Origin: Candidatus Latescibacterota bacterium
Lineage (GTDB): Bacteria > Latescibacterota > UBA2968 > UBA8231
Assembly: GCA_965200315.1 (NCBI GenBank)
Contig: OZ241362.1
Span: forward strand, 1,344,001 to 1,408,000
Direction: 5' to 3'
Length of the DNA: 64,000 bases
In this document: in pieces, positions 1-64,000 of the stretch
Layout: every line of letters begins with the position of its first letter
How positions within the stretch are numbered: the stretch's first letter is position 1
Program-made: the position numbers and the translations under genes
The notes under the pieces: generated by a model
Seen by the model: only the letters and a program-made list of their open reading frames with translations
Told to the model about the DNA's origin: nothing
The model's database searches: none

Positions 1-2
1 GC

Positions 3-2975
3 ATTCGGGCGGGGAATCTGATAGAACTTGAGATAGCTCTGCACCGAGGTGAAGGCCTGGGCCGTAAAGGTCAAAAGCGTCAGGGTGACGACCGTTAGCG
101 CGGTGCGCAACTTGCGCTTGCGGAGGTTGGAAATCCCCAGCGACGCGGCCGCGGCCGTGGCGCTGAGGCGACCGATGTCTGCTTCGTGGACACCGGCGGC
201 GGCTCGCTTGCGCTGGCCGACGGCGCGGGTGAAGCGGCCTAAGATCATCAGCAGGGCCGTGCCGCCAATGGCGAAGATGACGAAGGCCAAAAAGATGATG
301 TACGGCGACGAACTCAGCTTAAAGGCCGGGTGGATAAAGCGCATGATGAGGAAGATCGCCAAGAAGAAAAACGCCGCGCCCGCCACCTGGCGGCGGATGT
401 CGGCAAAGCCAAAAAACAGCCGCTCGCAGCAAAACGAAAACGGCAGCAACAGCGCGAAGTAGAAGATGACCCCATATACCGTGTCGTCCGCAGTCGATTT
501 GATGTCTGGGTAGCCCCGCCCTTCGAGGCCCCACGCCTTGCGCGTGGCCCGCTTAAACTCGCTGTAGCGCCGCGCCTGCAAGTGCTCTTCGGCCTCCAAC
601 AGGGCCAAGCGCGCCTCTTCGTGCAGGTGCATAAACTTGTCGTTGCGCACCCCGTAGCGCGCCAACTGCTTGATCCGCACATCGTCGAGCACCCACATGT
701 CGCGCGCGGCCGCGTACCCAGGATGCAGCACCACACCTTGATCCACGAGATAGCCGCGCCCGAGCGCCTGCTTCATCGCCGCCTCATCCACGTCGGCCGG
801 GCGCACCGGCTCGGCCACCCATCCGGCCGGTGCGCCGCTCAGCAGGTAGCGTACGCCGAACAGGCTGGTGCTCATCAGAGCTTTGATCCGAGTGCCGGGC
901 TGGGCGTACACTACTGAGGCGAGCGTTACCTTGCCCTCCTCATTGCTCTGCCTTTCGACAAAGTCGGCCCCCCACGACTGGGGTACGCCGTCGCGCTCGT
1001 CGAGTACGGTCACGTGGTCCAAAACCGACAAGTAGCGCGAGTCAACGGTCTCGAACAAACTCAGCGCCCGGCACTTGAAGAGCACTTGCAGCATCTCGTT
1101 TTCCCACCAGCCCCACGGATGCTCGGTCGGGTAGGTCTCGTCGCCCTCTTGGCCCATATCCGGTGCCGAGACAATCGCGCCGTAGGGATCGAGTTCGTAC
1201 GCGCGGATCGCGTTGCTCAGCCGGTTGCGCATGATGTCGAAGCGGAAGCGGCCCGCGTCGTCGGCTTCTTGGGCGATCAAGGTGCGGACCCCGCCGACCG
1301 AGTTCGGCCCGAGCTGCTGATAGGTCACCAGTGCTTGCGGCACCGGCTTTTTGGGCACGGCAAAATTGACGTCGCGGTCGAACCAATAAACTGCACCCGC
1401 CAAGCTGTGGCCGTAATCTTCCAACTCCAACTTGGTCGGCTTGAGCAGCTCGGCGTCGCGGCCCGCCCACGCCAACATGGCCGCGAGCGTCTGGATCTGC
1501 CGCGTGAGGTTTTGCACGTCCACAGCCTCTGGCAGGTCGAGCGGCGTGTCGATCCGCTCGCGCGCGTCGTTGGCCGTCGCCAAAGCCAACGCCTTCTGAC
1601 CGACGAAGGCCGCAGCCTCGCTGGCAAAGGCGAGCGGGATGGACATGAAGTTTTTCCACGTCCGTTTAGGTGGGGCAATGCCCTCGTAGTGGCGCGTGGT
1701 GTCGCCAAAGGTCTCTTCGACCGCCAGACTCAGCCGCTTGGAATAGGGGGTCAACATGTATTTGACGTAGTTGTCGGTGCGCCACTTGGGATTGTAGAAG
1801 GTGCCCATGCCAAAGCTCGCCGTGCGGTCGGCGTGGCTCGACAAGTCCAGCGATAGCATCAGGTCGAAGTCGATGCGCTCGGCTTCGCTCATGCGCTCGC
1901 GGAAATAGTCGCTGCGGCGACTGTGCCGGTAGAGGAAATCATTGATCCCGGACAGGCCCTCAAAGTGCCCAGAGGTCGCCAAAAAGAGCACCGAGTAGTG
2001 AGGGCGATGTTCTTTGAGCAGCTCCACTAGCTGGAGCAGGGCGACGATCCCGGCCGCGTTTTCCGCTCCGGGGGCGAGGGCTGGTACGACCGAGATAGCG
2101 TCGTAATAGGCTTGGATGACGATGGTTTGGTCCTGCCACGCCTGCGGCTTTTCGCGGCTTTTGGCCGGCAGCATCTCAGGCGATCCGGGCAGGTAGCCAT
2201 ACACGTTGTGCGCTTCCACGCCCTCCCAATCCATCCGTGCATTCAAGTGGACGGCGACCGGCCCGTCTTGCAGGCGCACCAACAGGTCGAACGCGTCTTG
2301 CCGCTCAAGCCAAAATCGCGGGATGTCAACCGGCACCTTGAGAAACTTGTCGGCGGCCTGCTCGCGGTTGACGCCGCCGTTGTCAAAAAAAACGATGGCC
2401 CTAGCCCCCAGCGAGGCGGCGTGGAGGTAGTTTTGGCCGCAGGCAAAGTCCAAGAGCACGACGCTGCCTTGCACGGGCTGGCCGTCCAATGCTTCGAGCT
2501 CGCCTTGGCCTCCGTAGATCAGCGGGCCGCGCACGCCATCCGGCCCCAGCGAGGATGTGCGCACGCCATTGGGCCACAAGCTGTAAAGCCTCTTGCTCTC
2601 GCCTTGCACCACCAACTCGCCGCCGCGATCTATGGGCACGGCCACCTTGAACGCCTCGCTCTGCACGTCCTCCAGCCCCAGTGCCTCAAACCGCTGGCGC
2701 ACAAAGTCGCGGGCCTGCCGCTCCCCGGCATAACCCGGCACCCGCGAACCAAAAGCAGCAAAGCGCGCGATCTCCGCGGCAATGTCCGCCTCGTCAATGC
2801 CGGCGACTAGGGCGCGAAGCTGGGCGGCTTGTGCGGGGTCTACCATCCGCGCTTCTACGGGCGGGTTGGGTGCCCAGCCGAAGAACCTGTTTACCGCTCG
2901 ATTGACTGCACCCGGATCGCCGAAACCGACGATCGCAATCATGGCGGCCGCGAACACCAAGAATAGTTTGGCCAT
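3..2975 (-). CDS. M28-peptidase-like / FtsX-MacB-type permease fusion (partial, runs off left edge)
   Basis: Not in the ORF track; translated by hand from ATG at 2975 (MAKLFLVFAAAMIAIVG...). Contains PA/M28-like segments (IVIQAYYDAIS...PGAENAAG, LATSGHFEGLSG), several TM helices, then the MacB/FtsX-type start motif SNLRKRKLRTALT. The frame stays open to base 3. Confidence 0.85.
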   Translation of the reverse strand, partial: MAKLFLVFAAAMIAIVGFGDPGAVNRAVNRFFGWAPNPPVEARMVDPAQAAQLRALVAGIDEADIAAEIARFAAFGSRVPGYAGERQARDFVRQRFEALGLEDVQSEAFKVAVPIDRGGELVVQGESKRLYSLWPNGVRTSSLGPDGVRGPLIYGGQGELEALDGQPVQGSVVLLDFACGQNYLHAASLGARAIVFFDNGGVNREQAADKFLKVPVDIPRFWLERQDAFDLLVRLQDGPVAVHLNARMDWEGVEAHNVYGYLPGSPEMLPAKSREKPQAWQDQTIVIQAYYDAISVVPALAPGAENAAGIVALLQLVELLKEHRPHYSVLFLATSGHFEGLSGINDFLYRHSRRSDYFRERMSEAERIDFDLMLSLDLSSHADRTASFGMGTFYNPKWRTDNYVKYMLTPYSKRLSLAVEETFGDTTRHYEGIAPPKRTWKNFMSIPLAFASEAAAFVGQKALALATANDARERIDTPLDLPEAVDVQNLTRQIQTLAAMLAWAGRDAELLKPTKLELEDYGHSLAGAVYWFDRDVNFAVPKKPVPQALVTYQQLGPNSVGGVRTLIAQEADDAGRFRFDIMRNRLSNAIRAYELDPYGAIVSAPDMGQEGDETYPTEHPWGWWENEMLQVLFKCRALSLFETVDSRYLSVLDHVTVLDERDGVPQSWGADFVERQSNEEGKVTLASVVYAQPGTRIKALMSTSLFGVRYLLSGAPAGWVAEPVRPADVDEAAMKQALGRGYLVDQGVVLHPGYAAARDMWVLDDVRIKQLARYGVRNDKFMHLHEEARLALLEAEEHLQARRYSEFKRATRKAWGLEGRGYPDIKSTADDTVYGVIFYFALLLPFSFCCERLFFGFADIRRQVAGAAFFFLAIFLIMRFIHPAFKLSSSPYIIFLAFVIFAIGGTALLMILGRFTRAVGQRKRAAAGVHEADIGRLSATAAAASLGISNLRKRKLRTALTVVTLTLLTFTAQAFTSVQSYLKFYQIPRPN

Positions 2976-3004
2976 GAAATTCGCTTTGTCTTTTAAGTGG
3001 GACG

Positions 3005-3017
3005 AGCGGCTGTCAAG
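3005..3017. repeat. 13-bp direct repeat AGCGGCTGTCAAG, copy 1
   Basis: Identical to 3385-3397; the pair brackets the small DUF5678-like gene. Confidence 0.8.
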
Positions 3018-3052
3018 GTAGGGCGGATCAACTCGTACCCTGCTCGAGATTC

Positions 3053-3301
3053 TCAGTCATCTATGAGAAGCATATCCGCGAGTGGTAGGTCTGTAGCGTA
3101 CTTTCTGGAGTCTGAAGAGCACGGCTGTACTAGAAAAGTGCCAAGCGCATGTTTCTTTGTTGTCTGTCGGATCGCCTCTATCTCGCTGGAGTACGCCCCG
3201 ATGACGCGGTGATCTTTGATGACAATCACCTTGCCCTCGTAGTGAGCGGCTAGCTCTGCTTGGTGGTCTAGGTAGTATTGAAACTCATCTCTTAGTGCCA
3301 T
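3053..3301 (-). CDS. DUF5678-like small protein
   Basis: 82 aa: EFQYYLDHQAELAAHYEGKVIVIKDHRVIGAY matches the DUF5678 pattern; AT-richer than neighbouring genes. Confidence 0.65.
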   Translation of the reverse strand: MALRDEFQYYLDHQAELAAHYEGKVIVIKDHRVIGAYSSEIEAIRQTTKKHALGTFLVQPCSSDSRKYATDLPLADMLLIDD

Positions 3302-3367
3302 GGGTATTTCCTTTGGCTACTTTAGCGAGCAAAGAACCGTTCTGCTTCTATACTCTCAGCTTACCTG

Positions 3368-3396
3368 TTTATAGCGACAGCACAAGCGGCTGTCAA
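3368..3396 (-). promoter_or_regulatory. sigma70-type promoter for the DUF5678 gene
   Basis: Minus strand TTGACA (3396-3391), 17-nt spacer, TATAAA (3373-3368). Confidence 0.55.
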
Positions 3397-3397
3397 G
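3385..3397. repeat. 13-bp direct repeat AGCGGCTGTCAAG, copy 2
   Basis: Identical to 3005-3017. Confidence 0.8.
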
Positions 3398-3414
3398 ATA
3401 CACCATCGCGCCAC

Positions 3415-5319
3415 TCACCCGTGAAAATAGGCGTGCCCCTCGCCCATAAACCAGAAAATATCCGCCAAATACGACAATCCAATCCCCAAGAAATACCCAG
3501 CGATCAATCCCATAAAAAACGGCCGCGCCTGACGGTACGCCGCAATGCCGCCATAGCGCATGATCGCACTCTTGGCCACCCACGCCAGCAAGACCGAAAA
3601 CGCAATGAGTCGGGTCATCCACAGCGGGGCTACTGCAATGCCCACCGGATGCAGCGGCCACCAGTGCAAGCGGTACTGGAGGAAGGCCAAAATGGAGTAC
3701 GCCACCATGCCGATCCCAAAGTACGACAGCTTGTTCCAATCGGTCGGCCACGGATCGTTGAAGTGGCGAATCACCCCGTTGTACGCCATGCCGCCGGCAC
3801 CGCCACCAGCGATAAAGTACCAAGAGCCGAAATTGCCCGCACCGTATTTGTAGCACAGCGAGAGGACAAAGTACAGACAAGCAGTAAAGCCTACGACCGC
3901 AGCAATACCCAGCGCCAAGGCCATGGACCGGCGAATCCGGTACAGTTCGCCGAGCCGGGCGCCGTGTGCGGCCGCTGGCATAAAAAGCGATTGCACATCC
4001 CCGAACCAAGTATAGGAAACCCCCAGCGCCACCAAATTGTGCCCACCGATACCCGTGCCGGTTATCGCCAGCGCAAAAGCCTGCGCTCCCACCGGCGGCG
4101 TCAAAAAATAGACCCCGGCCTGCACCACCAGCCGCGTGATGCCGTAGTACGCGACCAACACGCCAAAGACAAAAAGCGCGGCAATGTGCAGATCCATCCC
4201 AGACCGCCACAGCCAGCCGAGGATATAGGCCAACGCGGCCATGAATCCGCAGACCGCCGTGCGATAGGAAACCATTTCCTCGCGGTCGTCTATCGTCCGC
4301 CGTCCCCCCAAGGCTTGACGCACGACCGCCACTAGATGGCCCCGCGCCATCCACAAGCTCAACAGCACCATGGCCGTAAATCCGCCCCACGCCTGCCAAG
4401 AAAGCGACTGCATCCCCCAGACAAAAGCGTCGGGCCGCGTCACATCGTAGCCGATGCGGTTGGTAATGCCCTCTTGTACCACAGCCACCAAATAAAAGAA
4501 CACGATGCTGAACGAGACGCTGGTGCTGACCAAGTACATAAAGCCGACCACCGGGAAGTAGAGCATCAGGCTGATGGTGGGAAACTCCCGGCTCAGTTGC
4601 AGATGGACGGCGTGGTTGAAGTTGATTTTGGGAAAGCCGATGTAGAACGAGCCAATGATGTTGAACAGGATCATCCCCAGTGGAACCGCCGCGCCGATCC
4701 AAAAGCCCTTAGAGCGCACAATCGCCCGCCCGTCGTCGTCGATCAACAACCGCGGCATCTCCATCAGGGGGAAAACCAGCCGCTCGTGCTCGACCCATTG
4801 GCGGCGGAAGATCACCACCAAGCAAAAGCAGGCGAAATACACGGTCAGGATCAGGCTCAACAGCCAAAATAGCGGTCCGATCCAGACCTCAAACGGCAGG
4901 GCTTGGCCCTTGGGCAGCCCTTCGTAGAACCAGCGCATGGCGTCGCCGTCGGCGCGGGGCACGACCCAATCGGGCAGGTAGGGATGGATGTTGCCGGCCC
5001 AATCGTTTTCCGGGGTGGCTCCGTAGTACGGCGATGAAATGATCGCCAGCAAGGTGCCGACGATAAAGGTCGGAATCCCGGTCGCCGCCAAGCCCATAAT
5101 CACGATGACAGCGAGTTCGGCGGGCCGCAACGCCCAAGTGGGCCGCACCCACCTCACCAGCCCATTCGCCAGCAAAATCACCACAAAGCAAAAGCCGGCG
5201 CTAGTCGGAAAATACGACCACGTAATCTCCGAAGAGCGCACCATCCAAATCGAATAGGGCGCTCCCATGACGATGGCCATTACGACCACAATCCCCAACA
5301 CGGCCGCACGCAAAGTCAC
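3415..5319 (-). CDS. DUF6785/DUF6784-family polytopic membrane protein (putative transporter)
   Basis: 634 aa with many TM helices; motifs RRQWVEHERLVFPL, WWPLHPVG, RYGGIAAYRQARPFFMGLIAG. Confidence 0.8.
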   Translation of the reverse strand: MTLRAAVLGIVVVMAIVMGAPYSIWMVRSSEITWSYFPTSAGFCFVVILLANGLVRWVRPTWALRPAELAVIVIMGLAATGIPTFIVGTLLAIISSPYYGATPENDWAGNIHPYLPDWVVPRADGDAMRWFYEGLPKGQALPFEVWIGPLFWLLSLILTVYFACFCLVVIFRRQWVEHERLVFPLMEMPRLLIDDDGRAIVRSKGFWIGAAVPLGMILFNIIGSFYIGFPKINFNHAVHLQLSREFPTISLMLYFPVVGFMYLVSTSVSFSIVFFYLVAVVQEGITNRIGYDVTRPDAFVWGMQSLSWQAWGGFTAMVLLSLWMARGHLVAVVRQALGGRRTIDDREEMVSYRTAVCGFMAALAYILGWLWRSGMDLHIAALFVFGVLVAYYGITRLVVQAGVYFLTPPVGAQAFALAITGTGIGGHNLVALGVSYTWFGDVQSLFMPAAAHGARLGELYRIRRSMALALGIAAVVGFTACLYFVLSLCYKYGAGNFGSWYFIAGGGAGGMAYNGVIRHFNDPWPTDWNKLSYFGIGMVAYSILAFLQYRLHWWPLHPVGIAVAPLWMTRLIAFSVLLAWVAKSAIMRYGGIAAYRQARPFFMGLIAGYFLGIGLSYLADIFWFMGEGHAYFHG

Positions 5320-5401
5320 TTTGTACCGCCCCGATGCAAGCGATGATTTACAGCGTTCATTTTTTTGTATATTTAATGTTTCGCATCAATAGTACTGAAC
5401 C

Positions 5402-6574
5402 ATGTCCACTAACCGCTTCATATCTCTTATCCTCGCACTGCTGCTGACGGCTTGTTCCAAAAGCACCGGCCCGGATAGCAGCCCGCAATCCCTCTGCCCG
5501 GATGTGCCCGGCACCATCTGCACTTGGGCCGGCACGGGCGAAGCAGGTTTCAACGGCGACGGCCAGCCGCTGCTAGCTTCGTCTCTGTACTGGCCCGTCG
5601 ATCTCACCTTCGCCCCCTCGGGTCAGACCTACCTCCTCGACTGGAACAACCACCGCGTGCGCCGCGTGACCCCGGAGGGCACGCTTGTCACCGTCATGGG
5701 CACGGACTTCGTCGGCGATGGTCCTTACGACGAATCCGACCAAGTGCCTCCCGGTGCGCCCGGCACTGAGGTCCACCTCAACCACCCGACCCACCTCCTG
5801 CCGCTGACCGACGGCAGCCTGCTGCTGACGGCTTGGCACAATCACAAGCTGCGCCTCTACGACCCGCAGACCGGACTCGTCCAAGTCATCTGCGGCGCAG
5901 GTCCGGGATTTGCCGGCGACGGCGGTCCGGCCCGCGACGCATTGCTGAGCCAACCGCCGCAGACGGTCTTAGGCCCCGACGGCGGACTATACATCCTCGA
6001 CCAGCGCAATCAGCGAGTGCGCAAAATAGACCCCGACGGCATCATCACCACCGTCGTAGGGACCGGCGTGGCCGGGTTTGCCGGCGATGGCGGCAGCCCG
6101 CGCGACGCCCAGTTGCAATTTCCGGCCGGAGCCAATCCGCCGCCAGCCGGGGCCTTGGCTTTTGATCCGCAGGGCCGACTCTATATCGCCGACGCCCTCA
6201 ACCACCGCATCCGCCGCGTTGACTTCGACCTAGACCTGATCGAAACGGTGGCTGGCACCGGCGCGACCAATGGTGGCGGCGATGGCGGACCGGCCCCCAG
6301 CGCAGCCCTCAACAACCCGCGTGACTTGGCCTTTGGTCCCGACGGGCGGCTCTACATTGCCGACGAATTTAACCACCGCATCCGCGCCCTCAATCTAGCG
6401 ACCAGCACCATGGAGACCGTTGCCGGCAGCGGCGACGCGGGCTTTTCCGGCGATGGCGGACCGGCCCGCAGCGCAGCCCTCAACCGGCCTGCCGGGCTCG
6501 ATTTTGACTCGCAGGGTCAGCTCTATATCGCCGACACGTACAACCACCGCATCCGCCGCGTCGTCTTGCCATGA
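5402..6574 (+). CDS. NHL-repeat beta-propeller lipoprotein
   Basis: Lipobox LLTAC; repeated GFAGDGGPA...L..P...D..G.LYIAD..NHRIR units. Confidence 0.9.
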   Translation: MSTNRFISLILALLLTACSKSTGPDSSPQSLCPDVPGTICTWAGTGEAGFNGDGQPLLASSLYWPVDLTFAPSGQTYLLDWNNHRVRRVTPEGTLVTVMGTDFVGDGPYDESDQVPPGAPGTEVHLNHPTHLLPLTDGSLLLTAWHNHKLRLYDPQTGLVQVICGAGPGFAGDGGPARDALLSQPPQTVLGPDGGLYILDQRNQRVRKIDPDGIITTVVGTGVAGFAGDGGSPRDAQLQFPAGANPPPAGALAFDPQGRLYIADALNHRIRRVDFDLDLIETVAGTGATNGGGDGGPAPSAALNNPRDLAFGPDGRLYIADEFNHRIRALNLATSTMETVAGSGDAGFSGDGGPARSAALNRPAGLDFDSQGQLYIADTYNHRIRRVVLP

Positions 6575-7782
6575 TCTACCTAACCTTCTTGCTCATCGCC
6601 CTATCCGCCTGCGGGGATCCGCCCACTGGCCCTAGCATCCCCTACGGACGCATCGAAACCTTTGCCGGCAGCGGCGACGCTGGCAAAGGCCCCGAAGAAG
6701 CGGAACTGAGTCAAGCGCTCTTCTACCTGCCGCAAGATCTGACCTACGGCCCCGACGGGCGGCTCTATATCCTCGACTGGAACAACCACCGCGTCCGCGT
6801 CACCACCGAGGCTAGCGTCCTCACCCAGACGCGACAGCGGCACCCGCGATACCGAGGCGGCGGTGCCGAGAACAGCGTCACCACCCTGATCGGCACCGGC
6901 GAACTCGGCGACGCACCGGCCGGCCGGGCGCGCGAGGTCGGCCTCAACCATCCCACTCACATCTCTTTTGACCCACTTGGACGTCTGATCCTCTCGGCTT
7001 GGCACAACTCGATGATCCTGCGCTACGACTTTGCCACCGACTATATCGAGCCAATCTGCGGCACGGGCGAGCGCACCTACAGCGGCGACGGAGGCCCCGC
7101 GGCCCAAGCGACCGTCAACCTGCCAAGCGCTACCGCCTTTGACCCACTCGGACGCATGTACATCTCCGACCAAGAAAACCAGTGCATCCGCATGGTCGAT
7201 ACAGACGGCACCATACGCACGGTCGTCGGCACCGGCGAACCGGGTTTTTCCGGCGATGGAGGGCCTGCCGACCAAGCCCAGATCTACGCTCCGATCGGCC
7301 AAGCAGCCCCGCCCACCAGCCGCATCGCCACCGACGAATTCGGCAACCTCTACATCGCCGACACCTTCAACAACCGCATCCGCAAGGTTGACTACGCGAC
7401 CGGAATCATCTCCACCATCGCCGGCAACGCAGCGCGGAACATCGGCTCCATAGCTGACTACACCTCTCCACCCGAATTAGGGGACAGCGAAGAAGGGGCC
7501 GACGCACTCGCGGTTTCCCTGTACTGGCCCTGCGACGTGGCCATCGACTCCGAGGGCCGGGTCTTTTTCGCCGACACCTTTAACCACTGCGTACGCTACA
7601 TTGATCTCGACGGCACCATATACACCGTAGCCGGCCAGTGCGGCAAATCCGGCGATACGGGCGACGGCGGCCATCCACAATCCGCCCTGCTCAACCGCCC
7701 CTACGGCATCGAACTCGACCCAGACGACAACCTCTACATCGCCGATACGCGCAACCACCGCATCCGCCTAGTAAGGTATTAG
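6571..7782 (+). CDS. NHL-repeat beta-propeller lipoprotein (paralog of preceding gene)
   Basis: Lipobox LSAC; NHL repeats; shares LYILDWNNHRVR and LNHPTH motifs with 5402-6574; ATGA overlap. Confidence 0.9.
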   Translation: MIYLTFLLIALSACGDPPTGPSIPYGRIETFAGSGDAGKGPEEAELSQALFYLPQDLTYGPDGRLYILDWNNHRVRVTTEASVLTQTRQRHPRYRGGGAENSVTTLIGTGELGDAPAGRAREVGLNHPTHISFDPLGRLILSAWHNSMILRYDFATDYIEPICGTGERTYSGDGGPAAQATVNLPSATAFDPLGRMYISDQENQCIRMVDTDGTIRTVVGTGEPGFSGDGGPADQAQIYAPIGQAAPPTSRIATDEFGNLYIADTFNNRIRKVDYATGIISTIAGNAARNIGSIADYTSPPELGDSEEGADALAVSLYWPCDVAIDSEGRVFFADTFNHCVRYIDLDGTIYTVAGQCGKSGDTGDGGHPQSALLNRPYGIELDPDDNLYIADTRNHRIRLVRY

Positions 7783-7844
7783 TAGCCGGTGGCCAGAGAT
7801 CGGCGATCCGTCCCAACCCTCTTCCTCGACCCGGCGGTGCGGAG

Positions 7845-7865
7845 ACTGACCACCGACCACCGGCC
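7845..7865. repeat. three heptamer tandem repeats (ACYGRCC) pairing with 7785-7796
   Basis: ACTGACC-ACCGACC-ACCGGCC between convergent genes; partly complementary to GCCGGTGGCCAG at 7785-7796. Confidence 0.5.
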
Positions 7866-7866
7866 A

Positions 7867-8655
7867 CTAATCGTCCAGATTGCCTTGGACTATCACCGCC
7901 CCGGAAAATCCTGCGGCGACCATCCGCTCGGTAAAGTCCGACACCTCGGCTTGGGGCAGCAGCGCGTTGTTGCTGATGATCAAATCCGCCCCCACGTGGC
8001 TGATGCCGCGCAGTCCGTCTATACTTTTCAGTGCGCCGTTGCCGCTGACTTCCAAAAAGTCCCGCACTCTGGCCAAGTGGTGCAGCCCCTCTAGGCTTTG
8101 CAGCGCGTCGTTGAACCAGATGTCCACGCTGCCTTTGATCTCCACGAGGTGCGGCATGTCCGTCAGGGACGCAAGTGCCTCATTGCGGACGAGCGCCAAG
8201 CCTCCACTAACAGAGGCCAAGTTCGCTAGCCCTTTGAGCGAGCGCAGAGCCTTGTTTTCAAAGATCAATAGGCCTTCCACCACGTGAGCGGCTTTGCCGG
8301 CCGCGGGCGTGGGTAAGGGCGGCGATGCATCCGCCGGACCTAGCCCCGCTCCCACGCTTTCAAGCCCTTCGAGTCCCGCTAGGCTTTCCAAGCGGTCGTT
8401 AAACCAAATCTCGACGCTGCCCTCGACGCGCCGCAGCCCTTCCAAACCCGTCAGCGCGACTAAGCTACTCCCCGCGATCTGCAAGTCGCCATCGATGATG
8501 TAAGCATCTCCCCCTCTTGCCCTAAGGGCCGCGATGTCGGCCGATGACGCAATGACAACGCCCTCTTCCAAAACGACCGGCGCAATTAGGGCTTTGCCAC
8601 AGCCTGCCAGCGCGACGAGCAACGGCCAGATCGCCCGCTCAAAAATCCCGCGCAC
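7867..8655 (-). CDS. Receptor-L-domain / leucine-rich repeat lipoprotein
   Basis: Lipobox LAGC; repeats of N..L.SL.GL..L..V.G.L.I; start taken at GTG 8655 (ORF track starts at 8667). Confidence 0.8.
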   Translation of the reverse strand: MRGIFERAIWPLLVALAGCGKALIAPVVLEEGVVIASSADIAALRARGGDAYIIDGDLQIAGSSLVALTGLEGLRRVEGSVEIWFNDRLESLAGLEGLESVGAGLGPADASPPLPTPAAGKAAHVVEGLLIFENKALRSLKGLANLASVSGGLALVRNEALASLTDMPHLVEIKGSVDIWFNDALQSLEGLHHLARVRDFLEVSGNGALKSIDGLRGISHVGADLIISNNALLPQAEVSDFTERMVAAGFSGAVIVQGNLDD

Positions 8656-9469
8656 ACCGGATCCCAATATCTATATCGGTCAACAGCGGATGATAGGCTT
8701 CTCGATTCGCCGCGGGCAGGGACTCCTTCTCAAACCACCACGACCCTCCCCTCAGCACCCCAAATTCTCCGCGCAACGGCCCCTGAGGATTGTCTCGTGG
8801 ACTCTCGGCATAGTACGTGTCCCCGTACCAATCGGACACCCACTCCCACACGTTGCCCGCCATGTCGTGTGCTCCGTACGGCGACACACCAGCGGGACGG
8901 CTGCCCACCGGCTCGGTCGCGCCGGCGATAAAGCGAAAGTTGGCCTCGTCTCCTGCCAACTCGTATCCCCAAGGATATATGCGCCCATCGGTTCCGCGTG
9001 CGGCCTTCTCCCACTCGGCTTCGGTCGGCAGCCGCAAGCCCGCCCACGCGCAATAGTCGAGCGCACTTTGGCGGTTGACGCAGTTGATGGGATGCGTGTC
9101 GTCAATGTCTTTGTCCCAGCTACAGTTAGGAGCATAGGCCGGCTCTGCACAGGCGTCGTCTTCTACGCAGCTCCGATACCGTCCTATGGTGACCTCGAAC
9201 TCATCGATGTAGTAAGCCGAAAGAAAGACTTGGTGCGGCGGCTGCTCGTCCGGGTCGCCCGCGTCCCAACCCATCACAAAGAGACCTTCGGGCACGAGGA
9301 CCATGGCGTGATCGGCTATGTTGACCTCAGTAACTAGAACAGAATCCTCGGTGGGTGGAGCCTCGCCGGGCCAAGTGGGCGCAATCACGCGCTCCTCACG
9401 CACTTGTCCTGAGTCCTTTTGACCGCAACCAAGCGCCAACAGGGCCATGCACACCAGTGCGCGACTCAC
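8639..9469 (-). CDS. Formylglycine-generating-enzyme (FGE-sulfatase/SUMF1) domain lipoprotein
   Basis: RLPTEAEWEKAARG, DMAGNVWEW, RGGSW, GIRCA motifs; lipobox ALGC after GTG start at 9469 with upstream G-rich RBS. Confidence 0.9.
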   Translation of the reverse strand: MSRALVCMALLALGCGQKDSGQVREERVIAPTWPGEAPPTEDSVLVTEVNIADHAMVLVPEGLFVMGWDAGDPDEQPPHQVFLSAYYIDEFEVTIGRYRSCVEDDACAEPAYAPNCSWDKDIDDTHPINCVNRQSALDYCAWAGLRLPTEAEWEKAARGTDGRIYPWGYELAGDEANFRFIAGATEPVGSRPAGVSPYGAHDMAGNVWEWVSDWYGDTYYAESPRDNPQGPLRGEFGVLRGGSWWFEKESLPAANREAYHPLLTDIDIGIRCARDF

Positions 9470-9480
9470 CGTGCGCCCCC

Positions 9481-11460
9481 TCAGAACACGACCTGCGATA
9501 CGGCCTTGGAAATCAGCGCAATGGCAATCGACGTCATGCCAATCAGACCCACGCCGCACGAGTATCCGGCCAGCACAATGGGTGCGTACGCGTACCAGCG
9601 CTCGGGGCCAAAGCGCTTTTGCAAGTAGAAGCGGCCCAACAGGGCACCGACGAAGTTGAGGATGGCAAAGTGCGGCCAGCCGCCGAGGCCAGCGACAAAA
9701 CCATAGAAAATCCCCAGCGGTGCGCTGAATGCGCTCAGCAGCGCGTACAATGCGCCGCTAAAGACCAGCCCAACCCCGATATAATCCCAGCGAATAATTT
9801 GCGTCACCAAGCTCTGGCCCGCGCCCGGCAGCGTTGACTTAGCCCAGAACGCCTGCATGGTAGCGTGGAAGGGCCACATCTTTTGTACGAACGGGTACGC
9901 CGAGGAGGGTATCGGCCCTAACTTCCATATCAGCGACCAGAACAGGAAGCTACACACGAACATGACAGCCAAAGTCAGGGCCGTCAGCTTGACGATGCTG
10001 CCAAAGCGGGTGCGCGTCAGCTCTAGCTGCTTGAACACTTGCGCCTCGTAGCCCCACTGGAAGATCGGCACCGGTGCGAACCAGATCCCGGCCCCTTGGT
10101 AGCCGGACAAATAGAAACTGGCCTCGCGCAGATAGGGAAAAGTTACCCCCTGCGGCGACCCGGTCAGGCCGATCATCCGCGTACCGATGTACGAGTAGAT
10201 CGGCGTCCACACAAAGCCGAAGAGCGCGGTGATCCACCAGGGAAAATCGGGCACCAAATAGTACACCATCAGTACGAAGCACAGCGTGCTCACCGCCCAG
10301 ATCCCCAAGGCCACGACAATGCGGATGTCGCCGCGCTCGGGATGGATTGCCCGGACCGACGTACGCTCTTTGCCAGCGGCGAGCAAGACTTTGCCTGCTG
10401 TATAGAAGCCCACTGCCGCGACTACGATGGCCCCACCCAGCGAAAAGCTCAGCCAGAAGTCAAAGGTATTGGCGATTTGGGTGGGAATCGACGACATGCC
10501 CGGCTCCCAAGTGTGCAGGATACCGTAGGCATAGAGGATGGGATTGGCGACCAAGTTGACCGCGATCGACGAGGCAAATACCCCTACCACGACCCAGAAC
10601 GGCAGCACAAGGCCGAACAGCACGTGGATCAAATCCGTGGCCAAGCCGATGACCGCGGCCGGCAAAACCGCCTTTAGCGGCACGGTGAAATCGATGAAGG
10701 GGATCGGCAAAATGGACACGGTTTCGGTCAAAAAAACCGACGATAGCGTGGGCACCACCACGTAGAATACGCCCCACACCGCCCCGATAAAGGCACCCGT
10801 GCTGAATACGTGCCAGCGCCAGCCCTCCTGCTTGGCCGAGGTCTCGGCGAGGGCGGTCGCCCCACCGGCCTGCACATAGGCCATGGGAAAGGGCAGGCGC
10901 TCAATGTCGTGGGTGATGCGAAAGAGCACATAGCCCAACGACAGGGCGTTGACCCGCTGCAATGCAACGGCGCAGAGGAGGATGACGATGGGCTTGAGCC
11001 ACGCGCCGTCGAGGAAGCTGCGTTCTAAGAGGGCCGCCGAACCACGCGGGGGCACGACCCAAGTTGGAATGTGTTCGGCCAGTCCGTCGGCTTGGGGCGA
11101 TTGGATCAGATATTGATCCCAAATCAATACGCCGAATGGGCCGCCGAACAGGTCGGCCCCGGTGCCCAGCTTGCCGCCCATCATCACCAAGCCACCAGCC
11201 ACCCAGTAGAGGATGATGATTTCCTGAGTCCGCAGGGACACGAAGGTGCGCTTGGCCATTTCGATGAAGAGAATGAGCGTCACCCACTCGGCACCCCCGG
11301 CCATGCTCATTCCGGTCACCAGCCCGAGGTAAATCGCGCCGGGCAGCATCACGAAGCCGACGAAGAGCGCGGCCCACAGGGTCTTTGCATTAAAGCCCGG
11401 TTCAAAAGAAGCGTCGGCGGGCATGACCGCGAAGCGCTCTTGGGCGTTGGCTTGTGACAA
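9481..11460 (-). CDS. OPT-like peptide transporter (polytopic membrane protein)
   Basis: 659 aa with many TM helices; motifs DIERLPFPMA, AEWVTLILFIE, PIPSSAYPF; TTG start with GAGGGGAG RBS. Confidence 0.75.
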   Translation of the reverse strand: MSQANAQERFAVMPADASFEPGFNAKTLWAALFVGFVMLPGAIYLGLVTGMSMAGGAEWVTLILFIEMAKRTFVSLRTQEIIILYWVAGGLVMMGGKLGTGADLFGGPFGVLIWDQYLIQSPQADGLAEHIPTWVVPPRGSAALLERSFLDGAWLKPIVILLCAVALQRVNALSLGYVLFRITHDIERLPFPMAYVQAGGATALAETSAKQEGWRWHVFSTGAFIGAVWGVFYVVVPTLSSVFLTETVSILPIPFIDFTVPLKAVLPAAVIGLATDLIHVLFGLVLPFWVVVGVFASSIAVNLVANPILYAYGILHTWEPGMSSIPTQIANTFDFWLSFSLGGAIVVAAVGFYTAGKVLLAAGKERTSVRAIHPERGDIRIVVALGIWAVSTLCFVLMVYYLVPDFPWWITALFGFVWTPIYSYIGTRMIGLTGSPQGVTFPYLREASFYLSGYQGAGIWFAPVPIFQWGYEAQVFKQLELTRTRFGSIVKLTALTLAVMFVCSFLFWSLIWKLGPIPSSAYPFVQKMWPFHATMQAFWAKSTLPGAGQSLVTQIIRWDYIGVGLVFSGALYALLSAFSAPLGIFYGFVAGLGGWPHFAILNFVGALLGRFYLQKRFGPERWYAYAPIVLAGYSCGVGLIGMTSIAIALISKAVSQVVF

Positions 11461-11480
11461 AAATCGCTCCCCTCGTTTGC

Positions 11481-13133
11481 TCAGTTCTGCACCAACTCGT
11501 CGTCCAAATACCGCAGGTGCTCTTCGTACACGTCAATCTGCTCGGCGTATTTTTGGCGCAAATCCCGCAGATAGCTGTTGAAGAACTCCCGCTCGGCGCG
11601 CTGCCGCACCTCCCGCTCCACCGCATTCCGCACCCGTTCTAACTCTAGGCCGTGATAAATCTCTGGGTGCCTTTCGATAACCCGGAAAATCGAATAGCCT
11701 CCCCTCGTTTGGATCGGCCCTTGGAGTTGGTTCAGTTCGGCGTTCATCACCGCATTCATCCAAGCCTCCCCCAAGAAGGGGGCCTGTGATTGGGAGACGT
11801 ACAGGAGACCATCTTCGGCGTTGCGACGCTCGCTGTGGGCGCGAGCCAGCGCCGACCACTCGGCACCCGCCGCAATCTGAGCCGCAATTTGGCGCGCTTC
11901 ACTTGGGGTCTCTAACAAAATTTCCTCTAATTGCGCGTGGGGCGGGCTGCGAAAGCGATGCTTGTGCTCCTCGTAGAAGGCCCGTAGGTCGTCCTCCGTC
12001 GGCGCGGGAGCCCCCGCCAAGATTTGCTCGCGCAGTTTTATCAGCATCAGATTGCCCAACGCCAGCGCCTGCGACCGCGCGAAAGCCTCGGTTTTATCGA
12101 GGCCCTTGCGCCGGGCGTCGTGGGCCATGAGGCGCGTGGGAAAATGACTCTCAGACAGTTTCTCGTTGACCGAGTCGGCTGTGGCTTCCGGCCACCGTTG
12201 GCCCGATGGCCGTACGGCCTCTAAGACCTCTGCCACATCCATCTGCAGCCCCTCGAAAGCATAGACTGGATGCTGGCGCTGGGCCTCGTCCAAATCCGCA
12301 TAGCGGATCGCGCCCTGTAAGACGCTGACCACTAGATCCATACCCTCGGCGTCAAAAACCGTGTCCAGATCCCACTTGAGGTGCCGCAGGTACGATTCGC
12401 GCAGTTGCTTTTTCTGCTCGTCGCCGAGTGCCTCGCGGATGCCATCCTCGACCTCGATCAATTCAGCGCGGCGACGCTCCGCCACTTTGGCGATGACGAA
12501 TCCTCCGTGCAAGGGGAGCGGCTCGGTCACGCCGCCCACGGGCAGGGCGAAGACCGCTTGTGCTAGGTCGCGGGGACTATCGAAGGGCGAATAGGCCACC
12601 TGCCGAATCTCACCGGTATGCACGCCGTAATAGAGATCAGCGGCGAATTGACGGCCTACTTCCGCAAAGTCCTCACCCTGTGCCAAAAGCGCCTGCACTT
12701 GACTCGCCTGTTCCCGGCTGGGCACAAAAATCTCCCTCGTGGTGACCTTTTCTCCCCACCCGGGCCGTGCGTAGGCTTTTTCGATGTTGGCCTCAGCCAC
12801 CGCGATCTTAGCCTCGACATTGCGCCGCAACATTGCGTCGGCGAGGGCCTTGGTTTCGCGCTTGGCTAGTTTGGCTAAGACCTCTTCGTTGCGCTGCAAA
12901 CCCTGCTCGTTGGCCGCCAAAAGCAATACCTCGCGGTCAATTAGCGTCTGTAAGTTGTCCCGATGCTGCGCGCGCCTAGCAGCCGTTTTGAGATTGGTCT
13001 CAAAGGTACGCAGATCGGCTGCGGTAATCTCGACTTCGCCGACCTTGGCCAGTAGATAGGCGTTGTCCGGCCGCTCATCGCCGCAGCTAATACAGGACCC
13101 GATTAGCAGCCCGGCCAACAGCGGTTTTTGCAT
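11481..13133 (-). CDS. PpiC-type peptidyl-prolyl isomerase / SurA-like lipoprotein chaperone
   Basis: Two rotamase-like domains (GEDFAEVGRQF, GAEWSALARAHS, GPIQTRGGYSIFRV); signal peptide from ATG at 13133. Confidence 0.85.
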   Translation of the reverse strand: MQKPLLAGLLIGSCISCGDERPDNAYLLAKVGEVEITAADLRTFETNLKTAARRAQHRDNLQTLIDREVLLLAANEQGLQRNEEVLAKLAKRETKALADAMLRRNVEAKIAVAEANIEKAYARPGWGEKVTTREIFVPSREQASQVQALLAQGEDFAEVGRQFAADLYYGVHTGEIRQVAYSPFDSPRDLAQAVFALPVGGVTEPLPLHGGFVIAKVAERRRAELIEVEDGIREALGDEQKKQLRESYLRHLKWDLDTVFDAEGMDLVVSVLQGAIRYADLDEAQRQHPVYAFEGLQMDVAEVLEAVRPSGQRWPEATADSVNEKLSESHFPTRLMAHDARRKGLDKTEAFARSQALALGNLMLIKLREQILAGAPAPTEDDLRAFYEEHKHRFRSPPHAQLEEILLETPSEARQIAAQIAAGAEWSALARAHSERRNAEDGLLYVSQSQAPFLGEAWMNAVMNAELNQLQGPIQTRGGYSIFRVIERHPEIYHGLELERVRNAVEREVRQRAEREFFNSYLRDLRQKYAEQIDVYEEHLRYLDDELVQN

Positions 13134-13167
13134 AAAAAGAGGAGCTAGACGGAAGGTCCAGCTCCTC
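13134..13167 (-). terminator. intrinsic terminator ending the 13.2-28.8 kb operon
   Basis: Minus strand GAGGAGCTGGAC-CTTCC-GTCTAGCTCCTC followed by TTTTT; the one non-Watson-Crick pair is G-U in the minus-strand RNA. Confidence 0.75.
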
Positions 13168-13212
13168 GCAATGAGATGTCCTGCCATACGTCGTGATATC
13201 CAGTCCGGCGAC

Positions 13213-13980
13213 TCAACCAGCGCCGCCTGCGCTGGCCTTTTCCCTCGTTCCTTGGTCCACCGCAAAGCGGAACTCGACGTCGATGGTCTCTTCGGGATTG
13301 CCGCTGGCGTCAAACGACAGCACGAATTCGTGGAAGGTTAGCAGCAGTGCGTCGTTTTCTGGCAGCAGCGGGTCGAAGACCAACATGCCTTTTTGGCTGC
13401 TATCGCGGAAGATCGGTCGATGGCGATGAAAGACCGTCTTGTAGATAATGCCCATGCGCTCCAAGTTGATTTCGCGCTCGTTGCCCGAAGTGCCCAGCTC
13501 CATTTTGTAGTACTTGGTGAAGCTGTTGCCCCCCAACACGACGGCCCCCTCGCGCCCGGGATCGTAGTAGCGATAGGTCTCGCCGCCCGATTCCATGGTC
13601 GCCTTGGCCGGATCGAATTCGATCTTCGCATAGGTCTTGTTTATGACCTCGATTTCAAAGACGGTGAAACGCGGGGGGGTATAGCCCTTTTCGGGATCAA
13701 TGCCGTCTCGGGTGTAGGGGTTGACGTGGCGACCATCGTACAGGGGGGGGAAGCGCTCGTTGAGCTCGGGGTCGCTCAGGTGCCGCACCCGGATTAAAAG
13801 CCCCTCTTTGCTAAAGACCATCGAGCTGTCGTCCGGGTCGATGGTGTAGTCGCCGCGGCCCTCGGGCAGGACGGGCATCACGTGCAGGTCATACGCAAGT
13901 TGGGGCGGCACCAGCCCCCCGCAGCTCCAGCCTATCCCAAGCGCCACTAAGCCGACGAGCACCATGTACCTCGTTCTCAT
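13213..13980 (-). CDS. uncharacterised lipoprotein (paralog of 25021-25800)
   Basis: Signal peptide ending WSC; shares IDP.DSS, YTPP..TVFE..VIN.T and F.L.FD motifs with 25021-25800. Confidence 0.8.
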   Translation of the reverse strand: MRTRYMVLVGLVALGIGWSCGGLVPPQLAYDLHVMPVLPEGRGDYTIDPDDSSMVFSKEGLLIRVRHLSDPELNERFPPLYDGRHVNPYTRDGIDPEKGYTPPRFTVFEIEVINKTYAKIEFDPAKATMESGGETYRYYDPGREGAVVLGGNSFTKYYKMELGTSGNEREINLERMGIIYKTVFHRHRPIFRDSSQKGMLVFDPLLPENDALLLTFHEFVLSFDASGNPEETIDVEFRFAVDQGTREKASAGGAG

Positions 13981-14011
13981 AAAATTGTAACTCCCTTTTT
14001 GCTAGCTGCCG

Positions 14012-14431
14012 TCAATTGGTTGGTTCCTCGGTTTCAATATCGATTTTTTCTACACCCGCCATAGTGGCCGTTTCCATCGCGTCGATGATATGGCCGTGCG
14101 CAGCACCCGCGTCCGCGGTGATAATCAGCGTCGATGAGCCGGTGCGGACCTTCTCGCGCTCTAGCCAACTGGCTAGCTGCCCCATGGCCACGAGCTGCCC
14201 GTTGATCTCAAACTGACCCTCGCTTGAGATGCGCAGATTCAGCTTCTTTTCGGACTTGAGCTGGTCGTAGTGAACCGAGTCGGGCAACTCGATCTTGAGC
14301 TGAGTGGCCTTGACAAAGACCGTAGTGGTCATAAAGAAGATCAACAGCAGGAACACCGCGTCTATCATCGGCGTCAGATTCAGTTCAAATTCGCCGGCTT
14401 TTTCGGCCAGCGACTGTCTCCGTTTAGCCAT
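14012..14431 (-). CDS. exbD: ExbD/TolR family protein (canonical Asp)
   Basis: NLTPMIDAVFLLLIFFM TM motif; periplasmic IITADAGAAHG..IDAM; ATG at 14431. Confidence 0.9.
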   Translation of the reverse strand: MAKRRQSLAEKAGEFELNLTPMIDAVFLLLIFFMTTTVFVKATQLKIELPDSVHYDQLKSEKKLNLRISSEGQFEINGQLVAMGQLASWLEREKVRTGSSTLIITADAGAAHGHIIDAMETATMAGVEKIDIETEEPTN

Positions 14432-14435
14432 GCCG

Positions 14436-14855
14436 CTATCCTTCTCCGCTCTTGGCGAAAGCGATGGCCTCAATGCCCTCGCCGCGGGCGATGTCCATCA
14501 CCTGCACCACATAGGAGTGCGGTATTGAGCGTGCAGACTCCAAGATCACGTTCTTGGTGTTGTCGGCCTCAATAACTTGACGGATCTTTTCCGCCAATCT
14601 CGCCTTATCCGTAACCTCGCCGTTGACTTGGATCGTCTGATCCGGGTCAATCACGATGTTCATGTCCTTGGTCGCCCTCGACTCGCCTTCGCCACCTGGC
14701 AGATCTACGCTCAGGCCCTTGGGGTTGACGAAGGTGGTCGCCACCATAAAGAAAACCAACAGCAAAAACATGCAGTTGATCAGCGGAGTCAGATCTGGGT
14801 TTTCCGAGGTCTTAAAGGCTCTTTTGCCGAATCCGCTCTTTCGTCTCTGCCGCAT
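14436..14855 (-). CDS. exbD: ExbD/TolR family protein (Asn at the essential Asp position)
   Basis: DLTPLINCMFLLLVFFMV TM motif; VDLP; VVQVMDIAR. Confidence 0.9.
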   Translation of the reverse strand: MRQRRKSGFGKRAFKTSENPDLTPLINCMFLLLVFFMVATTFVNPKGLSVDLPGGEGESRATKDMNIVIDPDQTIQVNGEVTDKARLAEKIRQVIEADNTKNVILESARSIPHSYVVQVMDIARGEGIEAIAFAKSGEG

Positions 14856-14873
14856 CGCCGCGTCTCTTTCTGC

Positions 14874-15548
14874 CTAGCTGGCCCTCTGCTGACTGGCTTG
14901 GAAGCGCACCAGCAGAGTATTGGCGAAGGCGTGGCAGTACAGCTCCACGCTCTTGAAGACCTTTTCCGCGCGGCCGGAGAGGTAGCGGTGGAAGATGATG
15001 GTCGGAATGGCGACGATGAGGCCACTCGCCGTCGTGATCAGGGCCTCGGAGATGCCGCTGGCGACAGCCGCCGGATCGCCGGCCCCGGCGCGGGCAATCG
15101 CGTCAAAGGCGTTAATCATACCCATGATCGTGCCCAACAACCCCATCAGCGGGGAGAGGACACCAATGGTTCCGAGCGCGTTGAGGAGGCGGCCTAAGTA
15201 CATTTCGCCGGCCTCTTCAGTAGCCAAGATCAACTCTTGGCGCATGTCCTCCAGATCCGTGCGATTTTCCAGCACCAAGGTATCGTAGCGCTTCACCAAG
15301 GCGGCGAAAATGAAGTTGAGCACACCGCTGCCTTGTCGGAACAGCTCAATGGCCCCGCCTTCGCCTTGACTTCTGAGCACTTCCTCTGCTTCGTTGAGCT
15401 GCTGTTCGGCTTCCTCTTCGCCCGGGACCGCCAGCAGACGCCACAGCCGTTCTATGATGATGGCTAGGGCAATAAGCAAGCAGAGCAACATGGGCCACAT
15501 CATCGGGCCGCCTTTGAAAAACTGGTCAACTAAAAAATTCTGCTCCAT
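14874..15548 (-). CDS. exbB: MotA/TolQ/ExbB proton channel protein
   Basis: GGPMMWP, SPLMGLLGTIMGMINAF and GISEALITTASGLIVAIP motifs. Confidence 0.92.
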   Translation of the reverse strand: MEQNFLVDQFFKGGPMMWPMLLCLLIALAIIIERLWRLLAVPGEEEAEQQLNEAEEVLRSQGEGGAIELFRQGSGVLNFIFAALVKRYDTLVLENRTDLEDMRQELILATEEAGEMYLGRLLNALGTIGVLSPLMGLLGTIMGMINAFDAIARAGAGDPAAVASGISEALITTASGLIVAIPTIIFHRYLSGRAEKVFKSVELYCHAFANTLLVRFQASQQRAS

Positions 15549-15596
15549 TACAACCTCCCGGTATTGTATCCTGCTTTGCGTTGCGTTAAAAGCTCG

Positions 15597-18500
15597 CTAG
15601 AGCCGGTTTTCTACGATCCACTCTCGGTGTAGCTTGGCAAAATTGACCACGTCGGCGTTTTCCACCTTGTCCCCGCCCTTTTCTTCCACTACTTGATAGT
15701 TTTCTACGGCCTGCGACCACTGGCGCGTGATTTCATAGACCAGCCCCAAGTTGCAGTACGCGGCCAATTCGGTATAAGTGCCGGGGTACTCGCGGATAAT
15801 CTCCTGTAGGGCTGGCACGGCCCGGTCGTAGTCTTTGGCCTCAAAGAGCTTCATGGCCTCGTTGTAGCTAAAGCTGGCCTGAATTTCGCTCAGCTCTTCC
15901 ACTAGAGCTGTGGATCTCGACGCCTCCTCGGAGTCGGGATATAGCTTGATTACTTTCTTATAGGCTGCCATGGCCTCGTCATAAGACTGGATATTGTAGT
16001 AGTAGTCGCCGATGGTAAACTGCGCTTTGGGGGCGAATTCGCTCTTAGGATAATTGGCAACGAGGCCTTGCATCGCGCCTACGGCTTGCTCCATCTCCTC
16101 TTGTTCGACAAAGGACCAAGCCAACGCGTATTGCGCCGACCCGCCGTATCGGCCTTGGGGATATTGGGCCAAGAGTGCTTGATATGCCGTCGCAGCCTCG
16201 GCAAAGGCCTGCTCGTTGTAGTGGTTTTCGCCAATGAGGAAAAGCGCTTCTTCCTCGTATTGGGACTGGAGATAGCGCTCGACTAGTTCGCTAAAAGCGG
16301 CCGCAGCCTCCTTGAACTGAGTCAGCGCCTGGAGGCTGTGCGCCAGATAGTACTGACCGTGAATGTGGTTGGCATTGCGCGGATATTTTTTGACAAAGGA
16401 CTTGAAGCTCTCGGCGGCTGCGGCGTAGTCGCCGTAGCTGATTTCGGCAAAGCCCTTGGAAAAGGCCAAGTTGCCGCTCTCGCCCGAACTCGGATAGCGC
16501 TTGAGACCTTGGGCAAAGACGCGGGCGGCTTCCTCGTACTGCTTCTGCTGTAGCAGCGCGTTGCCGATGATGGAATAGGCGCGTTCCTTGCGGTAGTAAC
16601 CCGCTTGATTGTCGTCTTCAAACTGCATGTCGAGGAGCTGGCGGGCGAATTTCTCGGCTTGGACGAAATCCTGCTGATCGTAGTACAGCTCGGTCAGGAG
16701 CATGCTAAAGGTCGCCTGCTCCTGAGGATCGTCCGACGCAGCGATGAGCTCTTGGTAGTAGCGGGCCGCCTCTTCTTGCCGCCCCAAGCGGATCATGCCC
16801 GCCCCCAGCGTACGGAAGGCACTGTCCTTTATCTGGGGAGCGGGATCGCTTTCGAGCAGGGCCTTCATATCATCCAGCGACGCCTCATAGCTCACGCGGG
16901 CTTGGGCCGTGTCGCCGACCGCGTCTTGCTGTTTGGCGACCTCGTAGTACGCGCCGCCGCGGGCCAGCAGCGAATTTTGCAGGATGTGCGTGGGCGGATT
17001 CAGCGCAATGGCCTGCCCCCAAAAGTCAATCGCACCGGCGAAATTGTCCTCGGCGAAATGCACCCGGGCCAAGGTGTAGTGCATCTGGCCTTTTAGGGTA
17101 TCGTCGCCGGCCCTATCCAAGGCACCCGCTAGGGCATGGCGCGCCTTTTCGTACTCTTGTTTGCCCATGTACAGCTCGGCCAACTCGACCTGCACGGTAG
17201 GCCACTTGTCCCACCCCTCTTCCACCGTCTCATAGGCGGCGATGGCGCTATCTTGATCCTCGAGGCGCTTGTAGGTAAGACCCAACTCCATCCGCGTCGT
17301 ATTGCGCAGTTCCGAATCCGGGAAACGGCCGAGGAAGGACGCATATATCTCCTCGGCCCGTTTGAGTTCGGATGCAGCATAGGCGATGCGGGCCAACTGC
17401 AAAAGGCCGTTGGGAGCCGCCGGATGGTCCGCATACTCATCGACCAACCGCTGGTACAACGGCTGCGCTGCTTCGTCTTTCTCTATGAGTTGGTTGGCAA
17501 AGCCGGCATTAAAAAGCACGTCCGGTATCAGGGCATTGTCTTCGCGCTGGTTCAAAAGCTGGTCGTAGCTTTCGAGCGCCTTGGCGATTTCCGCGTCTGC
17601 TCTAGCCGGGTCTTCGCCGCGAATCTGCCGCCCGTATTCTTGGTGGCACTGGGCGATGCGAAAGAGAACCTTGTAGCGGTCAAAGCCGATGCGCTGGGCC
17701 ACATCGCCGTAGGCCTTGAGATATATCTCGTATTCTTGGGCCGACTTGAGGTACTCGTCTTGGTCGAAAAGCATCAAGGCAACCGTTAGCTGCGTGCGGG
17801 CCTGAAAGAGCTTGTCCTCGACCTTTTCGATGGCGTCCTTGTACGCGGCGATGGCCGCTGTCGTGCCCTGTTCCTTCTGCACCAACTCGGCGATGCGGAT
17901 ATAGCTATTTTGTACCAAGACCGGCTCAGCCGCATATTCGGCCGGGAGCACAGCATAAGAGGTGAGAGCCTTTTCGACCTCGCCGTTGCGCGCGTAGATA
18001 TCGCCCTTTTTCAGGTGGGCCTTGGCAACGAGCTCGCGTGCGGTCTCCTTGACCAACCCCTTAAGCTTGAGGGTAGTCATCTCGATGATTTCTTCCTCGG
18101 TCATCTGCGCGAAGTCGTAGCGGGCGATGAGGCGATCGAGGTATTCCAGCGCATCTTCGTACTGCCCGAGTTGGTCGTAGCTCTCGGCGATCTGGAAGAG
18201 CGAGCGATCAGCGTTAGAGCCTCTAGGGGCTAAGACCAATACCTGCTTGAAGCTGGCAATGGCCTCCTCGTAGCGCTCCAATTCAAAATAGGACCACGCT
18301 CGGTCGTAGTGAACGGATGCCTCGTAGAGGCTGTGGGGAAAGCTGTGCAGCAGCGCGTCCCCTTCCTCAATGACCTGCTCGTACTCCTTGAGCTGGTAAC
18401 TCGTCTGGATCATCTGGTACTGGGCCATCACTCGGGTGCGATCATCGACGCGCTCGTCTGCGGCTAGCGTGCGGAAGTGGTCGCGGCTCTTGTTGAGATC

Positions 18501-18869
18501 TTGCAGCGCCTCCGCGTAGCGAGCGTCGGCTTCGGCCTCCTTTTGCTCCGAGCGCAAAAACTGCGAGCGCTGCAACTTTTCGAGCCCCAGCTTGTTGTAG
18601 GTATTGCCTAGCTGGTAGGTAGCACCCACGCGCACCGGCAGAATGAACTCGTCAACCGCTATGGTTACATCCTCCACGTTGATCATGGCGTTACTTTCAG
18701 TGGAGAGAATGACCTCATAGCGCTCAATGGCTCTATCGTAGTCCCCCAGCGCATAGAGCTTTTGGCCTTCCTCAAAGCGGTCTTGCAATTCCACCGGCGA
18801 GAAAAAGCGCGTACTCAGGCTGGCAGCCGCGCCGACCGCTGCGATTAGCAGCAGATTTACCAGAATCAT
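15597..18869 (-). CDS. large periplasmic TPR protein (1090 aa; CpoB/BamD-like repeats)
   Basis: N-terminal signal; TPR helices throughout, many with YP.S....A turns. Confidence 0.9.
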   Translation of the reverse strand: MILVNLLLIAAVGAAASLSTRFFSPVELQDRFEEGQKLYALGDYDRAIERYEVILSTESNAMINVEDVTIAVDEFILPVRVGATYQLGNTYNKLGLEKLQRSQFLRSEQKEAEADARYAEALQDLNKSRDHFRTLAADERVDDRTRVMAQYQMIQTSYQLKEYEQVIEEGDALLHSFPHSLYEASVHYDRAWSYFELERYEEAIASFKQVLVLAPRGSNADRSLFQIAESYDQLGQYEDALEYLDRLIARYDFAQMTEEEIIEMTTLKLKGLVKETARELVAKAHLKKGDIYARNGEVEKALTSYAVLPAEYAAEPVLVQNSYIRIAELVQKEQGTTAAIAAYKDAIEKVEDKLFQARTQLTVALMLFDQDEYLKSAQEYEIYLKAYGDVAQRIGFDRYKVLFRIAQCHQEYGRQIRGEDPARADAEIAKALESYDQLLNQREDNALIPDVLFNAGFANQLIEKDEAAQPLYQRLVDEYADHPAAPNGLLQLARIAYAASELKRAEEIYASFLGRFPDSELRNTTRMELGLTYKRLEDQDSAIAAYETVEEGWDKWPTVQVELAELYMGKQEYEKARHALAGALDRAGDDTLKGQMHYTLARVHFAEDNFAGAIDFWGQAIALNPPTHILQNSLLARGGAYYEVAKQQDAVGDTAQARVSYEASLDDMKALLESDPAPQIKDSAFRTLGAGMIRLGRQEEAARYYQELIAASDDPQEQATFSMLLTELYYDQQDFVQAEKFARQLLDMQFEDDNQAGYYRKERAYSIIGNALLQQKQYEEAARVFAQGLKRYPSSGESGNLAFSKGFAEISYGDYAAAAESFKSFVKKYPRNANHIHGQYYLAHSLQALTQFKEAAAAFSELVERYLQSQYEEEALFLIGENHYNEQAFAEAATAYQALLAQYPQGRYGGSAQYALAWSFVEQEEMEQAVGAMQGLVANYPKSEFAPKAQFTIGDYYYNIQSYDEAMAAYKKVIKLYPDSEEASRSTALVEELSEIQASFSYNEAMKLFEAKDYDRAVPALQEIIREYPGTYTELAAYCNLGLVYEITRQWSQAVENYQVVEEKGGDKVENADVVNFAKLHREWIVENRL

Positions 18870-18886
18870 GGTGTCAATCTCCTAGC

Positions 18887-21808
18887 CTAGAATCCGGCCA
18901 CAATATCAAAGAACAGGCGCGAGTTGTCGAAGCTATCGGAAGCGCGCGTGGCATCGTCGTACTCCCGGCTGGTTTTGATAAAGCCGAACTGGGAGGCAAG
19001 AGCATAGCCGTAGTGATCCGAGCGGTTGCTCATCATCAGCACCAGCGTCCATTCCTTAAAATCGTTGCTATCATCCACCCGGTCCAAGCTAGTGTGCCGC
19101 CAGAAAGGGAAGCCCTGAAATCCGAGTTGCAGATTGGACTTGGGCGTCAGGTCGAAGCGAGTCCTGACGATCGGCGCATAAATCGAGAACGAGCGAATAC
19201 TGCCGTCGCCCGTGGCGTCTTCGAGGATGCTAGAATGATCGCGCAAAAACAGGTGCTTGAACATCGGGCGGATGTTCAGATTACCGGCGCTGATCGTATA
19301 ATCGAGCCGGTTGACCATCGTAAAGGTCGAGAGCACTCCGGCTTCCTGTTGAGTGCCGTCGTCGAACTCGTCCTCGGCTTGGCTGTTGCGAATCCACTGG
19401 ACGCTGTTGATGACGTTGAGATTGGAAAGCTGCTGAAAGGCCGAGCTGATGAACAAGGTATTGACCAAGCTATTGCGCATGTTCAGCGGATCGACATCTG
19501 GCGGGAAAATCTGGGAATTGAGATCCTTCGCCTCAATCATCGGGCCTTTCAAATGTGGGAAGGGGCTGGGTATCCGCTGGGTAAAACCCACGTCTTCCCA
19601 GACGTACACGTCGTCGCGAATGTCGTCTTGGACCTGCTTGATGTCCTCGTTGATGCGAATTTTGCCCAAATAGGGCGAGGTGAAATTGTGCTCGTAGCGG
19701 GCGTAGATGGCCTTGGCCTTGCCGCCGCCGGCCGGCTCCTCCATGGTGTAATAGCCGACAGAGGCCCATTTGCCAAAGCGCCCCAAGCCTTTCTTCGTGG
19801 CCACCAAGTGAGCCCCTCGGCGGTCCCGTGGATAGGGATAGTCGGGCAGGGCGTCGTTTTCGCGGTAATCGACTACGCCGTTGTTGTTGAAGTCGATGCC
19901 GTAGATGAAATCCGGCGGATCGGCGTCGTAAAATAGGATCGGCTCGGTCCAGTCGGGAATGCCGTTGAAATTCTGGTCGCTGTCTGGGATTAGGTCGTTG
20001 TTTTCGTCCAACCCGGGGAAAATGCCCGAATCCGACTTCTCCGCACTGGGCAGCTCGTTGATCATCTCGTCTGGCCACTGGTCGTTGTCGTCATTATCGG
20101 TCATGACAAACATTTCCTGCATTTGTGGACATACAAAGCAATCGTCGCTAAAGAAGGCTACGCCGCCCCGGATGCTGTCGTAGTTGCCGCTGTAGTCTGG
20201 ATCTAGGTTGAAAAATTCGCCGCCTATCTCTATCGGGCCTACTTCCTTTTGGGCCGTGAGGAAATAGCCGAGAGCCTGCTTGTCAAAGCGCTTGCCAGCA
20301 TTGCTGCCCACCGGAAAGAGGAAGTACTGGGGATTGGCGACCAACTCACCCTTTACTTTTAGTCCTTTGAGGTTCAGATCCCAGTCCAACCCATAGAGCG
20401 CCTGACCCGTGGGGATGCCGTAGTCGAACTCGACCACTTTGCGGCCTGAATCGCTGCCGTCAGAGCGCAAAACCGTATAGCCTACCCGAGCCGGATCAAA
20501 TAGATCCCACTTGTATTGCAAAAACGGCTGCGCCTGAGTGAATGTCGGATCCGGCACCACCGGCCACTGATTGAAGGCGTCGGGATTTTCTACTAGCACA
20601 TCTTCGAGGGGTTTGATTGCGTCGTCGCCTTTCAGCCCGGTAAAGGGATTGACGTAGCTCCTGCCGCCTGGAGCGTATCTGTCGTCCCCTTCGGCCACTT
20701 TGTCCACGTTCTTTTGGTGGGCCCGCTGGTCGAAAAATAAGTGCTGTTGGCGCACCAAAATGCGATAGTCGCCCTCGACATCGGCTAAGAAACGCACGGA
20801 TTTCATCGTCAGCCCCGGAGCGAATCCGTCGGGATCAGCCGAATAATCCGAGGCATCCGGCAGGTTGAATTGCGGCATTTGGAAGCGGAAGACCACTTGG
20901 TCGCCGCCAGCTACGATCAGCCCGCCCTCGGCGCCACCGATGGGATCGATCATCTTCAAGCTCGAGTCGTACTCGGGATCGCCTTCAATGCTGGTCAGAC
21001 GCACCCGCTGCCCCTGCGACTCGCCGATGATCACTACATCCACGTCATAGACGGTGGCCGCCCGGGCTATATCGTCGGGCGAGTCATCTTCGATAATGAC
21101 TTCGATGAAAGAGGGCGGCAGCATGCTGTAGGGAGTATCGCCCTTGAGAAAAGAACCGTTCTCGTCGGCCGTATTGGCCATGTGCTGGTTGAAGTACGTG
21201 GCACCCATGCGCAGCACATTGCCCAGCTTGGTCTCCCAGTGGCCGCCAAAGATCAACACCGGCGAGGTCTCCCTAGTCGCCTTAAAGGTCGAAAACTTGG
21301 CAGCATTCAACAGGTCGCCGCCTTGGCTCAGCATCAGGGTGAACCTGTTGTCCGAGGACGCGCCGTCGAGCAGGATGCCAAAGAAACGCGGGTCGCTAAA
21401 GGTCAGATCTGAAAACTTGGCGCGTATGTCCTCGCCCAAGGTCACTCGGTAGTTCCAGCCCTTGTACGAGTCGTTGAGCATCACCAAGTTGGCGAACCAC
21501 CCCAAGTACTGGGCCGTGCGGGTGTTGATGTTACTTTCCCCAGGGCGGGAAAATTCCCAAGTGAAGACATTGAAACCGCGCGACAGGTAATTGCCTAGGC
21601 GGTCGTAGCGATTGCGTGCGTTGATCACCGAAGGATAGGGATCGTACTCCTTGCGCCCGTAGTTCAAATACGGTTCGGGATGGCCGAGGTTGAGGAAATC
21701 CCGGTTGCGCAGAAAGGTCTGCGCTTCGGCTTCGGCACCCAGCATTCCCAACACAACAGACGCTAGTAGCGCGGTCCTTACCAGGCTTTTTCTCGCATTA
21801 CTACTCAT
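18887..21808 (-). CDS. large exported / probable outer-membrane beta-rich protein A with Asp/Asn-rich Ca-binding-like motifs
   Basis: Signal peptide ending AEAQ; alternating beta-strand patterns; DNDDNDQWPD, DENNDLIPD, DFNNNGVVDYRENDALPDYPY; ends LFFDIVAGF. ATG at 21808 has an RBS (ORF track starts at 21823). Confidence 0.8.
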   Translation of the reverse strand: MSSNARKSLVRTALLASVVLGMLGAEAEAQTFLRNRDFLNLGHPEPYLNYGRKEYDPYPSVINARNRYDRLGNYLSRGFNVFTWEFSRPGESNINTRTAQYLGWFANLVMLNDSYKGWNYRVTLGEDIRAKFSDLTFSDPRFFGILLDGASSDNRFTLMLSQGGDLLNAAKFSTFKATRETSPVLIFGGHWETKLGNVLRMGATYFNQHMANTADENGSFLKGDTPYSMLPPSFIEVIIEDDSPDDIARAATVYDVDVVIIGESQGQRVRLTSIEGDPEYDSSLKMIDPIGGAEGGLIVAGGDQVVFRFQMPQFNLPDASDYSADPDGFAPGLTMKSVRFLADVEGDYRILVRQQHLFFDQRAHQKNVDKVAEGDDRYAPGGRSYVNPFTGLKGDDAIKPLEDVLVENPDAFNQWPVVPDPTFTQAQPFLQYKWDLFDPARVGYTVLRSDGSDSGRKVVEFDYGIPTGQALYGLDWDLNLKGLKVKGELVANPQYFLFPVGSNAGKRFDKQALGYFLTAQKEVGPIEIGGEFFNLDPDYSGNYDSIRGGVAFFSDDCFVCPQMQEMFVMTDNDDNDQWPDEMINELPSAEKSDSGIFPGLDENNDLIPDSDQNFNGIPDWTEPILFYDADPPDFIYGIDFNNNGVVDYRENDALPDYPYPRDRRGAHLVATKKGLGRFGKWASVGYYTMEEPAGGGKAKAIYARYEHNFTSPYLGKIRINEDIKQVQDDIRDDVYVWEDVGFTQRIPSPFPHLKGPMIEAKDLNSQIFPPDVDPLNMRNSLVNTLFISSAFQQLSNLNVINSVQWIRNSQAEDEFDDGTQQEAGVLSTFTMVNRLDYTISAGNLNIRPMFKHLFLRDHSSILEDATGDGSIRSFSIYAPIVRTRFDLTPKSNLQLGFQGFPFWRHTSLDRVDDSNDFKEWTLVLMMSNRSDHYGYALASQFGFIKTSREYDDATRASDSFDNSRLFFDIVAGF

Positions 21809-21859
21809 GGCAGCTATCCTCATTCAGTGTAGAGATTCTGTCTTCAGTCGCATTCCAAC

Positions 21860-22720
21860 TCAGTGCTGGCGATAACCAACGCTGAACCGATGCACACCTC
21901 CGTAGCCGGAGAGTTGCATCGGGTATGAGTAAGCATAATCGAAATGCCATTGCTTATAGTTGTGCCCAAGCCCCACGTTGATCTCTCTCTCGTCAAAACC
22001 TGAACCCACCGCGGCTCCCCCCATGCGAAACCGAGCGCCGTTGAGGCTCACCGTCCGCGTCTCGTACCCCACCTTGAACTCCGTTCGCCCATCGCGGCGC
22101 TCAATGTCGAGCAGGACTTCCTGCCCCGCCAAATTGAGCAAGGCCGCTGCAACTACGGCCGGCTTTTCTTTGCCTGCGGCTTGGCCACCCGCGGCGATGT
22201 TCGCGCCGTTTAAGTCTTTGGCGACCAACGCCAAGCGCAGGTACGCCCTCGGGTGTATGAAACCCACTTCCCAAGTGGCACCTACATCGAGGCGCCAAGC
22301 CCGATGCGACAGGTCGCCGGCTTTCCAAGCGCTGGTGCGCAAGCCACCACCCAAGGCGAAGCGCTCGTGCAACGGCTTCCCATAGCCTAGGGCAACCACT
22401 TCTTCGCGCCAGCCGTCAGCCCCTAAAAACGAGACGCCGAGTTGGAAGCCGCCGCCCCGCAAAGGCCCGGTTACTGACAAGCCGTTTAGGGCTGGGCTTT
22501 GGTCTAACCCGGGATAGAGCAGCGCGTGCGTCGTACCAGCCTGCCACTTTTGCTGCTGGGCGTTACCGGCCGGATTGTACCAAACGGCCTCAGCCGTCCG
22601 AATGCTGGCGGCGAAAGCCCCACCCAATGCCGTGCTCTGGGCCCCGTGTGCCGCAAATTCAAAAGCAGCGCCAACCGGGGAGACGAGGGCCAGCAATAGG
22701 GCACTAGTACGCCACCACAA
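21860..22720 (-). CDS. PorV/PorQ-like (FadL-type) outer-membrane beta-barrel
   Basis: GAQSTALGGAF...AVWYNPAG N-terminal hatch motif; C-terminal FDYAY...GGVHRFSVGY. Confidence 0.75.
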   Translation of the reverse strand: MWWRTSALLLALVSPVGAAFEFAAHGAQSTALGGAFAASIRTAEAVWYNPAGNAQQQKWQAGTTHALLYPGLDQSPALNGLSVTGPLRGGGFQLGVSFLGADGWREEVVALGYGKPLHERFALGGGLRTSAWKAGDLSHRAWRLDVGATWEVGFIHPRAYLRLALVAKDLNGANIAAGGQAAGKEKPAVVAAALLNLAGQEVLLDIERRDGRTEFKVGYETRTVSLNGARFRMGGAAVGSGFDEREINVGLGHNYKQWHFDYAYSYPMQLSGYGGVHRFSVGYRQH

Positions 22721-24362
22721 AAGTGCCTCGGCGCGCCTTATCGCTTCCTTCTATCCCAACCTCGTACAGATAGAGCCCCGGCTCGACAACCTGACCGCTA
22801 CCATCGCGGCCGTCCCATTCAAACTGATAGGTCCGGGCGCTTCCAGTCTGCGCCAACTGGCGAACTGGCCGACCGGTCAAGTCGTAAATTTTTAGCACGA
22901 CCTCCCGGCCCGCTTCAATGTTGCCGACTACAAAAGCAAAGCGCACATACTCATCAGCAAACGGAGAGAACGGACGCGGCTCCACCTGCACTGCGCCCAA
23001 AAGCTGCAACGGCGTTCCCGCAGCCAGCACCGTCCAAGTGGCACCCGGCATTTCCTGCCCCTGCTGCCAGTTCACGTAGCCGTCTCTGTCGCCTTGGGCT
23101 TTGTTGCCAGCCTCAAAGCGCATGGTGGTCTTGTCGCGCACAAAGAGCGCTTGCCCCTCCATTTCGACAGTCGCCATCGCGTTGATTCGCTCGCTAGGTG
23201 TAAGCTCTATCAGTATCCCCTCCCGGTCCGATGTCGATCCCCAAGTGTAATCCTCTGTAGGCACGAGTTCTCTACCATCGACGCGCACGGCTTCTACGCC
23301 GAGCAAGGGACCTTGTACTCGCAAGAGATCGATCCCGTAATCATCGACGCCAGCCGCGATCTCCACTCGGTAGCTCAGCATCGTTTCCTCGCCCTTGCGC
23401 AGCGAATCGGATACGACCACCGCCGCCAAGAGCTGTTGGGCTACCAAGACGGAATCGTAGTCAATGGCAATGCGCTTGAGCGCCGGGCTGACAAAGGGGG
23501 CCGAGTTCGTCAGGTGGGCCCGGTATGCCAACCTCACGACCGGCTCGTCTCCGCTGTAGAAAAATTCCCCGTCCGTGTGCGCCGCAACGCTTCCCCAAGG
23601 CTTTTCTGCACTCTCTGCGGTAGTTCCGCGCACCTGCAACTCAATGCCCGTGCGCTCCGGGTGCTCTGTTTGCCAGCGGATCTGCCCTACGTTGACCGGG
23701 GTAGGCGGGGCGAAGCTATCCTCTATGAAGCCTTCGCTAACGTAACCCACGCCGAACACCTCAATTTCGCCGATGGCGACCCAGTTGCTGCGGTCTTGGC
23801 GGATTATTGTCAACCGTACGAAGCGACCCGCGCGCGGGATTGCCTCTCCGCGCTCGTTGGTCGCGGCCCAAGTAGAATCTGCACTCGTATCTACATTGAG
23901 GACGAAATTGTCCGGCTGTTCCGCCAAAAGGTGCCAGACTTGCGGTGCCACCTGAGCGGCTGTTTCGAGCCTGTATCCACGCACGAAATACTCGGGCTGG
24001 TTCAGCGCCGTCTCGCCAGCTAGCAATCGCACGCGCTTGATCGCCCGGTCCAAGCCGAGATCGATGGTAAACTGCTTGTCGAACACGTGATTAGTGCCCG
24101 AGATCCACTCGCTCCTCACGAGGTCAATCGCGCCGTCGGTTAGCGGCACAGGCTTGTCAAAATCGTCTATCACTGATCGTCCTAAAGCTACATTTATATT
24201 CTCGTCCAAATGCGCCAAGATGACGAGGCTATCTGGATGCACCTGTACGCCTTGGGTCGTTCCCAAGGCAAATGTATCGACCGCGTCCACTACCCAAGTC
24301 CTTAATTCGGCACGGCACGGACTGAATTCGAGCAAGAGCAAGAGGACAACTAGCCTCAGCAC
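22704..24362 (-). CDS. secreted protein with discoidin/F5-8-like domain and C-terminal FlgD-Ig (T9SS CTD-like) domain
   Basis: FTIDLG...RFVRLTI...IGEIEVFG; C-terminal PRPFSP...KIYDLTGRPVRQL...WDGRDGSGQVVEPGLYLY. Confidence 0.8.
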   Translation of the reverse strand: MLRLVVLLLLLEFSPCRAELRTWVVDAVDTFALGTTQGVQVHPDSLVILAHLDENINVALGRSVIDDFDKPVPLTDGAIDLVRSEWISGTNHVFDKQFTIDLGLDRAIKRVRLLAGETALNQPEYFVRGYRLETAAQVAPQVWHLLAEQPDNFVLNVDTSADSTWAATNERGEAIPRAGRFVRLTIIRQDRSNWVAIGEIEVFGVGYVSEGFIEDSFAPPTPVNVGQIRWQTEHPERTGIELQVRGTTAESAEKPWGSVAAHTDGEFFYSGDEPVVRLAYRAHLTNSAPFVSPALKRIAIDYDSVLVAQQLLAAVVVSDSLRKGEETMLSYRVEIAAGVDDYGIDLLRVQGPLLGVEAVRVDGRELVPTEDYTWGSTSDREGILIELTPSERINAMATVEMEGQALFVRDKTTMRFEAGNKAQGDRDGYVNWQQGQEMPGATWTVLAAGTPLQLLGAVQVEPRPFSPFADEYVRFAFVVGNIEAGREVVLKIYDLTGRPVRQLAQTGSARTYQFEWDGRDGSGQVVEPGLYLYEVGIEGSDKARRGTFVVAY

Positions 24363-24363
24363 T

Positions 24364-25020
24364 TCAGAATAGCAGTTTCTGGGTCAGGCTGGTCACCACG
24401 GCGATGGCAAGGGCTTCCTCCAACTCCTTAGAGTTGAAAATCATGACAATGCCGGCATCAACCGGGCTTTTCGTGCTCACTTTGCCGGTTTTGAGATCCT
24501 TAACCAAGACCTCGACCTGCACTCTTTGCGTCTGCGGGGAGAATACTTTGCGTACCCGCTGACTGGTAATCAGCGCCGTGCCGCTAATTTCCAAGTCGGC
24601 CTCGTCCGAGTCCTCCGACACTAGCGTAAAAGGATTGTTCACTTGCCGTACGCTGTCTTCGTCTAGCACTTCGACCCGATCCGTCTGCGTGAGGATTCGC
24701 ACCTTGTCCTTGCGGAGTTCGCGCAACAAGGCCCCAGACAAGTCCTCGATGCGCGAAGGCCGAGTAATCTGCACCAAGCGATTTCCCTGACTAGCGAGGG
24801 CGTTAGTAATGTACTGAGTGTCTTGGCTACCGGCCGAATTGGCGGTCCTCGGATCGACCACGTTGGCCTTGCTCTCGACCGGGAATTCCTTGACGTATAT
24901 TTTGACCGGCATCGACGGCGGGTTGGGCAAACTGGTGTCCTTGAGTGTCTCGTATTTCAAAGTACAGGCCGTTAAGCCGAGAAGCAGCGTCATTCCCAAG
25001 TATTGCGCCATCTTTTTCAT
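24364..25020 (-). CDS. uncharacterised lipoprotein
   Basis: Lipobox LTAC; tightly packed in the operon. Confidence 0.8.
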   Translation of the reverse strand: MKKMAQYLGMTLLLGLTACTLKYETLKDTSLPNPPSMPVKIYVKEFPVESKANVVDPRTANSAGSQDTQYITNALASQGNRLVQITRPSRIEDLSGALLRELRKDKVRILTQTDRVEVLDEDSVRQVNNPFTLVSEDSDEADLEISGTALITSQRVRKVFSPQTQRVQVEVLVKDLKTGKVSTKSPVDAGIVMIFNSKELEEALAIAVVTSLTQKLLF

Positions 25021-25800
25021 CTACTTGTTCTCCACCCAACGCACTCCGTGATCGACCTTGAAGTCGAATTTCAGATCGGTAAATTCCACTGGATTGCCGT
25101 ATCCTACTTGAAAGCGATCAAAGGCCAGAATGAAGTCGTTTACTTCGAGAGTGAATGACTTGGTTTCCGCAGGCAGCGGTGGAAAAGTCAGCTTGCCGAC
25201 ATACCTAGAGCCTTTGCGCACGGGCTTTTCTCGGTGGTACGCGCTTTTAGTCCAGATTGGTCCACGATCCAAGCTGGCGTGATAGCGCACATTGCCTTCT
25301 TGCCCCCCCCACTTCAAATAGGAATAGTCGTAGTACTCGTCCTTGGCGTACCAATTCCCCGCCCCTTGGCCACAGAGCAGTCGGCTGCCGTCGTCCAAGC
25401 GAAGAACGGTCTGCGTGGGGTCTAGCTCTACCCGCTCCCGAGTGCGGTTGATCACCGTCATTTCAAAAACGGTCCACAGAGGCGGCGTATAGTCCAAGCC
25501 GGGGATTTTGACTCCCGTGAGTGTATAGGGCGTGAAGCGGACGTCGTATTCAGCGTCGAGCATGGCATCGTCGTAGAACTTGACCTTGACTTGCACCCCT
25601 TGCTCGCTCCACACGACCGAGCTGTCGATTGGATCGATGTAATAGGTTTCTCCATCGGGCAGGACCGGCTCTAGCTCGATGAAGTACTCCTGCTGCGAAT
25701 GCGATTCGAGGGATCTGAGGGTAGCGCACCCTCCGGCGGCCAGCGCCAAGCATAGGAGGATGTGGATGTATTTTGTGATGGCTCTCATGTGCATTCGCAT
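25021..25800 (-). CDS. uncharacterised lipoprotein (paralog of 13213-13980)
   Basis: Lipobox AGGC; shared motifs with 13213-13980. Confidence 0.8.
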   Translation of the reverse strand: MRMHMRAITKYIHILLCLALAAGGCATLRSLESHSQQEYFIELEPVLPDGETYYIDPIDSSVVWSEQGVQVKVKFYDDAMLDAEYDVRFTPYTLTGVKIPGLDYTPPLWTVFEMTVINRTRERVELDPTQTVLRLDDGSRLLCGQGAGNWYAKDEYYDYSYLKWGGQEGNVRYHASLDRGPIWTKSAYHREKPVRKGSRYVGKLTFPPLPAETKSFTLEVNDFILAFDRFQVGYGNPVEFTDLKFDFKVDHGVRWVENK

Positions 25801-25801
25801 C

Positions 25802-28800
25802 CTAAAAGGGTGATATCAACTCTACGAAGAGGATGCCCTGCTTGGAGTCGGGCCGTCCTGCATGGCTATAGTCCCGCCGTGTGCGCTGATAGCCGAAGAA
25901 TATCGAATTGTCGCGGATGCCAAAGTAGTCTGCGGTGATGCTCAGCATGGCCAGATAATCGGTCTGGCTATACGTCCCGGTCTGGCTGTACGCCCCGATT
26001 TGGCTGTACGTCCCGTCCTCCGAGGCGCGATCCCAGTGCTTAAACGGCAGCAAGGGTAGCCCTTGTATGCCTAGCTGAAAGCTAGTCTTGGGCGTGAGCT
26101 TGTACTCTCCCATTACTATGGGGATGAAGTCGCTATACGATTTCCTCGGCGCATCTTCGCTGTCAACCTGCTCAAAGATCGTCCGATGCTTCAACTTAGG
26201 CGTGACGCTGAAGGCACCCCAGCTACGGGTGTAGTCGATCTTGTTGACAATAGAAAAACGCGAGCGCACGTCTTCGGGCTGCAATAGTCCGCTGCCGTCC
26301 TCAAGCTCTATTTCGGCTTGGCTGTTACGCTGCCACAGGAAACCGTTTTCAATGTTGAAGCCGCTAAAACCTTTATAGGTGCTGTCTAAAAAGAGGAGTT
26401 GCACAAAACTGTCGCGCATCAACAACTCGTCCGGCGTCGCCGGTCGCCAAAAACCCGCGCGTTCGGGCGGACCGTCGGGCTCGTTAAACCAGTTGATGAC
26501 CTCGACATCGTCAATGGGCACTCGGTACACGTAGGTGTGATCCGGGATGTCGTCTTTGACCTGCTTGGCGTCGTAGTTAATTTTCAGTTGGCCGACGCCG
26601 CGCTTCTCCACCGAGTATGCGTAGCGGAAGTACAGCGCCTCGGATTTACCGGGGCCGGCGATCTGACTGTTGTCGTAGCGGCCTAGAGTGATGAACTTGC
26701 CCAAGCGCCCCAAGCGGTCGTAGCGAATGAAGATGTGCTGGCCCTTTTGGTCGCGCGGGTAGGGGTAGTCCGGCTTATCGTCGTTCTCGCGAAAGTCGGG
26801 TACATTGTTGTTGTTAAAGTCGATGCCATAAGCAAATTCGGGTGGCTCCGAATCGTAGGTCAGAAAAGCCTCTTCCCAGTCCACAATGAAGTTCTCATTG
26901 CGATCCATATCGGGGATGTTATCGACGTTCTCGTCGAGGCCCGGATACACTTGAGCACCGGGATTACCTGGATAAAGCGAACGCGGCTCGGCAGTCGCCG
27001 TATCGTCGCTGTGGCTGTCGGGTAAGGTGTCGTGATCGTCGTTGTCTTCGTGGATGGGGAACTCCTCGGTGACCGTAGTGATTCTCTCGCCAGGCGCAGG
27101 CTGGCCGTCGTAGTGAAAGGCCATGCCGCCGCGATAGCTATCGTACCCGCCGCCGTAGTCGGGCTCCATGCGGTATATCTCCCCACCCAGTGACAGGCCG
27201 GCGGCTAGGTCCTTGACGCCCTTGACCCACCACGCAAAAGCGCGTTCACTGCTGCGTTGGCCTTCGTTATTGCCGATTGGGAACATGAAGTTTTGCAGAT
27301 TGTGCGCCACTTCGCCGCTGAGATCGAGCCCTACCAAATCGACCTGATAGTTGATCGAGGCCAAGCTCTGTCCGGTGGGAATGCCGTAGTCAAAAGAAAT
27401 TAGCTGCCGATTGGCACCCGTGCCGTCGCTGCCATCAGAGCGGACCACAGTATAATAGAGATCCTCGTCTTCGTCTGTGTACCACTTAAATGGACGCCGG
27501 ATGGCCCGCTCACCAGCACTGGCGATGGGAGCGGGCCAAGCCGACTCGGTGATAGCCGCATTGCCTCGGCGATCGATATTGAAGAAGTCGTGAGTTTGGC
27601 TAACGCCGACCCGGTAGTCGCCAGCCACATCGGCGACAAAACGCGCCGAACGCACCGTCACGTCCGGCGGGAGAACGAAGGTGTAAACCACCGGCACCTT
27701 GCCCTCGGCCTCGCGCCCACCGCCAGTGTGAACGGCACCGCCTTCGGGCGGCCCGGCTTCTAACAGCGGATCGTAGTCCGGGTCGTCGTCGAGGCTGGTC
27801 AGGCGCACCGGCTCTGTGTTGCGCTCGCCCTCAAGGACGATGTCCACACCATAGACAATGGCATTGGCCTGGGCATCCTCGGGCGAGTCGTCGGCCACAA
27901 AGACGCGGATGGTCTTGGGGCCGAGCATCTCATAGGGCAAATCGCCGCGCCAAGCACTGGAGCGCGACAGGGCCGGCGCAGCCATGATCTGGTTGATTAG
28001 CGTCCCGCCAATACTGGCGAAGCGACCTACTTCGTGCTGATAGTGGCCGCCAAAGAGCAGCACCGGTGAATTATCCCAAGCGTCATCGCCCTCTTGACCA
28101 AACGCCCATTTGGAAAACAACTGGGTACCAGAGTGATCGCCACCGCGCGAGTACAACAGAGTTGCCCGGTCGCGCTCCTTGTAGTTTATATCCATGCGCA
28201 GCACATTCAGCTTGCTGTTGACCAGCGTAAGTGGTGTGAAAATGGTGCGCACATCCGTACCACCGCCCGGTGATCCCACGTTGCCCAACGTGGCAATCCA
28301 GTGCAAATCCTTGTGAGTATAGTGGCCGACCCGGAACGACCGATACTTGTGGTCGATATAACTAGCCCCACTAAAGTCATTACCACTGCGCGACTCTTCT
28401 ATCGTCAGGAGTCGCCGATAGCCGCCGCCCATGTAGTTGCCTATCCGGTCCCAACCCACATTACGGGTCCTTAGCGTCCGGCCCGACGGGGTGGCCCAAG
28501 CAACCGTCTCTCGGTAGTACGAAATGTACTTTTCGGCGGCGTAGTTGAGATAGGGGACGCTAACGGCGGTGTTGAGGAAGGCCCTCCCTAATCCTCGATC
28601 ATAGCGGTCTTGGGGACCGCGCAGGAAAGGGGGGCGCTTTTTCCACGGGGGATCTTGCGGCGTACCAGGTGCGGGGTTGTAATAGGGCAGCGGACCGCCG
28701 GATTCGGGGTGGCGCTGCGCATCCGCCGGCGCGGATAGGCCAGCGCAAACCAGCGCGGACAAAACCACCCAGCGCTCGACGACACGGCATTTTAGAAAAC

Positions 28801-28807
28801 ACAGCAT
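25802..28807 (-). CDS. large exported / probable outer-membrane beta-rich protein B (paralog of A)
   Basis: Collinear with 18887-21808: PYLNY, SPVL.FGGH, DDSP.D, FDYGIPTGQ, PGLDEN.D.IPD, GIDFNNN.V.D.REND..PDYPYPRD; ends LFVELISPF. Confidence 0.8.
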   Translation of the reverse strand: MLCFLKCRVVERWVVLSALVCAGLSAPADAQRHPESGGPLPYYNPAPGTPQDPPWKKRPPFLRGPQDRYDRGLGRAFLNTAVSVPYLNYAAEKYISYYRETVAWATPSGRTLRTRNVGWDRIGNYMGGGYRRLLTIEESRSGNDFSGASYIDHKYRSFRVGHYTHKDLHWIATLGNVGSPGGGTDVRTIFTPLTLVNSKLNVLRMDINYKERDRATLLYSRGGDHSGTQLFSKWAFGQEGDDAWDNSPVLLFGGHYQHEVGRFASIGGTLINQIMAAPALSRSSAWRGDLPYEMLGPKTIRVFVADDSPEDAQANAIVYGVDIVLEGERNTEPVRLTSLDDDPDYDPLLEAGPPEGGAVHTGGGREAEGKVPVVYTFVLPPDVTVRSARFVADVAGDYRVGVSQTHDFFNIDRRGNAAITESAWPAPIASAGERAIRRPFKWYTDEDEDLYYTVVRSDGSDGTGANRQLISFDYGIPTGQSLASINYQVDLVGLDLSGEVAHNLQNFMFPIGNNEGQRSSERAFAWWVKGVKDLAAGLSLGGEIYRMEPDYGGGYDSYRGGMAFHYDGQPAPGERITTVTEEFPIHEDNDDHDTLPDSHSDDTATAEPRSLYPGNPGAQVYPGLDENVDNIPDMDRNENFIVDWEEAFLTYDSEPPEFAYGIDFNNNNVPDFRENDDKPDYPYPRDQKGQHIFIRYDRLGRLGKFITLGRYDNSQIAGPGKSEALYFRYAYSVEKRGVGQLKINYDAKQVKDDIPDHTYVYRVPIDDVEVINWFNEPDGPPERAGFWRPATPDELLMRDSFVQLLFLDSTYKGFSGFNIENGFLWQRNSQAEIELEDGSGLLQPEDVRSRFSIVNKIDYTRSWGAFSVTPKLKHRTIFEQVDSEDAPRKSYSDFIPIVMGEYKLTPKTSFQLGIQGLPLLPFKHWDRASEDGTYSQIGAYSQTGTYSQTDYLAMLSITADYFGIRDNSIFFGYQRTRRDYSHAGRPDSKQGILFVELISPF

Positions 28808-28885
28808 GAAAACCCCTCGCGGGTCATATTAAAGCGGGCGAAAAACATATATTTGCCAAAGCTCGCGCTCGCGGGTCGGGTCAAG

Positions 28886-28928
28886 AAAAAAAAACGGGAA
28901 GCAGGCGTCAAGCCCACTTCCCGTTTTT
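28886..28928 (-). terminator. intrinsic terminator after the CBM9-like gene
   Basis: CGGGAAG..GGC/GCC..CTTCCCG stem with A/T tracts on both sides; 9 T on the minus strand. Confidence 0.8.
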
Positions 28929-28953
28929 GTATAACCTATCCAAAAGTCATTGA

Positions 28954-29901
28954 CTATTGGACGAAGGTCTCCTTTACGCGGCCCCAAGAATCTTCTTCGA
29001 CCGCGGTCCCTGACGGACCAGCCGGCGTATCCACAAAGACATAGTTGGCGAACTCGGACATGTTGCCGCCCGCCCAGGCCACGCATTGAATCTGACCACC
29101 GTAGGCATCTTCGCCATCGGGATCAATCGGCAACCAAGCAAAGCCCATCTCAGAGCCAGTCGTAGGGGCTTCAAAGAGGTTACCGTTGCGCAGGAAGGTC
29201 TCCCACGGCAACTTGCCTTCAATCACGTAGTCCGCATCCCCCTCGTCGCCAAACTCGTCGCCGGCGTCGCGGAAGCCGTACTCAAACCCCTCAAGCGCAT
29301 CGGGATCGTGAACATCCACGCGCGCCATATCCACGGTGGTGATTAAGCAGACAGACCACTCGTGAGAACCAAAAGGCAGGGCCATGAAGTTGACGACATT
29401 TAGGTTGACGAACTCTTGGGTTGGGTCGCCTCCTGGGTGATCGTCATTGTTCAGGTCGAGGTAAAGAGACACGGAGTCGCGTTCCCACCAAGCCCGAGCC
29501 TCACCACCCCCCTCGGTGTCGCGGATGTTATCGCTGATCTCGGCGATGTAGTACAGGGCTTCGTCATCCCAAGCCTGCAAGATCGTCGATTCAAAATCGG
29601 CGTTAGTGCGCCCCTCGCCCGCGACTTCGGTCTCGCCGTTTTCGCTGAGCTGGTTAGCGCTTACTTCGCTGGACCCCTGCTCTTGATTCCGCCAGCCAAA
29701 CTCTTGGCCATCGAGCTGGATTTGGTCTGGCGAGCAGGGAAATTCCAGCGCACCAGCCCACTCGTCAGCAACGGTTGCGCGGTCGCCGTCAAGCGTGGGG
29801 GCTTGAGTAAATTTGGGCAAGTCAAAGTAGCGCACGGGTGGCTGGGCATTGGCCAGCGTGGTAAAGCAAAAGGCCGCGGCCAAAAGGGTCAACTTCTTCA
29901 T
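28954..29901 (-). CDS. secreted CBM9/DOMON-like sugar-binding protein with C-terminal AVE...WGRVK tail
   Basis: Signal peptide ending ANAQ; APTLDG...DEW, AWDDEALYY.AEISD, DSVSLYLD, YVIEGKLPW; ends GTAVEEDSWGRVKETFVQ; RBS AAGGAG. Confidence 0.8.
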   Translation of the reverse strand: MKKLTLLAAAFCFTTLANAQPPVRYFDLPKFTQAPTLDGDRATVADEWAGALEFPCSPDQIQLDGQEFGWRNQEQGSSEVSANQLSENGETEVAGEGRTNADFESTILQAWDDEALYYIAEISDNIRDTEGGGEARAWWERDSVSLYLDLNNDDHPGGDPTQEFVNLNVVNFMALPFGSHEWSVCLITTVDMARVDVHDPDALEGFEYGFRDAGDEFGDEGDADYVIEGKLPWETFLRNGNLFEAPTTGSEMGFAWLPIDPDGEDAYGGQIQCVAWAGGNMSEFANYVFVDTPAGPSGTAVEEDSWGRVKETFVQ

Positions 29902-29955
29902 TACTGCATCTCCTTAGCTGTGAGAAGTGGACGAAAGACTTTGAATGAAGGATTC

Positions 29956-29984
29956 ATAATAAATGCCCGCCAAAAGGTTGTCAA
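29956..29984 (-). promoter_or_regulatory. near-consensus sigma70 promoter for the CBM9-like gene
   Basis: Minus strand TTGACA (29984-29979), 17-nt spacer, TATTAT (29961-29956). Confidence 0.75.
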
Positions 29985-30074
29985 GAAAAAGTTGCCCTAC
30001 GAGATCATTCAAATTATATCATTAGCTCAATGTAAAAACAGGTCTTCCACCGCGAGCGCACATCCTTAAATTCC

Positions 30075-31103
30075 GTGAAATATCTCTTCCTCATTGGATT
30101 GGCCGCCATCCTCTTTGGCAGCCAGTCGGCCAACGCCCAGCCGCATATCTACACTATCGGCTTGGTCTTTACCGATCTCGTTGATCAAGAAGTACTACCC
30201 GTCCACCTCGCCGAGCAACATCCCCGCCTGATGCGAGCAATCGAGCGAGCGATCAGAGACATCTTTGCCGACTTGGGCCGCTTTCGCGCCGTGCGCTTGC
30301 GGAGCATCCGCGAGGCCCGCGATCTCACAGGGCAAGAATCCATCGACTACATCGCCCACTTAATCCTCAATAAAGCCCATAAAACATATCACAACCAAGT
30401 TATTCATTACTACGAGAATTCGGGTCTATTCGACGACGGAGGGCCTAGCGGAGACCAGTCTTACGAGGTGATTTCACTGCCTTCTATCGTCGGTCAACTC
30501 GAAGTCAAGCTAGTGGATCCGCGCCGAGACAAAATTTTCTGGTCGGACTTGCGCGACTCCTCAGCCGTGATACCTTATGACCAACAGCTATTCCTTTATA
30601 ATACTTGGAAGTATCCAGGCGCGTCACATCCCGGTTTGGTGCGCGCTTTTTTAGCCGATCTTCTCCGTTTGCAAATGGCCGATCCTGCTACAGAACGCGT
30701 ACTGAACGTCGCCGAGCGCTGGTTCGTCTCCAAGCCCAGCAGCGACCTCGCCGTTGCCCAAGGGGTGTTAAAGGGGCTGGCGGACAATCTAGCACCCGAC
30801 TTAGACGCAAATTTGCCCCTAGAGGGACGTATCGCAGCTCTTTTGCCCGAACGGAAGGGCAAACCCCACGTCCAGCTAAACATCGGTGTTCGGCACGGCT
30901 TGACGAAACGAATGCGGTTCGATGTGTGGCGGCCTAGGCCATCGCAGCAGAAAGTGGGGCAAATAGAAGTGGTTGACGTGGATTCCACCACGGCCATCGC
31001 TCGGCTGCGAAAACTCGACAAGAAGCTCAAAAAACGCGGAGATGGCCTACAGCTCCAAGACCGGGTCATCTCCCCCAAACGCCCTTCGAGGAGGTCACTA
31101 TGA
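30075..31103 (+). CDS. exported protein with FlgT C-terminal-like domain (CsgG/FlgT-like)
   Basis: Signal peptide; C-terminal LPLEGRI...VQLNIG..HGL...RFDV...VGQIEVVDVDSTTAIARL. Confidence 0.65.
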   Translation: MKYLFLIGLAAILFGSQSANAQPHIYTIGLVFTDLVDQEVLPVHLAEQHPRLMRAIERAIRDIFADLGRFRAVRLRSIREARDLTGQESIDYIAHLILNKAHKTYHNQVIHYYENSGLFDDGGPSGDQSYEVISLPSIVGQLEVKLVDPRRDKIFWSDLRDSSAVIPYDQQLFLYNTWKYPGASHPGLVRAFLADLLRLQMADPATERVLNVAERWFVSKPSSDLAVAQGVLKGLADNLAPDLDANLPLEGRIAALLPERKGKPHVQLNIGVRHGLTKRMRFDVWRPRPSQQKVGQIEVVDVDSTTAIARLRKLDKKLKKRGDGLQLQDRVISPKRPSRRSL

Positions 31104-32296
31104 GTGAGAAATGGGTCTCCACACGCTTTGCTTCACCCACTCAGGATTTCGATCTCGACAGTCTGGTCCGTCGCCTGCGCCGGGGCTTTTTTATAGCCCT
31201 AGGCTCTGCGGTGGCCCTCCTGCTTGTCGTCGTTGCGATCAATCCCTTTCAGGAAGCCGAGAAGAAGGCACCACGCCCCCTGACGACCAAGTTCATCAAG
31301 CGCGAGCCACGCCTGACCAAACCGCTGGAGCTGCGCAAAATTCCCCAGCCCAAGCGCCAGCTCGCACGCCGCGAAGTCCAGCTAGCGCAAGCGCGCATGG
31401 ACCAAGTACAGGCCACGGCCTCGTTCAACACCCGCAGCCTCATCGCCGGTGTCAGCGGCTCGGGAATTCACCTGTCCGGCCAGTCTGCTTTCAGCCCGAC
31501 GAGCACGATGACCATAGAGCCTAAGCTGACGGCAGCGGCCGTGACCAGCACCCGCACCTCCGAGCACAAAATCGACATGGGGCTGGAGATGCTCGACGTC
31601 AACAACATGGACACCGGTCGCTACCGCGCCATTATCGTCCAAGATGCCACGGACAAGCAGGCCATCAAGGGCTTTGTCAAGCTGGCCTCAGTCGTGTCCG
31701 GGCGGGCATTAGCCGGTAACGCTGGGCTCAATGTCAAAACCCTTGATCGGCTGCGCGATGTGATCAACGAATACACCGGCCTCAAGGCCGAATTCCTCGG
31801 CCGCGTCACGTTCGACGACCCGCGTCTGATGGAAATACCCATCATCCTACCGTACGGCTCGCCCAACGAGACCGAAATGGCCAACTACGCCCAGTACCTA
31901 ATCTCGGGTGGCTTTACGTTTAGCGGGCTCCACGGCGAAGCACTGGAAAAGTACGGCGGGCTAGTCCGCGGCAAGGACTTCTGGTCCGAGCGGCTGCCGG
32001 AGGATCACCCCATCTATACTGCCTTCTTCGACCTGAGTGGGGGCATGCCTTTCGGCTATAGCCCCTCGTTGGGACAGGGTAAGGCAGGCGTTAGGACATG
32101 GAACTATCTGACGGGCCATTATATTAAAGATAGGTTAGTGAGTGCCACGGCCGGCGACACAGGGGGCTGGGGCTGGCACAATGACACGCGCGGCGGAGAT
32201 TCGACGCGCCAGCTACAGTTGGCGGTCAATATCATCATCTATGCCCTGACGCAGGAAGGGTCGATTACCCAACGCCTCATGCAGATGGTCAACTAG
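31100..32296 (+). CDS. DUF4159 domain protein with N-terminal TM and Pro/Lys/Arg-rich linker
   Basis: LPEDHPIYTAFFD, QLQLAVNIIIYALTQEGSIT; TM near residues 28-48. Confidence 0.8.
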   Translation: MSEKWVSTRFASPTQDFDLDSLVRRLRRGFFIALGSAVALLLVVVAINPFQEAEKKAPRPLTTKFIKREPRLTKPLELRKIPQPKRQLARREVQLAQARMDQVQATASFNTRSLIAGVSGSGIHLSGQSAFSPTSTMTIEPKLTAAAVTSTRTSEHKIDMGLEMLDVNNMDTGRYRAIIVQDATDKQAIKGFVKLASVVSGRALAGNAGLNVKTLDRLRDVINEYTGLKAEFLGRVTFDDPRLMEIPIILPYGSPNETEMANYAQYLISGGFTFSGLHGEALEKYGGLVRGKDFWSERLPEDHPIYTAFFDLSGGMPFGYSPSLGQGKAGVRTWNYLTGHYIKDRLVSATAGDTGGWGWHNDTRGGDSTRQLQLAVNIIIYALTQEGSITQRLMQMVN

Positions 32297-32318
32297 GCTT
32301 CGCTGCAAAGCCCATTTC

Positions 32319-32358
32319 AAAGCAGGTGTCAGGTTTCCAATCCCTGACACCTGCTTTT
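32319..32358 (+). terminator. intrinsic terminator
   Basis: 15-bp perfect inverted repeat AAAGCAGGTGTCAGG / CCTGACACCTGCTTT followed by T. Confidence 0.85.
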
Positions 32359-32373
32359 ACTTAGGTCTCCACC

Positions 32374-33192
32374 ATGTCTAAACTCGCCTTAGCAAGCCTC
32401 TGCGTTGGCCTATTGAGTTGCGCCGCCCAACAGGCCGAATACTACATCAACCAACTCGACGATTCGCGACGTCAAATCCGCCTCGACGCCAGCCACGCCT
32501 TGGTGCAACTAGGCGGCACGGCCGTCGGGCCTTTGCTGGACCGTGCGGCCACCGGCAGCGATAGCCTGCGCTACATTGCCGCCCAGATCCTCGGCCAAAT
32601 CGGCGACGAGCGCGCCATCCCCTTCCTCAAATCGCTCCTTCGCGACGACAATCCCCATGTCCGCGAAAAAGCCGTCCGCGCCCTCGGCCAGCTCGACGAT
32701 TCCCGCCTCCACGCAACCTTAGCCAGCGTCCTCGCCGACGACTCAATCCCAGATGTGCGCGGAGCGGCCGCTTGGAGCTTGGGCAACCTCCGCGACACTA
32801 CAGCCGTGCCCTCTCTGATGCATGCCTTAGCAGACACCGTTCCCTCAGTGCGTCGGCAAGCCCTCGCCGCGCTTCAGTTTCTGTGGACGCCGGCAGCCGA
32901 AGCAGCAGCCCTCGCCGCGCTCCGCGACCGCGACGACACCGTGCGCTACATCGCCGCGCAGCTATTGGGACACCACCGGACGCACCGCGCGCTCGACGCG
33001 CTGTGCCTCGCCTTGGCCGACGACAATATCTGGGTCCGCGCGGAGAGCGCCCGCACCCTCGGTCGCATCGGCGACACCACGGCCGTGAGGCCGCTAGAGC
33101 GCATGTTCGCCGAGCGCGAAGGCCCCGACCACGAGGCCGCAAAAGAAGCATTGCAACTGCTCACGGGCCTGAACTACGCGGTCGCCCCGTGA
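32374..33192 (+). CDS. HEAT/PBS-lyase repeat lipoprotein
   Basis: Lipobox LLSC; repeated L.D....VR..AA.ALG units. Confidence 0.88.
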   Translation: MSKLALASLCVGLLSCAAQQAEYYINQLDDSRRQIRLDASHALVQLGGTAVGPLLDRAATGSDSLRYIAAQILGQIGDERAIPFLKSLLRDDNPHVREKAVRALGQLDDSRLHATLASVLADDSIPDVRGAAAWSLGNLRDTTAVPSLMHALADTVPSVRRQALAALQFLWTPAAEAAALAALRDRDDTVRYIAAQLLGHHRTHRALDALCLALADDNIWVRAESARTLGRIGDTTAVRPLERMFAEREGPDHEAAKEALQLLTGLNYAVAP

Positions 33193-33218
33193 CAGCTCCC
33201 AATCGACGTCACTTCGCC

Positions 33219-33245
33219 TCTGCGTTCATCTGCGTTTATCTGCGG
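33219..33245. repeat. 10-bp-period intergenic tandem repeat TCTGCGTTCA-TCTGCGTTTA-TCTGCGG
   Basis: Read directly in the intergenic gap. Confidence 0.7.
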
Positions 33246-33281
33246 ATAGCCGATCGGGCGCTTTCAGACGGCATCTAAGCC

Positions 33282-34961
33282 TTGCGCGTCTTGCCGCTGT
33301 TTTGCGCCGCGCTGCTATGCGCCCTCCCCCTGTGCGCCCAACCCCAATTTAGCGACCAAACCGCGGCCGCTGGCATCACCTACCGCCATGTATTCGGCGG
33401 GCAAGAAAAGCACTACATCGTAGAGTCCCATGGCAGTGGCGCGGCCTTCTTCGACCACGACTCCGATGGCGACCTCGACCTCTACATAGTCAACGGGGCC
33501 ACCTTTGCCACGTACCGCGACCGCTCGGGGCCGGGCAACGCGCTCTACCGCAATCGCGGCGACGGTACGTTTGTGGAAATCACCCGAGAAGCCGGAGTCG
33601 GCGACGCCGGCTGGGGCGGTGGCGTGGCCGTGGGCGACATCGATAACGATGGCCGCCCAGACCTCTACGCGACCAACTACGGGGCCAATGTGCTCTACCG
33701 CAATCGCGGCAGTGACCGCTTTGCCGATGCGACCCGTGAAGCAGGCGTTGGCGGCGACCAATATAGCGCCAGCGCGGCCTTTTTCGACTACGACCGCGAC
33801 GGCGACCTCGACCTCTACGTGGCCAACTACGTCGTCTTCGACGCCGAAAACCTGCCAGCCACTCCCAAGCTCTGCACCTTTTTCAGCGGCCTCCGCGTCT
33901 ATTGCGGTCCCAAAGGCTTAGTCGGCGCAGCGGATGTGCTCTACCGCAACGAAGGCGACGGCGCGTTTACCGACGTCACGCAAGCGTCCGGCGTGGCAGC
34001 CGCCAACCGCTATTACGGCTTGGGCGTGGTGCCGGCCGATTACGATTCTGATGGCGATAGCGATCTCTTTGTCGCCAACGACGAGACCCCCAACGTGCTC
34101 TTCCAAAACCAAGGCGACGGCACCTTCCAAGATATCGCCCTCATGGCGGGCGTGGCGTACAACGGCGACGGCGACGTCGAAGCCGGCATGGGCGTGGACT
34201 TTGGCGACTACGATCAGGACGGCGACCCAGACCTGTACGTGACCCACTTTTTTACCGAGACTAATACGCTCTACCGCAACGAGGGCGGCGTACGTTTCTC
34301 CGACGTCACGACCACGGCTGGCCTCGCCGCGGCCACGGTAGAGATGTTGGGTTGGGGAACGCGCTTTTTCGACTACGACAACGACGGTCGCCTCGACCTC
34401 TTCGTCGCCAATGGCCACGTATATCCGCAGGTTGACCAAGCAGAAACCGGCACCACCTACCGCCAGCCCAACCAACTCTTCCGCAACGAGGGTGGCGGCC
34501 GCTTCGCCCCAGTGTCAGCCGGCCTTGAGCTGCTGCCGGCTAAAGTCAGCCGTGGCACCAGCTTTGGCGACTACGACGACGACGGCGATATCGACCTCTT
34601 CGTAGTCGAGCTCAACGACGCGCCGACTCTGTTGCGCAACGATGGGGGGAATGCGGGAAACTATCTCGTGGTGCAGGTCTTGGGCCGCGAGGACAATCGC
34701 GCTGGGGTCGGCACTCGCGTCGGCATGCAAACGGCCGGCAAGCGCCAGTGGCGCACGGTCAACGGCGCGGGCAGCTACCTTTCGCACAGCGACTTGCGCG
34801 TTCACTTCGGCTTGGGTGCAGCGCAGGCCATCGACCGCGTCGAAATCACCTATCCCAACGGCAACACTTACGCAGTCGCCAACGTGCCTGCCAATAAGCT
34901 CTTAGTCGTCCGCCAAGGGCAGGGGCACGCCCTCCTCGAACTAGGCGCGAACCCTTTTTAA
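33282..34961 (+). CDS. CRTAC1-like FG-GAP / ASPIC-UnbV protein
   Basis: Repeated D.D.DGD.DL.V and LYRN.GDGTF; C-terminal GSYLSHSDLRVHFGLG. Confidence 0.92.
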   Translation: MRVLPLFCAALLCALPLCAQPQFSDQTAAAGITYRHVFGGQEKHYIVESHGSGAAFFDHDSDGDLDLYIVNGATFATYRDRSGPGNALYRNRGDGTFVEITREAGVGDAGWGGGVAVGDIDNDGRPDLYATNYGANVLYRNRGSDRFADATREAGVGGDQYSASAAFFDYDRDGDLDLYVANYVVFDAENLPATPKLCTFFSGLRVYCGPKGLVGAADVLYRNEGDGAFTDVTQASGVAAANRYYGLGVVPADYDSDGDSDLFVANDETPNVLFQNQGDGTFQDIALMAGVAYNGDGDVEAGMGVDFGDYDQDGDPDLYVTHFFTETNTLYRNEGGVRFSDVTTTAGLAAATVEMLGWGTRFFDYDNDGRLDLFVANGHVYPQVDQAETGTTYRQPNQLFRNEGGGRFAPVSAGLELLPAKVSRGTSFGDYDDDGDIDLFVVELNDAPTLLRNDGGNAGNYLVVQVLGREDNRAGVGTRVGMQTAGKRQWRTVNGAGSYLSHSDLRVHFGLGAAQAIDRVEITYPNGNTYAVANVPANKLLVVRQGQGHALLELGANPF

Positions 34962-34964
34962 TTC

Positions 34965-36224
34965 TCAACCCACGCTGTGCGCGGCCCGCACCCGCTCAAT
35001 CTCGGCGAGCCGCTCTTGCGCGGCGGAAAATTCGGGATGGAGTCTGAGGAGCTGCTCAAAGACCGCGGCGGCCTTGTTGACATACCCGAACTCCAAGTGG
35101 AGAAGCCCCACTTTGTAGCTAGCCTCCGGTGAGCGCGGCGACCGGCTCGCAGCCCGTTTGAGGATGGCGAGCCGCCCCTCGTATTCCTTGAGCTTGGCAA
35201 AGACCTGCATTAACTCCTCGCCCTCGTCGCTGCGGCCCTGCTTGAGATAGAGCTGGGCCAAGCTATAGTGGGCCCCCGCGTGGCCGGGGTCGCGCTTTAT
35301 AGCCTCCAAGTAGTAGGTGGCGGCCTGTTGCTCCTGCCCTAACTTGGCTGTCACGGCGCCCAAGCGGTGATAGGAATTGGCGTGGGCCGCATTTTTGAGC
35401 AGGGCTTGGTGAAAGTAACTCCGCGCCGCTTCGAGCTTGCCTTCCTGTTCGCTGATGACGCCGAGGTCGTAAAACCCGCTCGCCGTCTCGAAGCCGAGTT
35501 CCACGGCTCGCCGATAGGCCGCCTTAGCTTCTGAGTATTGGCTCAAAGCCATGTAACTTTCGCCCAAGTGCTCGTACACCCGCCCTTCGTCTGGGTGATC
35601 AGCGAGGGCGCGCTGGTACTCGGCAATGGCTTCGCCCGGGCGGTGCTGCAAGTGATAGACCCGCCCCAAATTGGCCCGGGCTTGGAGGAAAGTCGGCACC
35701 AAGCGCACGGCTTCCTCGTACTGAGCGGCCGCCTCTGCGTAGAGGCTCTGTTGGTGGTAGAGATAGCCGAGACTGTAGTAGATCGCCCCAAAGTCGGGCC
35801 TAAGCGCGAGTGCCTTCTTATAGCTTTCCTCTGCGGCTAAAAAACGGCCCAACTCGCCGAGCGAAAGGGCGAGGCCAATCCGCGCTTCAAAGTGCTCGGG
35901 GTCCAGCACCAGTGCCTGTTCAAAGTGGGGAATCGCCGCGGCAAAGCGCTCTAGGGCGGCGTGCGTCGCGCCTAAACTGCTATGGGCTTGAGCGAGGCCG
36001 GAATCTAGCTCAATGGCCTGCTGATAATAGCGGGCCGCTTCGTCCATCTGGCCCTTGCCGAGCAAGCGGTCGCCTTGCGCGACGGCCTTTTGCGCGGCAT
36101 TTGCCCGATACTGCAAATACCAATACGAGCCGCCCACGCCGAGGGCAATCACCAGCGCGGCTGCTCCTATATAAAGGAAACTGCGGCGCGGCACTCGCTC
36201 GCGGTTCTTCTTGCTACGGGTCAT
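34965..36224 (-). CDS. membrane-anchored TPR protein
   Basis: N-terminal TM followed by about 10 TPRs. Confidence 0.88.
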   Translation of the reverse strand: MTRSKKNRERVPRRSFLYIGAAALVIALGVGGSYWYLQYRANAAQKAVAQGDRLLGKGQMDEAARYYQQAIELDSGLAQAHSSLGATHAALERFAAAIPHFEQALVLDPEHFEARIGLALSLGELGRFLAAEESYKKALALRPDFGAIYYSLGYLYHQQSLYAEAAAQYEEAVRLVPTFLQARANLGRVYHLQHRPGEAIAEYQRALADHPDEGRVYEHLGESYMALSQYSEAKAAYRRAVELGFETASGFYDLGVISEQEGKLEAARSYFHQALLKNAAHANSYHRLGAVTAKLGQEQQAATYYLEAIKRDPGHAGAHYSLAQLYLKQGRSDEGEELMQVFAKLKEYEGRLAILKRAASRSPRSPEASYKVGLLHLEFGYVNKAAAVFEQLLRLHPEFSAAQERLAEIERVRAAHSVG

Positions 36225-36325
36225 CAGTGGGTTTCACTAGCGGGGGGAACACTTGGGCATGGGATCTGTCGCGCCGAGCGCGTCTAGCGCACCCTGTACA
36301 TCTCACAAATCCCATAAATCACAGC

Positions 36326-36778
36326 CTACTGTCGGACGACCTCTATCCCGGTCATGATCTGATCTTGGCCCCACGTTCCTCCGAGCCGCAGCGAACTCGT
36401 CGCAATGGAGCCGATGATCGTGCCTTCTTCTTGGGTGAAGGCATAAACCGTCTTGGCATTGAGGTAGCGCACCTCCAAGGTGATCTGCTCGGGATCGTCG
36501 GGCTGGATAATGTTGATTGCTTGGATGAAATCGTTGCGGCCCTCGCCATAGATCAACTTGGCAGTCACAGTAACTTCCTTAGGGGAAACCCTTACAATGC
36601 TCATTGAAACGGGGCGGTCTTCCCCACTGACGCCATTGGATAGGGCGAAATTCCCGGTGCCTTCGTATTCGCCGACCCAAGCATCGGCGTAATCGGGCGT
36701 CGGTTGAACGGCTTCCTCCGAACCGCAACTCAGGGTGGTCAACAGGCCTGCTAGAGCCAACCATGTCCATTGTTTCAT
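36326..36778 (-). CDS. small lipoprotein of unknown function
   Basis: MKQWTWLALAGLLTTLSC lipobox; GGAGG RBS before ATG 36778. Confidence 0.75.
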   Translation of the reverse strand: MKQWTWLALAGLLTTLSCGSEEAVQPTPDYADAWVGEYEGTGNFALSNGVSGEDRPVSMSIVRVSPKEVTVTAKLIYGEGRNDFIQAINIIQPDDPEQITLEVRYLNAKTVYAFTQEEGTIIGSIATSSLRLGGTWGQDQIMTGIEVVRQ

Positions 36779-36902
36779 CGTGCGTACCTCCGCAGAGTTT
36801 TCATTCGGCAAAAGTATAGGGCACAACGCGACGCGAATCAACCGCTTGGCACCGCCGCCACTCGCCAATTCTCCCCTCAGTTCGTACACTATGCGTTGCA
36901 AA

Positions 36903-39170
36903 ATGTATCCACTGCCAAAGACGCCAACGCGCCTAGGGATCGCGCTCGCCGCCTTGTTGGGCTGCGCCTCCGAGCCGCCCCTGCCCGCGCAGAGCGCCCA
37001 GCGCTACGAACAGGCCCGCCAACACCTAGCGGCCGACCGTTTGGACTCCGCCGCCTACGTGCTCGAAGCGCTCGTCCGGCGCGACACCCTGCACTACGAG
37101 GCCGCGCTCGCGCTCGGGGAAATCTACTTGCGGCAAAGGCGCTACCAACGAGCCTTGTCTCCGCTCGCCCGCGCACAGAAGCTCGCGCCCGAGCGCATCG
37201 AACCCCGATTGCAGTTGGCCCAAGCCCTAAATAAACTCGGGCGTCAAGCCGAGGCGCGCGCCCTTTTCGATTCTCTCGTGGCGGCCTTCCCCGGCAATGC
37301 GGTCGCCTGCATGGCATACGCCGATCTTCTAATGACGCAAGACCAACCCGACGCCGCGGGTGCCCTCGCCCAGTACGAAGCCATCCTCGCCGTCGATCCG
37401 AGGCACTATCGAGCGCGCTCGGGCAAGGCCGCCTCGCTTTTGCGCTTGGGCGATTTTGCTGGTTCCGCCGTCCGCCTCGACAGCTTGCTCGCCGAGCGAC
37501 CAGACGACGTGTATCTCTCCTTCCTCTTGGGCGCGGCCCACCATCACTTGCGCCAATATCCCGAGGCCGTCGCCGCATACAAGCGCGCCATTGACGTTTT
37601 GCCCCCGGCATCGCCGCAGCGCACCGTGCGCCAGTGGAATCTGCGGCTGGCCTATATCGAGGCGTACGGCACCTACCCGGGCGATCTCGAACCGGCCTAT
37701 CAGATCGGCTTGGCACCGCTGGCTGAGGCGTCGCCGGTGCGCTTTACCGATGTGGCCGCAACGGCTGGCGTCGGCAAGCGAGATCGGGGGCGCGGCGTGG
37801 CGTGGCTCGACTACGACACCGACGGCGACCCGGACCTTTTTGCCGCGGGCATCCAAGCCCCACACGCACTCTACCGCAACGACGGCAACGGCCGCTTTGC
37901 CGACGTATCTGCCGCAGCCGACCTCGCAGACCCGCGCGGCGGCTGGGCGGCCATTGCCGCAGACTACGATGGCGACAGCCACCCAGACCTCTTTACCACC
38001 CGCGAAGCCTGGGAGGGCCTCGCGCCCAACTCGCTCTACCGCAATCAGGGGGACGGAACCTTTCGCGATGTCGCACCCCAAGCCGGAGTCGCCGGCACAG
38101 ACGACAGCTTCATGGCCGTCTGGACCGATTACGATAACGACGGCCTGCCAGATCTGTACGTGGCCTCGGGCATCACCGGCAGCGGACGGCCCAACCGCCT
38201 GTACCACAACCAAGGGGACGGCACCTTTGCCGACCGCGGCGCACAGGCTGGCGTGGACTATCGCGGCAAAACCCTCGGCGTGACCTGCGGCGATTACGAC
38301 GGCGACGGCGACAGCGACCTCTACGCCATTGACGTGGCCGCCCCCAACCATCTATACCGCAACGACGGAAACTACTTCAGCGATGTCACCGCCGCGGCTG
38401 GCGTGGCCAAACCGGGCGAGGGCAGCTACGTGGGGTTTTTCATCGACGGCGACGGCGACGGCGACCGAGACCTCTTCGTCTCGGCCATGAACTTTTACGA
38501 AGACATCGTGCAGTCGCAGGTTACGGGGCTGGCCTTGCGCCCGACCCGTGCCTATCTGTACCGCAACGACGGGCAGACCTTCCGCGACATCGCCCCTCAG
38601 CAAGGGCTGGCCCGCTCCTTTGGCTCGATGGGCGCGGGCTATGGCGATGTGGATTACGATGGTCTAATCGATATTTACCTGACCAACGGCGGCCCCATAA
38701 TGGCACGCTTTGAACCCAATACGCTGTTCCACAATCGCGGCGACCGTTTCGCCGACGTCACGGCCGCGGCCGGCGTCGGCAATCCGGGCAAGGGGCACGG
38801 CGTAGGTTTTGCCGACTACGATCTCGACGGCGATCTCGATCTCTATACCGCGGTCGGCGGCCACTACCAAGGCGACCTATGGGCCAACAGCCTGTACCGC
38901 AACGAGGGTCATCACAACCACTTTCTCGGCGTGGACTTAGGGCCTCAAGCCATCGGCGCGCAGTTGCGCCTGCGCGCCCAAGATCTGCTCGGAGTCGTGG
39001 AAATCAGCAGCGGCCCGGGCTTCGGGTCGTCCAACAGCTTATCCCCGGCCCTCGGCTTGGGGGCGCGCACCCGCGTCGATACCCTCGAAATCCGCTGGCC
39101 CACCGGCGCCCAGCAAATGTACGCGGATCTGGAAATCGACCGCTTCCACCGCTTTGCCGAGCAGCCCTGA
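36903..39170 (+). CDS. TPR + FG-GAP/ASPIC-UnbV lipoprotein
   Basis: Lipobox LLGC; N-terminal TPRs; FG-GAP repeats; GLG...VDTLEIRWP. Start taken at ATG 36903. Confidence 0.88.
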   Translation: MYPLPKTPTRLGIALAALLGCASEPPLPAQSAQRYEQARQHLAADRLDSAAYVLEALVRRDTLHYEAALALGEIYLRQRRYQRALSPLARAQKLAPERIEPRLQLAQALNKLGRQAEARALFDSLVAAFPGNAVACMAYADLLMTQDQPDAAGALAQYEAILAVDPRHYRARSGKAASLLRLGDFAGSAVRLDSLLAERPDDVYLSFLLGAAHHHLRQYPEAVAAYKRAIDVLPPASPQRTVRQWNLRLAYIEAYGTYPGDLEPAYQIGLAPLAEASPVRFTDVAATAGVGKRDRGRGVAWLDYDTDGDPDLFAAGIQAPHALYRNDGNGRFADVSAAADLADPRGGWAAIAADYDGDSHPDLFTTREAWEGLAPNSLYRNQGDGTFRDVAPQAGVAGTDDSFMAVWTDYDNDGLPDLYVASGITGSGRPNRLYHNQGDGTFADRGAQAGVDYRGKTLGVTCGDYDGDGDSDLYAIDVAAPNHLYRNDGNYFSDVTAAAGVAKPGEGSYVGFFIDGDGDGDRDLFVSAMNFYEDIVQSQVTGLALRPTRAYLYRNDGQTFRDIAPQQGLARSFGSMGAGYGDVDYDGLIDIYLTNGGPIMARFEPNTLFHNRGDRFADVTAAAGVGNPGKGHGVGFADYDLDGDLDLYTAVGGHYQGDLWANSLYRNEGHHNHFLGVDLGPQAIGAQLRLRAQDLLGVVEISSGPGFGSSNSLSPALGLGARTRVDTLEIRWPTGAQQMYADLEIDRFHRFAEQP

Positions 39171-39171
39171 A

Positions 39172-40380
39172 ATGGCGTGGCCACTGCTCTGCGCGGCATT
39201 CGCGCTCGCCTCCTGCGCCTCTGAGCCAGTTCCAGCACCGGAACCAGTCGATCACCTCGCCCGCGCCCGCGCTCACTTTGCGGCGACCCGCTTTGAAGAA
39301 GCGGCCGCAGCCGCCCGCGCCGGATTAGCCATAGACTCGACAAACGCCGATCTCCACAATGTGCTGGCCTCGTCCCATGCGGCTCAGGGGCGCTACGCAC
39401 TCGCCATAGAATCCCTCGCAACAACCGTCCGCCTCAAACCCGACTTCGCCATGGGCTTTGTGAACCTCGGCGGGATCTACACCAAGCTGGGCCAGTACGA
39501 CCGCGCCGACACCTATCTCCAGCGCGCCGTCCAGCTCAACCCCGACAACTCGCCAGTGCGCCGACGCTTGGGCGAGCTGTACTTGGCCACGGGCCGCTAC
39601 GCCGAGGCCACCCGCGAGCTGCTCGAAGCCCTGCGCCTCTTTCCCAACGACGCCACGCTCTACTACTACCTCGGCCAAAGCCTCGCGGCTGAGGGCCGAC
39701 AGGACGATGCCTTGGAGGCCTTCCAGCGCGCCACCTTGCTCGACCTCGGCTTTGCCGACGCCTTCTATCGCCTCGCCACCCTCGCCCGCCAAGCCGACCG
39801 CGACACCTTGGCGCAGCAGGCCCTAGCGAGTTTTGGGCATCTACAAACACTTAGCGGCAAAGAGGTCAAGCGGCTGCGCACAGCCATCCTCAACGCGCCC
39901 GAAGAAGCCGCCCATCACTACAACCTCGGCCTGTTCTTCGTCCGGCACGGGTACTTCCCCCAAGCCGAGAACAAATTCAATCGAGCCGTCGCCCTGCGCC
40001 CCGGAGACCTCGCCCTGCTCAGCCGCCTCGCTGGCGATCTCCTAAAGCTGCAACAACCCGAAGCTGCGCTGCGCTACTTACAGGTCGCCCTCGACCAAGA
40101 CCCAGCGCACTTTCCCGCCTTGCTCAACGCCGGCCACATCGCCGGCCAACTCAGACGCTACGACGAGGCCATCGCCTACTGCCGCCGAGCGGTCTCAGCA
40201 CGCCCAGACGACGCCGAGGGCTGGTACCTCCTCGGCTTGGGCCTGTTCAGCAAGGGGGAACGCGCCGCGGCCGAACAGGCGTTGCACCGCAGTATAGAGC
40301 TGAGTGCGGACGCTGAGACGCTGCGCGTCAAGGCCCAACAACTGCTCAACACCCTACAACAATCCACAGGAACGCCGTGA
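39172..40380 (+). CDS. TPR lipoprotein
   Basis: Lipobox LASC; tandem TPRs. Confidence 0.85.
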   Translation: MAWPLLCAAFALASCASEPVPAPEPVDHLARARAHFAATRFEEAAAAARAGLAIDSTNADLHNVLASSHAAQGRYALAIESLATTVRLKPDFAMGFVNLGGIYTKLGQYDRADTYLQRAVQLNPDNSPVRRRLGELYLATGRYAEATRELLEALRLFPNDATLYYYLGQSLAAEGRQDDALEAFQRATLLDLGFADAFYRLATLARQADRDTLAQQALASFGHLQTLSGKEVKRLRTAILNAPEEAAHHYNLGLFFVRHGYFPQAENKFNRAVALRPGDLALLSRLAGDLLKLQQPEAALRYLQVALDQDPAHFPALLNAGHIAGQLRRYDEAIAYCRRAVSARPDDAEGWYLLGLGLFSKGERAAAEQALHRSIELSADAETLRVKAQQLLNTLQQSTGTP

Positions 40381-41234
40381 GAAGCGATCTGACTAGTCGC
40401 CAGTGGCCAGCCGCCCCGGCAACCGCTCTGGCCGCGCTGCTTTCGCTCTTTTTTTCTTTCGCTCTCCAGCTCGCTTGTAGCGGGCCAGACCCCCACGCCG
40501 AGGCTTGGTCCCAACAGTACCAAGCCGGGCGCACAGCCCTCGGCCAGAGCCGCTTTGACGAGGCCGAACAAGCCCTAGCCCATGCCCTAACGCTAGCCGA
40601 AAACTTCGCCCCCGACGACCCGCGCTACGACCGCACCGCCCACCAACTCGCCCGGCTCCATGTCGTGCGCGGCGAGCTCGCACGGGCCGAAAGCCTCTAC
40701 CAACACTTGCGCGAGCGGCAAGCGGCCCTCCCAGACGATCATCCCGACAAGGTGTTGACGCTCGACAAACTGGGCGACACCTATCGGCTCCAGCAGCGGC
40801 CAACCGAGGCCGCCGCGCTCTACGACCGCGTCCTCGCCTTCCAACAGACGCACCGCGGCGATGAAGAAGTCGCAGAGACCATGCAGAAGTTATCCGACCT
40901 CTACCGCGCACAGAGCGACCGCGCCACAGCCGATTCCCTAGCCCAGCGCGCCCATGCCCTGAACCTCCGCGCCCGCGCCCATGCCCTGTTCCTTCAAGGC
41001 CACTACCAACGGGCCGCGCCCCTGTACCACAGTGCGCTGGCCCTGCAAGCGGGCGACCATCCCGATGTGGCCCGCACCTATTACTACCTAGGTCGCCTGT
41101 ATGACGCGCAGGATCGCTATCGGCAGGCCGAGCACTTCTACCGGCGAGCCCTAGCCGCGTCTCCCGCCAGCGATCCCGACCAAGTTGGCGCAGCACTCGC
41201 CGACCTGCTTGCCCGCAAGGCCATCCAACCCTAA
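40377..41234 (+). CDS. TPR (TPR_12 / kinesin-light-chain-like) lipoprotein
   Basis: LAC lipobox; DHPD..A....LG.LY..Q.RY..AE repeats. Confidence 0.8.
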   Translation: MRSDLTSRQWPAAPATALAALLSLFFSFALQLACSGPDPHAEAWSQQYQAGRTALGQSRFDEAEQALAHALTLAENFAPDDPRYDRTAHQLARLHVVRGELARAESLYQHLRERQAALPDDHPDKVLTLDKLGDTYRLQQRPTEAAALYDRVLAFQQTHRGDEEVAETMQKLSDLYRAQSDRATADSLAQRAHALNLRARAHALFLQGHYQRAAPLYHSALALQAGDHPDVARTYYYLGRLYDAQDRYRQAEHFYRRALAASPASDPDQVGAALADLLARKAIQP

Positions 41235-41253
41235 CGCCCACAGGAGTCTCTTG

Positions 41254-42255
41254 ATGAACCATCCCCCCACAGAATTCAAACGCATCGCCGCCGCTGACCT
41301 CAGAGTCTTTGGCACGGCCTGCCTCCGCGCCGCGGGCCTGTCCGACGCGCACGCTGTGCAGTTGGCCGCCCTGCTGACTAATTCAGACTTGCGCGGCGTA
41401 CGCTCGCACGGCACCCGCGCCCTATACGGGTATTGCTGCACACTCCGCGACCAAAAGGCCAACCCCGCCCCAGACATCCGCGTCCTGAGCGAAAGCGATA
41501 CCCACATCTTTGTCGATGGCGATGGCAGCCTCGGGTACGCGCCGACCATGCTGGCCGCCGAACGCGCCATCGCCAAGGCCAAGGAAAAGGGCCTCGCCGT
41601 CGGTGCGGCTTGCCACATTGGGCACTACGGCTCAGCCGGACACTACGTGCGCCGCGCCATGGCGGAAAACTGCGTGGGCTTCTCAGTACAAGCGGCCTAT
41701 CCCCAATACTACCCCAGCAACGAGGGCAAGCGCGCCGCCCACTACGGCAACCCGCCCTTGTGCTTTGGCCTGCCCGGGCAAGAAGGCCCTCCGCTGGTAC
41801 TCGACGTGGCCACCTGCATCCTCGCCGACTACCAGCGCGGCGAGCAGATCGAAGCCATTGAAGAGCTAATCCCCGCAGCCTTCTTCAAGTCCATGGGCTA
41901 CACCGCGATCGCCACTCTACTCGGCGGGGTTTTTGTCGGCCAAGGCGGCGACCGCGCCCACAAAATCTCCGCGCAATGGTCGGCGGCGCGCATGGGCAGC
42001 TTAATCCTCGTCCTCGACTTGGGCCTCTTCGCGCCCGCGCCGCAAGTGCGCCACGGCGTCGATGAGCTGGTGCGCTTGGCGAGCGAGCAGATGATCCCGC
42101 TGCGCGGGTACGACGAAGTCACCTTGCCCGGCACACCTGAGCACCGCAACGAAGAAGCGTACGCACGCGACGACATTCCCATCGGCTTAGAAGACGTCGA
42201 GCACCTAGCCGAGTGTGGCCGAGCCTTTGGCGTCGTGCCCCCGTGGCTGGACTAA
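41254..42255 (+). CDS. Ldh_2 family oxidoreductase (malate/L-lactate/ureidoglycolate-type)
   Basis: DLRGVRSHG, HIGHYG, GNPPLCFG motifs; AGGAG RBS. Confidence 0.88.
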   Translation: MNHPPTEFKRIAAADLRVFGTACLRAAGLSDAHAVQLAALLTNSDLRGVRSHGTRALYGYCCTLRDQKANPAPDIRVLSESDTHIFVDGDGSLGYAPTMLAAERAIAKAKEKGLAVGAACHIGHYGSAGHYVRRAMAENCVGFSVQAAYPQYYPSNEGKRAAHYGNPPLCFGLPGQEGPPLVLDVATCILADYQRGEQIEAIEELIPAAFFKSMGYTAIATLLGGVFVGQGGDRAHKISAQWSAARMGSLILVLDLGLFAPAPQVRHGVDELVRLASEQMIPLRGYDEVTLPGTPEHRNEEAYARDDIPIGLEDVEHLAECGRAFGVVPPWLD

Positions 42256-42302
42256 CGCCGAGTCGATTTCTACCTTAACGAACTGCAAAAAGGAGAAATT
42301 CT

Positions 42303-43169
42303 ATGAGCCTGACGCACGAGCGCCACGCCGAGCTAAAGCACTATGCCATCCAACTGCGCCGCCTAGTCGTCGAGTCGGTACACCACGCTGGAGCCGGCCA
42401 CTTGGGCGGCCCGATGTCCGCGGCCGAGTTGCTCATCGCCCTGTACTTCGCCGAGCTGAACATCGACCCGGCCCGGCCCCGCGACGCAGACCGCGACCGC
42501 TTCATCCTGTCTAAGGGGCACTCCTCAATCGGCCTCTACGCGGCCTTGGCCCTGCGCGGCTATTTGCCCATTGAGGAGCTCGCCACCTTTGACGCCATTG
42601 ACTCCCGCCTACAGGGCCACCCGGACATGAGCGTCCTCCCCGGCCTCGACATGTCCACCGGCTCGCTGGGCCAGGGCCTGTCGCCCGGCCTCGGCATGGC
42701 CCTCGCCGCCCGTCTGCAAGGGCGGGGCTTTCGCACTTGGGTGATGATCGGCGACGGCGACTCTCAGGAGGGGCAGATATGGGAGGCGGCCTTTGTCGCG
42801 GCGCGCTACGGGCTCGACAATCTCACGGCCATCCTCGACTGGAACGGGCTCCAGCAATACGGCTGGGCCACCCAAAAGGGCTACGGAGTACTCGACCGCT
42901 TGGCCGCGCAGGAAAACCCACTCAGCCGCTGGCGCGCCTTTGGCTGGAACGCCATCGAGGCCGACGGCCACGACTTTCCCGCCATTTTCTCAGCCTTTGC
43001 CGCAGCCAAGGCACACCGCGGCCAGCCCACCATCATCGTCGCCCGCACAGTCAAAGGCAAAGGAATCTCCTACATGGAAAACGACTTCAACTGGCACTCC
43101 AAGCCAGTGACCGACCAAGACCTCAAACAAGCGCAAGACGAACTCGCCGCGCAGGAGGCCGCCCTGTGA
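42303..43169 (+). CDS. transketolase, N-terminal subunit
   Basis: GHLGG, RDRFILSKGH, LQGHP, STGSLGQG, GDGDSQEG, TVKGKG. Confidence 0.95.
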   Translation: MSLTHERHAELKHYAIQLRRLVVESVHHAGAGHLGGPMSAAELLIALYFAELNIDPARPRDADRDRFILSKGHSSIGLYAALALRGYLPIEELATFDAIDSRLQGHPDMSVLPGLDMSTGSLGQGLSPGLGMALAARLQGRGFRTWVMIGDGDSQEGQIWEAAFVAARYGLDNLTAILDWNGLQQYGWATQKGYGVLDRLAAQENPLSRWRAFGWNAIEADGHDFPAIFSAFAAAKAHRGQPTIIVARTVKGKGISYMENDFNWHSKPVTDQDLKQAQDELAAQEAAL

Positions 43170-44113
43170 ACCTCTCCACCACCGGCGAGATGCTGGCCCA
43201 GCGCGATGCCTTCGGCGACGCGCTCATCGAACTCATTGACCGCGACCCGCGCGTGTACGTGCTCGATGGCGACTTGGCCAACTCGACTAAGGCCGACAAA
43301 GTCTCCCGCGAGCGGCCCGACCGCTTCCTCGAAATGGGCATTGCCGAGCAAAACATGATGGGCGTCGCCGCTGGCATGGCCACCTGCGGCCTCGTGCCGT
43401 GGCTGAGCAGCTTCGCCTGCTTCCTCGTCAACCGCGACCTCGACCAGCTCCGCGTCGTCGTCGCCCAGCCCAACCTGCCGGTCAAGCTCTGCGGTGCCTA
43501 CTCGGGCCTGTTGACCGGCAAGACCGGCAAAACCCATCAAGAAGTCGCCGACATCGCCGTCATGCGAGCCATGCCGAATATGACCGTCTTGGCCCCGGCC
43601 GACTCCGTAGAAGTCCGCGCCTGTATGCTAGTGGCCAACGACCTGCCCGGCCCCGTGTACGTGCGCATGACGCGCGATCCCGAACCAGTCATCTTTCCAG
43701 CCGATTACGAGTTTGAGCTAGGCCGCGCCCTTGTCGTGCGCGAGGGCACAGACGTCACCCTCATATCCACCGGAGCTCAAACCCCGCGCTGCCTCGCTGC
43801 GGCCGACGAATTGTCGTGCGAAGGAATCTCGGCGCTCGTCCTGCATGTACCGAGTCTCAAGCCGCTCGACGCAGACGCCATTGTCGCCGCGGCCGCGCAG
43901 ACGGGCTGCGTAGTAACGGCCGAAGACCACACCATCATCGGCGGCTTGGGCGGCTCAGTCGCTGAAGTGCTAGGCGAGCAGCGTCCCACGCCCATGCGGC
44001 GCGTCGGCATTCGCGACGTATTCGGCGAATCCGCACCCAACGAAGACTTGCTGCAAAAATACGGCTTGACCCCCGGGCACGTCGCGCAGGCGGCGCGGGC
44101 GCTGCTCTCTTGA
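43166..44113 (+). CDS. transketolase, C-terminal subunit
   Basis: GIAEQNM, GPVYVR, TAEDH.IIGGLG; GTG start overlaps the preceding stop. Confidence 0.95.
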   Translation: MNLSTTGEMLAQRDAFGDALIELIDRDPRVYVLDGDLANSTKADKVSRERPDRFLEMGIAEQNMMGVAAGMATCGLVPWLSSFACFLVNRDLDQLRVVVAQPNLPVKLCGAYSGLLTGKTGKTHQEVADIAVMRAMPNMTVLAPADSVEVRACMLVANDLPGPVYVRMTRDPEPVIFPADYEFELGRALVVREGTDVTLISTGAQTPRCLAAADELSCEGISALVLHVPSLKPLDADAIVAAAAQTGCVVTAEDHTIIGGLGGSVAEVLGEQRPTPMRRVGIRDVFGESAPNEDLLQKYGLTPGHVAQAARALLS

Positions 44114-44245
44114 CCGTCGTATCCAAATATCCGTAATTAGATGACACTCATTTACCGCAACCGCTAGCCACAAGCTGCTGATGACGCGACATACTGGATT
44201 CACTTCAGAGTGTTTATCCACCAGTAGAAGCTCATACGAGCCATT

Positions 44246-44283
44246 AGAGTGCATCTTTATCTTTGATGCACTCTTTTTCTTTG
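44246..44283 (+). terminator. intrinsic terminator (possibly part of an attenuator)
   Basis: AGAGTGCATC / GATGCACTCT 10-bp stem followed by TTTTCTTT. Confidence 0.8.
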
Positions 44284-44311
44284 GCCGGTGCCATAGGAGA
44301 CGAGAGGCCGC

Positions 44312-45031
44312 ATGAAAGAGGGTTTGTTGCAACTGTTGAAGCTCCAAAAAGTCGATAAAAAGCTCTTTGACCTCGAAGAGGCGAAAAAAAAATATCCCGC
44401 TGAAATCGACCTGTGTCGCAGCAAGATAGCAGAAGCGTGGTCCCCCTTGGCCGCGCCAGAGGCCGATAGGGCGAAGTTTGAAAAAGAGCAGCGTCACTTA
44501 GAACGCGAGATCGAAAGTGCCAAAGCCACCCTGCGCGAGCGCGAGGCACGCTTTGCCGTAGTAACTACCAACAAGGAATACGAAGCCCTCCAAGTCGAGG
44601 TCGAGATTTGCAGAGAGAAAATTGCCGATCACGAGAAGAATTTGATCGAAGCTAGGAATAAGCTAGAGGACGCTCAGAAGAAGATCGAAGAGAAACAAGG
44701 TGGGTTTGAGGCGACCCGCGAGGTCGAGCAAAAGCGCATAGACGAGCTCGAAGGCCTGCTCGGCACCATGCAGGAGCAAATCGCCGAAGTCGTAGCGCAG
44801 CGGCAGGTGGTCGCCAAGGATGCCGAGAACATTAACACCCAATTGCTGCAGACGTACGAGCGCAAGAGGGGGCGGCGTGGCATTCGCATAGCAGCCGTGC
44901 GCAAAGAAGCTTGCGGCGCTTGCTACCACCAGATGCCCGCTCAAACTCGCAACGAGGTGCGCATCGGCAACCGCGTCATCTACTGCGAAAGTTGCGGCAC
45001 CATTATGGTCTGGGACGAGCAGTCGGTTTGA
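44312..45031 (+). CDS. C4 zinc-ribbon coiled-coil protein (DUF164 / CT398-like)
   Basis: LLKLQKVD, long coiled coil, TNKEYEAL..E, CGACY...CESCG. Confidence 0.9.
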   Translation: MKEGLLQLLKLQKVDKKLFDLEEAKKKYPAEIDLCRSKIAEAWSPLAAPEADRAKFEKEQRHLEREIESAKATLREREARFAVVTTNKEYEALQVEVEICREKIADHEKNLIEARNKLEDAQKKIEEKQGGFEATREVEQKRIDELEGLLGTMQEQIAEVVAQRQVVAKDAENINTQLLQTYERKRGRRGIRIAAVRKEACGACYHQMPAQTRNEVRIGNRVIYCESCGTIMVWDEQSV

Positions 45032-45035
45032 TTTT

Positions 45036-45411
45036 GGGAGCAGTAAGTCGGGCGGGCGCACTAGCAGTCCTCAGTGGCCGCTAGTGAGGAAAGTCCGAGC
45101 TCCACAGGACAGGATGCTGGGTAACGCCCAGGGGGGGCAACCCCACAGACAGTGCCACAGAAAACACACCGCCCAGCTTGCTGGGTAAGGTTGAAAAGGC
45201 GAGGTAAGAGCTCACCGCACCTGCGGCGACGCAGGTGGCACGGTAAACCTCATCCGGAGCAAGGCTAAGTAGGGGAAAAGAGGTGGTCCGCCTCGCTAGA
45301 TTCCCGGGTAAGCTGCACCGAGGCGGCCGGGCAACCGCCGCCCCAGATGAATGCCCGCACAGCGCACTTCAGGTGCGCGGACAGAACTCGGCTTATAGAC
45401 TTACTCCTCCC
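45036..45411 (+). ncRNA. rnpB: RNase P RNA (bacterial class A)
   Basis: GAGGAAAGTCC, AGTGCCACAGAAA, GGTAAACC, AGATGAATG, ACAGAACTCGGCTTA; P1 pairing GGGAGCAGTAAGTC / GACTTACTCCTCCC. Confidence 0.97.
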
Positions 45412-45462
45412 ACACCCGGGGCCTAGTGGCTCCGGGTGATTTTTCTGTTTTTGGAGAGCTAT

Positions 45463-46683
45463 ATGTTCCCTTTGATCGCCGCGCTGGTGTTGATTGCCGC
45501 ACGGCTTCCCGCCCAACAGCCCGAGCGCTATACAATCGAGCCGCTGGTCTCGCAGCTAGCCAAGGGCTATATCGACTGGAAGCAACACGTGCTCTTCGCC
45601 TATGGCGACGGCACCGCTCCCGCGGCCGTCTCCGACCCCGTGCAGCAGCGGCTCCACGGGTTGCGCAATGCCCGGGGCGCGGCCTTCCACAACATGCGCC
45701 AATTAATCGGCCAAGTCCGCCTCAACGCCGACACCCAACTGCAAGACGCTGGCCTTGATCGCGATTTTCAAGACCTCGTCCGCGTGGCCATTGGCTCGCA
45801 AAGCGAGGACCAAGGGCACTATAGCATCGCCGTGCGGCTGCTTCTGCTAGGGGATTTCGCGGCGGCGGTGCTGCCTCAAGTCGAGCCCATAGACCCCAGA
45901 TCGCACGCCCTGAGCCACTCAGATGATTCCCCCGCAGCCCCAACGACCCCGGATTCGCTAACAGCACCAGTTAGCACCGACTCGCTCGCAACGCCCGCTA
46001 CCACCGATTCGCTAACGACGCCCGCTACCACCGACTCGCTCGCAACGCCCGCTACCACCGATTCGCTAACGACGCCCGCTACCACCGACTCGCTCGCAAC
46101 GCCCGCTACCACCGATTCGCTAACGACGCCCGCCACCACCGACTCGCTGGCGGCAGACGAACTCGTGTTTTTCGTGCCCGACGCACCCTATACCGGCCTG
46201 CTCGTCGATGTCCGCGGCCTCGGGCTGCAACCGAGCATAGCGCCGCGAGTGCTCAGCGCGGCTGGGCACGTGATTCACGGCGCAGCCACCGTGGACCGCA
46301 GCCTCGCCACGGGCTACGGAGTTGTCGGCTATGACGACGACATCGCCCGCGCCTACAAAAGCGAACGGCTCGGTGGCGAGGAGGCCAACCCTCTTGTCGT
46401 CAGGGCCACAGGCACGGCCGGTCACTACTCGGGCGACGCCGTCCTCGACAACTTCGATGCCGTCCAAGTGCTGCAAGCCGACGAGGTCGGCGGCTTTTTG
46501 CGCCAAGGCCGGGTGACCTTCCTCCTCGGCCCTTCGGCTGAGCTCTGGTCGCAGCCCGAGCCAGCGGCCTTCGATGGTACCCATTTCGATTCTACCTATA
46601 CCGATTCTACTTTCATCTTAGAAGGAATGGAAAATGAATTTGAGCTTTACGGAGAAATGGAATCAGGCGATCCGCAGGAATGA
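45463..46683 (+). CDS. exported LPP20-like protein with Thr/Ser/Pro repeat linker
   Basis: Signal peptide; GYIDW, YTGLLVDVRGL..PSIAPRV, NPLVVRA; GGAGAG RBS before ATG 45463. Confidence 0.75.
   Translation: MFPLIAALVLIAARLPAQQPERYTIEPLVSQLAKGYIDWKQHVLFAYGDGTAPAAVSDPVQQRLHGLRNARGAAFHNMRQLIGQVRLNADTQLQDAGLDRDFQDLVRVAIGSQSEDQGHYSIAVRLLLLGDFAAAVLPQVEPIDPRSHALSHSDDSPAAPTTPDSLTAPVSTDSLATPATTDSLTTPATTDSLATPATTDSLTTPATTDSLATPATTDSLTTPATTDSLAADELVFFVPDAPYTGLLVDVRGLGLQPSIAPRVLSAAGHVIHGAATVDRSLATGYGVVGYDDDIARAYKSERLGGEEANPLVVRATGTAGHYSGDAVLDNFDAVQVLQADEVGGFLRQGRVTFLLGPSAELWSQPEPAAFDGTHFDSTYTDSTFILEGMENEFELYGEMESGDPQE
45976..46149 (+). repeat. in-frame 27-bp tandem repeat (two alternating variants, 54-bp higher-order unit x3)
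   Basis: ACCGACTCGCTCGCAACGCCCGCTACC alternates with ACCGATTCGCTAACGACGCCCGCTACC; encodes TDSL(A/T)TPAT. Confidence 0.95.
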
Positions 46684-47449
46684 CTCGCTGGTCTGCGTCG
46701 GGCTAGATACCGATCCCGATCAACTACCTGCCAGCGTCCGCGCCAAATCCGATCCCGTCCTCTACTTCAACCAGCAAATCATCGACGCCACCTGCGACCT
46801 CGTCGGCTGCTACAAGCCCAACTTCGCTTTCTACAACGCTCTCGGCGCGAGCGGCTTTGCCACGCTCAAAAGCACTCTCGACCACATTCCCGCAGACATC
46901 CCGGTGATCATCGACGCCAAAGTCGGCGACATAGGCAATGTGGCCGCACAATACGCCCGCGCCTTTTACGAGGTCCTCGGCGGCGATGCGCTGACGGTGA
47001 CTCCCTATATGGGCACCGACTGCGTCGCGCCCTTCGCCGCGTACCAAGATCGCACCACCTTTATCGTCTGCTTGACGTCCAACCCCGGTGCCGATGACTT
47101 TGAAAAACAGCGCCTGGGCGACCGGCCCCTGTACGAGCGCGTCATTGCCAAGGCCCACGAGTGGAACGCGGCCAACAACATCGGCTTAGTGGCCGGTGCA
47201 ACCCAACCCGAGCACTTGGCCCGCTTCCGCTCTCTAGCGCCGGATATGCCCTTGCTGATGCCCGGAGTCGGCGCACAAGGCGGCTCGGTGGAATTAGCGG
47301 TCAAAAACGGCTGCGACGCTCGCGGCGCAGGCATCCTCATCAATTCCTCGCGCGGCATCCTCTACGCCTCCCAAGACAGCGATTTCGCGGCTGCGGCCCG
47401 GCAGGCGACCCTAACCCTGCGCGACGCCATCAACGCTCACCGCCCTTGA
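46634..47449 (+). CDS. pyrF: orotidine-5'-phosphate decarboxylase
   Basis: CVGLD, YKPNFAFY, DAKVGDIG, LTSNP, GAT, PGVGAQGG, NSSRGI. Confidence 0.96.
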   Translation: MNLSFTEKWNQAIRRNDSLVCVGLDTDPDQLPASVRAKSDPVLYFNQQIIDATCDLVGCYKPNFAFYNALGASGFATLKSTLDHIPADIPVIIDAKVGDIGNVAAQYARAFYEVLGGDALTVTPYMGTDCVAPFAAYQDRTTFIVCLTSNPGADDFEKQRLGDRPLYERVIAKAHEWNAANNIGLVAGATQPEHLARFRSLAPDMPLLMPGVGAQGGSVELAVKNGCDARGAGILINSSRGILYASQDSDFAAAARQATLTLRDAINAHRP

Positions 47450-47497
47450 GCCGGTTATTGCCATCGCGCATAGCTATCTCTATTTTTTGCAGTGAGT

Positions 47498-47575
47498 CGG
47501 GGTGTGGCGCAGTCCGGTCAGCGCACCTGCTTTGGGAGCAGGATGTCGTCGGTTCAAATCCGACCACCCCGACCA
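47498..47575 (+). tRNA. tRNA-Pro (TGG)
   Basis: Cloverleaf: CGGGGTG/CACCCCG acceptor stem, CCTGC-TTTGGGA-GCAGG anticodon arm, GGTTCAAATCC, 3' CCA. Confidence 0.97.
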
Positions 47576-47644
47576 CCACTTTCCCTCCAGCACCTTTCTC
47601 TTCGCACAGTGAAATTCGCACTTCCTTCACGGCAAGGATGAACA

Positions 47645-48982
47645 ATGGCACGAGAAATCAAGGCTTTGCTTGACGAGGAAATCGCCGCGTACGCAGCGCA
47701 CAATCCCCGCTCCCAAGCGCTGTTTGCGCGGGCTAAGCAATCGCTGCCGGGCGGCAACACACGCACTGGCGTCCACATTGACCCTTTTCCCCTATACGCC
47801 GACCGCGGCGAGGGCGCCTATCTCTACGACATCGACGGCCACCGCCGGATCGACTTCGTCAACAACAACACGGCCCTGCCCTTGGGCCACGCCCATCCCG
47901 CCATCGTCACTGCCTTACAGGAACAAATCGCCCGCGGCACGGGTTTTTCCCGGCCCCTCGCCCTCGAAGTAGAAATGGCCGAGGTGCTCCGCGCGCGCAT
48001 GCCCGCGCTGGAGAAAGTGCGCTTTTGCTCCTCGGGCACCGAGGCCGTACTCAACGCCCTGCGCGTGGCGCGGGCGCATACCGGGCGCACCAAGGTCGCC
48101 AAGTTTGAAGGAGCCTATCACGGTATCGACGACAGCGCGCTAGTGAGCTACTTACCGCCACTGGGACCGGAACTGGGGCCAGCTAGTAAGCCGCAGGGGG
48201 TGGCTTCTTCGGCCGGGCTGATGGCCCACACCCTCGACGAGGTGGTAGTGCTGCCGTTCAACGACGCGGCGGCCTGCGCCGAGATTATCGGCGACAACGC
48301 CCAAGACCTAGCCGCCGTGATCGTGGATCCGCTCTCCACGGCCGCCGGGCTGGCGCTGCCAGAGGCCGGTTTTTTGTCGAGCCTGCGCGAGGCGACCACC
48401 CGCGCTGATGCCCTGCTGATCTTCGACGAAATCGTCAGCTTCCGCTTCGGCCCGGGCGGGACGCATACGGCCTATCAAGTGCGGCCCGATCTGGTCTGTT
48501 TGGGCAAGGTGATCGCCGGTGGAACGCCCGGCGCAGCTTTCGGCGGCCGCGCCGACGCCATGGACCTATACGATCCAGCCGACGGGCCGCAGATCCAACA
48601 GTCCGGGACCTTCAACGCCAATCCCTTCGCCCTAGCCGCTGGCTTGCAGACCCTCCAAGCGCTGACCCCGGAGGCCTACGAGCAGATGGAAGGGCTGGCG
48701 CGTCGAGCGGCTGCGGGGTTACAGGCCGCGTTTGGCGAGGTTGGGGTCGCCGTGCAGGTGGTCGTGGCCGGGTCCATATTCCGGCTGTACTTCCTCGAAC
48801 AGCCGCCGCGCAACTTCCGCGCAGCAGCGCAGGACGACGTGCAGATGCACCGCTGGTTATTCTTCGCGCTGCTCAACAAGGGGCTGTACACGCGGACGGG
48901 CGGCAACGCATCGCTGGCGACCGAGACTCACCACATCGACGCGCTGGTGCAGGGAGTGCGCGAGGTAGTGCAAGTGCTGTAA
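47645..48982 (+). CDS. class III aminotransferase, glutamate-1-semialdehyde aminomutase-like
   Basis: SGTEA, KFEGAYHG, LIFDEI, LGKVIAGG, SGTFNANP. Confidence 0.9.
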   Translation: MAREIKALLDEEIAAYAAHNPRSQALFARAKQSLPGGNTRTGVHIDPFPLYADRGEGAYLYDIDGHRRIDFVNNNTALPLGHAHPAIVTALQEQIARGTGFSRPLALEVEMAEVLRARMPALEKVRFCSSGTEAVLNALRVARAHTGRTKVAKFEGAYHGIDDSALVSYLPPLGPELGPASKPQGVASSAGLMAHTLDEVVVLPFNDAAACAEIIGDNAQDLAAVIVDPLSTAAGLALPEAGFLSSLREATTRADALLIFDEIVSFRFGPGGTHTAYQVRPDLVCLGKVIAGGTPGAAFGGRADAMDLYDPADGPQIQQSGTFNANPFALAAGLQTLQALTPEAYEQMEGLARRAAAGLQAAFGEVGVAVQVVVAGSIFRLYFLEQPPRNFRAAAQDDVQMHRWLFFALLNKGLYTRTGGNASLATETHHIDALVQGVREVVQVL

Positions 48983-48990
48983 CGTCCCGC

Positions 48991-49347
48991 ATGACCACTA
49001 GCGCATGGCGACGTACCCTCCTGTGGAGTCTGTCCCTGAGCATGATTTGCTGCGGGGGCTGGGGCCGCCAACCCCCGCCCGCAGACCCGTCGCTCACGGC
49101 CACGGCGACAGCCCCCTACGCTTACTACTGCGCCGACTGCCATGGACCCGCCATGGACGGCGGCATGGCTAGCAGCTTAATCGACGGCCGCTGGGAGTAC
49201 GGCGCAAGCGACGCGGCCATCTTCGCAAGCATTGCCGTAGGGATTCCCGAAGACGGCATGCCCGGGTTTGGCGCAGTGATGGACACAGCCCAAATCGACG
49301 CGTTGGTGCGCCTGATGCGGGAAGCCGAGCGCACGCAATCCCATTAA
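48991..49347 (+). CDS. monoheme cytochrome c
   Basis: Signal peptide; CADCHG; SLIDGRW; GMPGFG axial Met. Confidence 0.88.
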   Translation: MTTSAWRRTLLWSLSLSMICCGGWGRQPPPADPSLTATATAPYAYYCADCHGPAMDGGMASSLIDGRWEYGASDAAIFASIAVGIPEDGMPGFGAVMDTAQIDALVRLMREAERTQSH

Positions 49348-49473
49348 TCCCGACTGATTCCCCCCGGAGGAGGGTCGCGCCGCCAGCCGCTGCGGATACA
49401 GGGCGTTTTTGCGTGAATGTAGCCTACTACCTACTAGTGTTGGGATCTTTTCGGCAGTGTATTTATTTTCGTA

Positions 49474-49581
49474 TGCTACACGCCCGATACTTGACGATAT
49501 AGGATCGGGCGCTACCGAGTATTCTACACTGTGGACCGGTCCGTATTGATGGTCGAGGCGCGGAAGGACGCCTACAAGTAG
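49474..49581 (+). pseudogene. RelE/ParE-type toxin C-terminal relic
   Basis: Translates YTPDT*RYRIGRYRVFYTVDRSVLMVEARKDAYK*; TGA (49492-49494) stands where RelE-family proteins have Trp; the N-terminus is missing. Confidence 0.7.
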
Positions 49582-49620
49582 GTCAGCAGTTTCCTAACCA
49601 CTATCGTTATGAGAATAAAT

Positions 49621-50748
49621 ATGAAGTTCTGCTTCTGGTTGCTTTGTCTCCTCGCTGTTGCAGGAGACGCGGCAGCCCAACAGATCGTACAATCCGAGGA
49701 ACACACCTTTCGCGTCGAGACCTTCGCCACCGGCTTGGGCGTGCCGTGGGGCCTTGCTTTTCTGCCCGATGGACGCTTGTTGGTCACCGAGCGCGAGGGA
49801 CGGCTGCGCATTGTCGGCACCGACGGCGCGGTCTCGCCGCCCATCGACGGCGTACCCAAGGTGCTCGCCAAGGGACAGGGCGGGCTGATGGACGTGGCCT
49901 TGCACCCCCAGTACGCGGAGACCGGCTGGATTTACCTCAGTTACTCGGATCCGCTGCCCGGGCCATTGGGCGGCATGCTGAGCTACACGGCCATCAGCCG
50001 CGGACGACTGCAAGACGCGGGGTTGGTCGATGTAGAAGTAGTTCATCGCGTCCCAGATCAGTTCTACACTCGGCACTCCCACCACTACGGCTCGCGCATC
50101 GTCTTCGACCGCGAGGGCTACCTGTACTTGGCAATCGGTGACCGCGGCCAGCGGCCCCTCGCCCAGAGCGTCAAGCTGCCCAACGGCAAGATCCACCGCT
50201 TGCACGACAACGGCGGCGTTCCCTCCGACAACCCTTTTGTCGGGCGCGACGGAGCCATAGCGTCAATCTGGTCTTACGGCCATCGCAATCCCCAAGGAAT
50301 GGCCATGCACCCAGAGACCGACCAATTGTGGGCAGCCGAGCACGGCCCCAAAGGCGGCGACGAGCTCAACCTCGTGCAGCGCGGCCTAAACTACGGCTGG
50401 CCAGCCATCACCTACGGCATCAACTACGATGGCACCCCCATTACCGACCAAACTCACGCCGAGGGCATGGAGCAGCCGCAGACCTATTGGGTGCCGTCGA
50501 TAGCGGTCTGCGGCATTGACTTTTACACCGGCGAACAGTTCGGCAATTGGCAAAACGATCTACTGGTGACCTCGCTGCGCTTCAACCGCCTGCATCGTCT
50601 GCGCTTGTCGGACTCAGAAGTGATACACGAGGAGGTCGTTTACCAAGGCGAATCGCGGATGCGCGACGTACAGACCGGACCGGATGGGGCAGTCTATCTC
50701 GCGGTAGAAGACCAAGGGCGGATTTTGCGGCTGGTGCCGATGGAGTAA
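49621..50748 (+). CDS. PQQ-dependent glucose/sorbosone dehydrogenase
   Basis: PWGLAFLPDG, GQGGL.DV, HYGSR, YGHRNPQG, EHGPKGGDELN, NYGWP. Confidence 0.93.
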   Translation: MKFCFWLLCLLAVAGDAAAQQIVQSEEHTFRVETFATGLGVPWGLAFLPDGRLLVTEREGRLRIVGTDGAVSPPIDGVPKVLAKGQGGLMDVALHPQYAETGWIYLSYSDPLPGPLGGMLSYTAISRGRLQDAGLVDVEVVHRVPDQFYTRHSHHYGSRIVFDREGYLYLAIGDRGQRPLAQSVKLPNGKIHRLHDNGGVPSDNPFVGRDGAIASIWSYGHRNPQGMAMHPETDQLWAAEHGPKGGDELNLVQRGLNYGWPAITYGINYDGTPITDQTHAEGMEQPQTYWVPSIAVCGIDFYTGEQFGNWQNDLLVTSLRFNRLHRLRLSDSEVIHEEVVYQGESRMRDVQTGPDGAVYLAVEDQGRILRLVPME

Positions 50749-50819
50749 GGACGGTGAGACGGAGATAGTCCACTCACGGCGTATTATGTTCCTTATTATA
50801 TGGACAAGGACCGAGATAG

Positions 50820-51665
50820 ATGGACCACATCCAAATTATCGAGCAAGTTTACAACGCACTCTCAGGGAAGATTATCCAAGGCAGGATCCCAATTTCTCTT
50901 CGAGCACCTGCCTTAGTCGGCACAGTCCAAGACGACCCATTCGACTGCTGGATTGCGGCTACGATCAGAGACGCGCTTCCAGATATCGAAGTATTCCACT
51001 CAGGAAAACTGACTACCCCAGATCTCGTGTTGAGATACAAGACTGCCAACTCACTGCTCGGTATCGAGGTCAAAAAGCTCATCCAAAAGAAGGACGGCAA
51101 AGACCCACGAGGTCTTACCATCGACTACAATAGCTGTCTTCCCTGTGGGAAAGCCCTTGTGAAGATCGGCGAGAACACTGTCGAGGTGCCTTGCTTTTAT
51201 TTTTTTGCACTTCTCAGTCCCAATAGTTCTTCAATGGTCACAACAATCCTAATGGACGGAGACTTCCTCAACTACGATTTTGATCTTCACAAGGACGCAA
51301 AGTATGCAAACCAAGGCGAGTATAACCATGGTCCATACGGAGAAGGCTCCGTCCGCCACCGCAAGATGTACACTTACCCAAATCCACTCAACTACAAGCT
51401 GAGCTTTTTTTATTTGCGCCACCTTCTAATCTTGAAACAACACGACCTTCCATCTATTGCGACGCGAAGAGTCTCCTGCACGGACTTGATTATCCGCGAT
51501 GACAAGTATGAGAATTCTTTTCGCTACATCGTGATCGATGCTACAAAGAACAGAGCGAAGCCGTTGTCGCTCGATGAGCTACCTGTGCAGCGAGACGTTT
51601 TTAAGATGTGCAAAGCACGGAGGCCGAAGGAGCGAATCGCCTCCATGCCGCAGCTCCCGGAGTAA
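50820..51665 (+). CDS. putative PD-(D/E)xK restriction endonuclease
   Basis: TPDLV...GIEVKK motif; AT-richer codon usage; 3 bp upstream of a methyltransferase. Confidence 0.65.
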   Translation: MDHIQIIEQVYNALSGKIIQGRIPISLRAPALVGTVQDDPFDCWIAATIRDALPDIEVFHSGKLTTPDLVLRYKTANSLLGIEVKKLIQKKDGKDPRGLTIDYNSCLPCGKALVKIGENTVEVPCFYFFALLSPNSSSMVTTILMDGDFLNYDFDLHKDAKYANQGEYNHGPYGEGSVRHRKMYTYPNPLNYKLSFFYLRHLLILKQHDLPSIATRRVSCTDLIIRDDKYENSFRYIVIDATKNRAKPLSLDELPVQRDVFKMCKARRPKERIASMPQLPE

Positions 51666-51668
51666 AGG

Positions 51669-53849
51669 ATGTCCCGACTCATAGAGAACGATTTTCCGTA
51701 TGCTCGCCTTTCCGTGATTGCAGAGGCTGAATCGTGGAGAAAAGAGGTACATCGTCCAGTCTATTACATCCACAAGTGGTGGGCGCGTAGATTGGGATCT
51801 GTTTTTCGGGGTATTTTGCTGGGCGCATGTCTCGACGAAGGCGAGGACTTCTGGAAGTGCTTTTATGGGAAGAACGATTTTGCTAAAACTGTAATTTTTG
51901 ACCCTTTCATGGGGAGCGGAGTTACCATAGGAGAAGCGATTAAGCTTGGTTGTACCACTTTAGGCCAAGATATCAATCCAGTCGCGTATCTCACATGTCG
52001 CGCTGCCTTCACTAAGTACGATCCGTCCGAAGTCGTCGCAACATATCAACTCCTTGAGCACACGGTCGCCGCCAAACTACTGAACTACTTCGAGACACGC
52101 ACAGAAGAAGGTAGTAGGGCAACCGTACTGTACTACTTTCTCGTCAAGGTTGTGTCATGTCCACAATGCGATGAGCAGATCGACCTCTTTAAGTCTCGCA
52201 TTTTCTCAAAGAATGCCGTCCCGCGCAAAGACCCCAGTGCCAGTGCATTCTGCCCTAGTTGCGGTGCCGTTAATGCGACGCTCTACGATGCTGATTACGT
52301 GAAGTGCTCGGATTGTGGCACGACGTACAACCCACAACAAGGCAATATCAAAGGAGCGAAAGTCGAATGCGATAAATGTGGCCATACATTCCGCCTTGTT
52401 GAGCGGATGAAATCAATGCGTAGGCCTCTTGGTTATCGCCGGTACGCCAAGATGATCCTCACCACGGATGGACAAAAACGATACGCCTCTATGAATGCTT
52501 TCGATGACGCCCTTTTAGAAGACATCGCACAAGAGTTTACTTCCATCAGGGCTTCCTTTCCTCAGATTGCAATCACACCGGGTTACAATACAAACCAGAT
52601 TTTGAAGCACAACTACCGCTTCTGGCACGAGCTATTTTCCGACAGACAACTCCTTTGCATACACCACCTGCGGGAAGCGATTCGTCAGATTGATCACGCC
52701 GATCATAGACTCCTCTTTGCCTGCCTGTTCTCTGGCGTACTTGAGTTCAACAACCTATTTGCATCTTTCAAGGGGGAGGGAACAGGGGCCGTGCGGCACA
52801 TGTTTTCGCACCATGTCCTCAAGCCCGAAGTGATGCCAATTGAAGCAAATATCTGGGGTACGAGTAAATCGTCTGGATCGTTTTCCACCTTGTTTCGTTC
52901 TCGTATCCTAAACGCGCTTGCCTACAAGGCTGATCCAACGGAGCTCTACGTGACACCGGGAAAGAGCAATAAAGTTGGTGGGATTAACCAGCCTCTCGCC
53001 GTTTCGGTATCCAACGAGTTTGCCTTGTCCAAGAATGGGAACGACGCAGTTTACCTCGCTCAAGGCAATTCTAGTCGTACCAGTATTCCAGACCGCAGTG
53101 TAGACATCGTTGTAACTGATCCCCCATTCTTCGACAATGTTCACTACTCCCAGCTCGCCGATTTTTTCTTTTACTGGCTGAACCAGCTTTTGGATTATTC
53201 CAAAGCCGAAACGACGAGACGGAAAGACGAAGTCCAAGATACGAGTTCTGTTCTCTTCGCTAACAAACTGACATCCGTGTTCGCCGAATGCCACCGCGTT
53301 CTCAAGCATACTGGGCTTCTCGTGTTCTCCTATCATCATGCTCGGCACGAAGGATGGACATGTGTCCATAGAGCTATCCGACATGCCGGATTCGTATGTA
53401 AGCAGGCTTATCCAATTAAGGCTGAGATGTCCGTTTCCACGCCTCTGAAACAGGCAAAGACGCCGATACATTTGGACCTAATACTCGTCTGTGGCAAGGA
53501 AGAGAACGGCACGACCCCTCACGCCGCCAACGTCGACATTACTCATGTTCTCCGTAGTGCAGAGGATCAAATTCGCGCCCTCAAATCGGCTAATATATCC
53601 GTCTCACTCGGAGATGCGAAGGTGATTCTCATGGGGCACTTCCTATGCGAAGCCCACCGCCTGTGGAACTTAGATAAGGAAGAGACATTCCTTGCCGATA
53701 TTGAAAGACATATTGACGACTACGTATCCGACGTGATCAAAGTCCAAGGCGAGGTTCTATATACACAAGACCCCTCTGAACAATTGGTCCTTTTTGAAGA
53801 GATGGCCAACTATTTGACCCAGAGGGAAGAGTTCGGAACAAGGCAGTAA
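51669..53849 (+). CDS. amino-DNA methyltransferase (DUF1156-like, with Zn-ribbon insert)
   Basis: IHKWWARR, FDPFMGSG.T (motif I), TDPPFFDNVHYS (motif IV); CxxC pairs CPQC, CPSC, CSDC, CDKC. Confidence 0.88.
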   Translation: MSRLIENDFPYARLSVIAEAESWRKEVHRPVYYIHKWWARRLGSVFRGILLGACLDEGEDFWKCFYGKNDFAKTVIFDPFMGSGVTIGEAIKLGCTTLGQDINPVAYLTCRAAFTKYDPSEVVATYQLLEHTVAAKLLNYFETRTEEGSRATVLYYFLVKVVSCPQCDEQIDLFKSRIFSKNAVPRKDPSASAFCPSCGAVNATLYDADYVKCSDCGTTYNPQQGNIKGAKVECDKCGHTFRLVERMKSMRRPLGYRRYAKMILTTDGQKRYASMNAFDDALLEDIAQEFTSIRASFPQIAITPGYNTNQILKHNYRFWHELFSDRQLLCIHHLREAIRQIDHADHRLLFACLFSGVLEFNNLFASFKGEGTGAVRHMFSHHVLKPEVMPIEANIWGTSKSSGSFSTLFRSRILNALAYKADPTELYVTPGKSNKVGGINQPLAVSVSNEFALSKNGNDAVYLAQGNSSRTSIPDRSVDIVVTDPPFFDNVHYSQLADFFFYWLNQLLDYSKAETTRRKDEVQDTSSVLFANKLTSVFAECHRVLKHTGLLVFSYHHARHEGWTCVHRAIRHAGFVCKQAYPIKAEMSVSTPLKQAKTPIHLDLILVCGKEENGTTPHAANVDITHVLRSAEDQIRALKSANISVSLGDAKVILMGHFLCEAHRLWNLDKEETFLADIERHIDDYVSDVIKVQGEVLYTQDPSEQLVLFEEMANYLTQREEFGTRQ

Positions 53850-53939
53850 ATCGCGGTTCCGATTTCGGCACCGTTTAATTCGCCTATTCACGGTAGTATG
53901 TTGTCGAGCAATGTGCAACCAACAGAAGGAGATCGCCGC

Positions 53940-55826
53940 ATGGCCAATAATTTTTACGACTTGGTAGTAGAAAAGGACTTAATGGTGCCCATGCGCGACG
54001 GCGTCTGCTTGGCGACCGACCTGTACTTTCCCGCCCGCGATGGCCAACCCCTACCCGGCAAGTTCCCCACCGTCTTTCACCGCACGCCCTACGACAAAAG
54101 CGACGTCGAGCGCAACGGCAACTACGGCCGATTTTTCGCCCAGCGGGGGTACGTGGCCGTGTATCAGGACTGCCGGGGGACATTCCAGTCCGAAGGAGAT
54201 GTAAACTTTCTCGTGCCCGAGGCCGAGGATGGGTACGACGCCTTGCAGTGGATCAACCAGCAGCCGTGGAGCAACGGCAAGGTGGGGTCGTGGGGGACTT
54301 CGTGGTCGGGCTGGACGCAAACGGCCATGGCGGCGTTGGGGCCGACCAATCTCAAGGCCATGGTGGTCAATATGAGCGGGGCCGACGCGCACGAGTCTTC
54401 CGTGCGGCACGGCGGCGCATTGGAGTTGCGGTTTTTGGCGTGGGCGTTTTGGCATTCCGCGGCCAACACCCAGCGCACACTAAAAGCCGACCCAGCGGTT
54501 GACGCAGCTCTAAACTTGGGCGCGCCAACCTTTGCCGACTGGCTCGCGCGGATGCCGCTCCGCAAGGGACAGACCCAGCTCAAATTGGTGCCGCCCTACC
54601 AGCAGTGGGCGTTGGACTTGCTAACCAAGGCCGACTACGACGAATACTGGCAGCACCCGAGCTACTCACCAGCGCTCTTTTGGGACGCCTTCCCGGATGT
54701 GCCGATTCTGCTCATCGGGGGCTGGTACGATTCGTACACGCGCTCGACGTGCAAAAACTACATGGGGCTGACAGCGCGCAAGCAAGGACCGGTGCGGATG
54801 CTCATGGGGCCGTGGACGCACGGAACGCAAACTCTGGAGCAGAGCTTTGCCGGCGATGTGGAATTCGGCGAGGACTCGGCGCTAGACGACTTCCGCGACC
54901 TGCATCTGCGCTACTTCGACTGGGCGCTCAAGGGGGTTGATAATGGCGAGGCGAATGCACCACCCGTGCGGATCTTCGCCATGGGCGGAGGGGGCGGCTA
55001 TCGCAGCAGCAGCGGTCGGCTTTTCCACGGCGGGCATTGGCGCGACGAGGCCGAATGGCCGCTAGCGCGGACGCACTACACCAAGTACTATCTGCACGGC
55101 GACGGCACCTTGTCGCCGCAAGAGCCAACCACAGACGGCGATACAGTTTATCGCTTCGATCCAGCCAATCCGGTGCCCTCAATTGGCGGCAATGTCTCCT
55201 CGCTTTCCGAAATCGGCCCGCTGCCGCCGGGCGTGAGTACTTCCGCCAATGCGCCGTGGCGGGCGCGAGTGGAGCAATTGATGGAGCCGGGCGGGTTCGA
55301 TCAGGTGGAAGGACCGGAGTTTTACGGCTGTGCGCCGCCCTATCTACCGCTGGGCTCGCGGCCGGATGTATTGGTTTTTGCCACCGAGCCGCTGGTCGAG
55401 GATGTGGAGGTGACCGGGCCTATTGAGGTGGAGTTGTGGGTTTCGTCGTCAGCGCCGGATACGGACTTTACCGCCAAGCTGATCGACTGGTATCCACCGA
55501 GTCGTTGGTATCCGCATGGCTACGCCCTCAACCTGACCGACAGCATCGCACGCCTGCGCTATCGCAACGGGCGCGAAAAAGGCGAGCGGCTAACGCCGGG
55601 CGAGGTCGCCGAGCTGACGATCACCCTTTATCCAACGAGCAATGTGTTCGCCGCCGGACATCAGATCCGCCTCGACATTTCCAGCTCAAACTTTCCCCGC
55701 TTTGACGTCAATCCCAACACCGGTGACCCCATCGGCCAAGAGCGACGACGCCAAGGAGCGGACAACAGAATTCACCACAATGCGGCGCAGGCTTCGCACG
55801 TGGTGTTGCCGATTATTCCAACTTAG
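53940..55826 (+). CDS. CocE/NonD family hydrolase
   Basis: PMRDGV.LATD, RTPY, QDCRG, GTSWSG nucleophile, GGWYD, GPWTH, SSNFPRFDVNPNTG; AAGGAG RBS. Confidence 0.93.
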   Translation: MANNFYDLVVEKDLMVPMRDGVCLATDLYFPARDGQPLPGKFPTVFHRTPYDKSDVERNGNYGRFFAQRGYVAVYQDCRGTFQSEGDVNFLVPEAEDGYDALQWINQQPWSNGKVGSWGTSWSGWTQTAMAALGPTNLKAMVVNMSGADAHESSVRHGGALELRFLAWAFWHSAANTQRTLKADPAVDAALNLGAPTFADWLARMPLRKGQTQLKLVPPYQQWALDLLTKADYDEYWQHPSYSPALFWDAFPDVPILLIGGWYDSYTRSTCKNYMGLTARKQGPVRMLMGPWTHGTQTLEQSFAGDVEFGEDSALDDFRDLHLRYFDWALKGVDNGEANAPPVRIFAMGGGGGYRSSSGRLFHGGHWRDEAEWPLARTHYTKYYLHGDGTLSPQEPTTDGDTVYRFDPANPVPSIGGNVSSLSEIGPLPPGVSTSANAPWRARVEQLMEPGGFDQVEGPEFYGCAPPYLPLGSRPDVLVFATEPLVEDVEVTGPIEVELWVSSSAPDTDFTAKLIDWYPPSRWYPHGYALNLTDSIARLRYRNGREKGERLTPGEVAELTITLYPTSNVFAAGHQIRLDISSSNFPRFDVNPNTGDPIGQERRRQGADNRIHHNAAQASHVVLPIIPT

Positions 55827-55835
55827 GAGAAACGC

Positions 55836-57002
55836 ATGATGGAACAATTGCAGTTAGCCCTCGTGGGCTGTGGAGGTATGGCCGGAGCGCATGTGCGTGG
55901 CTTGCACGAATTGGCACAAGCCGGGCTTGACGACATACAAGTGGTGGCTTGTTGCGATTTGGTGGAAACGCAGGCACAACAGCGGGCCGCCGAGATCGCC
56001 GAGTTCCAAAAGCACAAGCCGGAGGTCTATACCGATGTGGAGAGGATGCTCACGCACACAGAGGACCTAGACGCAGTGGACATCTGCGCCTTGCACTCGC
56101 AACACCACATCCTCGCCGTGGCCTGCTTGGAGGCGGGCAAGCACGTAATCATCGAAAAGCCGCTGGCGATCACCCTGTGCGCCGGCCGCAAAATACTCAA
56201 CGCAGCTGTGGATAACCGCTGTCAGCTCGCCGTAGCAGAAAACTACCGCCGCTCGCCGCAGGAACGGGCCCGATCTTGGGCGGTAGCCAGCGGCAGGATC
56301 GGCCAACCTCGCACTTTCTACTGGCAGGAAGCGGGCTTGCGGTTGGGCAAGTGGGGCTGGCGCAACTTCAAGCGCGACGCCGGAGCCGGTTGGCTCCTCG
56401 ACGGGGGCGTACACTTTGCCGATTTGTTCCGCTATCACTTGGGGACTGAGGCGCGACAGGTGATAGCGCGGGTGAACTCCTTTGAGCCGTATCGCTACGA
56501 CGAGCCGGTCGAGCGCGAGGGCGCTTGGCCAGTGGATGTGGAGGACTGCGCAATGGCACTGATCGACTTCGATAACGGTGCCGTGGTGCAGTGGACTTGG
56601 CAAGGTTCAGCGCCGGGACAGGATTTTAGCAAGCGCGTCCTCTACGGCAGCGAGGGCTGCATCGACTGGGAGAGCGGGCTGTGGACGCGCACCAGCGAGA
56701 ACACATCTAACGAGGCATTGGTCGAGGCTTATCAGAACAGCCTCACAGAAGACGAGCGCGAGCGGCTGTTCCCCGGTGGAGTGGAAAATCCCATTTCAAC
56801 CGAACTGAAGGATTTCGCCGATGCCGTGCAAGGACGGGGTACGCCCGAAGTCGATGGCTTAGACGGCTATCGCTCGCAGGCGATCTGCATGGCGATTTTT
56901 GAATCGCAGTGGTTTAATCGGCCGGTTAGTTTGGCCGAGATCGAGCGCGGTGACTTAGAGGGTTACCAAGCCGAGATCGATCAGGCGCTGGGCATTGATT
57001 AG
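55836..57002 (+). CDS. Gfo/Idh/MocA family oxidoreductase
   Basis: VGCGGMA, AGKHVIIEKP, DGGVH. Confidence 0.92.
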   Translation: MMEQLQLALVGCGGMAGAHVRGLHELAQAGLDDIQVVACCDLVETQAQQRAAEIAEFQKHKPEVYTDVERMLTHTEDLDAVDICALHSQHHILAVACLEAGKHVIIEKPLAITLCAGRKILNAAVDNRCQLAVAENYRRSPQERARSWAVASGRIGQPRTFYWQEAGLRLGKWGWRNFKRDAGAGWLLDGGVHFADLFRYHLGTEARQVIARVNSFEPYRYDEPVEREGAWPVDVEDCAMALIDFDNGAVVQWTWQGSAPGQDFSKRVLYGSEGCIDWESGLWTRTSENTSNEALVEAYQNSLTEDERERLFPGGVENPISTELKDFADAVQGRGTPEVDGLDGYRSQAICMAIFESQWFNRPVSLAEIERGDLEGYQAEIDQALGID

Positions 57003-57090
57003 ACGGCGAATAACTATGATGGGACTCCTTGCCTTAGAGAGTGTGGATTGATTCGTTTCTGATGGACATCGGTCGCATCAATAGTGCTAT

Positions 57091-57404
57091 TCAATCGTAA
57101 GTTTCCATAATCTCGCCAAGTTTTAGGCTGAAAATTATAGCATTATATCCGCGGTGTATCTTCCACAGAAACTTGTCATGTATGCTATAATTTTTGAATC
57201 GACGTACCTTCCAACCCACTTCGTATCGAAATCGTTCGGTCGTGTGTACCACGAATGGCCACTCATCACGCGACAACCAGCGTACCCCACTCGCTTTGAC
57301 AAAGCAACCCGGACTAAAGCGCACCCAATCGCGATAGATACCCTTGGCCGCAATCCGATCGCCTCGCGACGCTCAATCGCATCGTCCAAGCCAAAAACCA
57401 TCAT
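57091..57404 (-). pseudogene. degenerate DUF559/Vsr-like endonuclease relic (tentative)
   Basis: Two frames give SGHSWYTRPNDF and EVGWKVRRF, resembling DUF559 DG..WH and GW.VLRF motifs; AT-rich. Confidence 0.3.
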
Positions 57405-57479
57405 CTCGACCTGAAGGGACCTGCCGAGGATGTTGAAAAGAGCGCCAAGAGTACGACTTTCTGTTTTGAGCTACCGTCG

Positions 57480-58304
57480 TTAGGCTTTTGTCTCTTCTAG
57501 ATTTAGGAAAAACTCCACATCGTCTAACTGCTGCTTAAGATGGGCTAGTACCTCGTCGCGGCTTTGCAAGGCCAGCAAGTCGTCGTTGACGGCAGGGGTC
57601 GCCGGGGCCAGCGTCTGCCAGCGCACGAGCAAGCCGCGTAACTGATGCTGTTGCGTAGCGGTAAATCGCCAGCGGGCGGTTAGCTCGGCGAGGGCGGGCG
57701 GGTCGGCGTGTAGTGAGTGAAGCTGCTGACTGAGTGCTCGCAGGTGTTCGCCAACTTGGGCAACCGCATCGAGTTGAGATTCTATTAACGCCTCCACTTT
57801 CTCCGCATTAAGCGTCTGATAGGAGGATTGCGGGTTGTCGGAGACGACCTTGAGGCAGTGGACCCGCTCGCTGGTGGCAAAGCGCTGCGCGGCCTCACAA
57901 AAGCCGCTGGCCTCCATGTCGTACGCAACGTCGCCAGCAGCCGGTTGCGCGCGATCAACGGTGTGTAGCAAGGTGGTGCGACAGGGCGGAGATGCGGTGA
58001 AGGTCGGATAAAAGGGCGTGCCGCTGGCTGCGTCCACGACCTTGTGCGCCAGCAGGGCGGTGCCCACCGCTTGGCTGCCGTGACCGGCGACGCCGATATT
58101 GAGCCAAGCCGCCGGCGCGTCCCCGAGCAGCGCGCGCAAATACGCCGTGGCCGCAGCCGCGGCCACTTTGCCGATGCCGGAGACAATCAGGTGCGTCTGC
58201 TCGCCCGCGCAGATGCGATAGGGATGGCCGCTCACGCCTTGGAGGCGGTGGAAAGCCAACAGCGGGCGTGCCTCGGCTGCGAGGGCGACGACTAAGCACA
58301 ACAT
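57480..58304 (-). CDS. nucleoside phosphorylase family protein (PNP_UDP_1 / HpnG-like)
   Basis: VALAAEARPL, SGIGKVAAAAA, NIGVAG, YDMEASGF, KVVSD. Confidence 0.85.
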   Translation of the reverse strand: MLCLVVALAAEARPLLAFHRLQGVSGHPYRICAGEQTHLIVSGIGKVAAAAATAYLRALLGDAPAAWLNIGVAGHGSQAVGTALLAHKVVDAASGTPFYPTFTASPPCRTTLLHTVDRAQPAAGDVAYDMEASGFCEAAQRFATSERVHCLKVVSDNPQSSYQTLNAEKVEALIESQLDAVAQVGEHLRALSQQLHSLHADPPALAELTARWRFTATQQHQLRGLLVRWQTLAPATPAVNDDLLALQSRDEVLAHLKQQLDDVEFFLNLEETKA

Positions 58305-58470
58305 GAGGGCTAATATACTTAAAACAACGGGTCTGTTCCAAAGTGGGGGAGAGCCAATATCAATGCCGCACAGCGAACGCGAGGCGTCTATGTCATATTA
58401 AGGCTACCACACGGAGACTTGAGGAAAAGTGATCTCCACAAGTGCTTTTTCGGAGGTGGTACGCCGATTG

Positions 58471-58617
58471 TTATGATGTCCATAAATCCACCACTTTTAT
58501 CGGATCCTTTGGTTGAAGATACCGGCCCTGCATATAGCTGGGATTCGCATAGAGGGACGATCCCGGAGTCATCTTCAGGTTCGGGAGCGTTCCCAATACT
58601 TCAAAAATTTTACTCAT
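58471..58617 (-). pseudogene. short ORF overlapping the dcm stop; possible truncated cognate endonuclease
   Basis: ATG overlaps the end of dcm (ATGAGTAA); 48 aa MSKIFEVLG...; AT-rich; lies in the usual position for a partner gene. Confidence 0.3.
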
Positions 58618-59725
58618 TTAGGTACTCGAAAATTTTGCTCGCTAGTGCCTCTGCGAGAGGGGGTGGGACTGAATTTGCAACCTGCCGATGCTGGTCTAGG
58701 TTTTTCACAGTGCCCGTTCTACTGCGTATAGGTCCTTTTAGGATATACGAATCGGGATAGCCATGGATTCTCATGTATTCCCGCGGAGTGAGATACCTAT
58801 CTTCGCTGGGATGATAGAAAATTTCTCCACACCGCAATGTATTAGAGGGCCTATCCCTATGCAGCCTTAAATACTTTGTGGTGTCTTTTGATTTAAGTCC
58901 TCTAAGAAGTCCTTGACCTAAATGAGTCTGAGCGGCTAGGTATGACCCCTCGGGAACCTGTGCGATGCGTTCCCTGTCCCTATCTGGCGTTACATCGACG
59001 TGGCTATCCTCGCGGTCGTAGAAAGTAATTCCCCTAATTTTTGGTGAAGGCGTTCCTAGATTTTCAATTACGGAGCCGATACCGACATGAGGTTTATACG
59101 AAAACAATCCATTACATTCTTCTAGCGGGGCGTATGTTCGTTCTGGAAAGGAAAAGCCGTTTCTTTTCAGCGTGGCGATTACAAATAATCGCTCTCGCAG
59201 TTGAGGTACGCCGTAATCTGCGGCTAAAACAACTCTCCATTTGGAAGAATAACCAGCATTTTCTAAGGCTATTAAAAATTTCTCAAAAATTTCGCCTCTT
59301 CGCTGCTCGGATCCTTTTGATGAGAGAAGTCCTTTTACTTGCTCAACTAAAATCACCTTTGGTTCTAGCTCTTCGGAAAACCGAACAATCTCGAATAGTA
59401 ACATACCTCTCTCGTCTTTTAAGCCAAGTTGCTTTCCTGCTAAGGAGAAAGATTGACACGGAGGGCCTCCAAAAAGAAGATCGAGTTCGCCTTTCTCTAG
59501 GTGTAGATCTTTGCGAAGTTCGGCTGGATCGATCTCTCTAATATCTGACTCAATAATCCTAGTATCTCTTTTTTCGCGTTCTCTTGCTGCACGTAGTGTG
59601 TTGCAGCAGTGTTCATCTATTTCTATCTGTGCTAGAATATCGAATCCCGCATCCTGTACGCCTATATCCATTCCTCCGGCCCCAGAGAAAAGACTTAGCG
59701 CGTTATATCTTTTGGGACTGTTCAT
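58610..59725 (-). CDS. dcm: DNA (cytosine-5)-methyltransferase
   Basis: SLFSGAGG, GGPPCQSFS, EQVKG (ENV equivalent), YGVPQLRER, R.LTPRE..R.HG.PD, QVANSVPP; AT-rich. Confidence 0.95.
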   Translation of the reverse strand: MNSPKRYNALSLFSGAGGMDIGVQDAGFDILAQIEIDEHCCNTLRAAREREKRDTRIIESDIREIDPAELRKDLHLEKGELDLLFGGPPCQSFSLAGKQLGLKDERGMLLFEIVRFSEELEPKVILVEQVKGLLSSKGSEQRRGEIFEKFLIALENAGYSSKWRVVLAADYGVPQLRERLFVIATLKRNGFSFPERTYAPLEECNGLFSYKPHVGIGSVIENLGTPSPKIRGITFYDREDSHVDVTPDRDRERIAQVPEGSYLAAQTHLGQGLLRGLKSKDTTKYLRLHRDRPSNTLRCGEIFYHPSEDRYLTPREYMRIHGYPDSYILKGPIRSRTGTVKNLDQHRQVANSVPPPLAEALASKIFEYLNE

Positions 59726-59751
59726 TCTGAATTCACTCCTCCATCCTCATT

Positions 59752-59956
59752 GCCAGCGGGCGGTTAGCTCGGCGAGGCCGAGCGGGTCGGCGTGTAGCGC
59801 GTGAAGCTGCTGACTGAGTGCTCGCAGGTGTTCGCCAACCGCCCGCGCAGATGCGATAGGGATGGCCGCCCACACTTTGGAGGCGGTGGAAAGCCAACAG
59901 TGGGCGCGCCTCGGCTGCGAGGGCGACGACTAAGCACAACATGAGGGCTAATATAC
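59752..59956 (-). pseudogene. internally deleted, truncated duplicate of the phosphorylase gene
   Basis: 59840-59956 matches 58202-58318 (5 mismatches counted); 59752-59839 matches 57668-57755 (4 mismatches); the intervening 446 bp is absent. Confidence 0.9.
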
Positions 59957-60040
59957 CGGCTGGCCGCGCCTCGGCAACTTGGTTTGACCCTGCCTAAACA
60001 GGGGCCTAAGTTCTGCAATACAAACGAGAAAGGTCACAGA

Positions 60041-60910
60041 ATGGACAACGAATTTTTCAAGGGGCACGGCCTCGGCAATGACTACATTGCCGTCGATCCG
60101 GCCGCGCTCAGCTTTGAGCTGACGCCGGACAACATCCGTGCGATTTGCGACCGCCATTGGGGCGTGGGCAGCGACGGCATTCTCGCGCTGGTGCCGTCGC
60201 AAAAGGCCGACTTTGGCCTGCGGATCTACAACCCCGACGGTAGCGAGGCGGAAAAGTCGGGCAATGGCCTGCGGATATTCGCCCGCTATCTACACGCCAC
60301 CGGTCAGGTGCAAAAGCAGCAGTTCACAGTCGAAACGGAGGGCGGCCTAGTAAGCGTCGAGTTGCACATTGACGATCACGGCGACGCCAGTACCGCCACG
60401 GTGCAGATGGGGCGAGCGACGTTTGCGCCCGCGTCTCTGCCTTGCACGCTAAAAGCCGAAGAGTTGGTCGCGCAGCCGATTGAGGTCGGCGGGCAGACCT
60501 TGACCTTTACCGGCGTCAGCGTCGGCAACCCCCACTGTATCGTCTTTCGCGATAAGGGCGAGCAATGGACCGAGGACGAGCTGTGCTCTTTGGGGCCGGA
60601 GTTGGAAAATCACCCGCTCTTCCCCCGGCGCACCAACGTGCAACTCGCCGTGCCGGTGGGCCCTCACGCGATCTACATCCTGATCTGGGAGCGCGGTGCC
60701 GGTCAAACGCAGGCGTCGGGGTCGTCCGCGTGTGCGGCTGCGAGTGCGGCGGTGCGGTTGGGCTTGGTCAAAAGTCCGGTTGCGGTTAGGGCACCGGGAG
60801 GGACTTTGCACATCGACGTGAGCGCAAGCTACGACCTGACGATGAAGGGGCCGGTCTCCGAAGTGGTGCGCGGCGTGTTCAGCCCGTCGTTTGTGCGCGA
60901 ATTGCCCTGA
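60041..60910 (+). CDS. dapF: diaminopimelate epimerase
   Basis: KGHGLGNDY, GVGSDG, NPDGSEAEKSGNGLR, VGNPH, ERGAGQTQASGSSAC; Ser appears at both usual catalytic Cys positions. Confidence 0.85.
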   Translation: MDNEFFKGHGLGNDYIAVDPAALSFELTPDNIRAICDRHWGVGSDGILALVPSQKADFGLRIYNPDGSEAEKSGNGLRIFARYLHATGQVQKQQFTVETEGGLVSVELHIDDHGDASTATVQMGRATFAPASLPCTLKAEELVAQPIEVGGQTLTFTGVSVGNPHCIVFRDKGEQWTEDELCSLGPELENHPLFPRRTNVQLAVPVGPHAIYILIWERGAGQTQASGSSACAAASAAVRLGLVKSPVAVRAPGGTLHIDVSASYDLTMKGPVSEVVRGVFSPSFVRELP

Positions 60911-60933
60911 GCGGCGCTTGGTAGCAGGCTGCA

Positions 60934-63708
60934 ATGCGCTGTTTAGCTTGGGTCGCGCTCGGTTGGCTGCTCGTGGCTTCGGCCGCCGCCGGCCAAGGGT
61001 TTGGCCAAAACAAAGTGCAGTACGCGGAGTTTGCGTGGCGGAAAATGGAGACTGAGCACTTTGACGTGTACTTCTTCGCCGAAGAGGCCGAGTTGGCCGC
61101 GTACGCCGCGCAAATGGCCGAGCGTCAGTTTGCCGACTTGGAAAAGAAGTTTGCCCACACTGTGCAGCGGCGGGTGCCGTTGGTGGTCTATTCCTCGCAC
61201 ATCTACTTTGAACAGACGAATATCATCCCCAATCTCCTGCCCGAGGGGGTAGCGGGTTTCACCGAATACCTCAAAGGGAGGGTCGCGTTGCCCCTGAGCG
61301 GCTCCCTGCCCGAATTCGAGCGGGTGCTGCACCACGAGTTGGTTCACGTCTTCACGTTTGACCGCATCGCGCGGGTGTTGGCGCAGCACGGGGTGTTGGA
61401 CTTCCGCCCAGCGCCGCTGTGGTTTTCCGAAGGGCTGGCCGAGTACTGGTCGAGTGAGCGCAACAGCTTTGGCGACATGGTGGTGCGCGACGCGCTCTTT
61501 GCGCGGCGGTTGGTGTCCATCGCCGAGATGTATCGCATCTACGGCACCTTTCAGATGTACAAGGAAGGCGAGTCGATCTGCCACTTTATGGCGGCGCGGC
61601 ACGGAGCCGATGTGTTTGAACAGCTCTTTGCCAATTGGTGGCGCGGCGAGACCTTTGCCGAGATTTTTGCGATCACGACCGGCGAGAGCTTGGAAAAGTT
61701 CGACCAGGCTTGGCAATACCACTTGCACAAGCGGCACCTGCCGGCGATCGCCGACCGCGACCCCCCGTCCGAATTGGCGACCGCCCGCACGCAGCGCGGC
61801 TTTAACATCAAGCCCGAAATCATCCCCGGAGACAGCAGCGCATTCTACCACTTCCGCAACGATCAAGGCTATACGCAGATCGTCCGCGCCCGCCGCGACG
61901 GCAGCGAACCCGAGGTCGTAGTCGAAGGTGAGCGTCTGCCGGTCTTTGAGTCCTTGCACCCGCTTTCGACGCGGCTGGCCGCCTCCCCAGACGGCAAGTG
62001 GCTGGCCTTTGCGGCCAAGAGCCGAGGCCGCGATCACCTGTACATCTGGGACGTGGAACAAAAGCGCACGGTGGGCGATTTGTCGTTTGCCGAAATCGTC
62101 GCGATTGCGTCGCCATCGTTTGCGCCCGACGGGCAGCGGCTGGCCTTTGCCGGCAGCGATGAAGGGGGCTGGACCGACATTTATCTGGTCGATGTAACGG
62201 GCGATAGCCTCCGCGCCTTGCGCCGCGACCTCTATCACGACCGCGAGCCCGACTGGTCACCGGATGGTCGGCACATCGTCTTTAGCTCCGACCGCTGGGC
62301 CGGCGGACGGCGCGGGCGCTACAACTTGTTCCTATACGATTTGGTGACCGAGCAGATCTCGGCTCTCAGCCGCGGCGAGCACAACGACGGGCAGCCGCGC
62401 TGGTCGCCAGACGGTGAGCGCATCGTCTTTAGCTCCGACCGCGCGGGCGCGTACAACATCTATGCCTTGCAGCTAGCGGGCGAGCGCACTGCGACCCGGC
62501 GGTTGACCCACGTGTTGACGGGTGCGTTTGATCCGGTGCTATTGGCCGATGGCCAGCACCTGCTCTTTTCTGGATATGAGAGCGGCGGCTTCCAAATTTA
62601 CGAGCTCGCCGTGGACTGGGCCGACAGCTCACAAGTCAGCTATCAGCACATAGAAGAGGCAGCGGCCGAGCCGTGGTCGCTGGCGAGTCTGTACGGCCAG
62701 AGCGAGGTCGCCAGCCAGCCCTATGAGCGCAAGATGAGCCTCGACATAGCCCAAGGCCAGATCTCTCAGGACCCGGAATTTGGCACCTCGGGCGGCATCC
62801 AAGTGGCCCTGAGCGACGTACTGGGCAACGACCAGTACCACTTCGTGCTCTCGCACATTGCCGACAGTCGATCCGGTTTCCTCGACGGCCTGAACGTGGC
62901 CTTGACGCGCCTCCACCTCGGGCAGCGGCTCAACGCATATTGGGGCGTATTCCGGCTCAACGACCGCTTTTCGAGCCGCTTTGGCCGGTTTGTGCGCGAA
63001 GAACGCTTGGGGGCCCACATTGGGTTGAGCTATCCCTTTTCCCAGCACGACCGCATCGACACCCGGCTCTCGCTGCGCCACGCTGAAATCGACCGGCAGT
63101 TCGAGGGGCGAAAGCTGTCGGGTTGGCTGGCCAACAACTACGTCAGCTATACCCACGACAGCAGCCTGTGGATTCCGACCGGGCCGCTGGAGGGCCGGCG
63201 CTACAGCCTTGGGCTGGCGCAGACGATCGACTTTAAGACCTCGCGGCGATTCAATATCACGCTCTTTGGCGACTATCGGCACTACCTCCGCCTCTCGCAG
63301 CGCAGCGCGTTGGCCGTGCGCCTGATGGGTCGGCGCTCCACCGGCGTAGTGCCCGAGTTTTTCTCCTTGGGGGGCAGTTGGACGCTGCGGGGCTATCGCT
63401 GGCGCTCGCTGTGGGGCAGTAAGATGGTGCTGTACAACCAAGAGCTGCGCTTCCCCTTGGTCGATCGGTTCTTGCTCCGCTTTCCGTTTGGGGCCATGGA
63501 GTTTAGCGCCTTTCGAGGGGCGCTCTTTTTCGACGTGGGCAATGCGTGGAACGACGACTTTGAGCAATGGCGCGCGGCGTTTGGCACGGGGGTGCGCTTG
63601 GCCTTGGGCGGGGTTTTCGTCTTTCGCGTGGATGCGGCGCGGCGCACGGATTTCAAGTCCATCGACAGCGACACGCGCTGGGATTTCTTCTTCGGCTGGG
63701 ATTATTAA
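60934..63708 (+). CDS. Omp85/BamA-family barrel fused to a Zn-peptidase (MA) domain and PD40 propeller
   Basis: FGQNKVQY; HHELVH...PLWFSEGLAEY; PxWSPDG repeats; GGSWTLRGY; FFDVGNAW; aromatic C-terminus FFFGWDY. Confidence 0.88.
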   Translation: MRCLAWVALGWLLVASAAAGQGFGQNKVQYAEFAWRKMETEHFDVYFFAEEAELAAYAAQMAERQFADLEKKFAHTVQRRVPLVVYSSHIYFEQTNIIPNLLPEGVAGFTEYLKGRVALPLSGSLPEFERVLHHELVHVFTFDRIARVLAQHGVLDFRPAPLWFSEGLAEYWSSERNSFGDMVVRDALFARRLVSIAEMYRIYGTFQMYKEGESICHFMAARHGADVFEQLFANWWRGETFAEIFAITTGESLEKFDQAWQYHLHKRHLPAIADRDPPSELATARTQRGFNIKPEIIPGDSSAFYHFRNDQGYTQIVRARRDGSEPEVVVEGERLPVFESLHPLSTRLAASPDGKWLAFAAKSRGRDHLYIWDVEQKRTVGDLSFAEIVAIASPSFAPDGQRLAFAGSDEGGWTDIYLVDVTGDSLRALRRDLYHDREPDWSPDGRHIVFSSDRWAGGRRGRYNLFLYDLVTEQISALSRGEHNDGQPRWSPDGERIVFSSDRAGAYNIYALQLAGERTATRRLTHVLTGAFDPVLLADGQHLLFSGYESGGFQIYELAVDWADSSQVSYQHIEEAAAEPWSLASLYGQSEVASQPYERKMSLDIAQGQISQDPEFGTSGGIQVALSDVLGNDQYHFVLSHIADSRSGFLDGLNVALTRLHLGQRLNAYWGVFRLNDRFSSRFGRFVREERLGAHIGLSYPFSQHDRIDTRLSLRHAEIDRQFEGRKLSGWLANNYVSYTHDSSLWIPTGPLEGRRYSLGLAQTIDFKTSRRFNITLFGDYRHYLRLSQRSALAVRLMGRRSTGVVPEFFSLGGSWTLRGYRWRSLWGSKMVLYNQELRFPLVDRFLLRFPFGAMEFSAFRGALFFDVGNAWNDDFEQWRAAFGTGVRLALGGVFVFRVDAARRTDFKSIDSDTRWDFFFGWDY

Positions 63709-64000
63709 ATGCGCTACGCCTTGCTCGGATTTTGTCTGTTGACGGCCTGCGGCGAAAAGGTGCTCTACCTCGGCGCACCGGGGCACGGCGCAGTGGGAGT
63801 TGAGCCGCCGCTGCAACTTTTGTGGACGCACAAAATGGACGGCTCGCCGCTGGGCGGTGCGCTCTTTGCCGGTGATTTGATCCTCCAACTGACGACTGAG
63901 CCGACCCTCTATGCGCTGAACCGGCGCAACGGCACCCAGTTGGGCAAGCACGGATACGACAAGATGGCGTGTGCTCCCGGGCAGTTGGCCGGGGCGCTGT
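63709..64000 (+). CDS. PQQ-repeat / BamB-like lipoprotein (partial, runs off right edge)
   Basis: MRYALLGFCLLTAC lipobox; PPLQLLW, LYALNRRNG. Confidence 0.7.
   Translation, partial: MRYALLGFCLLTACGEKVLYLGAPGHGAVGVEPPLQLLWTHKMDGSPLGGALFAGDLILQLTTEPTLYALNRRNGTQLGKHGYDKMACAPGQLAGAL

Follow-up and report, generated by a model that had tools for sequence, protein, structure and literature searches.

An operon of giant outer-membrane barrels and an ExbB/ExbD motor as a candidate TonB-less uptake hub in a Latescibacterota bacterium

An 11-gene operon on the minus strand of the 64,000-nucleotide stretch analyzed here (the window) is best read as one hub of a putative lineage-specific uptake system with three such hubs, each bearing a motor. 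In the reading that we favor, while holding it tentatively, its parts would form a TonB-less, PMF-energized outer-membrane uptake system that relies on the canonical T9SS to bring its surface parts into place. No paper describing such a machine was found in the literature. The preliminary description had proposed either export or import; gene context favors import, with the direction drawn from the neighbors only, and an export role is kept as the main rival.

The operon consists of 11 tightly packed open reading frames at positions 13213-28807, as first read, with intergenic spacings of -17 to 48 nt. Domain assignments are based on Pfam and NCBIfam profile searches with family cut-offs, and the three lipoprotein assignments on a signal peptide and a Cys read off the sequence. 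The genes, their bounding hairpins and their neighbors are, in the direction of transcription:

28954-29901, minus strand: CBM9-like secreted protein, 315 aa (PF06452, E 1.8e-10), upstream neighbor
28890-28928, minus strand: intrinsic terminator at the boundary between the CBM9-like gene and BigB, 17-pair stem then T run
25802-28807, minus strand: BigB, giant outer-membrane barrel, 1001 aa, paralog of BigA
25021-25800, minus strand: LipoX1, 259-aa lipoprotein, paralog of LipoX2
24364-25020, minus strand: LipoY, 218-aa lipoprotein, lipobox LTAC
22704-24362, minus strand: CTD surface protein, 552 aa, T9SS-style C-terminal domain and weak discoidin-like domain
21860-22720, minus strand: PorV/PorQ/PorP-like small barrel, 286 aa
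18887-21823, minus strand: BigA, giant outer-membrane barrel, 978 aa
15597-18869, minus strand: TPR protein, 1090 aa, uncharged N-terminal hydrophobic helix
14874-15548, minus strand: ExbB/TolQ-family stator subunit (PF01618)
14436-14855, minus strand: ExbD1 (PF02472), Asn variant at the conserved membrane Asp position
14012-14473, minus strand: ExbD2 (PF02472), likely start at the ATG at 14431
13213-13980, minus strand: LipoX2, 255-aa beta-sandwich lipoprotein
13139-13167, minus strand: intrinsic terminator 3' of LipoX2, 12-pair stem then T run
11481-13313, minus strand: SurA/PpiD-like PPIase (Rotamase_2, E 1e-25), downstream neighbor
9481-11460, minus strand: OPT-like permease, 659-aa polytopic membrane protein, downstream neighbor

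The preliminary description of 11 packed minus-strand genes between two strong terminators holds at these coordinates. The hairpins at 28928-28890 and 13167-13139 are the two longest terminator-like hairpins in the region 12000-30000; the terminator scan overall shows no enrichment (18 sites, 18.1 expected). Conserved same-strand synteny reaches past both. The full 11-gene order is retained in 26 of 38 related loci, down to ~50% identity, so that the gene set is indeed kept together in relatives. Among the other 12 loci, 10 are truncated where the contig or locus ends, and two (L045 and L046) keep the barrels, the TPR protein and LipoX2 with ExbB/ExbD not in place, which counts against uptake. 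The CBM9-like gene lies upstream on the same strand in 29/38 loci and has a promoter-like site at 29984-29956 (11/12 positions matching). Downstream, the PPIase, whose true start probably lies further in than the listed TTG, is found in 32/38 loci and the permease in 27/38. The permease sequence has many hydrophobic spans and matches no Pfam or NCBIfam family; its OPT assignment is a lead from a language-model look-up, in which clusters named "Peptide transporter family" score 0.97 and contain PF03169 in 33% and 15% of their members, and this is weighed against the uptake reading.

The preliminary description had suggested metatranscriptomes as a check. In four runs from one study, 95-98% of the sampled words were present, and RNA-library contigs, 12.9-14.0 kb long, span the junctions between genes and end at both terminators. 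Contig depth is 14-35 over the block and 310-640 over the CBM9-like gene; downstream of the block it is 1-9 in three runs and up to 22 in run X1. Operon contigs end at 28870-28894 in three runs and extend to 29034 in one; for the CBM9-like gene, contig ends with adapter sequence fall at 28912-29079. On the 3' side, the RNA contig ends lie at 13162, 13098 and 13093, and two of the three carry adapter sequence. The CBM9-like gene has its own transcript, and the 11-gene block shows a single expression level, as seen in assembled contigs from a single study that are compatible with more than one transcript and with possible DNA carry-over.

BigA and BigB are outer-membrane barrels of an unnamed family. 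They are paralogs (35% identity over the full length, E 8e-166) that match no family in Pfam or NCBIfam searches, and BigB has a signal peptide, read off its sequence. The AF2 model of BigA (pLDDT 71.3, pTM 0.68) is an all-beta barrel of ~26-30 long strands. Among known folds, this very large barrel comes closest to Deinococcus SlpA, the best Foldseek match (E 1.6e-10, TM 0.15-0.17); MtrB, LptD and SprA, also giant outer-membrane barrels, are among the best matches too (E 2.8e-5 for SprA). Residues ~570-665 form an invariant Asp/Asn-rich segment, and the N-terminal residues ~36-112 are conserved, with pLDDT 25-39 in the model. The preliminary description had considered that the big proteins might model as ordinary TonB-dependent receptors or soluble enzymes. 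Both possibilities are rejected for the big proteins on the profile searches, the BigA model and its Foldseek matches. A plug domain or TonB-box-like element is likewise absent from the BigA model, a point against uptake.

The motor subunits are clear members of their families, with 100.7 bits for ExbB (PF01618), and 89.7 and 102.3 bits for ExbD1 and ExbD2 (PF02472); the TolQ and ExbB equivalog models all stay under their cut-offs on the operon ExbB. ExbD1 carries the motif TPLINCMF in 32/32 orthologs, in which Asn replaces the conserved membrane Asp. This Asp is retained in ExbD2, as P-x-I-D in 30/30 orthologs. Many ExbD2 orthologs have 139 aa; the ATG at 14431 is the likely start. The 1090-aa protein contains TPR families above Pfam cut-offs, and is also matched by the YbgF (215 bits over seven stretches), BamD (127.5 bits) and PorW/SprE (118.6 bits, cut-off 250) models. 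Its N-terminal layout is common to orthologs and three paralogs; no charged flank precedes the hydrophobic helix, which may be either a membrane anchor or a cleaved signal peptide, and no TonB-like His is found in it; this again counts against uptake. As first described, TonB, a TonB-dependent receptor, TolB and Pal are unrecognizable in the operon: TonB_C, Plug, TBDT barrel, TolB and OmpA/Pal profiles give no match in the 11 proteins at E <= 0.01.

The T9SS flavor noted in the preliminary description is confirmed by the CTD tail and the PorV/PorQ/PorP-like barrel, with adjustments to both. In the CTD protein, the FlgD_ig tail passes its Pfam cut-off (32 bits versus 27), whereas the discoidin domain also proposed is sub-threshold here (F5_F8_type_C, E 0.0058) and clear in its paralogs. 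CHU_C scores 19.1 bits, the PorU tail region matches with E 5.6e-7, and homology to other Big-adjacent CTD proteins spans residues ~74-552, beyond the tail. The small barrel does match the PorV family model NF033709, but with 43.8 bits it misses the cut-off of 90; a paralog in locus L067 reaches 78.6 bits, and the C-terminus has PorP/SprF matches. LipoX1 and LipoX2 are paralogs (35% identity, E 1e-38) of a family with 15 members in the genome, in which the lipobox Cys is invariant in 25/25 sequences. Pfam returns no family for LipoX1, and the AF2 model of LipoX2 (pLDDT 84.1, pTM 0.80) has YcdA (Z 9.1) and YjhA (Z 8.2) as nearest folds. LipoY is single-copy and matches no Pfam or NCBIfam family; CsgG/GNA1162-like lipoprotein clusters are nearest in a language-model look-up (score 0.94), a lead only.

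The machine is not self-contained, contrary to what had been proposed: the genome encodes 39 full-length Big barrel genes, four giant-TPR/LipoX loci including this operon, three of them with ExbB/ExbD, and SprA, PorU and PorV elsewhere. Independent paralogous loci repeat the giant TPR, LipoX, ExbB and ExbD genes, often with Big and a PorV-like barrel. Only four ExbB homologs occur genome-wide, three with giant TPR and LipoX proteins and one with TonB. The suggested search for tonB elsewhere found four TonB_C matches, one cluster (TPR-ExbB-ExbD-ExbD-TonB) being canonical, and there are 13 classical TBDT barrel matches. Each of the 39 Big genes is accompanied on its own strand by a CTD gene at a distance of up to 6 kb, on the upstream side in 31 cases. 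Of the 145 CTD ORFs in total, 69 are found no more than 6 kb from a Big gene (a zone of 8.3% of the genome), 26 within 500 bp (zone 2.6%) and 76 beyond 6 kb. A SurA-like PPIase and an OPT-like permease of the inner membrane are encoded close to most Big paralogs as well: 16 of 25 PPIase paralogs lie within 5 kb (zone 7.3%) and 22 of 40 permeases within 15 kb (zone 16.8%). One Big locus has ABC sugar-uptake genes too. Domains of binding type (F5/8 type C, CBM9-like) are found repeatedly among Big neighbors, the CTD neighbors show no catalytic domain, and 19 of 90 scanned neighbor proteins pass the Pfam cut-off for CHU_C (type-B CTD).

Across taxonomic families, the Big profile is found in 63/63 cases in f1, 0/30 in f2, 0/19 in f3 and 0/5 in f8, and the LipoX profile in 10/10, 0/21, 0/3 and 0/5, respectively; no genome has LipoX without Big. 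SprA, to be looked for outside the operon according to the preliminary description, occurs in 66/71 genomes of the phylum sample, including those of f2 (21/21), f3 (3/3) and f8 (5/5), which have neither Big nor LipoX. The presence of SprA where Big is absent indicates that the Big system is an add-on to the T9SS and not part of its core. On the other hand, classical TBDTs show no clean depletion in Big-bearing families, which counts against the uptake reading.

An unlikely but serious alternative is T9SS-like export or anchoring. Each Big protein would be a dedicated translocon or anchor for adjacent CTD proteins, as a giant PorP/SprF analog or a small SprA; ExbB/ExbD would replace the GldLM motor, with the PPIase, the PorV-like barrel and the SprE/PorW-like TPR protein as accessory parts. 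Big genes are linked most closely to CTD genes, several neighbors are type-B by CHU_C, and type-B CTD proteins bind cognate PorP-like barrels, as stated in PMC9143113. The PorW/SprE score of the TPR protein and the Foldseek match of BigA to SprA point the same way. A PPIase, a PorV-like barrel, an SprE-like TPR protein and a 5:2-type motor together also resemble the extended T9SS translocon parts list, to the detriment of uptake. In addition, no GldL, GldM or GldK match passes its cut-off in the genome, a single contig with 94.7% completeness, although SprA, PorU and PorV are found; the control genomes, however, are equally silent. Against export, a full SprA, PorU and PorV set is already present, the T9SS works without Big or LipoX in f2, f3 and f8, more than half of the CTD ORFs lie far from Big genes, the SprA model matches no Big gene, and linkage to an inner-membrane permease is unexpected for an exporter.

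That the genes form no joint machine, being co-transcribed for ease of regulation but with separate roles (a Ton-type motor for classical receptors, porin-like barrels, unrelated lipoproteins), appears improbable. L045 and L046 would fit it, and the classical TBDT and TonB_C matches do need motors, but these receptors are already served by the canonical cluster. Strict gene order, repetition of the giant TPR/LipoX/ExbB/ExbD combination at independent paralogous loci and co-distribution of Big and LipoX across families also argue for a common function. We give rather little credence to Tol-Pal-like envelope maintenance, in which the motor and a YbgF-like TPR protein would anchor or reshape the outer membrane by way of SlpA-like barrels and transport no substrate. 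At equivalog level, TolQ (87.4 bits) and TolR (57-59 bits) score best, next to the YbgF score; a separate TolQR set is absent, TolB is not above its cut-off in the genome, SlpA is an outer-membrane/S-layer complex protein per its PDB entries, and this operon is the most strictly conserved hub. Yet every Tol equivalog score is far under cut-off, SLH, OmpA_C and other cell-wall-binding domains were not found in the 11 proteins, f2, f3 and f8 do without Big and LipoX, and four giant-TPR/LipoX loci with 39 CTD- and permease-flanked barrels are unlike a housekeeping tether. The Agl-Glt system has a TolQ-like subunit, a pair of TolR-like ones, TPR proteins and outer-membrane barrels. The likeness first proposed holds in architecture alone and fails in sequence (GltC model 17.5 bits, cut-off 450); the operon has no equivalent of the TonB-like GltG/J, and nutrient uptake better fits the barrel paralogs and permease neighbors, making a gliding or surface-translocation motor of this type highly improbable.

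Under TonB-less uptake, the canonical T9SS would export the 552-aa discoidin-type protein, and the adjacent small barrel would hold it at the surface, like type-B CTD proteins on PorP-like barrels, where it may capture a peptide or glycan substrate. BigA and BigB would serve as conduits, and the LipoX and LipoY lipoproteins would assist or plug them. Proton flow through an ExbB pentamer and an ExbD1/ExbD2 heterodimer would generate force, which the giant TPR protein, replacing TonB/TolA, would relay to the barrels; the neighboring PPIase and OPT-like permease may provide the periplasmic and inner-membrane steps. The ~30 other barrel loci, which are motorless, could draw on the hubs in trans, in the way that TonB is common to many TonB-dependent receptors. 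If true, this would be a novel mechanism for drawing nutrients through the outer membrane.

The eleven minus-strand genes that the preliminary description had called tightly packed are all present at 13213-28807, with gaps of -17 to 48 nt. They encode, in order, BigB (1001 aa), lipoproteins LipoX1 and LipoY, a 552-aa protein with a T9SS-type C-terminal domain (CTD), a 286-aa PorV-like small barrel, BigA (978 aa), a 1090-aa TPR protein, ExbB, ExbD1, ExbD2 and lipoprotein LipoX2. Conservation was assessed on 38 loci with BigA orthologs (58-96% identity) from species-representative genomes, mostly labelled Latescibacterota. The full 11-gene order is found in 26 of these 38 loci, which dismisses the possibility, raised with the initial proposal, that the set is not conserved together. 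Ten of the remaining loci are interrupted by contig or locus ends, and two (L045 and L046) lack ExbB/ExbD, the TPR gene being followed directly by LipoX2. Since both retain the PorV-like gene, BigA, TPR, LipoX2 and a PPIase, the motor genes may sit elsewhere or have been lost. Same-strand neighbours are also conserved: a CBM9-like gene upstream (29/38 loci) and, downstream, a SurA-like PPIase (32/38) and a 659-aa polytopic membrane protein (27/38), which a language-model look-up placed with OPT-like permeases (0.97 to peptide-transporter clusters).

Three features frame the transcription of the operon and its neighbour.

28928-28890, minus strand, terminator-like hairpin 5' of the operon, 17 pairs
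13167-13139, minus strand, terminator-like hairpin 3' of the operon, 12 pairs
29984-29956, promoter-like site of the CBM9-like gene (28954-29901), 11 of 12 positions matched

Terminators had been proposed at both ends, and the two strongest hairpins in 12000-30000 indeed flank the operon, with RNA contigs ending there. However, the scan of this region is not enriched: it yields 18 sites, as against 18.1 in shuffled sequence, so that the hairpins alone are little proof. The RNA evidence consists of contigs assembled from four metatranscriptome runs of one study (95-98% of sampled words present), and such contigs cannot prove a single transcript. Contigs of three runs span 15064 or 15974 to 28870-29034, and the fourth run gives two pieces over 16246-28894. 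Three runs also give contigs from 13093-13162 to 15062-15876; one contig, from run X1, extends downstream, covering 11959 to 15062. Adapter-tagged contig ends lie at 13162, 13098 and 28912. Contig depth is 14-35 over the operon, 310-640 over the CBM9-like gene and, in three runs, 1-9 downstream. Steps this sharp point to RNA and away from DNA carry-over. The promoter-like site agrees with a 5' end of the CBM9-like gene near 29908-29938. One contig passes through the upstream hairpin to reach 29034; the operon may therefore be fed partly by terminator read-through from the CBM9-like gene.

BigA and BigB are paralogous (35% identity, E 8e-166), and neither the Big family nor LipoX nor LipoY matched any Pfam or NCBIfam family. 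The AlphaFold2 model of BigA (31 sequences; pLDDT 71.3, pTM 0.68) consists almost wholly of beta structure, in roughly 26-30 long strands. Left unmodelled were the conserved N-terminal residues 25-112 and an Asp/Asn-rich stretch at about 588-662 containing invariant Asp and Asn columns. With this model, Foldseek ranks Deinococcus SlpA first (8agd, 8ae1 and 7zgx; E 1.6e-10 to 3.5e-10), but with TM of only 0.15-0.17. MtrB, ZnuD, LptD and SprA follow, TM being low throughout (0.15-0.26), and VIA-align returns generic barrels only (Z 8-13). The likeness to SlpA extends to some BigA orthologs with a weak SlpA_C match (PF21620; E 3.9e-5 and 7.5e-6). However, the scores of these orthologs (P0020 and P0032; 22.7 and 25.1 bits) lie under the cut-off of 35, the window's BigA has no PF21620 match, and no SLH domain was found. 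TBDTs occur among the fold matches solely as generic barrels, and the Plug (PF07715) and TBDT barrel (PF00593) families are absent from BigA and BigB even at E <= 1. Hence the all-beta model, the SlpA-first matches of low TM and the sub-cut-off SlpA_C of orthologs mark BigA as a giant outer-membrane barrel belonging to a separate family. It fits neither of the outcomes that would have spoken against the preliminary description, a TonB-dependent receptor and a soluble enzyme.

Searching the PDB with profiles of the Big and LipoX alignments (A1 and A2) gave 0 matches at E <= 10. The Big family has no annotation and is small, with 768 clusters retrieved at E <= 0.001 from 1.84 billion representatives. 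In ten sampled clusters, source names were all “hypothetical protein” and MAG labels were Latescibacterota, Handelsmanbacteria, Ignavibacteria/Bacteroidota and one Firmicutes. In the literature searched, we found no description of the Big family or of a TPR-ExbBD-giant-barrel cluster, and nothing joining Latescibacterota to type IX secretion. PMC5317091 mentions just an ordinary TonB/ExbB/ExbD B12 system, and PMC12611786 concerns a Bacteroidota BAM complex with subunits unrelated to the operon.

The motor genes are assigned with confidence at family level. ExbB matches PF01618 (100.7 bits, cut-off 22.9) and ExbD1 and ExbD2 match PF02472 (89.7 and 102.3 bits, cut-off 25.4), whereas the ExbB equivalog models stay below cut-off (TIGR02797, 63.4 vs 206; TIGR02805, 50.7 vs 135). 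ExbD1 (14436-14855) carries Asn at the membrane Asp position, within TPLINCMF, in 32/32 orthologs. ExbD2 (14012-14473) retains the Asp in 30/30 orthologs, as do both ExbD of a paralogous locus at 3.95 Mb. We take this position to be that of the protonatable Asp of E. coli ExbD. The 1090-aa protein is TPR-rich by Pfam; its nearest NCBIfam models are YbgF (215 bits in 7 stretches), BamD and PorW/SprE (118.6 bits, cut-off 250). Among the 11 proteins there is no TonB_C, Plug, TBDT barrel, TolB or OmpA, in keeping with the earlier statement that no TonB, receptor, TolB or Pal is recognisable. LipoX1 and LipoX2 are paralogous (35% identity, E 1e-38). The LipoX2 model (pLDDT 84.1) is that of a lipoprotein with an Ig-like beta-sandwich fold; no relative was informative, its fold searches returning just Ig-like sandwiches, none with known function. 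LipoY resembles CsgG/GNA1162-type lipoproteins by language-model look-up only.

The 552-aa protein qualifies as CTD-bearing T9SS cargo by its FlgD_ig match (32 bits, cut-off 27; residues 486-535 of 552), and it also aligns with the PorU model's tail (E 5.6e-7). Its type-A (TIGR04183, 17.2 vs 23) and type-B (CHU_C, 19.1 vs 27) scores lie below cut-off. It is homologous to the CTD neighbours of Big genes well beyond the tail; the discoidin domain attributed to it is sub-threshold in the protein itself (E 0.0058) but clear in paralogs. Similarly, the 286-aa barrel is PorV-like in that PorV/PorQ is its nearest NCBIfam model (NF033709, 43.8 bits, E 2.4e-11), but this score is under the cut-off of 90. 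The pair recalls PorP/SprF anchoring, since the CTD gene is directly upstream of the small barrel gene and, elsewhere, CTD genes are directly upstream of Big genes. PMC9143113 reports PorP-PG1035 and SprF-SprB complexes, in which type-B CTD proteins bind PorP-like barrels. In contrast, the 552-aa protein falls short as a type-B CTD, the small barrel is under both the PorP and PorV cut-offs, and its final residues have no Cys, unlike the SprF C-tail with the twin cysteines named in PMC12635249.

The genome carrying the window (5.36 Mb, one contig, 94.7% complete) encodes 41 Big-family ORFs, of which 39 exceed 550 aa. Three further loci combine a giant TPR paralog with LipoX, two of them with ExbB/ExbD (1.50 and 3.95 Mb). 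With these paralogs, and with SprA, PorU and PorV encoded elsewhere, the complex can no longer be called “self-contained”. Most of the 39 large Big ORFs end in (V/I)(Y/F)AG(L/I)x; terminal Phe, considered as a classic BAM-substrate mark of the family, was dropped, only 3/39 ending in Phe, BigA and BigB among them. Using a CTD profile built from the genome itself, 145 ORFs were found to end in such a domain, and 69 of these have a Big gene no further than 6 kb away, in a zone making up 8.3% of the genome. For each of the 39 large Big ORFs, a CTD gene occurs on the same strand at up to 6 kb distance, and in 31 cases it is upstream. At 14 Big loci (90 proteins scanned), neighbours bear FlgD_ig or CHU_C tails, often with an F5/8 type C domain; no catalytic domain was recognised in them, and they adjoin genes for TPR, FG-GAP/ASPIC and PPIase proteins. 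In the window, FG-GAP/ASPIC-UnbV proteins alternate with TPR proteins at 33282-40380, and this pairing also borders several other Big loci.

SurA-like PPIases and OPT-like permeases share this neighbourhood. The genome holds 25 of the former and about 40 OPT-like/DUF6785-DUF6784 polytopic membrane proteins, including those at 3415-5319 and 9481-11460 of the window. Sixteen of the 25 PPIases are encoded at most 5 kb from a Big gene (zone 7.3% of the genome), and 22 of the 40 OPT-like/DUF6785 permeases at most 15 kb from one (zone 16.8%). DUF4159 proteins (398-459 aa) occur at all four giant-TPR loci: within 30075-32296 (plus strand) in the window, where the gene is divergent, upstream of the operon and behind a conserved 342-aa ORF, and at the paralogous loci L063 (16246-17481), L065 (18677-19966) and L067 (3451-4830). 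Only four ExbB homologs were found, the fourth within a canonical TPR-ExbB-ExbD-ExbD-TonB cluster. The check for tonB elsewhere in the genome gave four TonB_C matches (1.01, 1.15, 1.70 and 3.60 Mb), and PF00593 has 13 matches, all of both kinds outside the operon. The best genome-wide TolB match (TIGR02800) reaches 117.9 bits against a cut-off of 343. With only these four ExbB/TolQ homologs and TolB below cut-off, no separate canonical Tol-Pal system is recognised. The idea that Big proteins replace classical TBDTs was set aside, as Plug-domain counts overlap between Big-bearing and Big-free families with no clean pattern.

The search for sprA outside the operon identified SprA (TIGR04189) as one 2134-aa ORF at 3.73 Mb, and no Big gene matched this model. 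A true PorV (237 bits) adjoins PorU (615 bits) at 1.60 Mb. TIGR03513, TIGR03517 and PF12081 have no match in this genome, although control genomes are also silent for GldL and GldM, so that divergence may account for it; the best GldK match reaches 68 bits vs a cut-off of 350. In a sample of the phylum, 94 of 151 genomes carry a match to the Big profile: 63/63 of family f1 and none of families f2 (0/30), f3 (0/19) and f8 (0/5). LipoX is present in 39 of 71 genomes, in the same families as Big; it never occurs without Big (0 genomes), and 2 genomes have Big alone. As kin are non-independent, all these counts are descriptive of the sample and are no statistical test. SprA was found in 66 of 71 genomes, including all sampled members of f2, f3 and f8, which have neither Big nor LipoX. 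Judged from this distribution, the T9SS thus needs neither of them, and the Big system looks like a user of the T9SS.

What the operon does has to be weighed against known envelope machines. The main rival to import is a T9SS-like export or anchoring role, which we consider unlikely. The operon and its surroundings offer the same parts as the SprA extended translocon, in which SprA, PorV, PPI and SprE work with a GldLM motor: there is a giant barrel with a small one of the PorV family, a PPIase encoded alongside, an SprE/PorW-like TPR protein, CTD-tailed proteins and a motor of the 5:2-type PMF family; in addition, PDB 8gl8 is among the BigA Foldseek matches. On the other hand, Big genes are unmatched by the SprA model, the PorV, PorW and CTD type-A scores are under cut-off, and the motor is ExbB/ExbD and not GldLM. 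The canonical SprA/PorU/PorV set lies elsewhere in the genome, and SprA is present in families of the phylum without Big and LipoX. Tol-like envelope maintenance seems quite improbable: TolQ (TIGR02796, 87.4 bits) and TolR (TIGR02801, 57.2 and 59.3) rank highest at equivalog level and the TPR protein hits the YbgF-type model repeatedly, but the equivalog scores are under their cut-offs (221 and 127.3), no TolB or Pal family occurs in the 11 proteins, and the operon system exists in several copies, tied to an expanded family of barrels. The Agl-Glt likeness seen by the preliminary description extends to architecture alone, GltC (NF033756), the one Glt/Agl model run, scoring 17.5 bits vs a cut-off of 450; a role in gliding is highly improbable. 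That the eleven products form no joint machine at all is improbable: the two loci without motor genes in place speak for it, the gene order shared by most loci against it.

We tentatively favour PMF-energised import, for which we infer both the direction of transport and all contacts between the parts. The system resembles Ton/SusCD in its ExbB/ExbD-family stator with two ExbD genes, as in the genome's own TonB cluster, in its few motors for many barrels, and in its many paralogous barrels, each with a surface binding protein and near inner-membrane permeases, in the manner of polysaccharide-utilisation loci. It differs in having no TonB_C, Plug or TBDT barrel family in the operon, with the 1090-aa TPR protein in TonB's place, in a Big barrel that is larger and nearest to SlpA, in a surface partner that is T9SS-tailed and not a SusD lipoprotein, and in the ExbD1 Asn at the membrane Asp position. 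In the import reading, the discoidin-type 552-aa protein would be delivered by the T9SS and held by the small PorV/PorP-like barrel, in parallel with the type-B CTD/PorP-like binding of PMC9143113. The substrate would cross through BigA and BigB, to which LipoX and LipoY would be accessory. ExbB and the ExbD1/ExbD2 pair would form the stator, the giant TPR protein would substitute for TonB or TolA, and the PPIase and the OPT-like permease would pass the substrate onward.

It is possible, if doubtful, that this amounts to a third architecture for energised outer-membrane transport beside Ton and Tol, with an Asp/Asn ExbD heterodimer in the ExbB stator, TPR coupling in place of TonB, barrels of a new family with about 26-30 strands, and T9SS-surfaced substrate-catchers. 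If so, the 39 cassettes with a barrel, some 40 OPT-like permeases and 3 hubs (loci with giant TPR, LipoX and ExbB/ExbD) in 5.4 Mb would be the lineage's main route of peptide or glycan uptake, doing the work of SusCD with other components. The conserved Asp-to-Asn change in ExbD1 is a natural experiment on the number of proton-binding sites that a 5:2 stator needs. If the uptake reading holds, Latescibacterota and their relatives would bring large nutrients through the outer membrane by means of parts not previously seen in combination: an unnamed family of giant barrels, T9SS-delivered binding proteins and an ExbB/ExbD motor without TonB. The short list of PMF-driven trans-envelope machines would grow, and the Big family, a noticeable share of these genomes, would gain a testable function; there would also be implications for the nutrition of uncultured bacteria associated with sponges and sediments.
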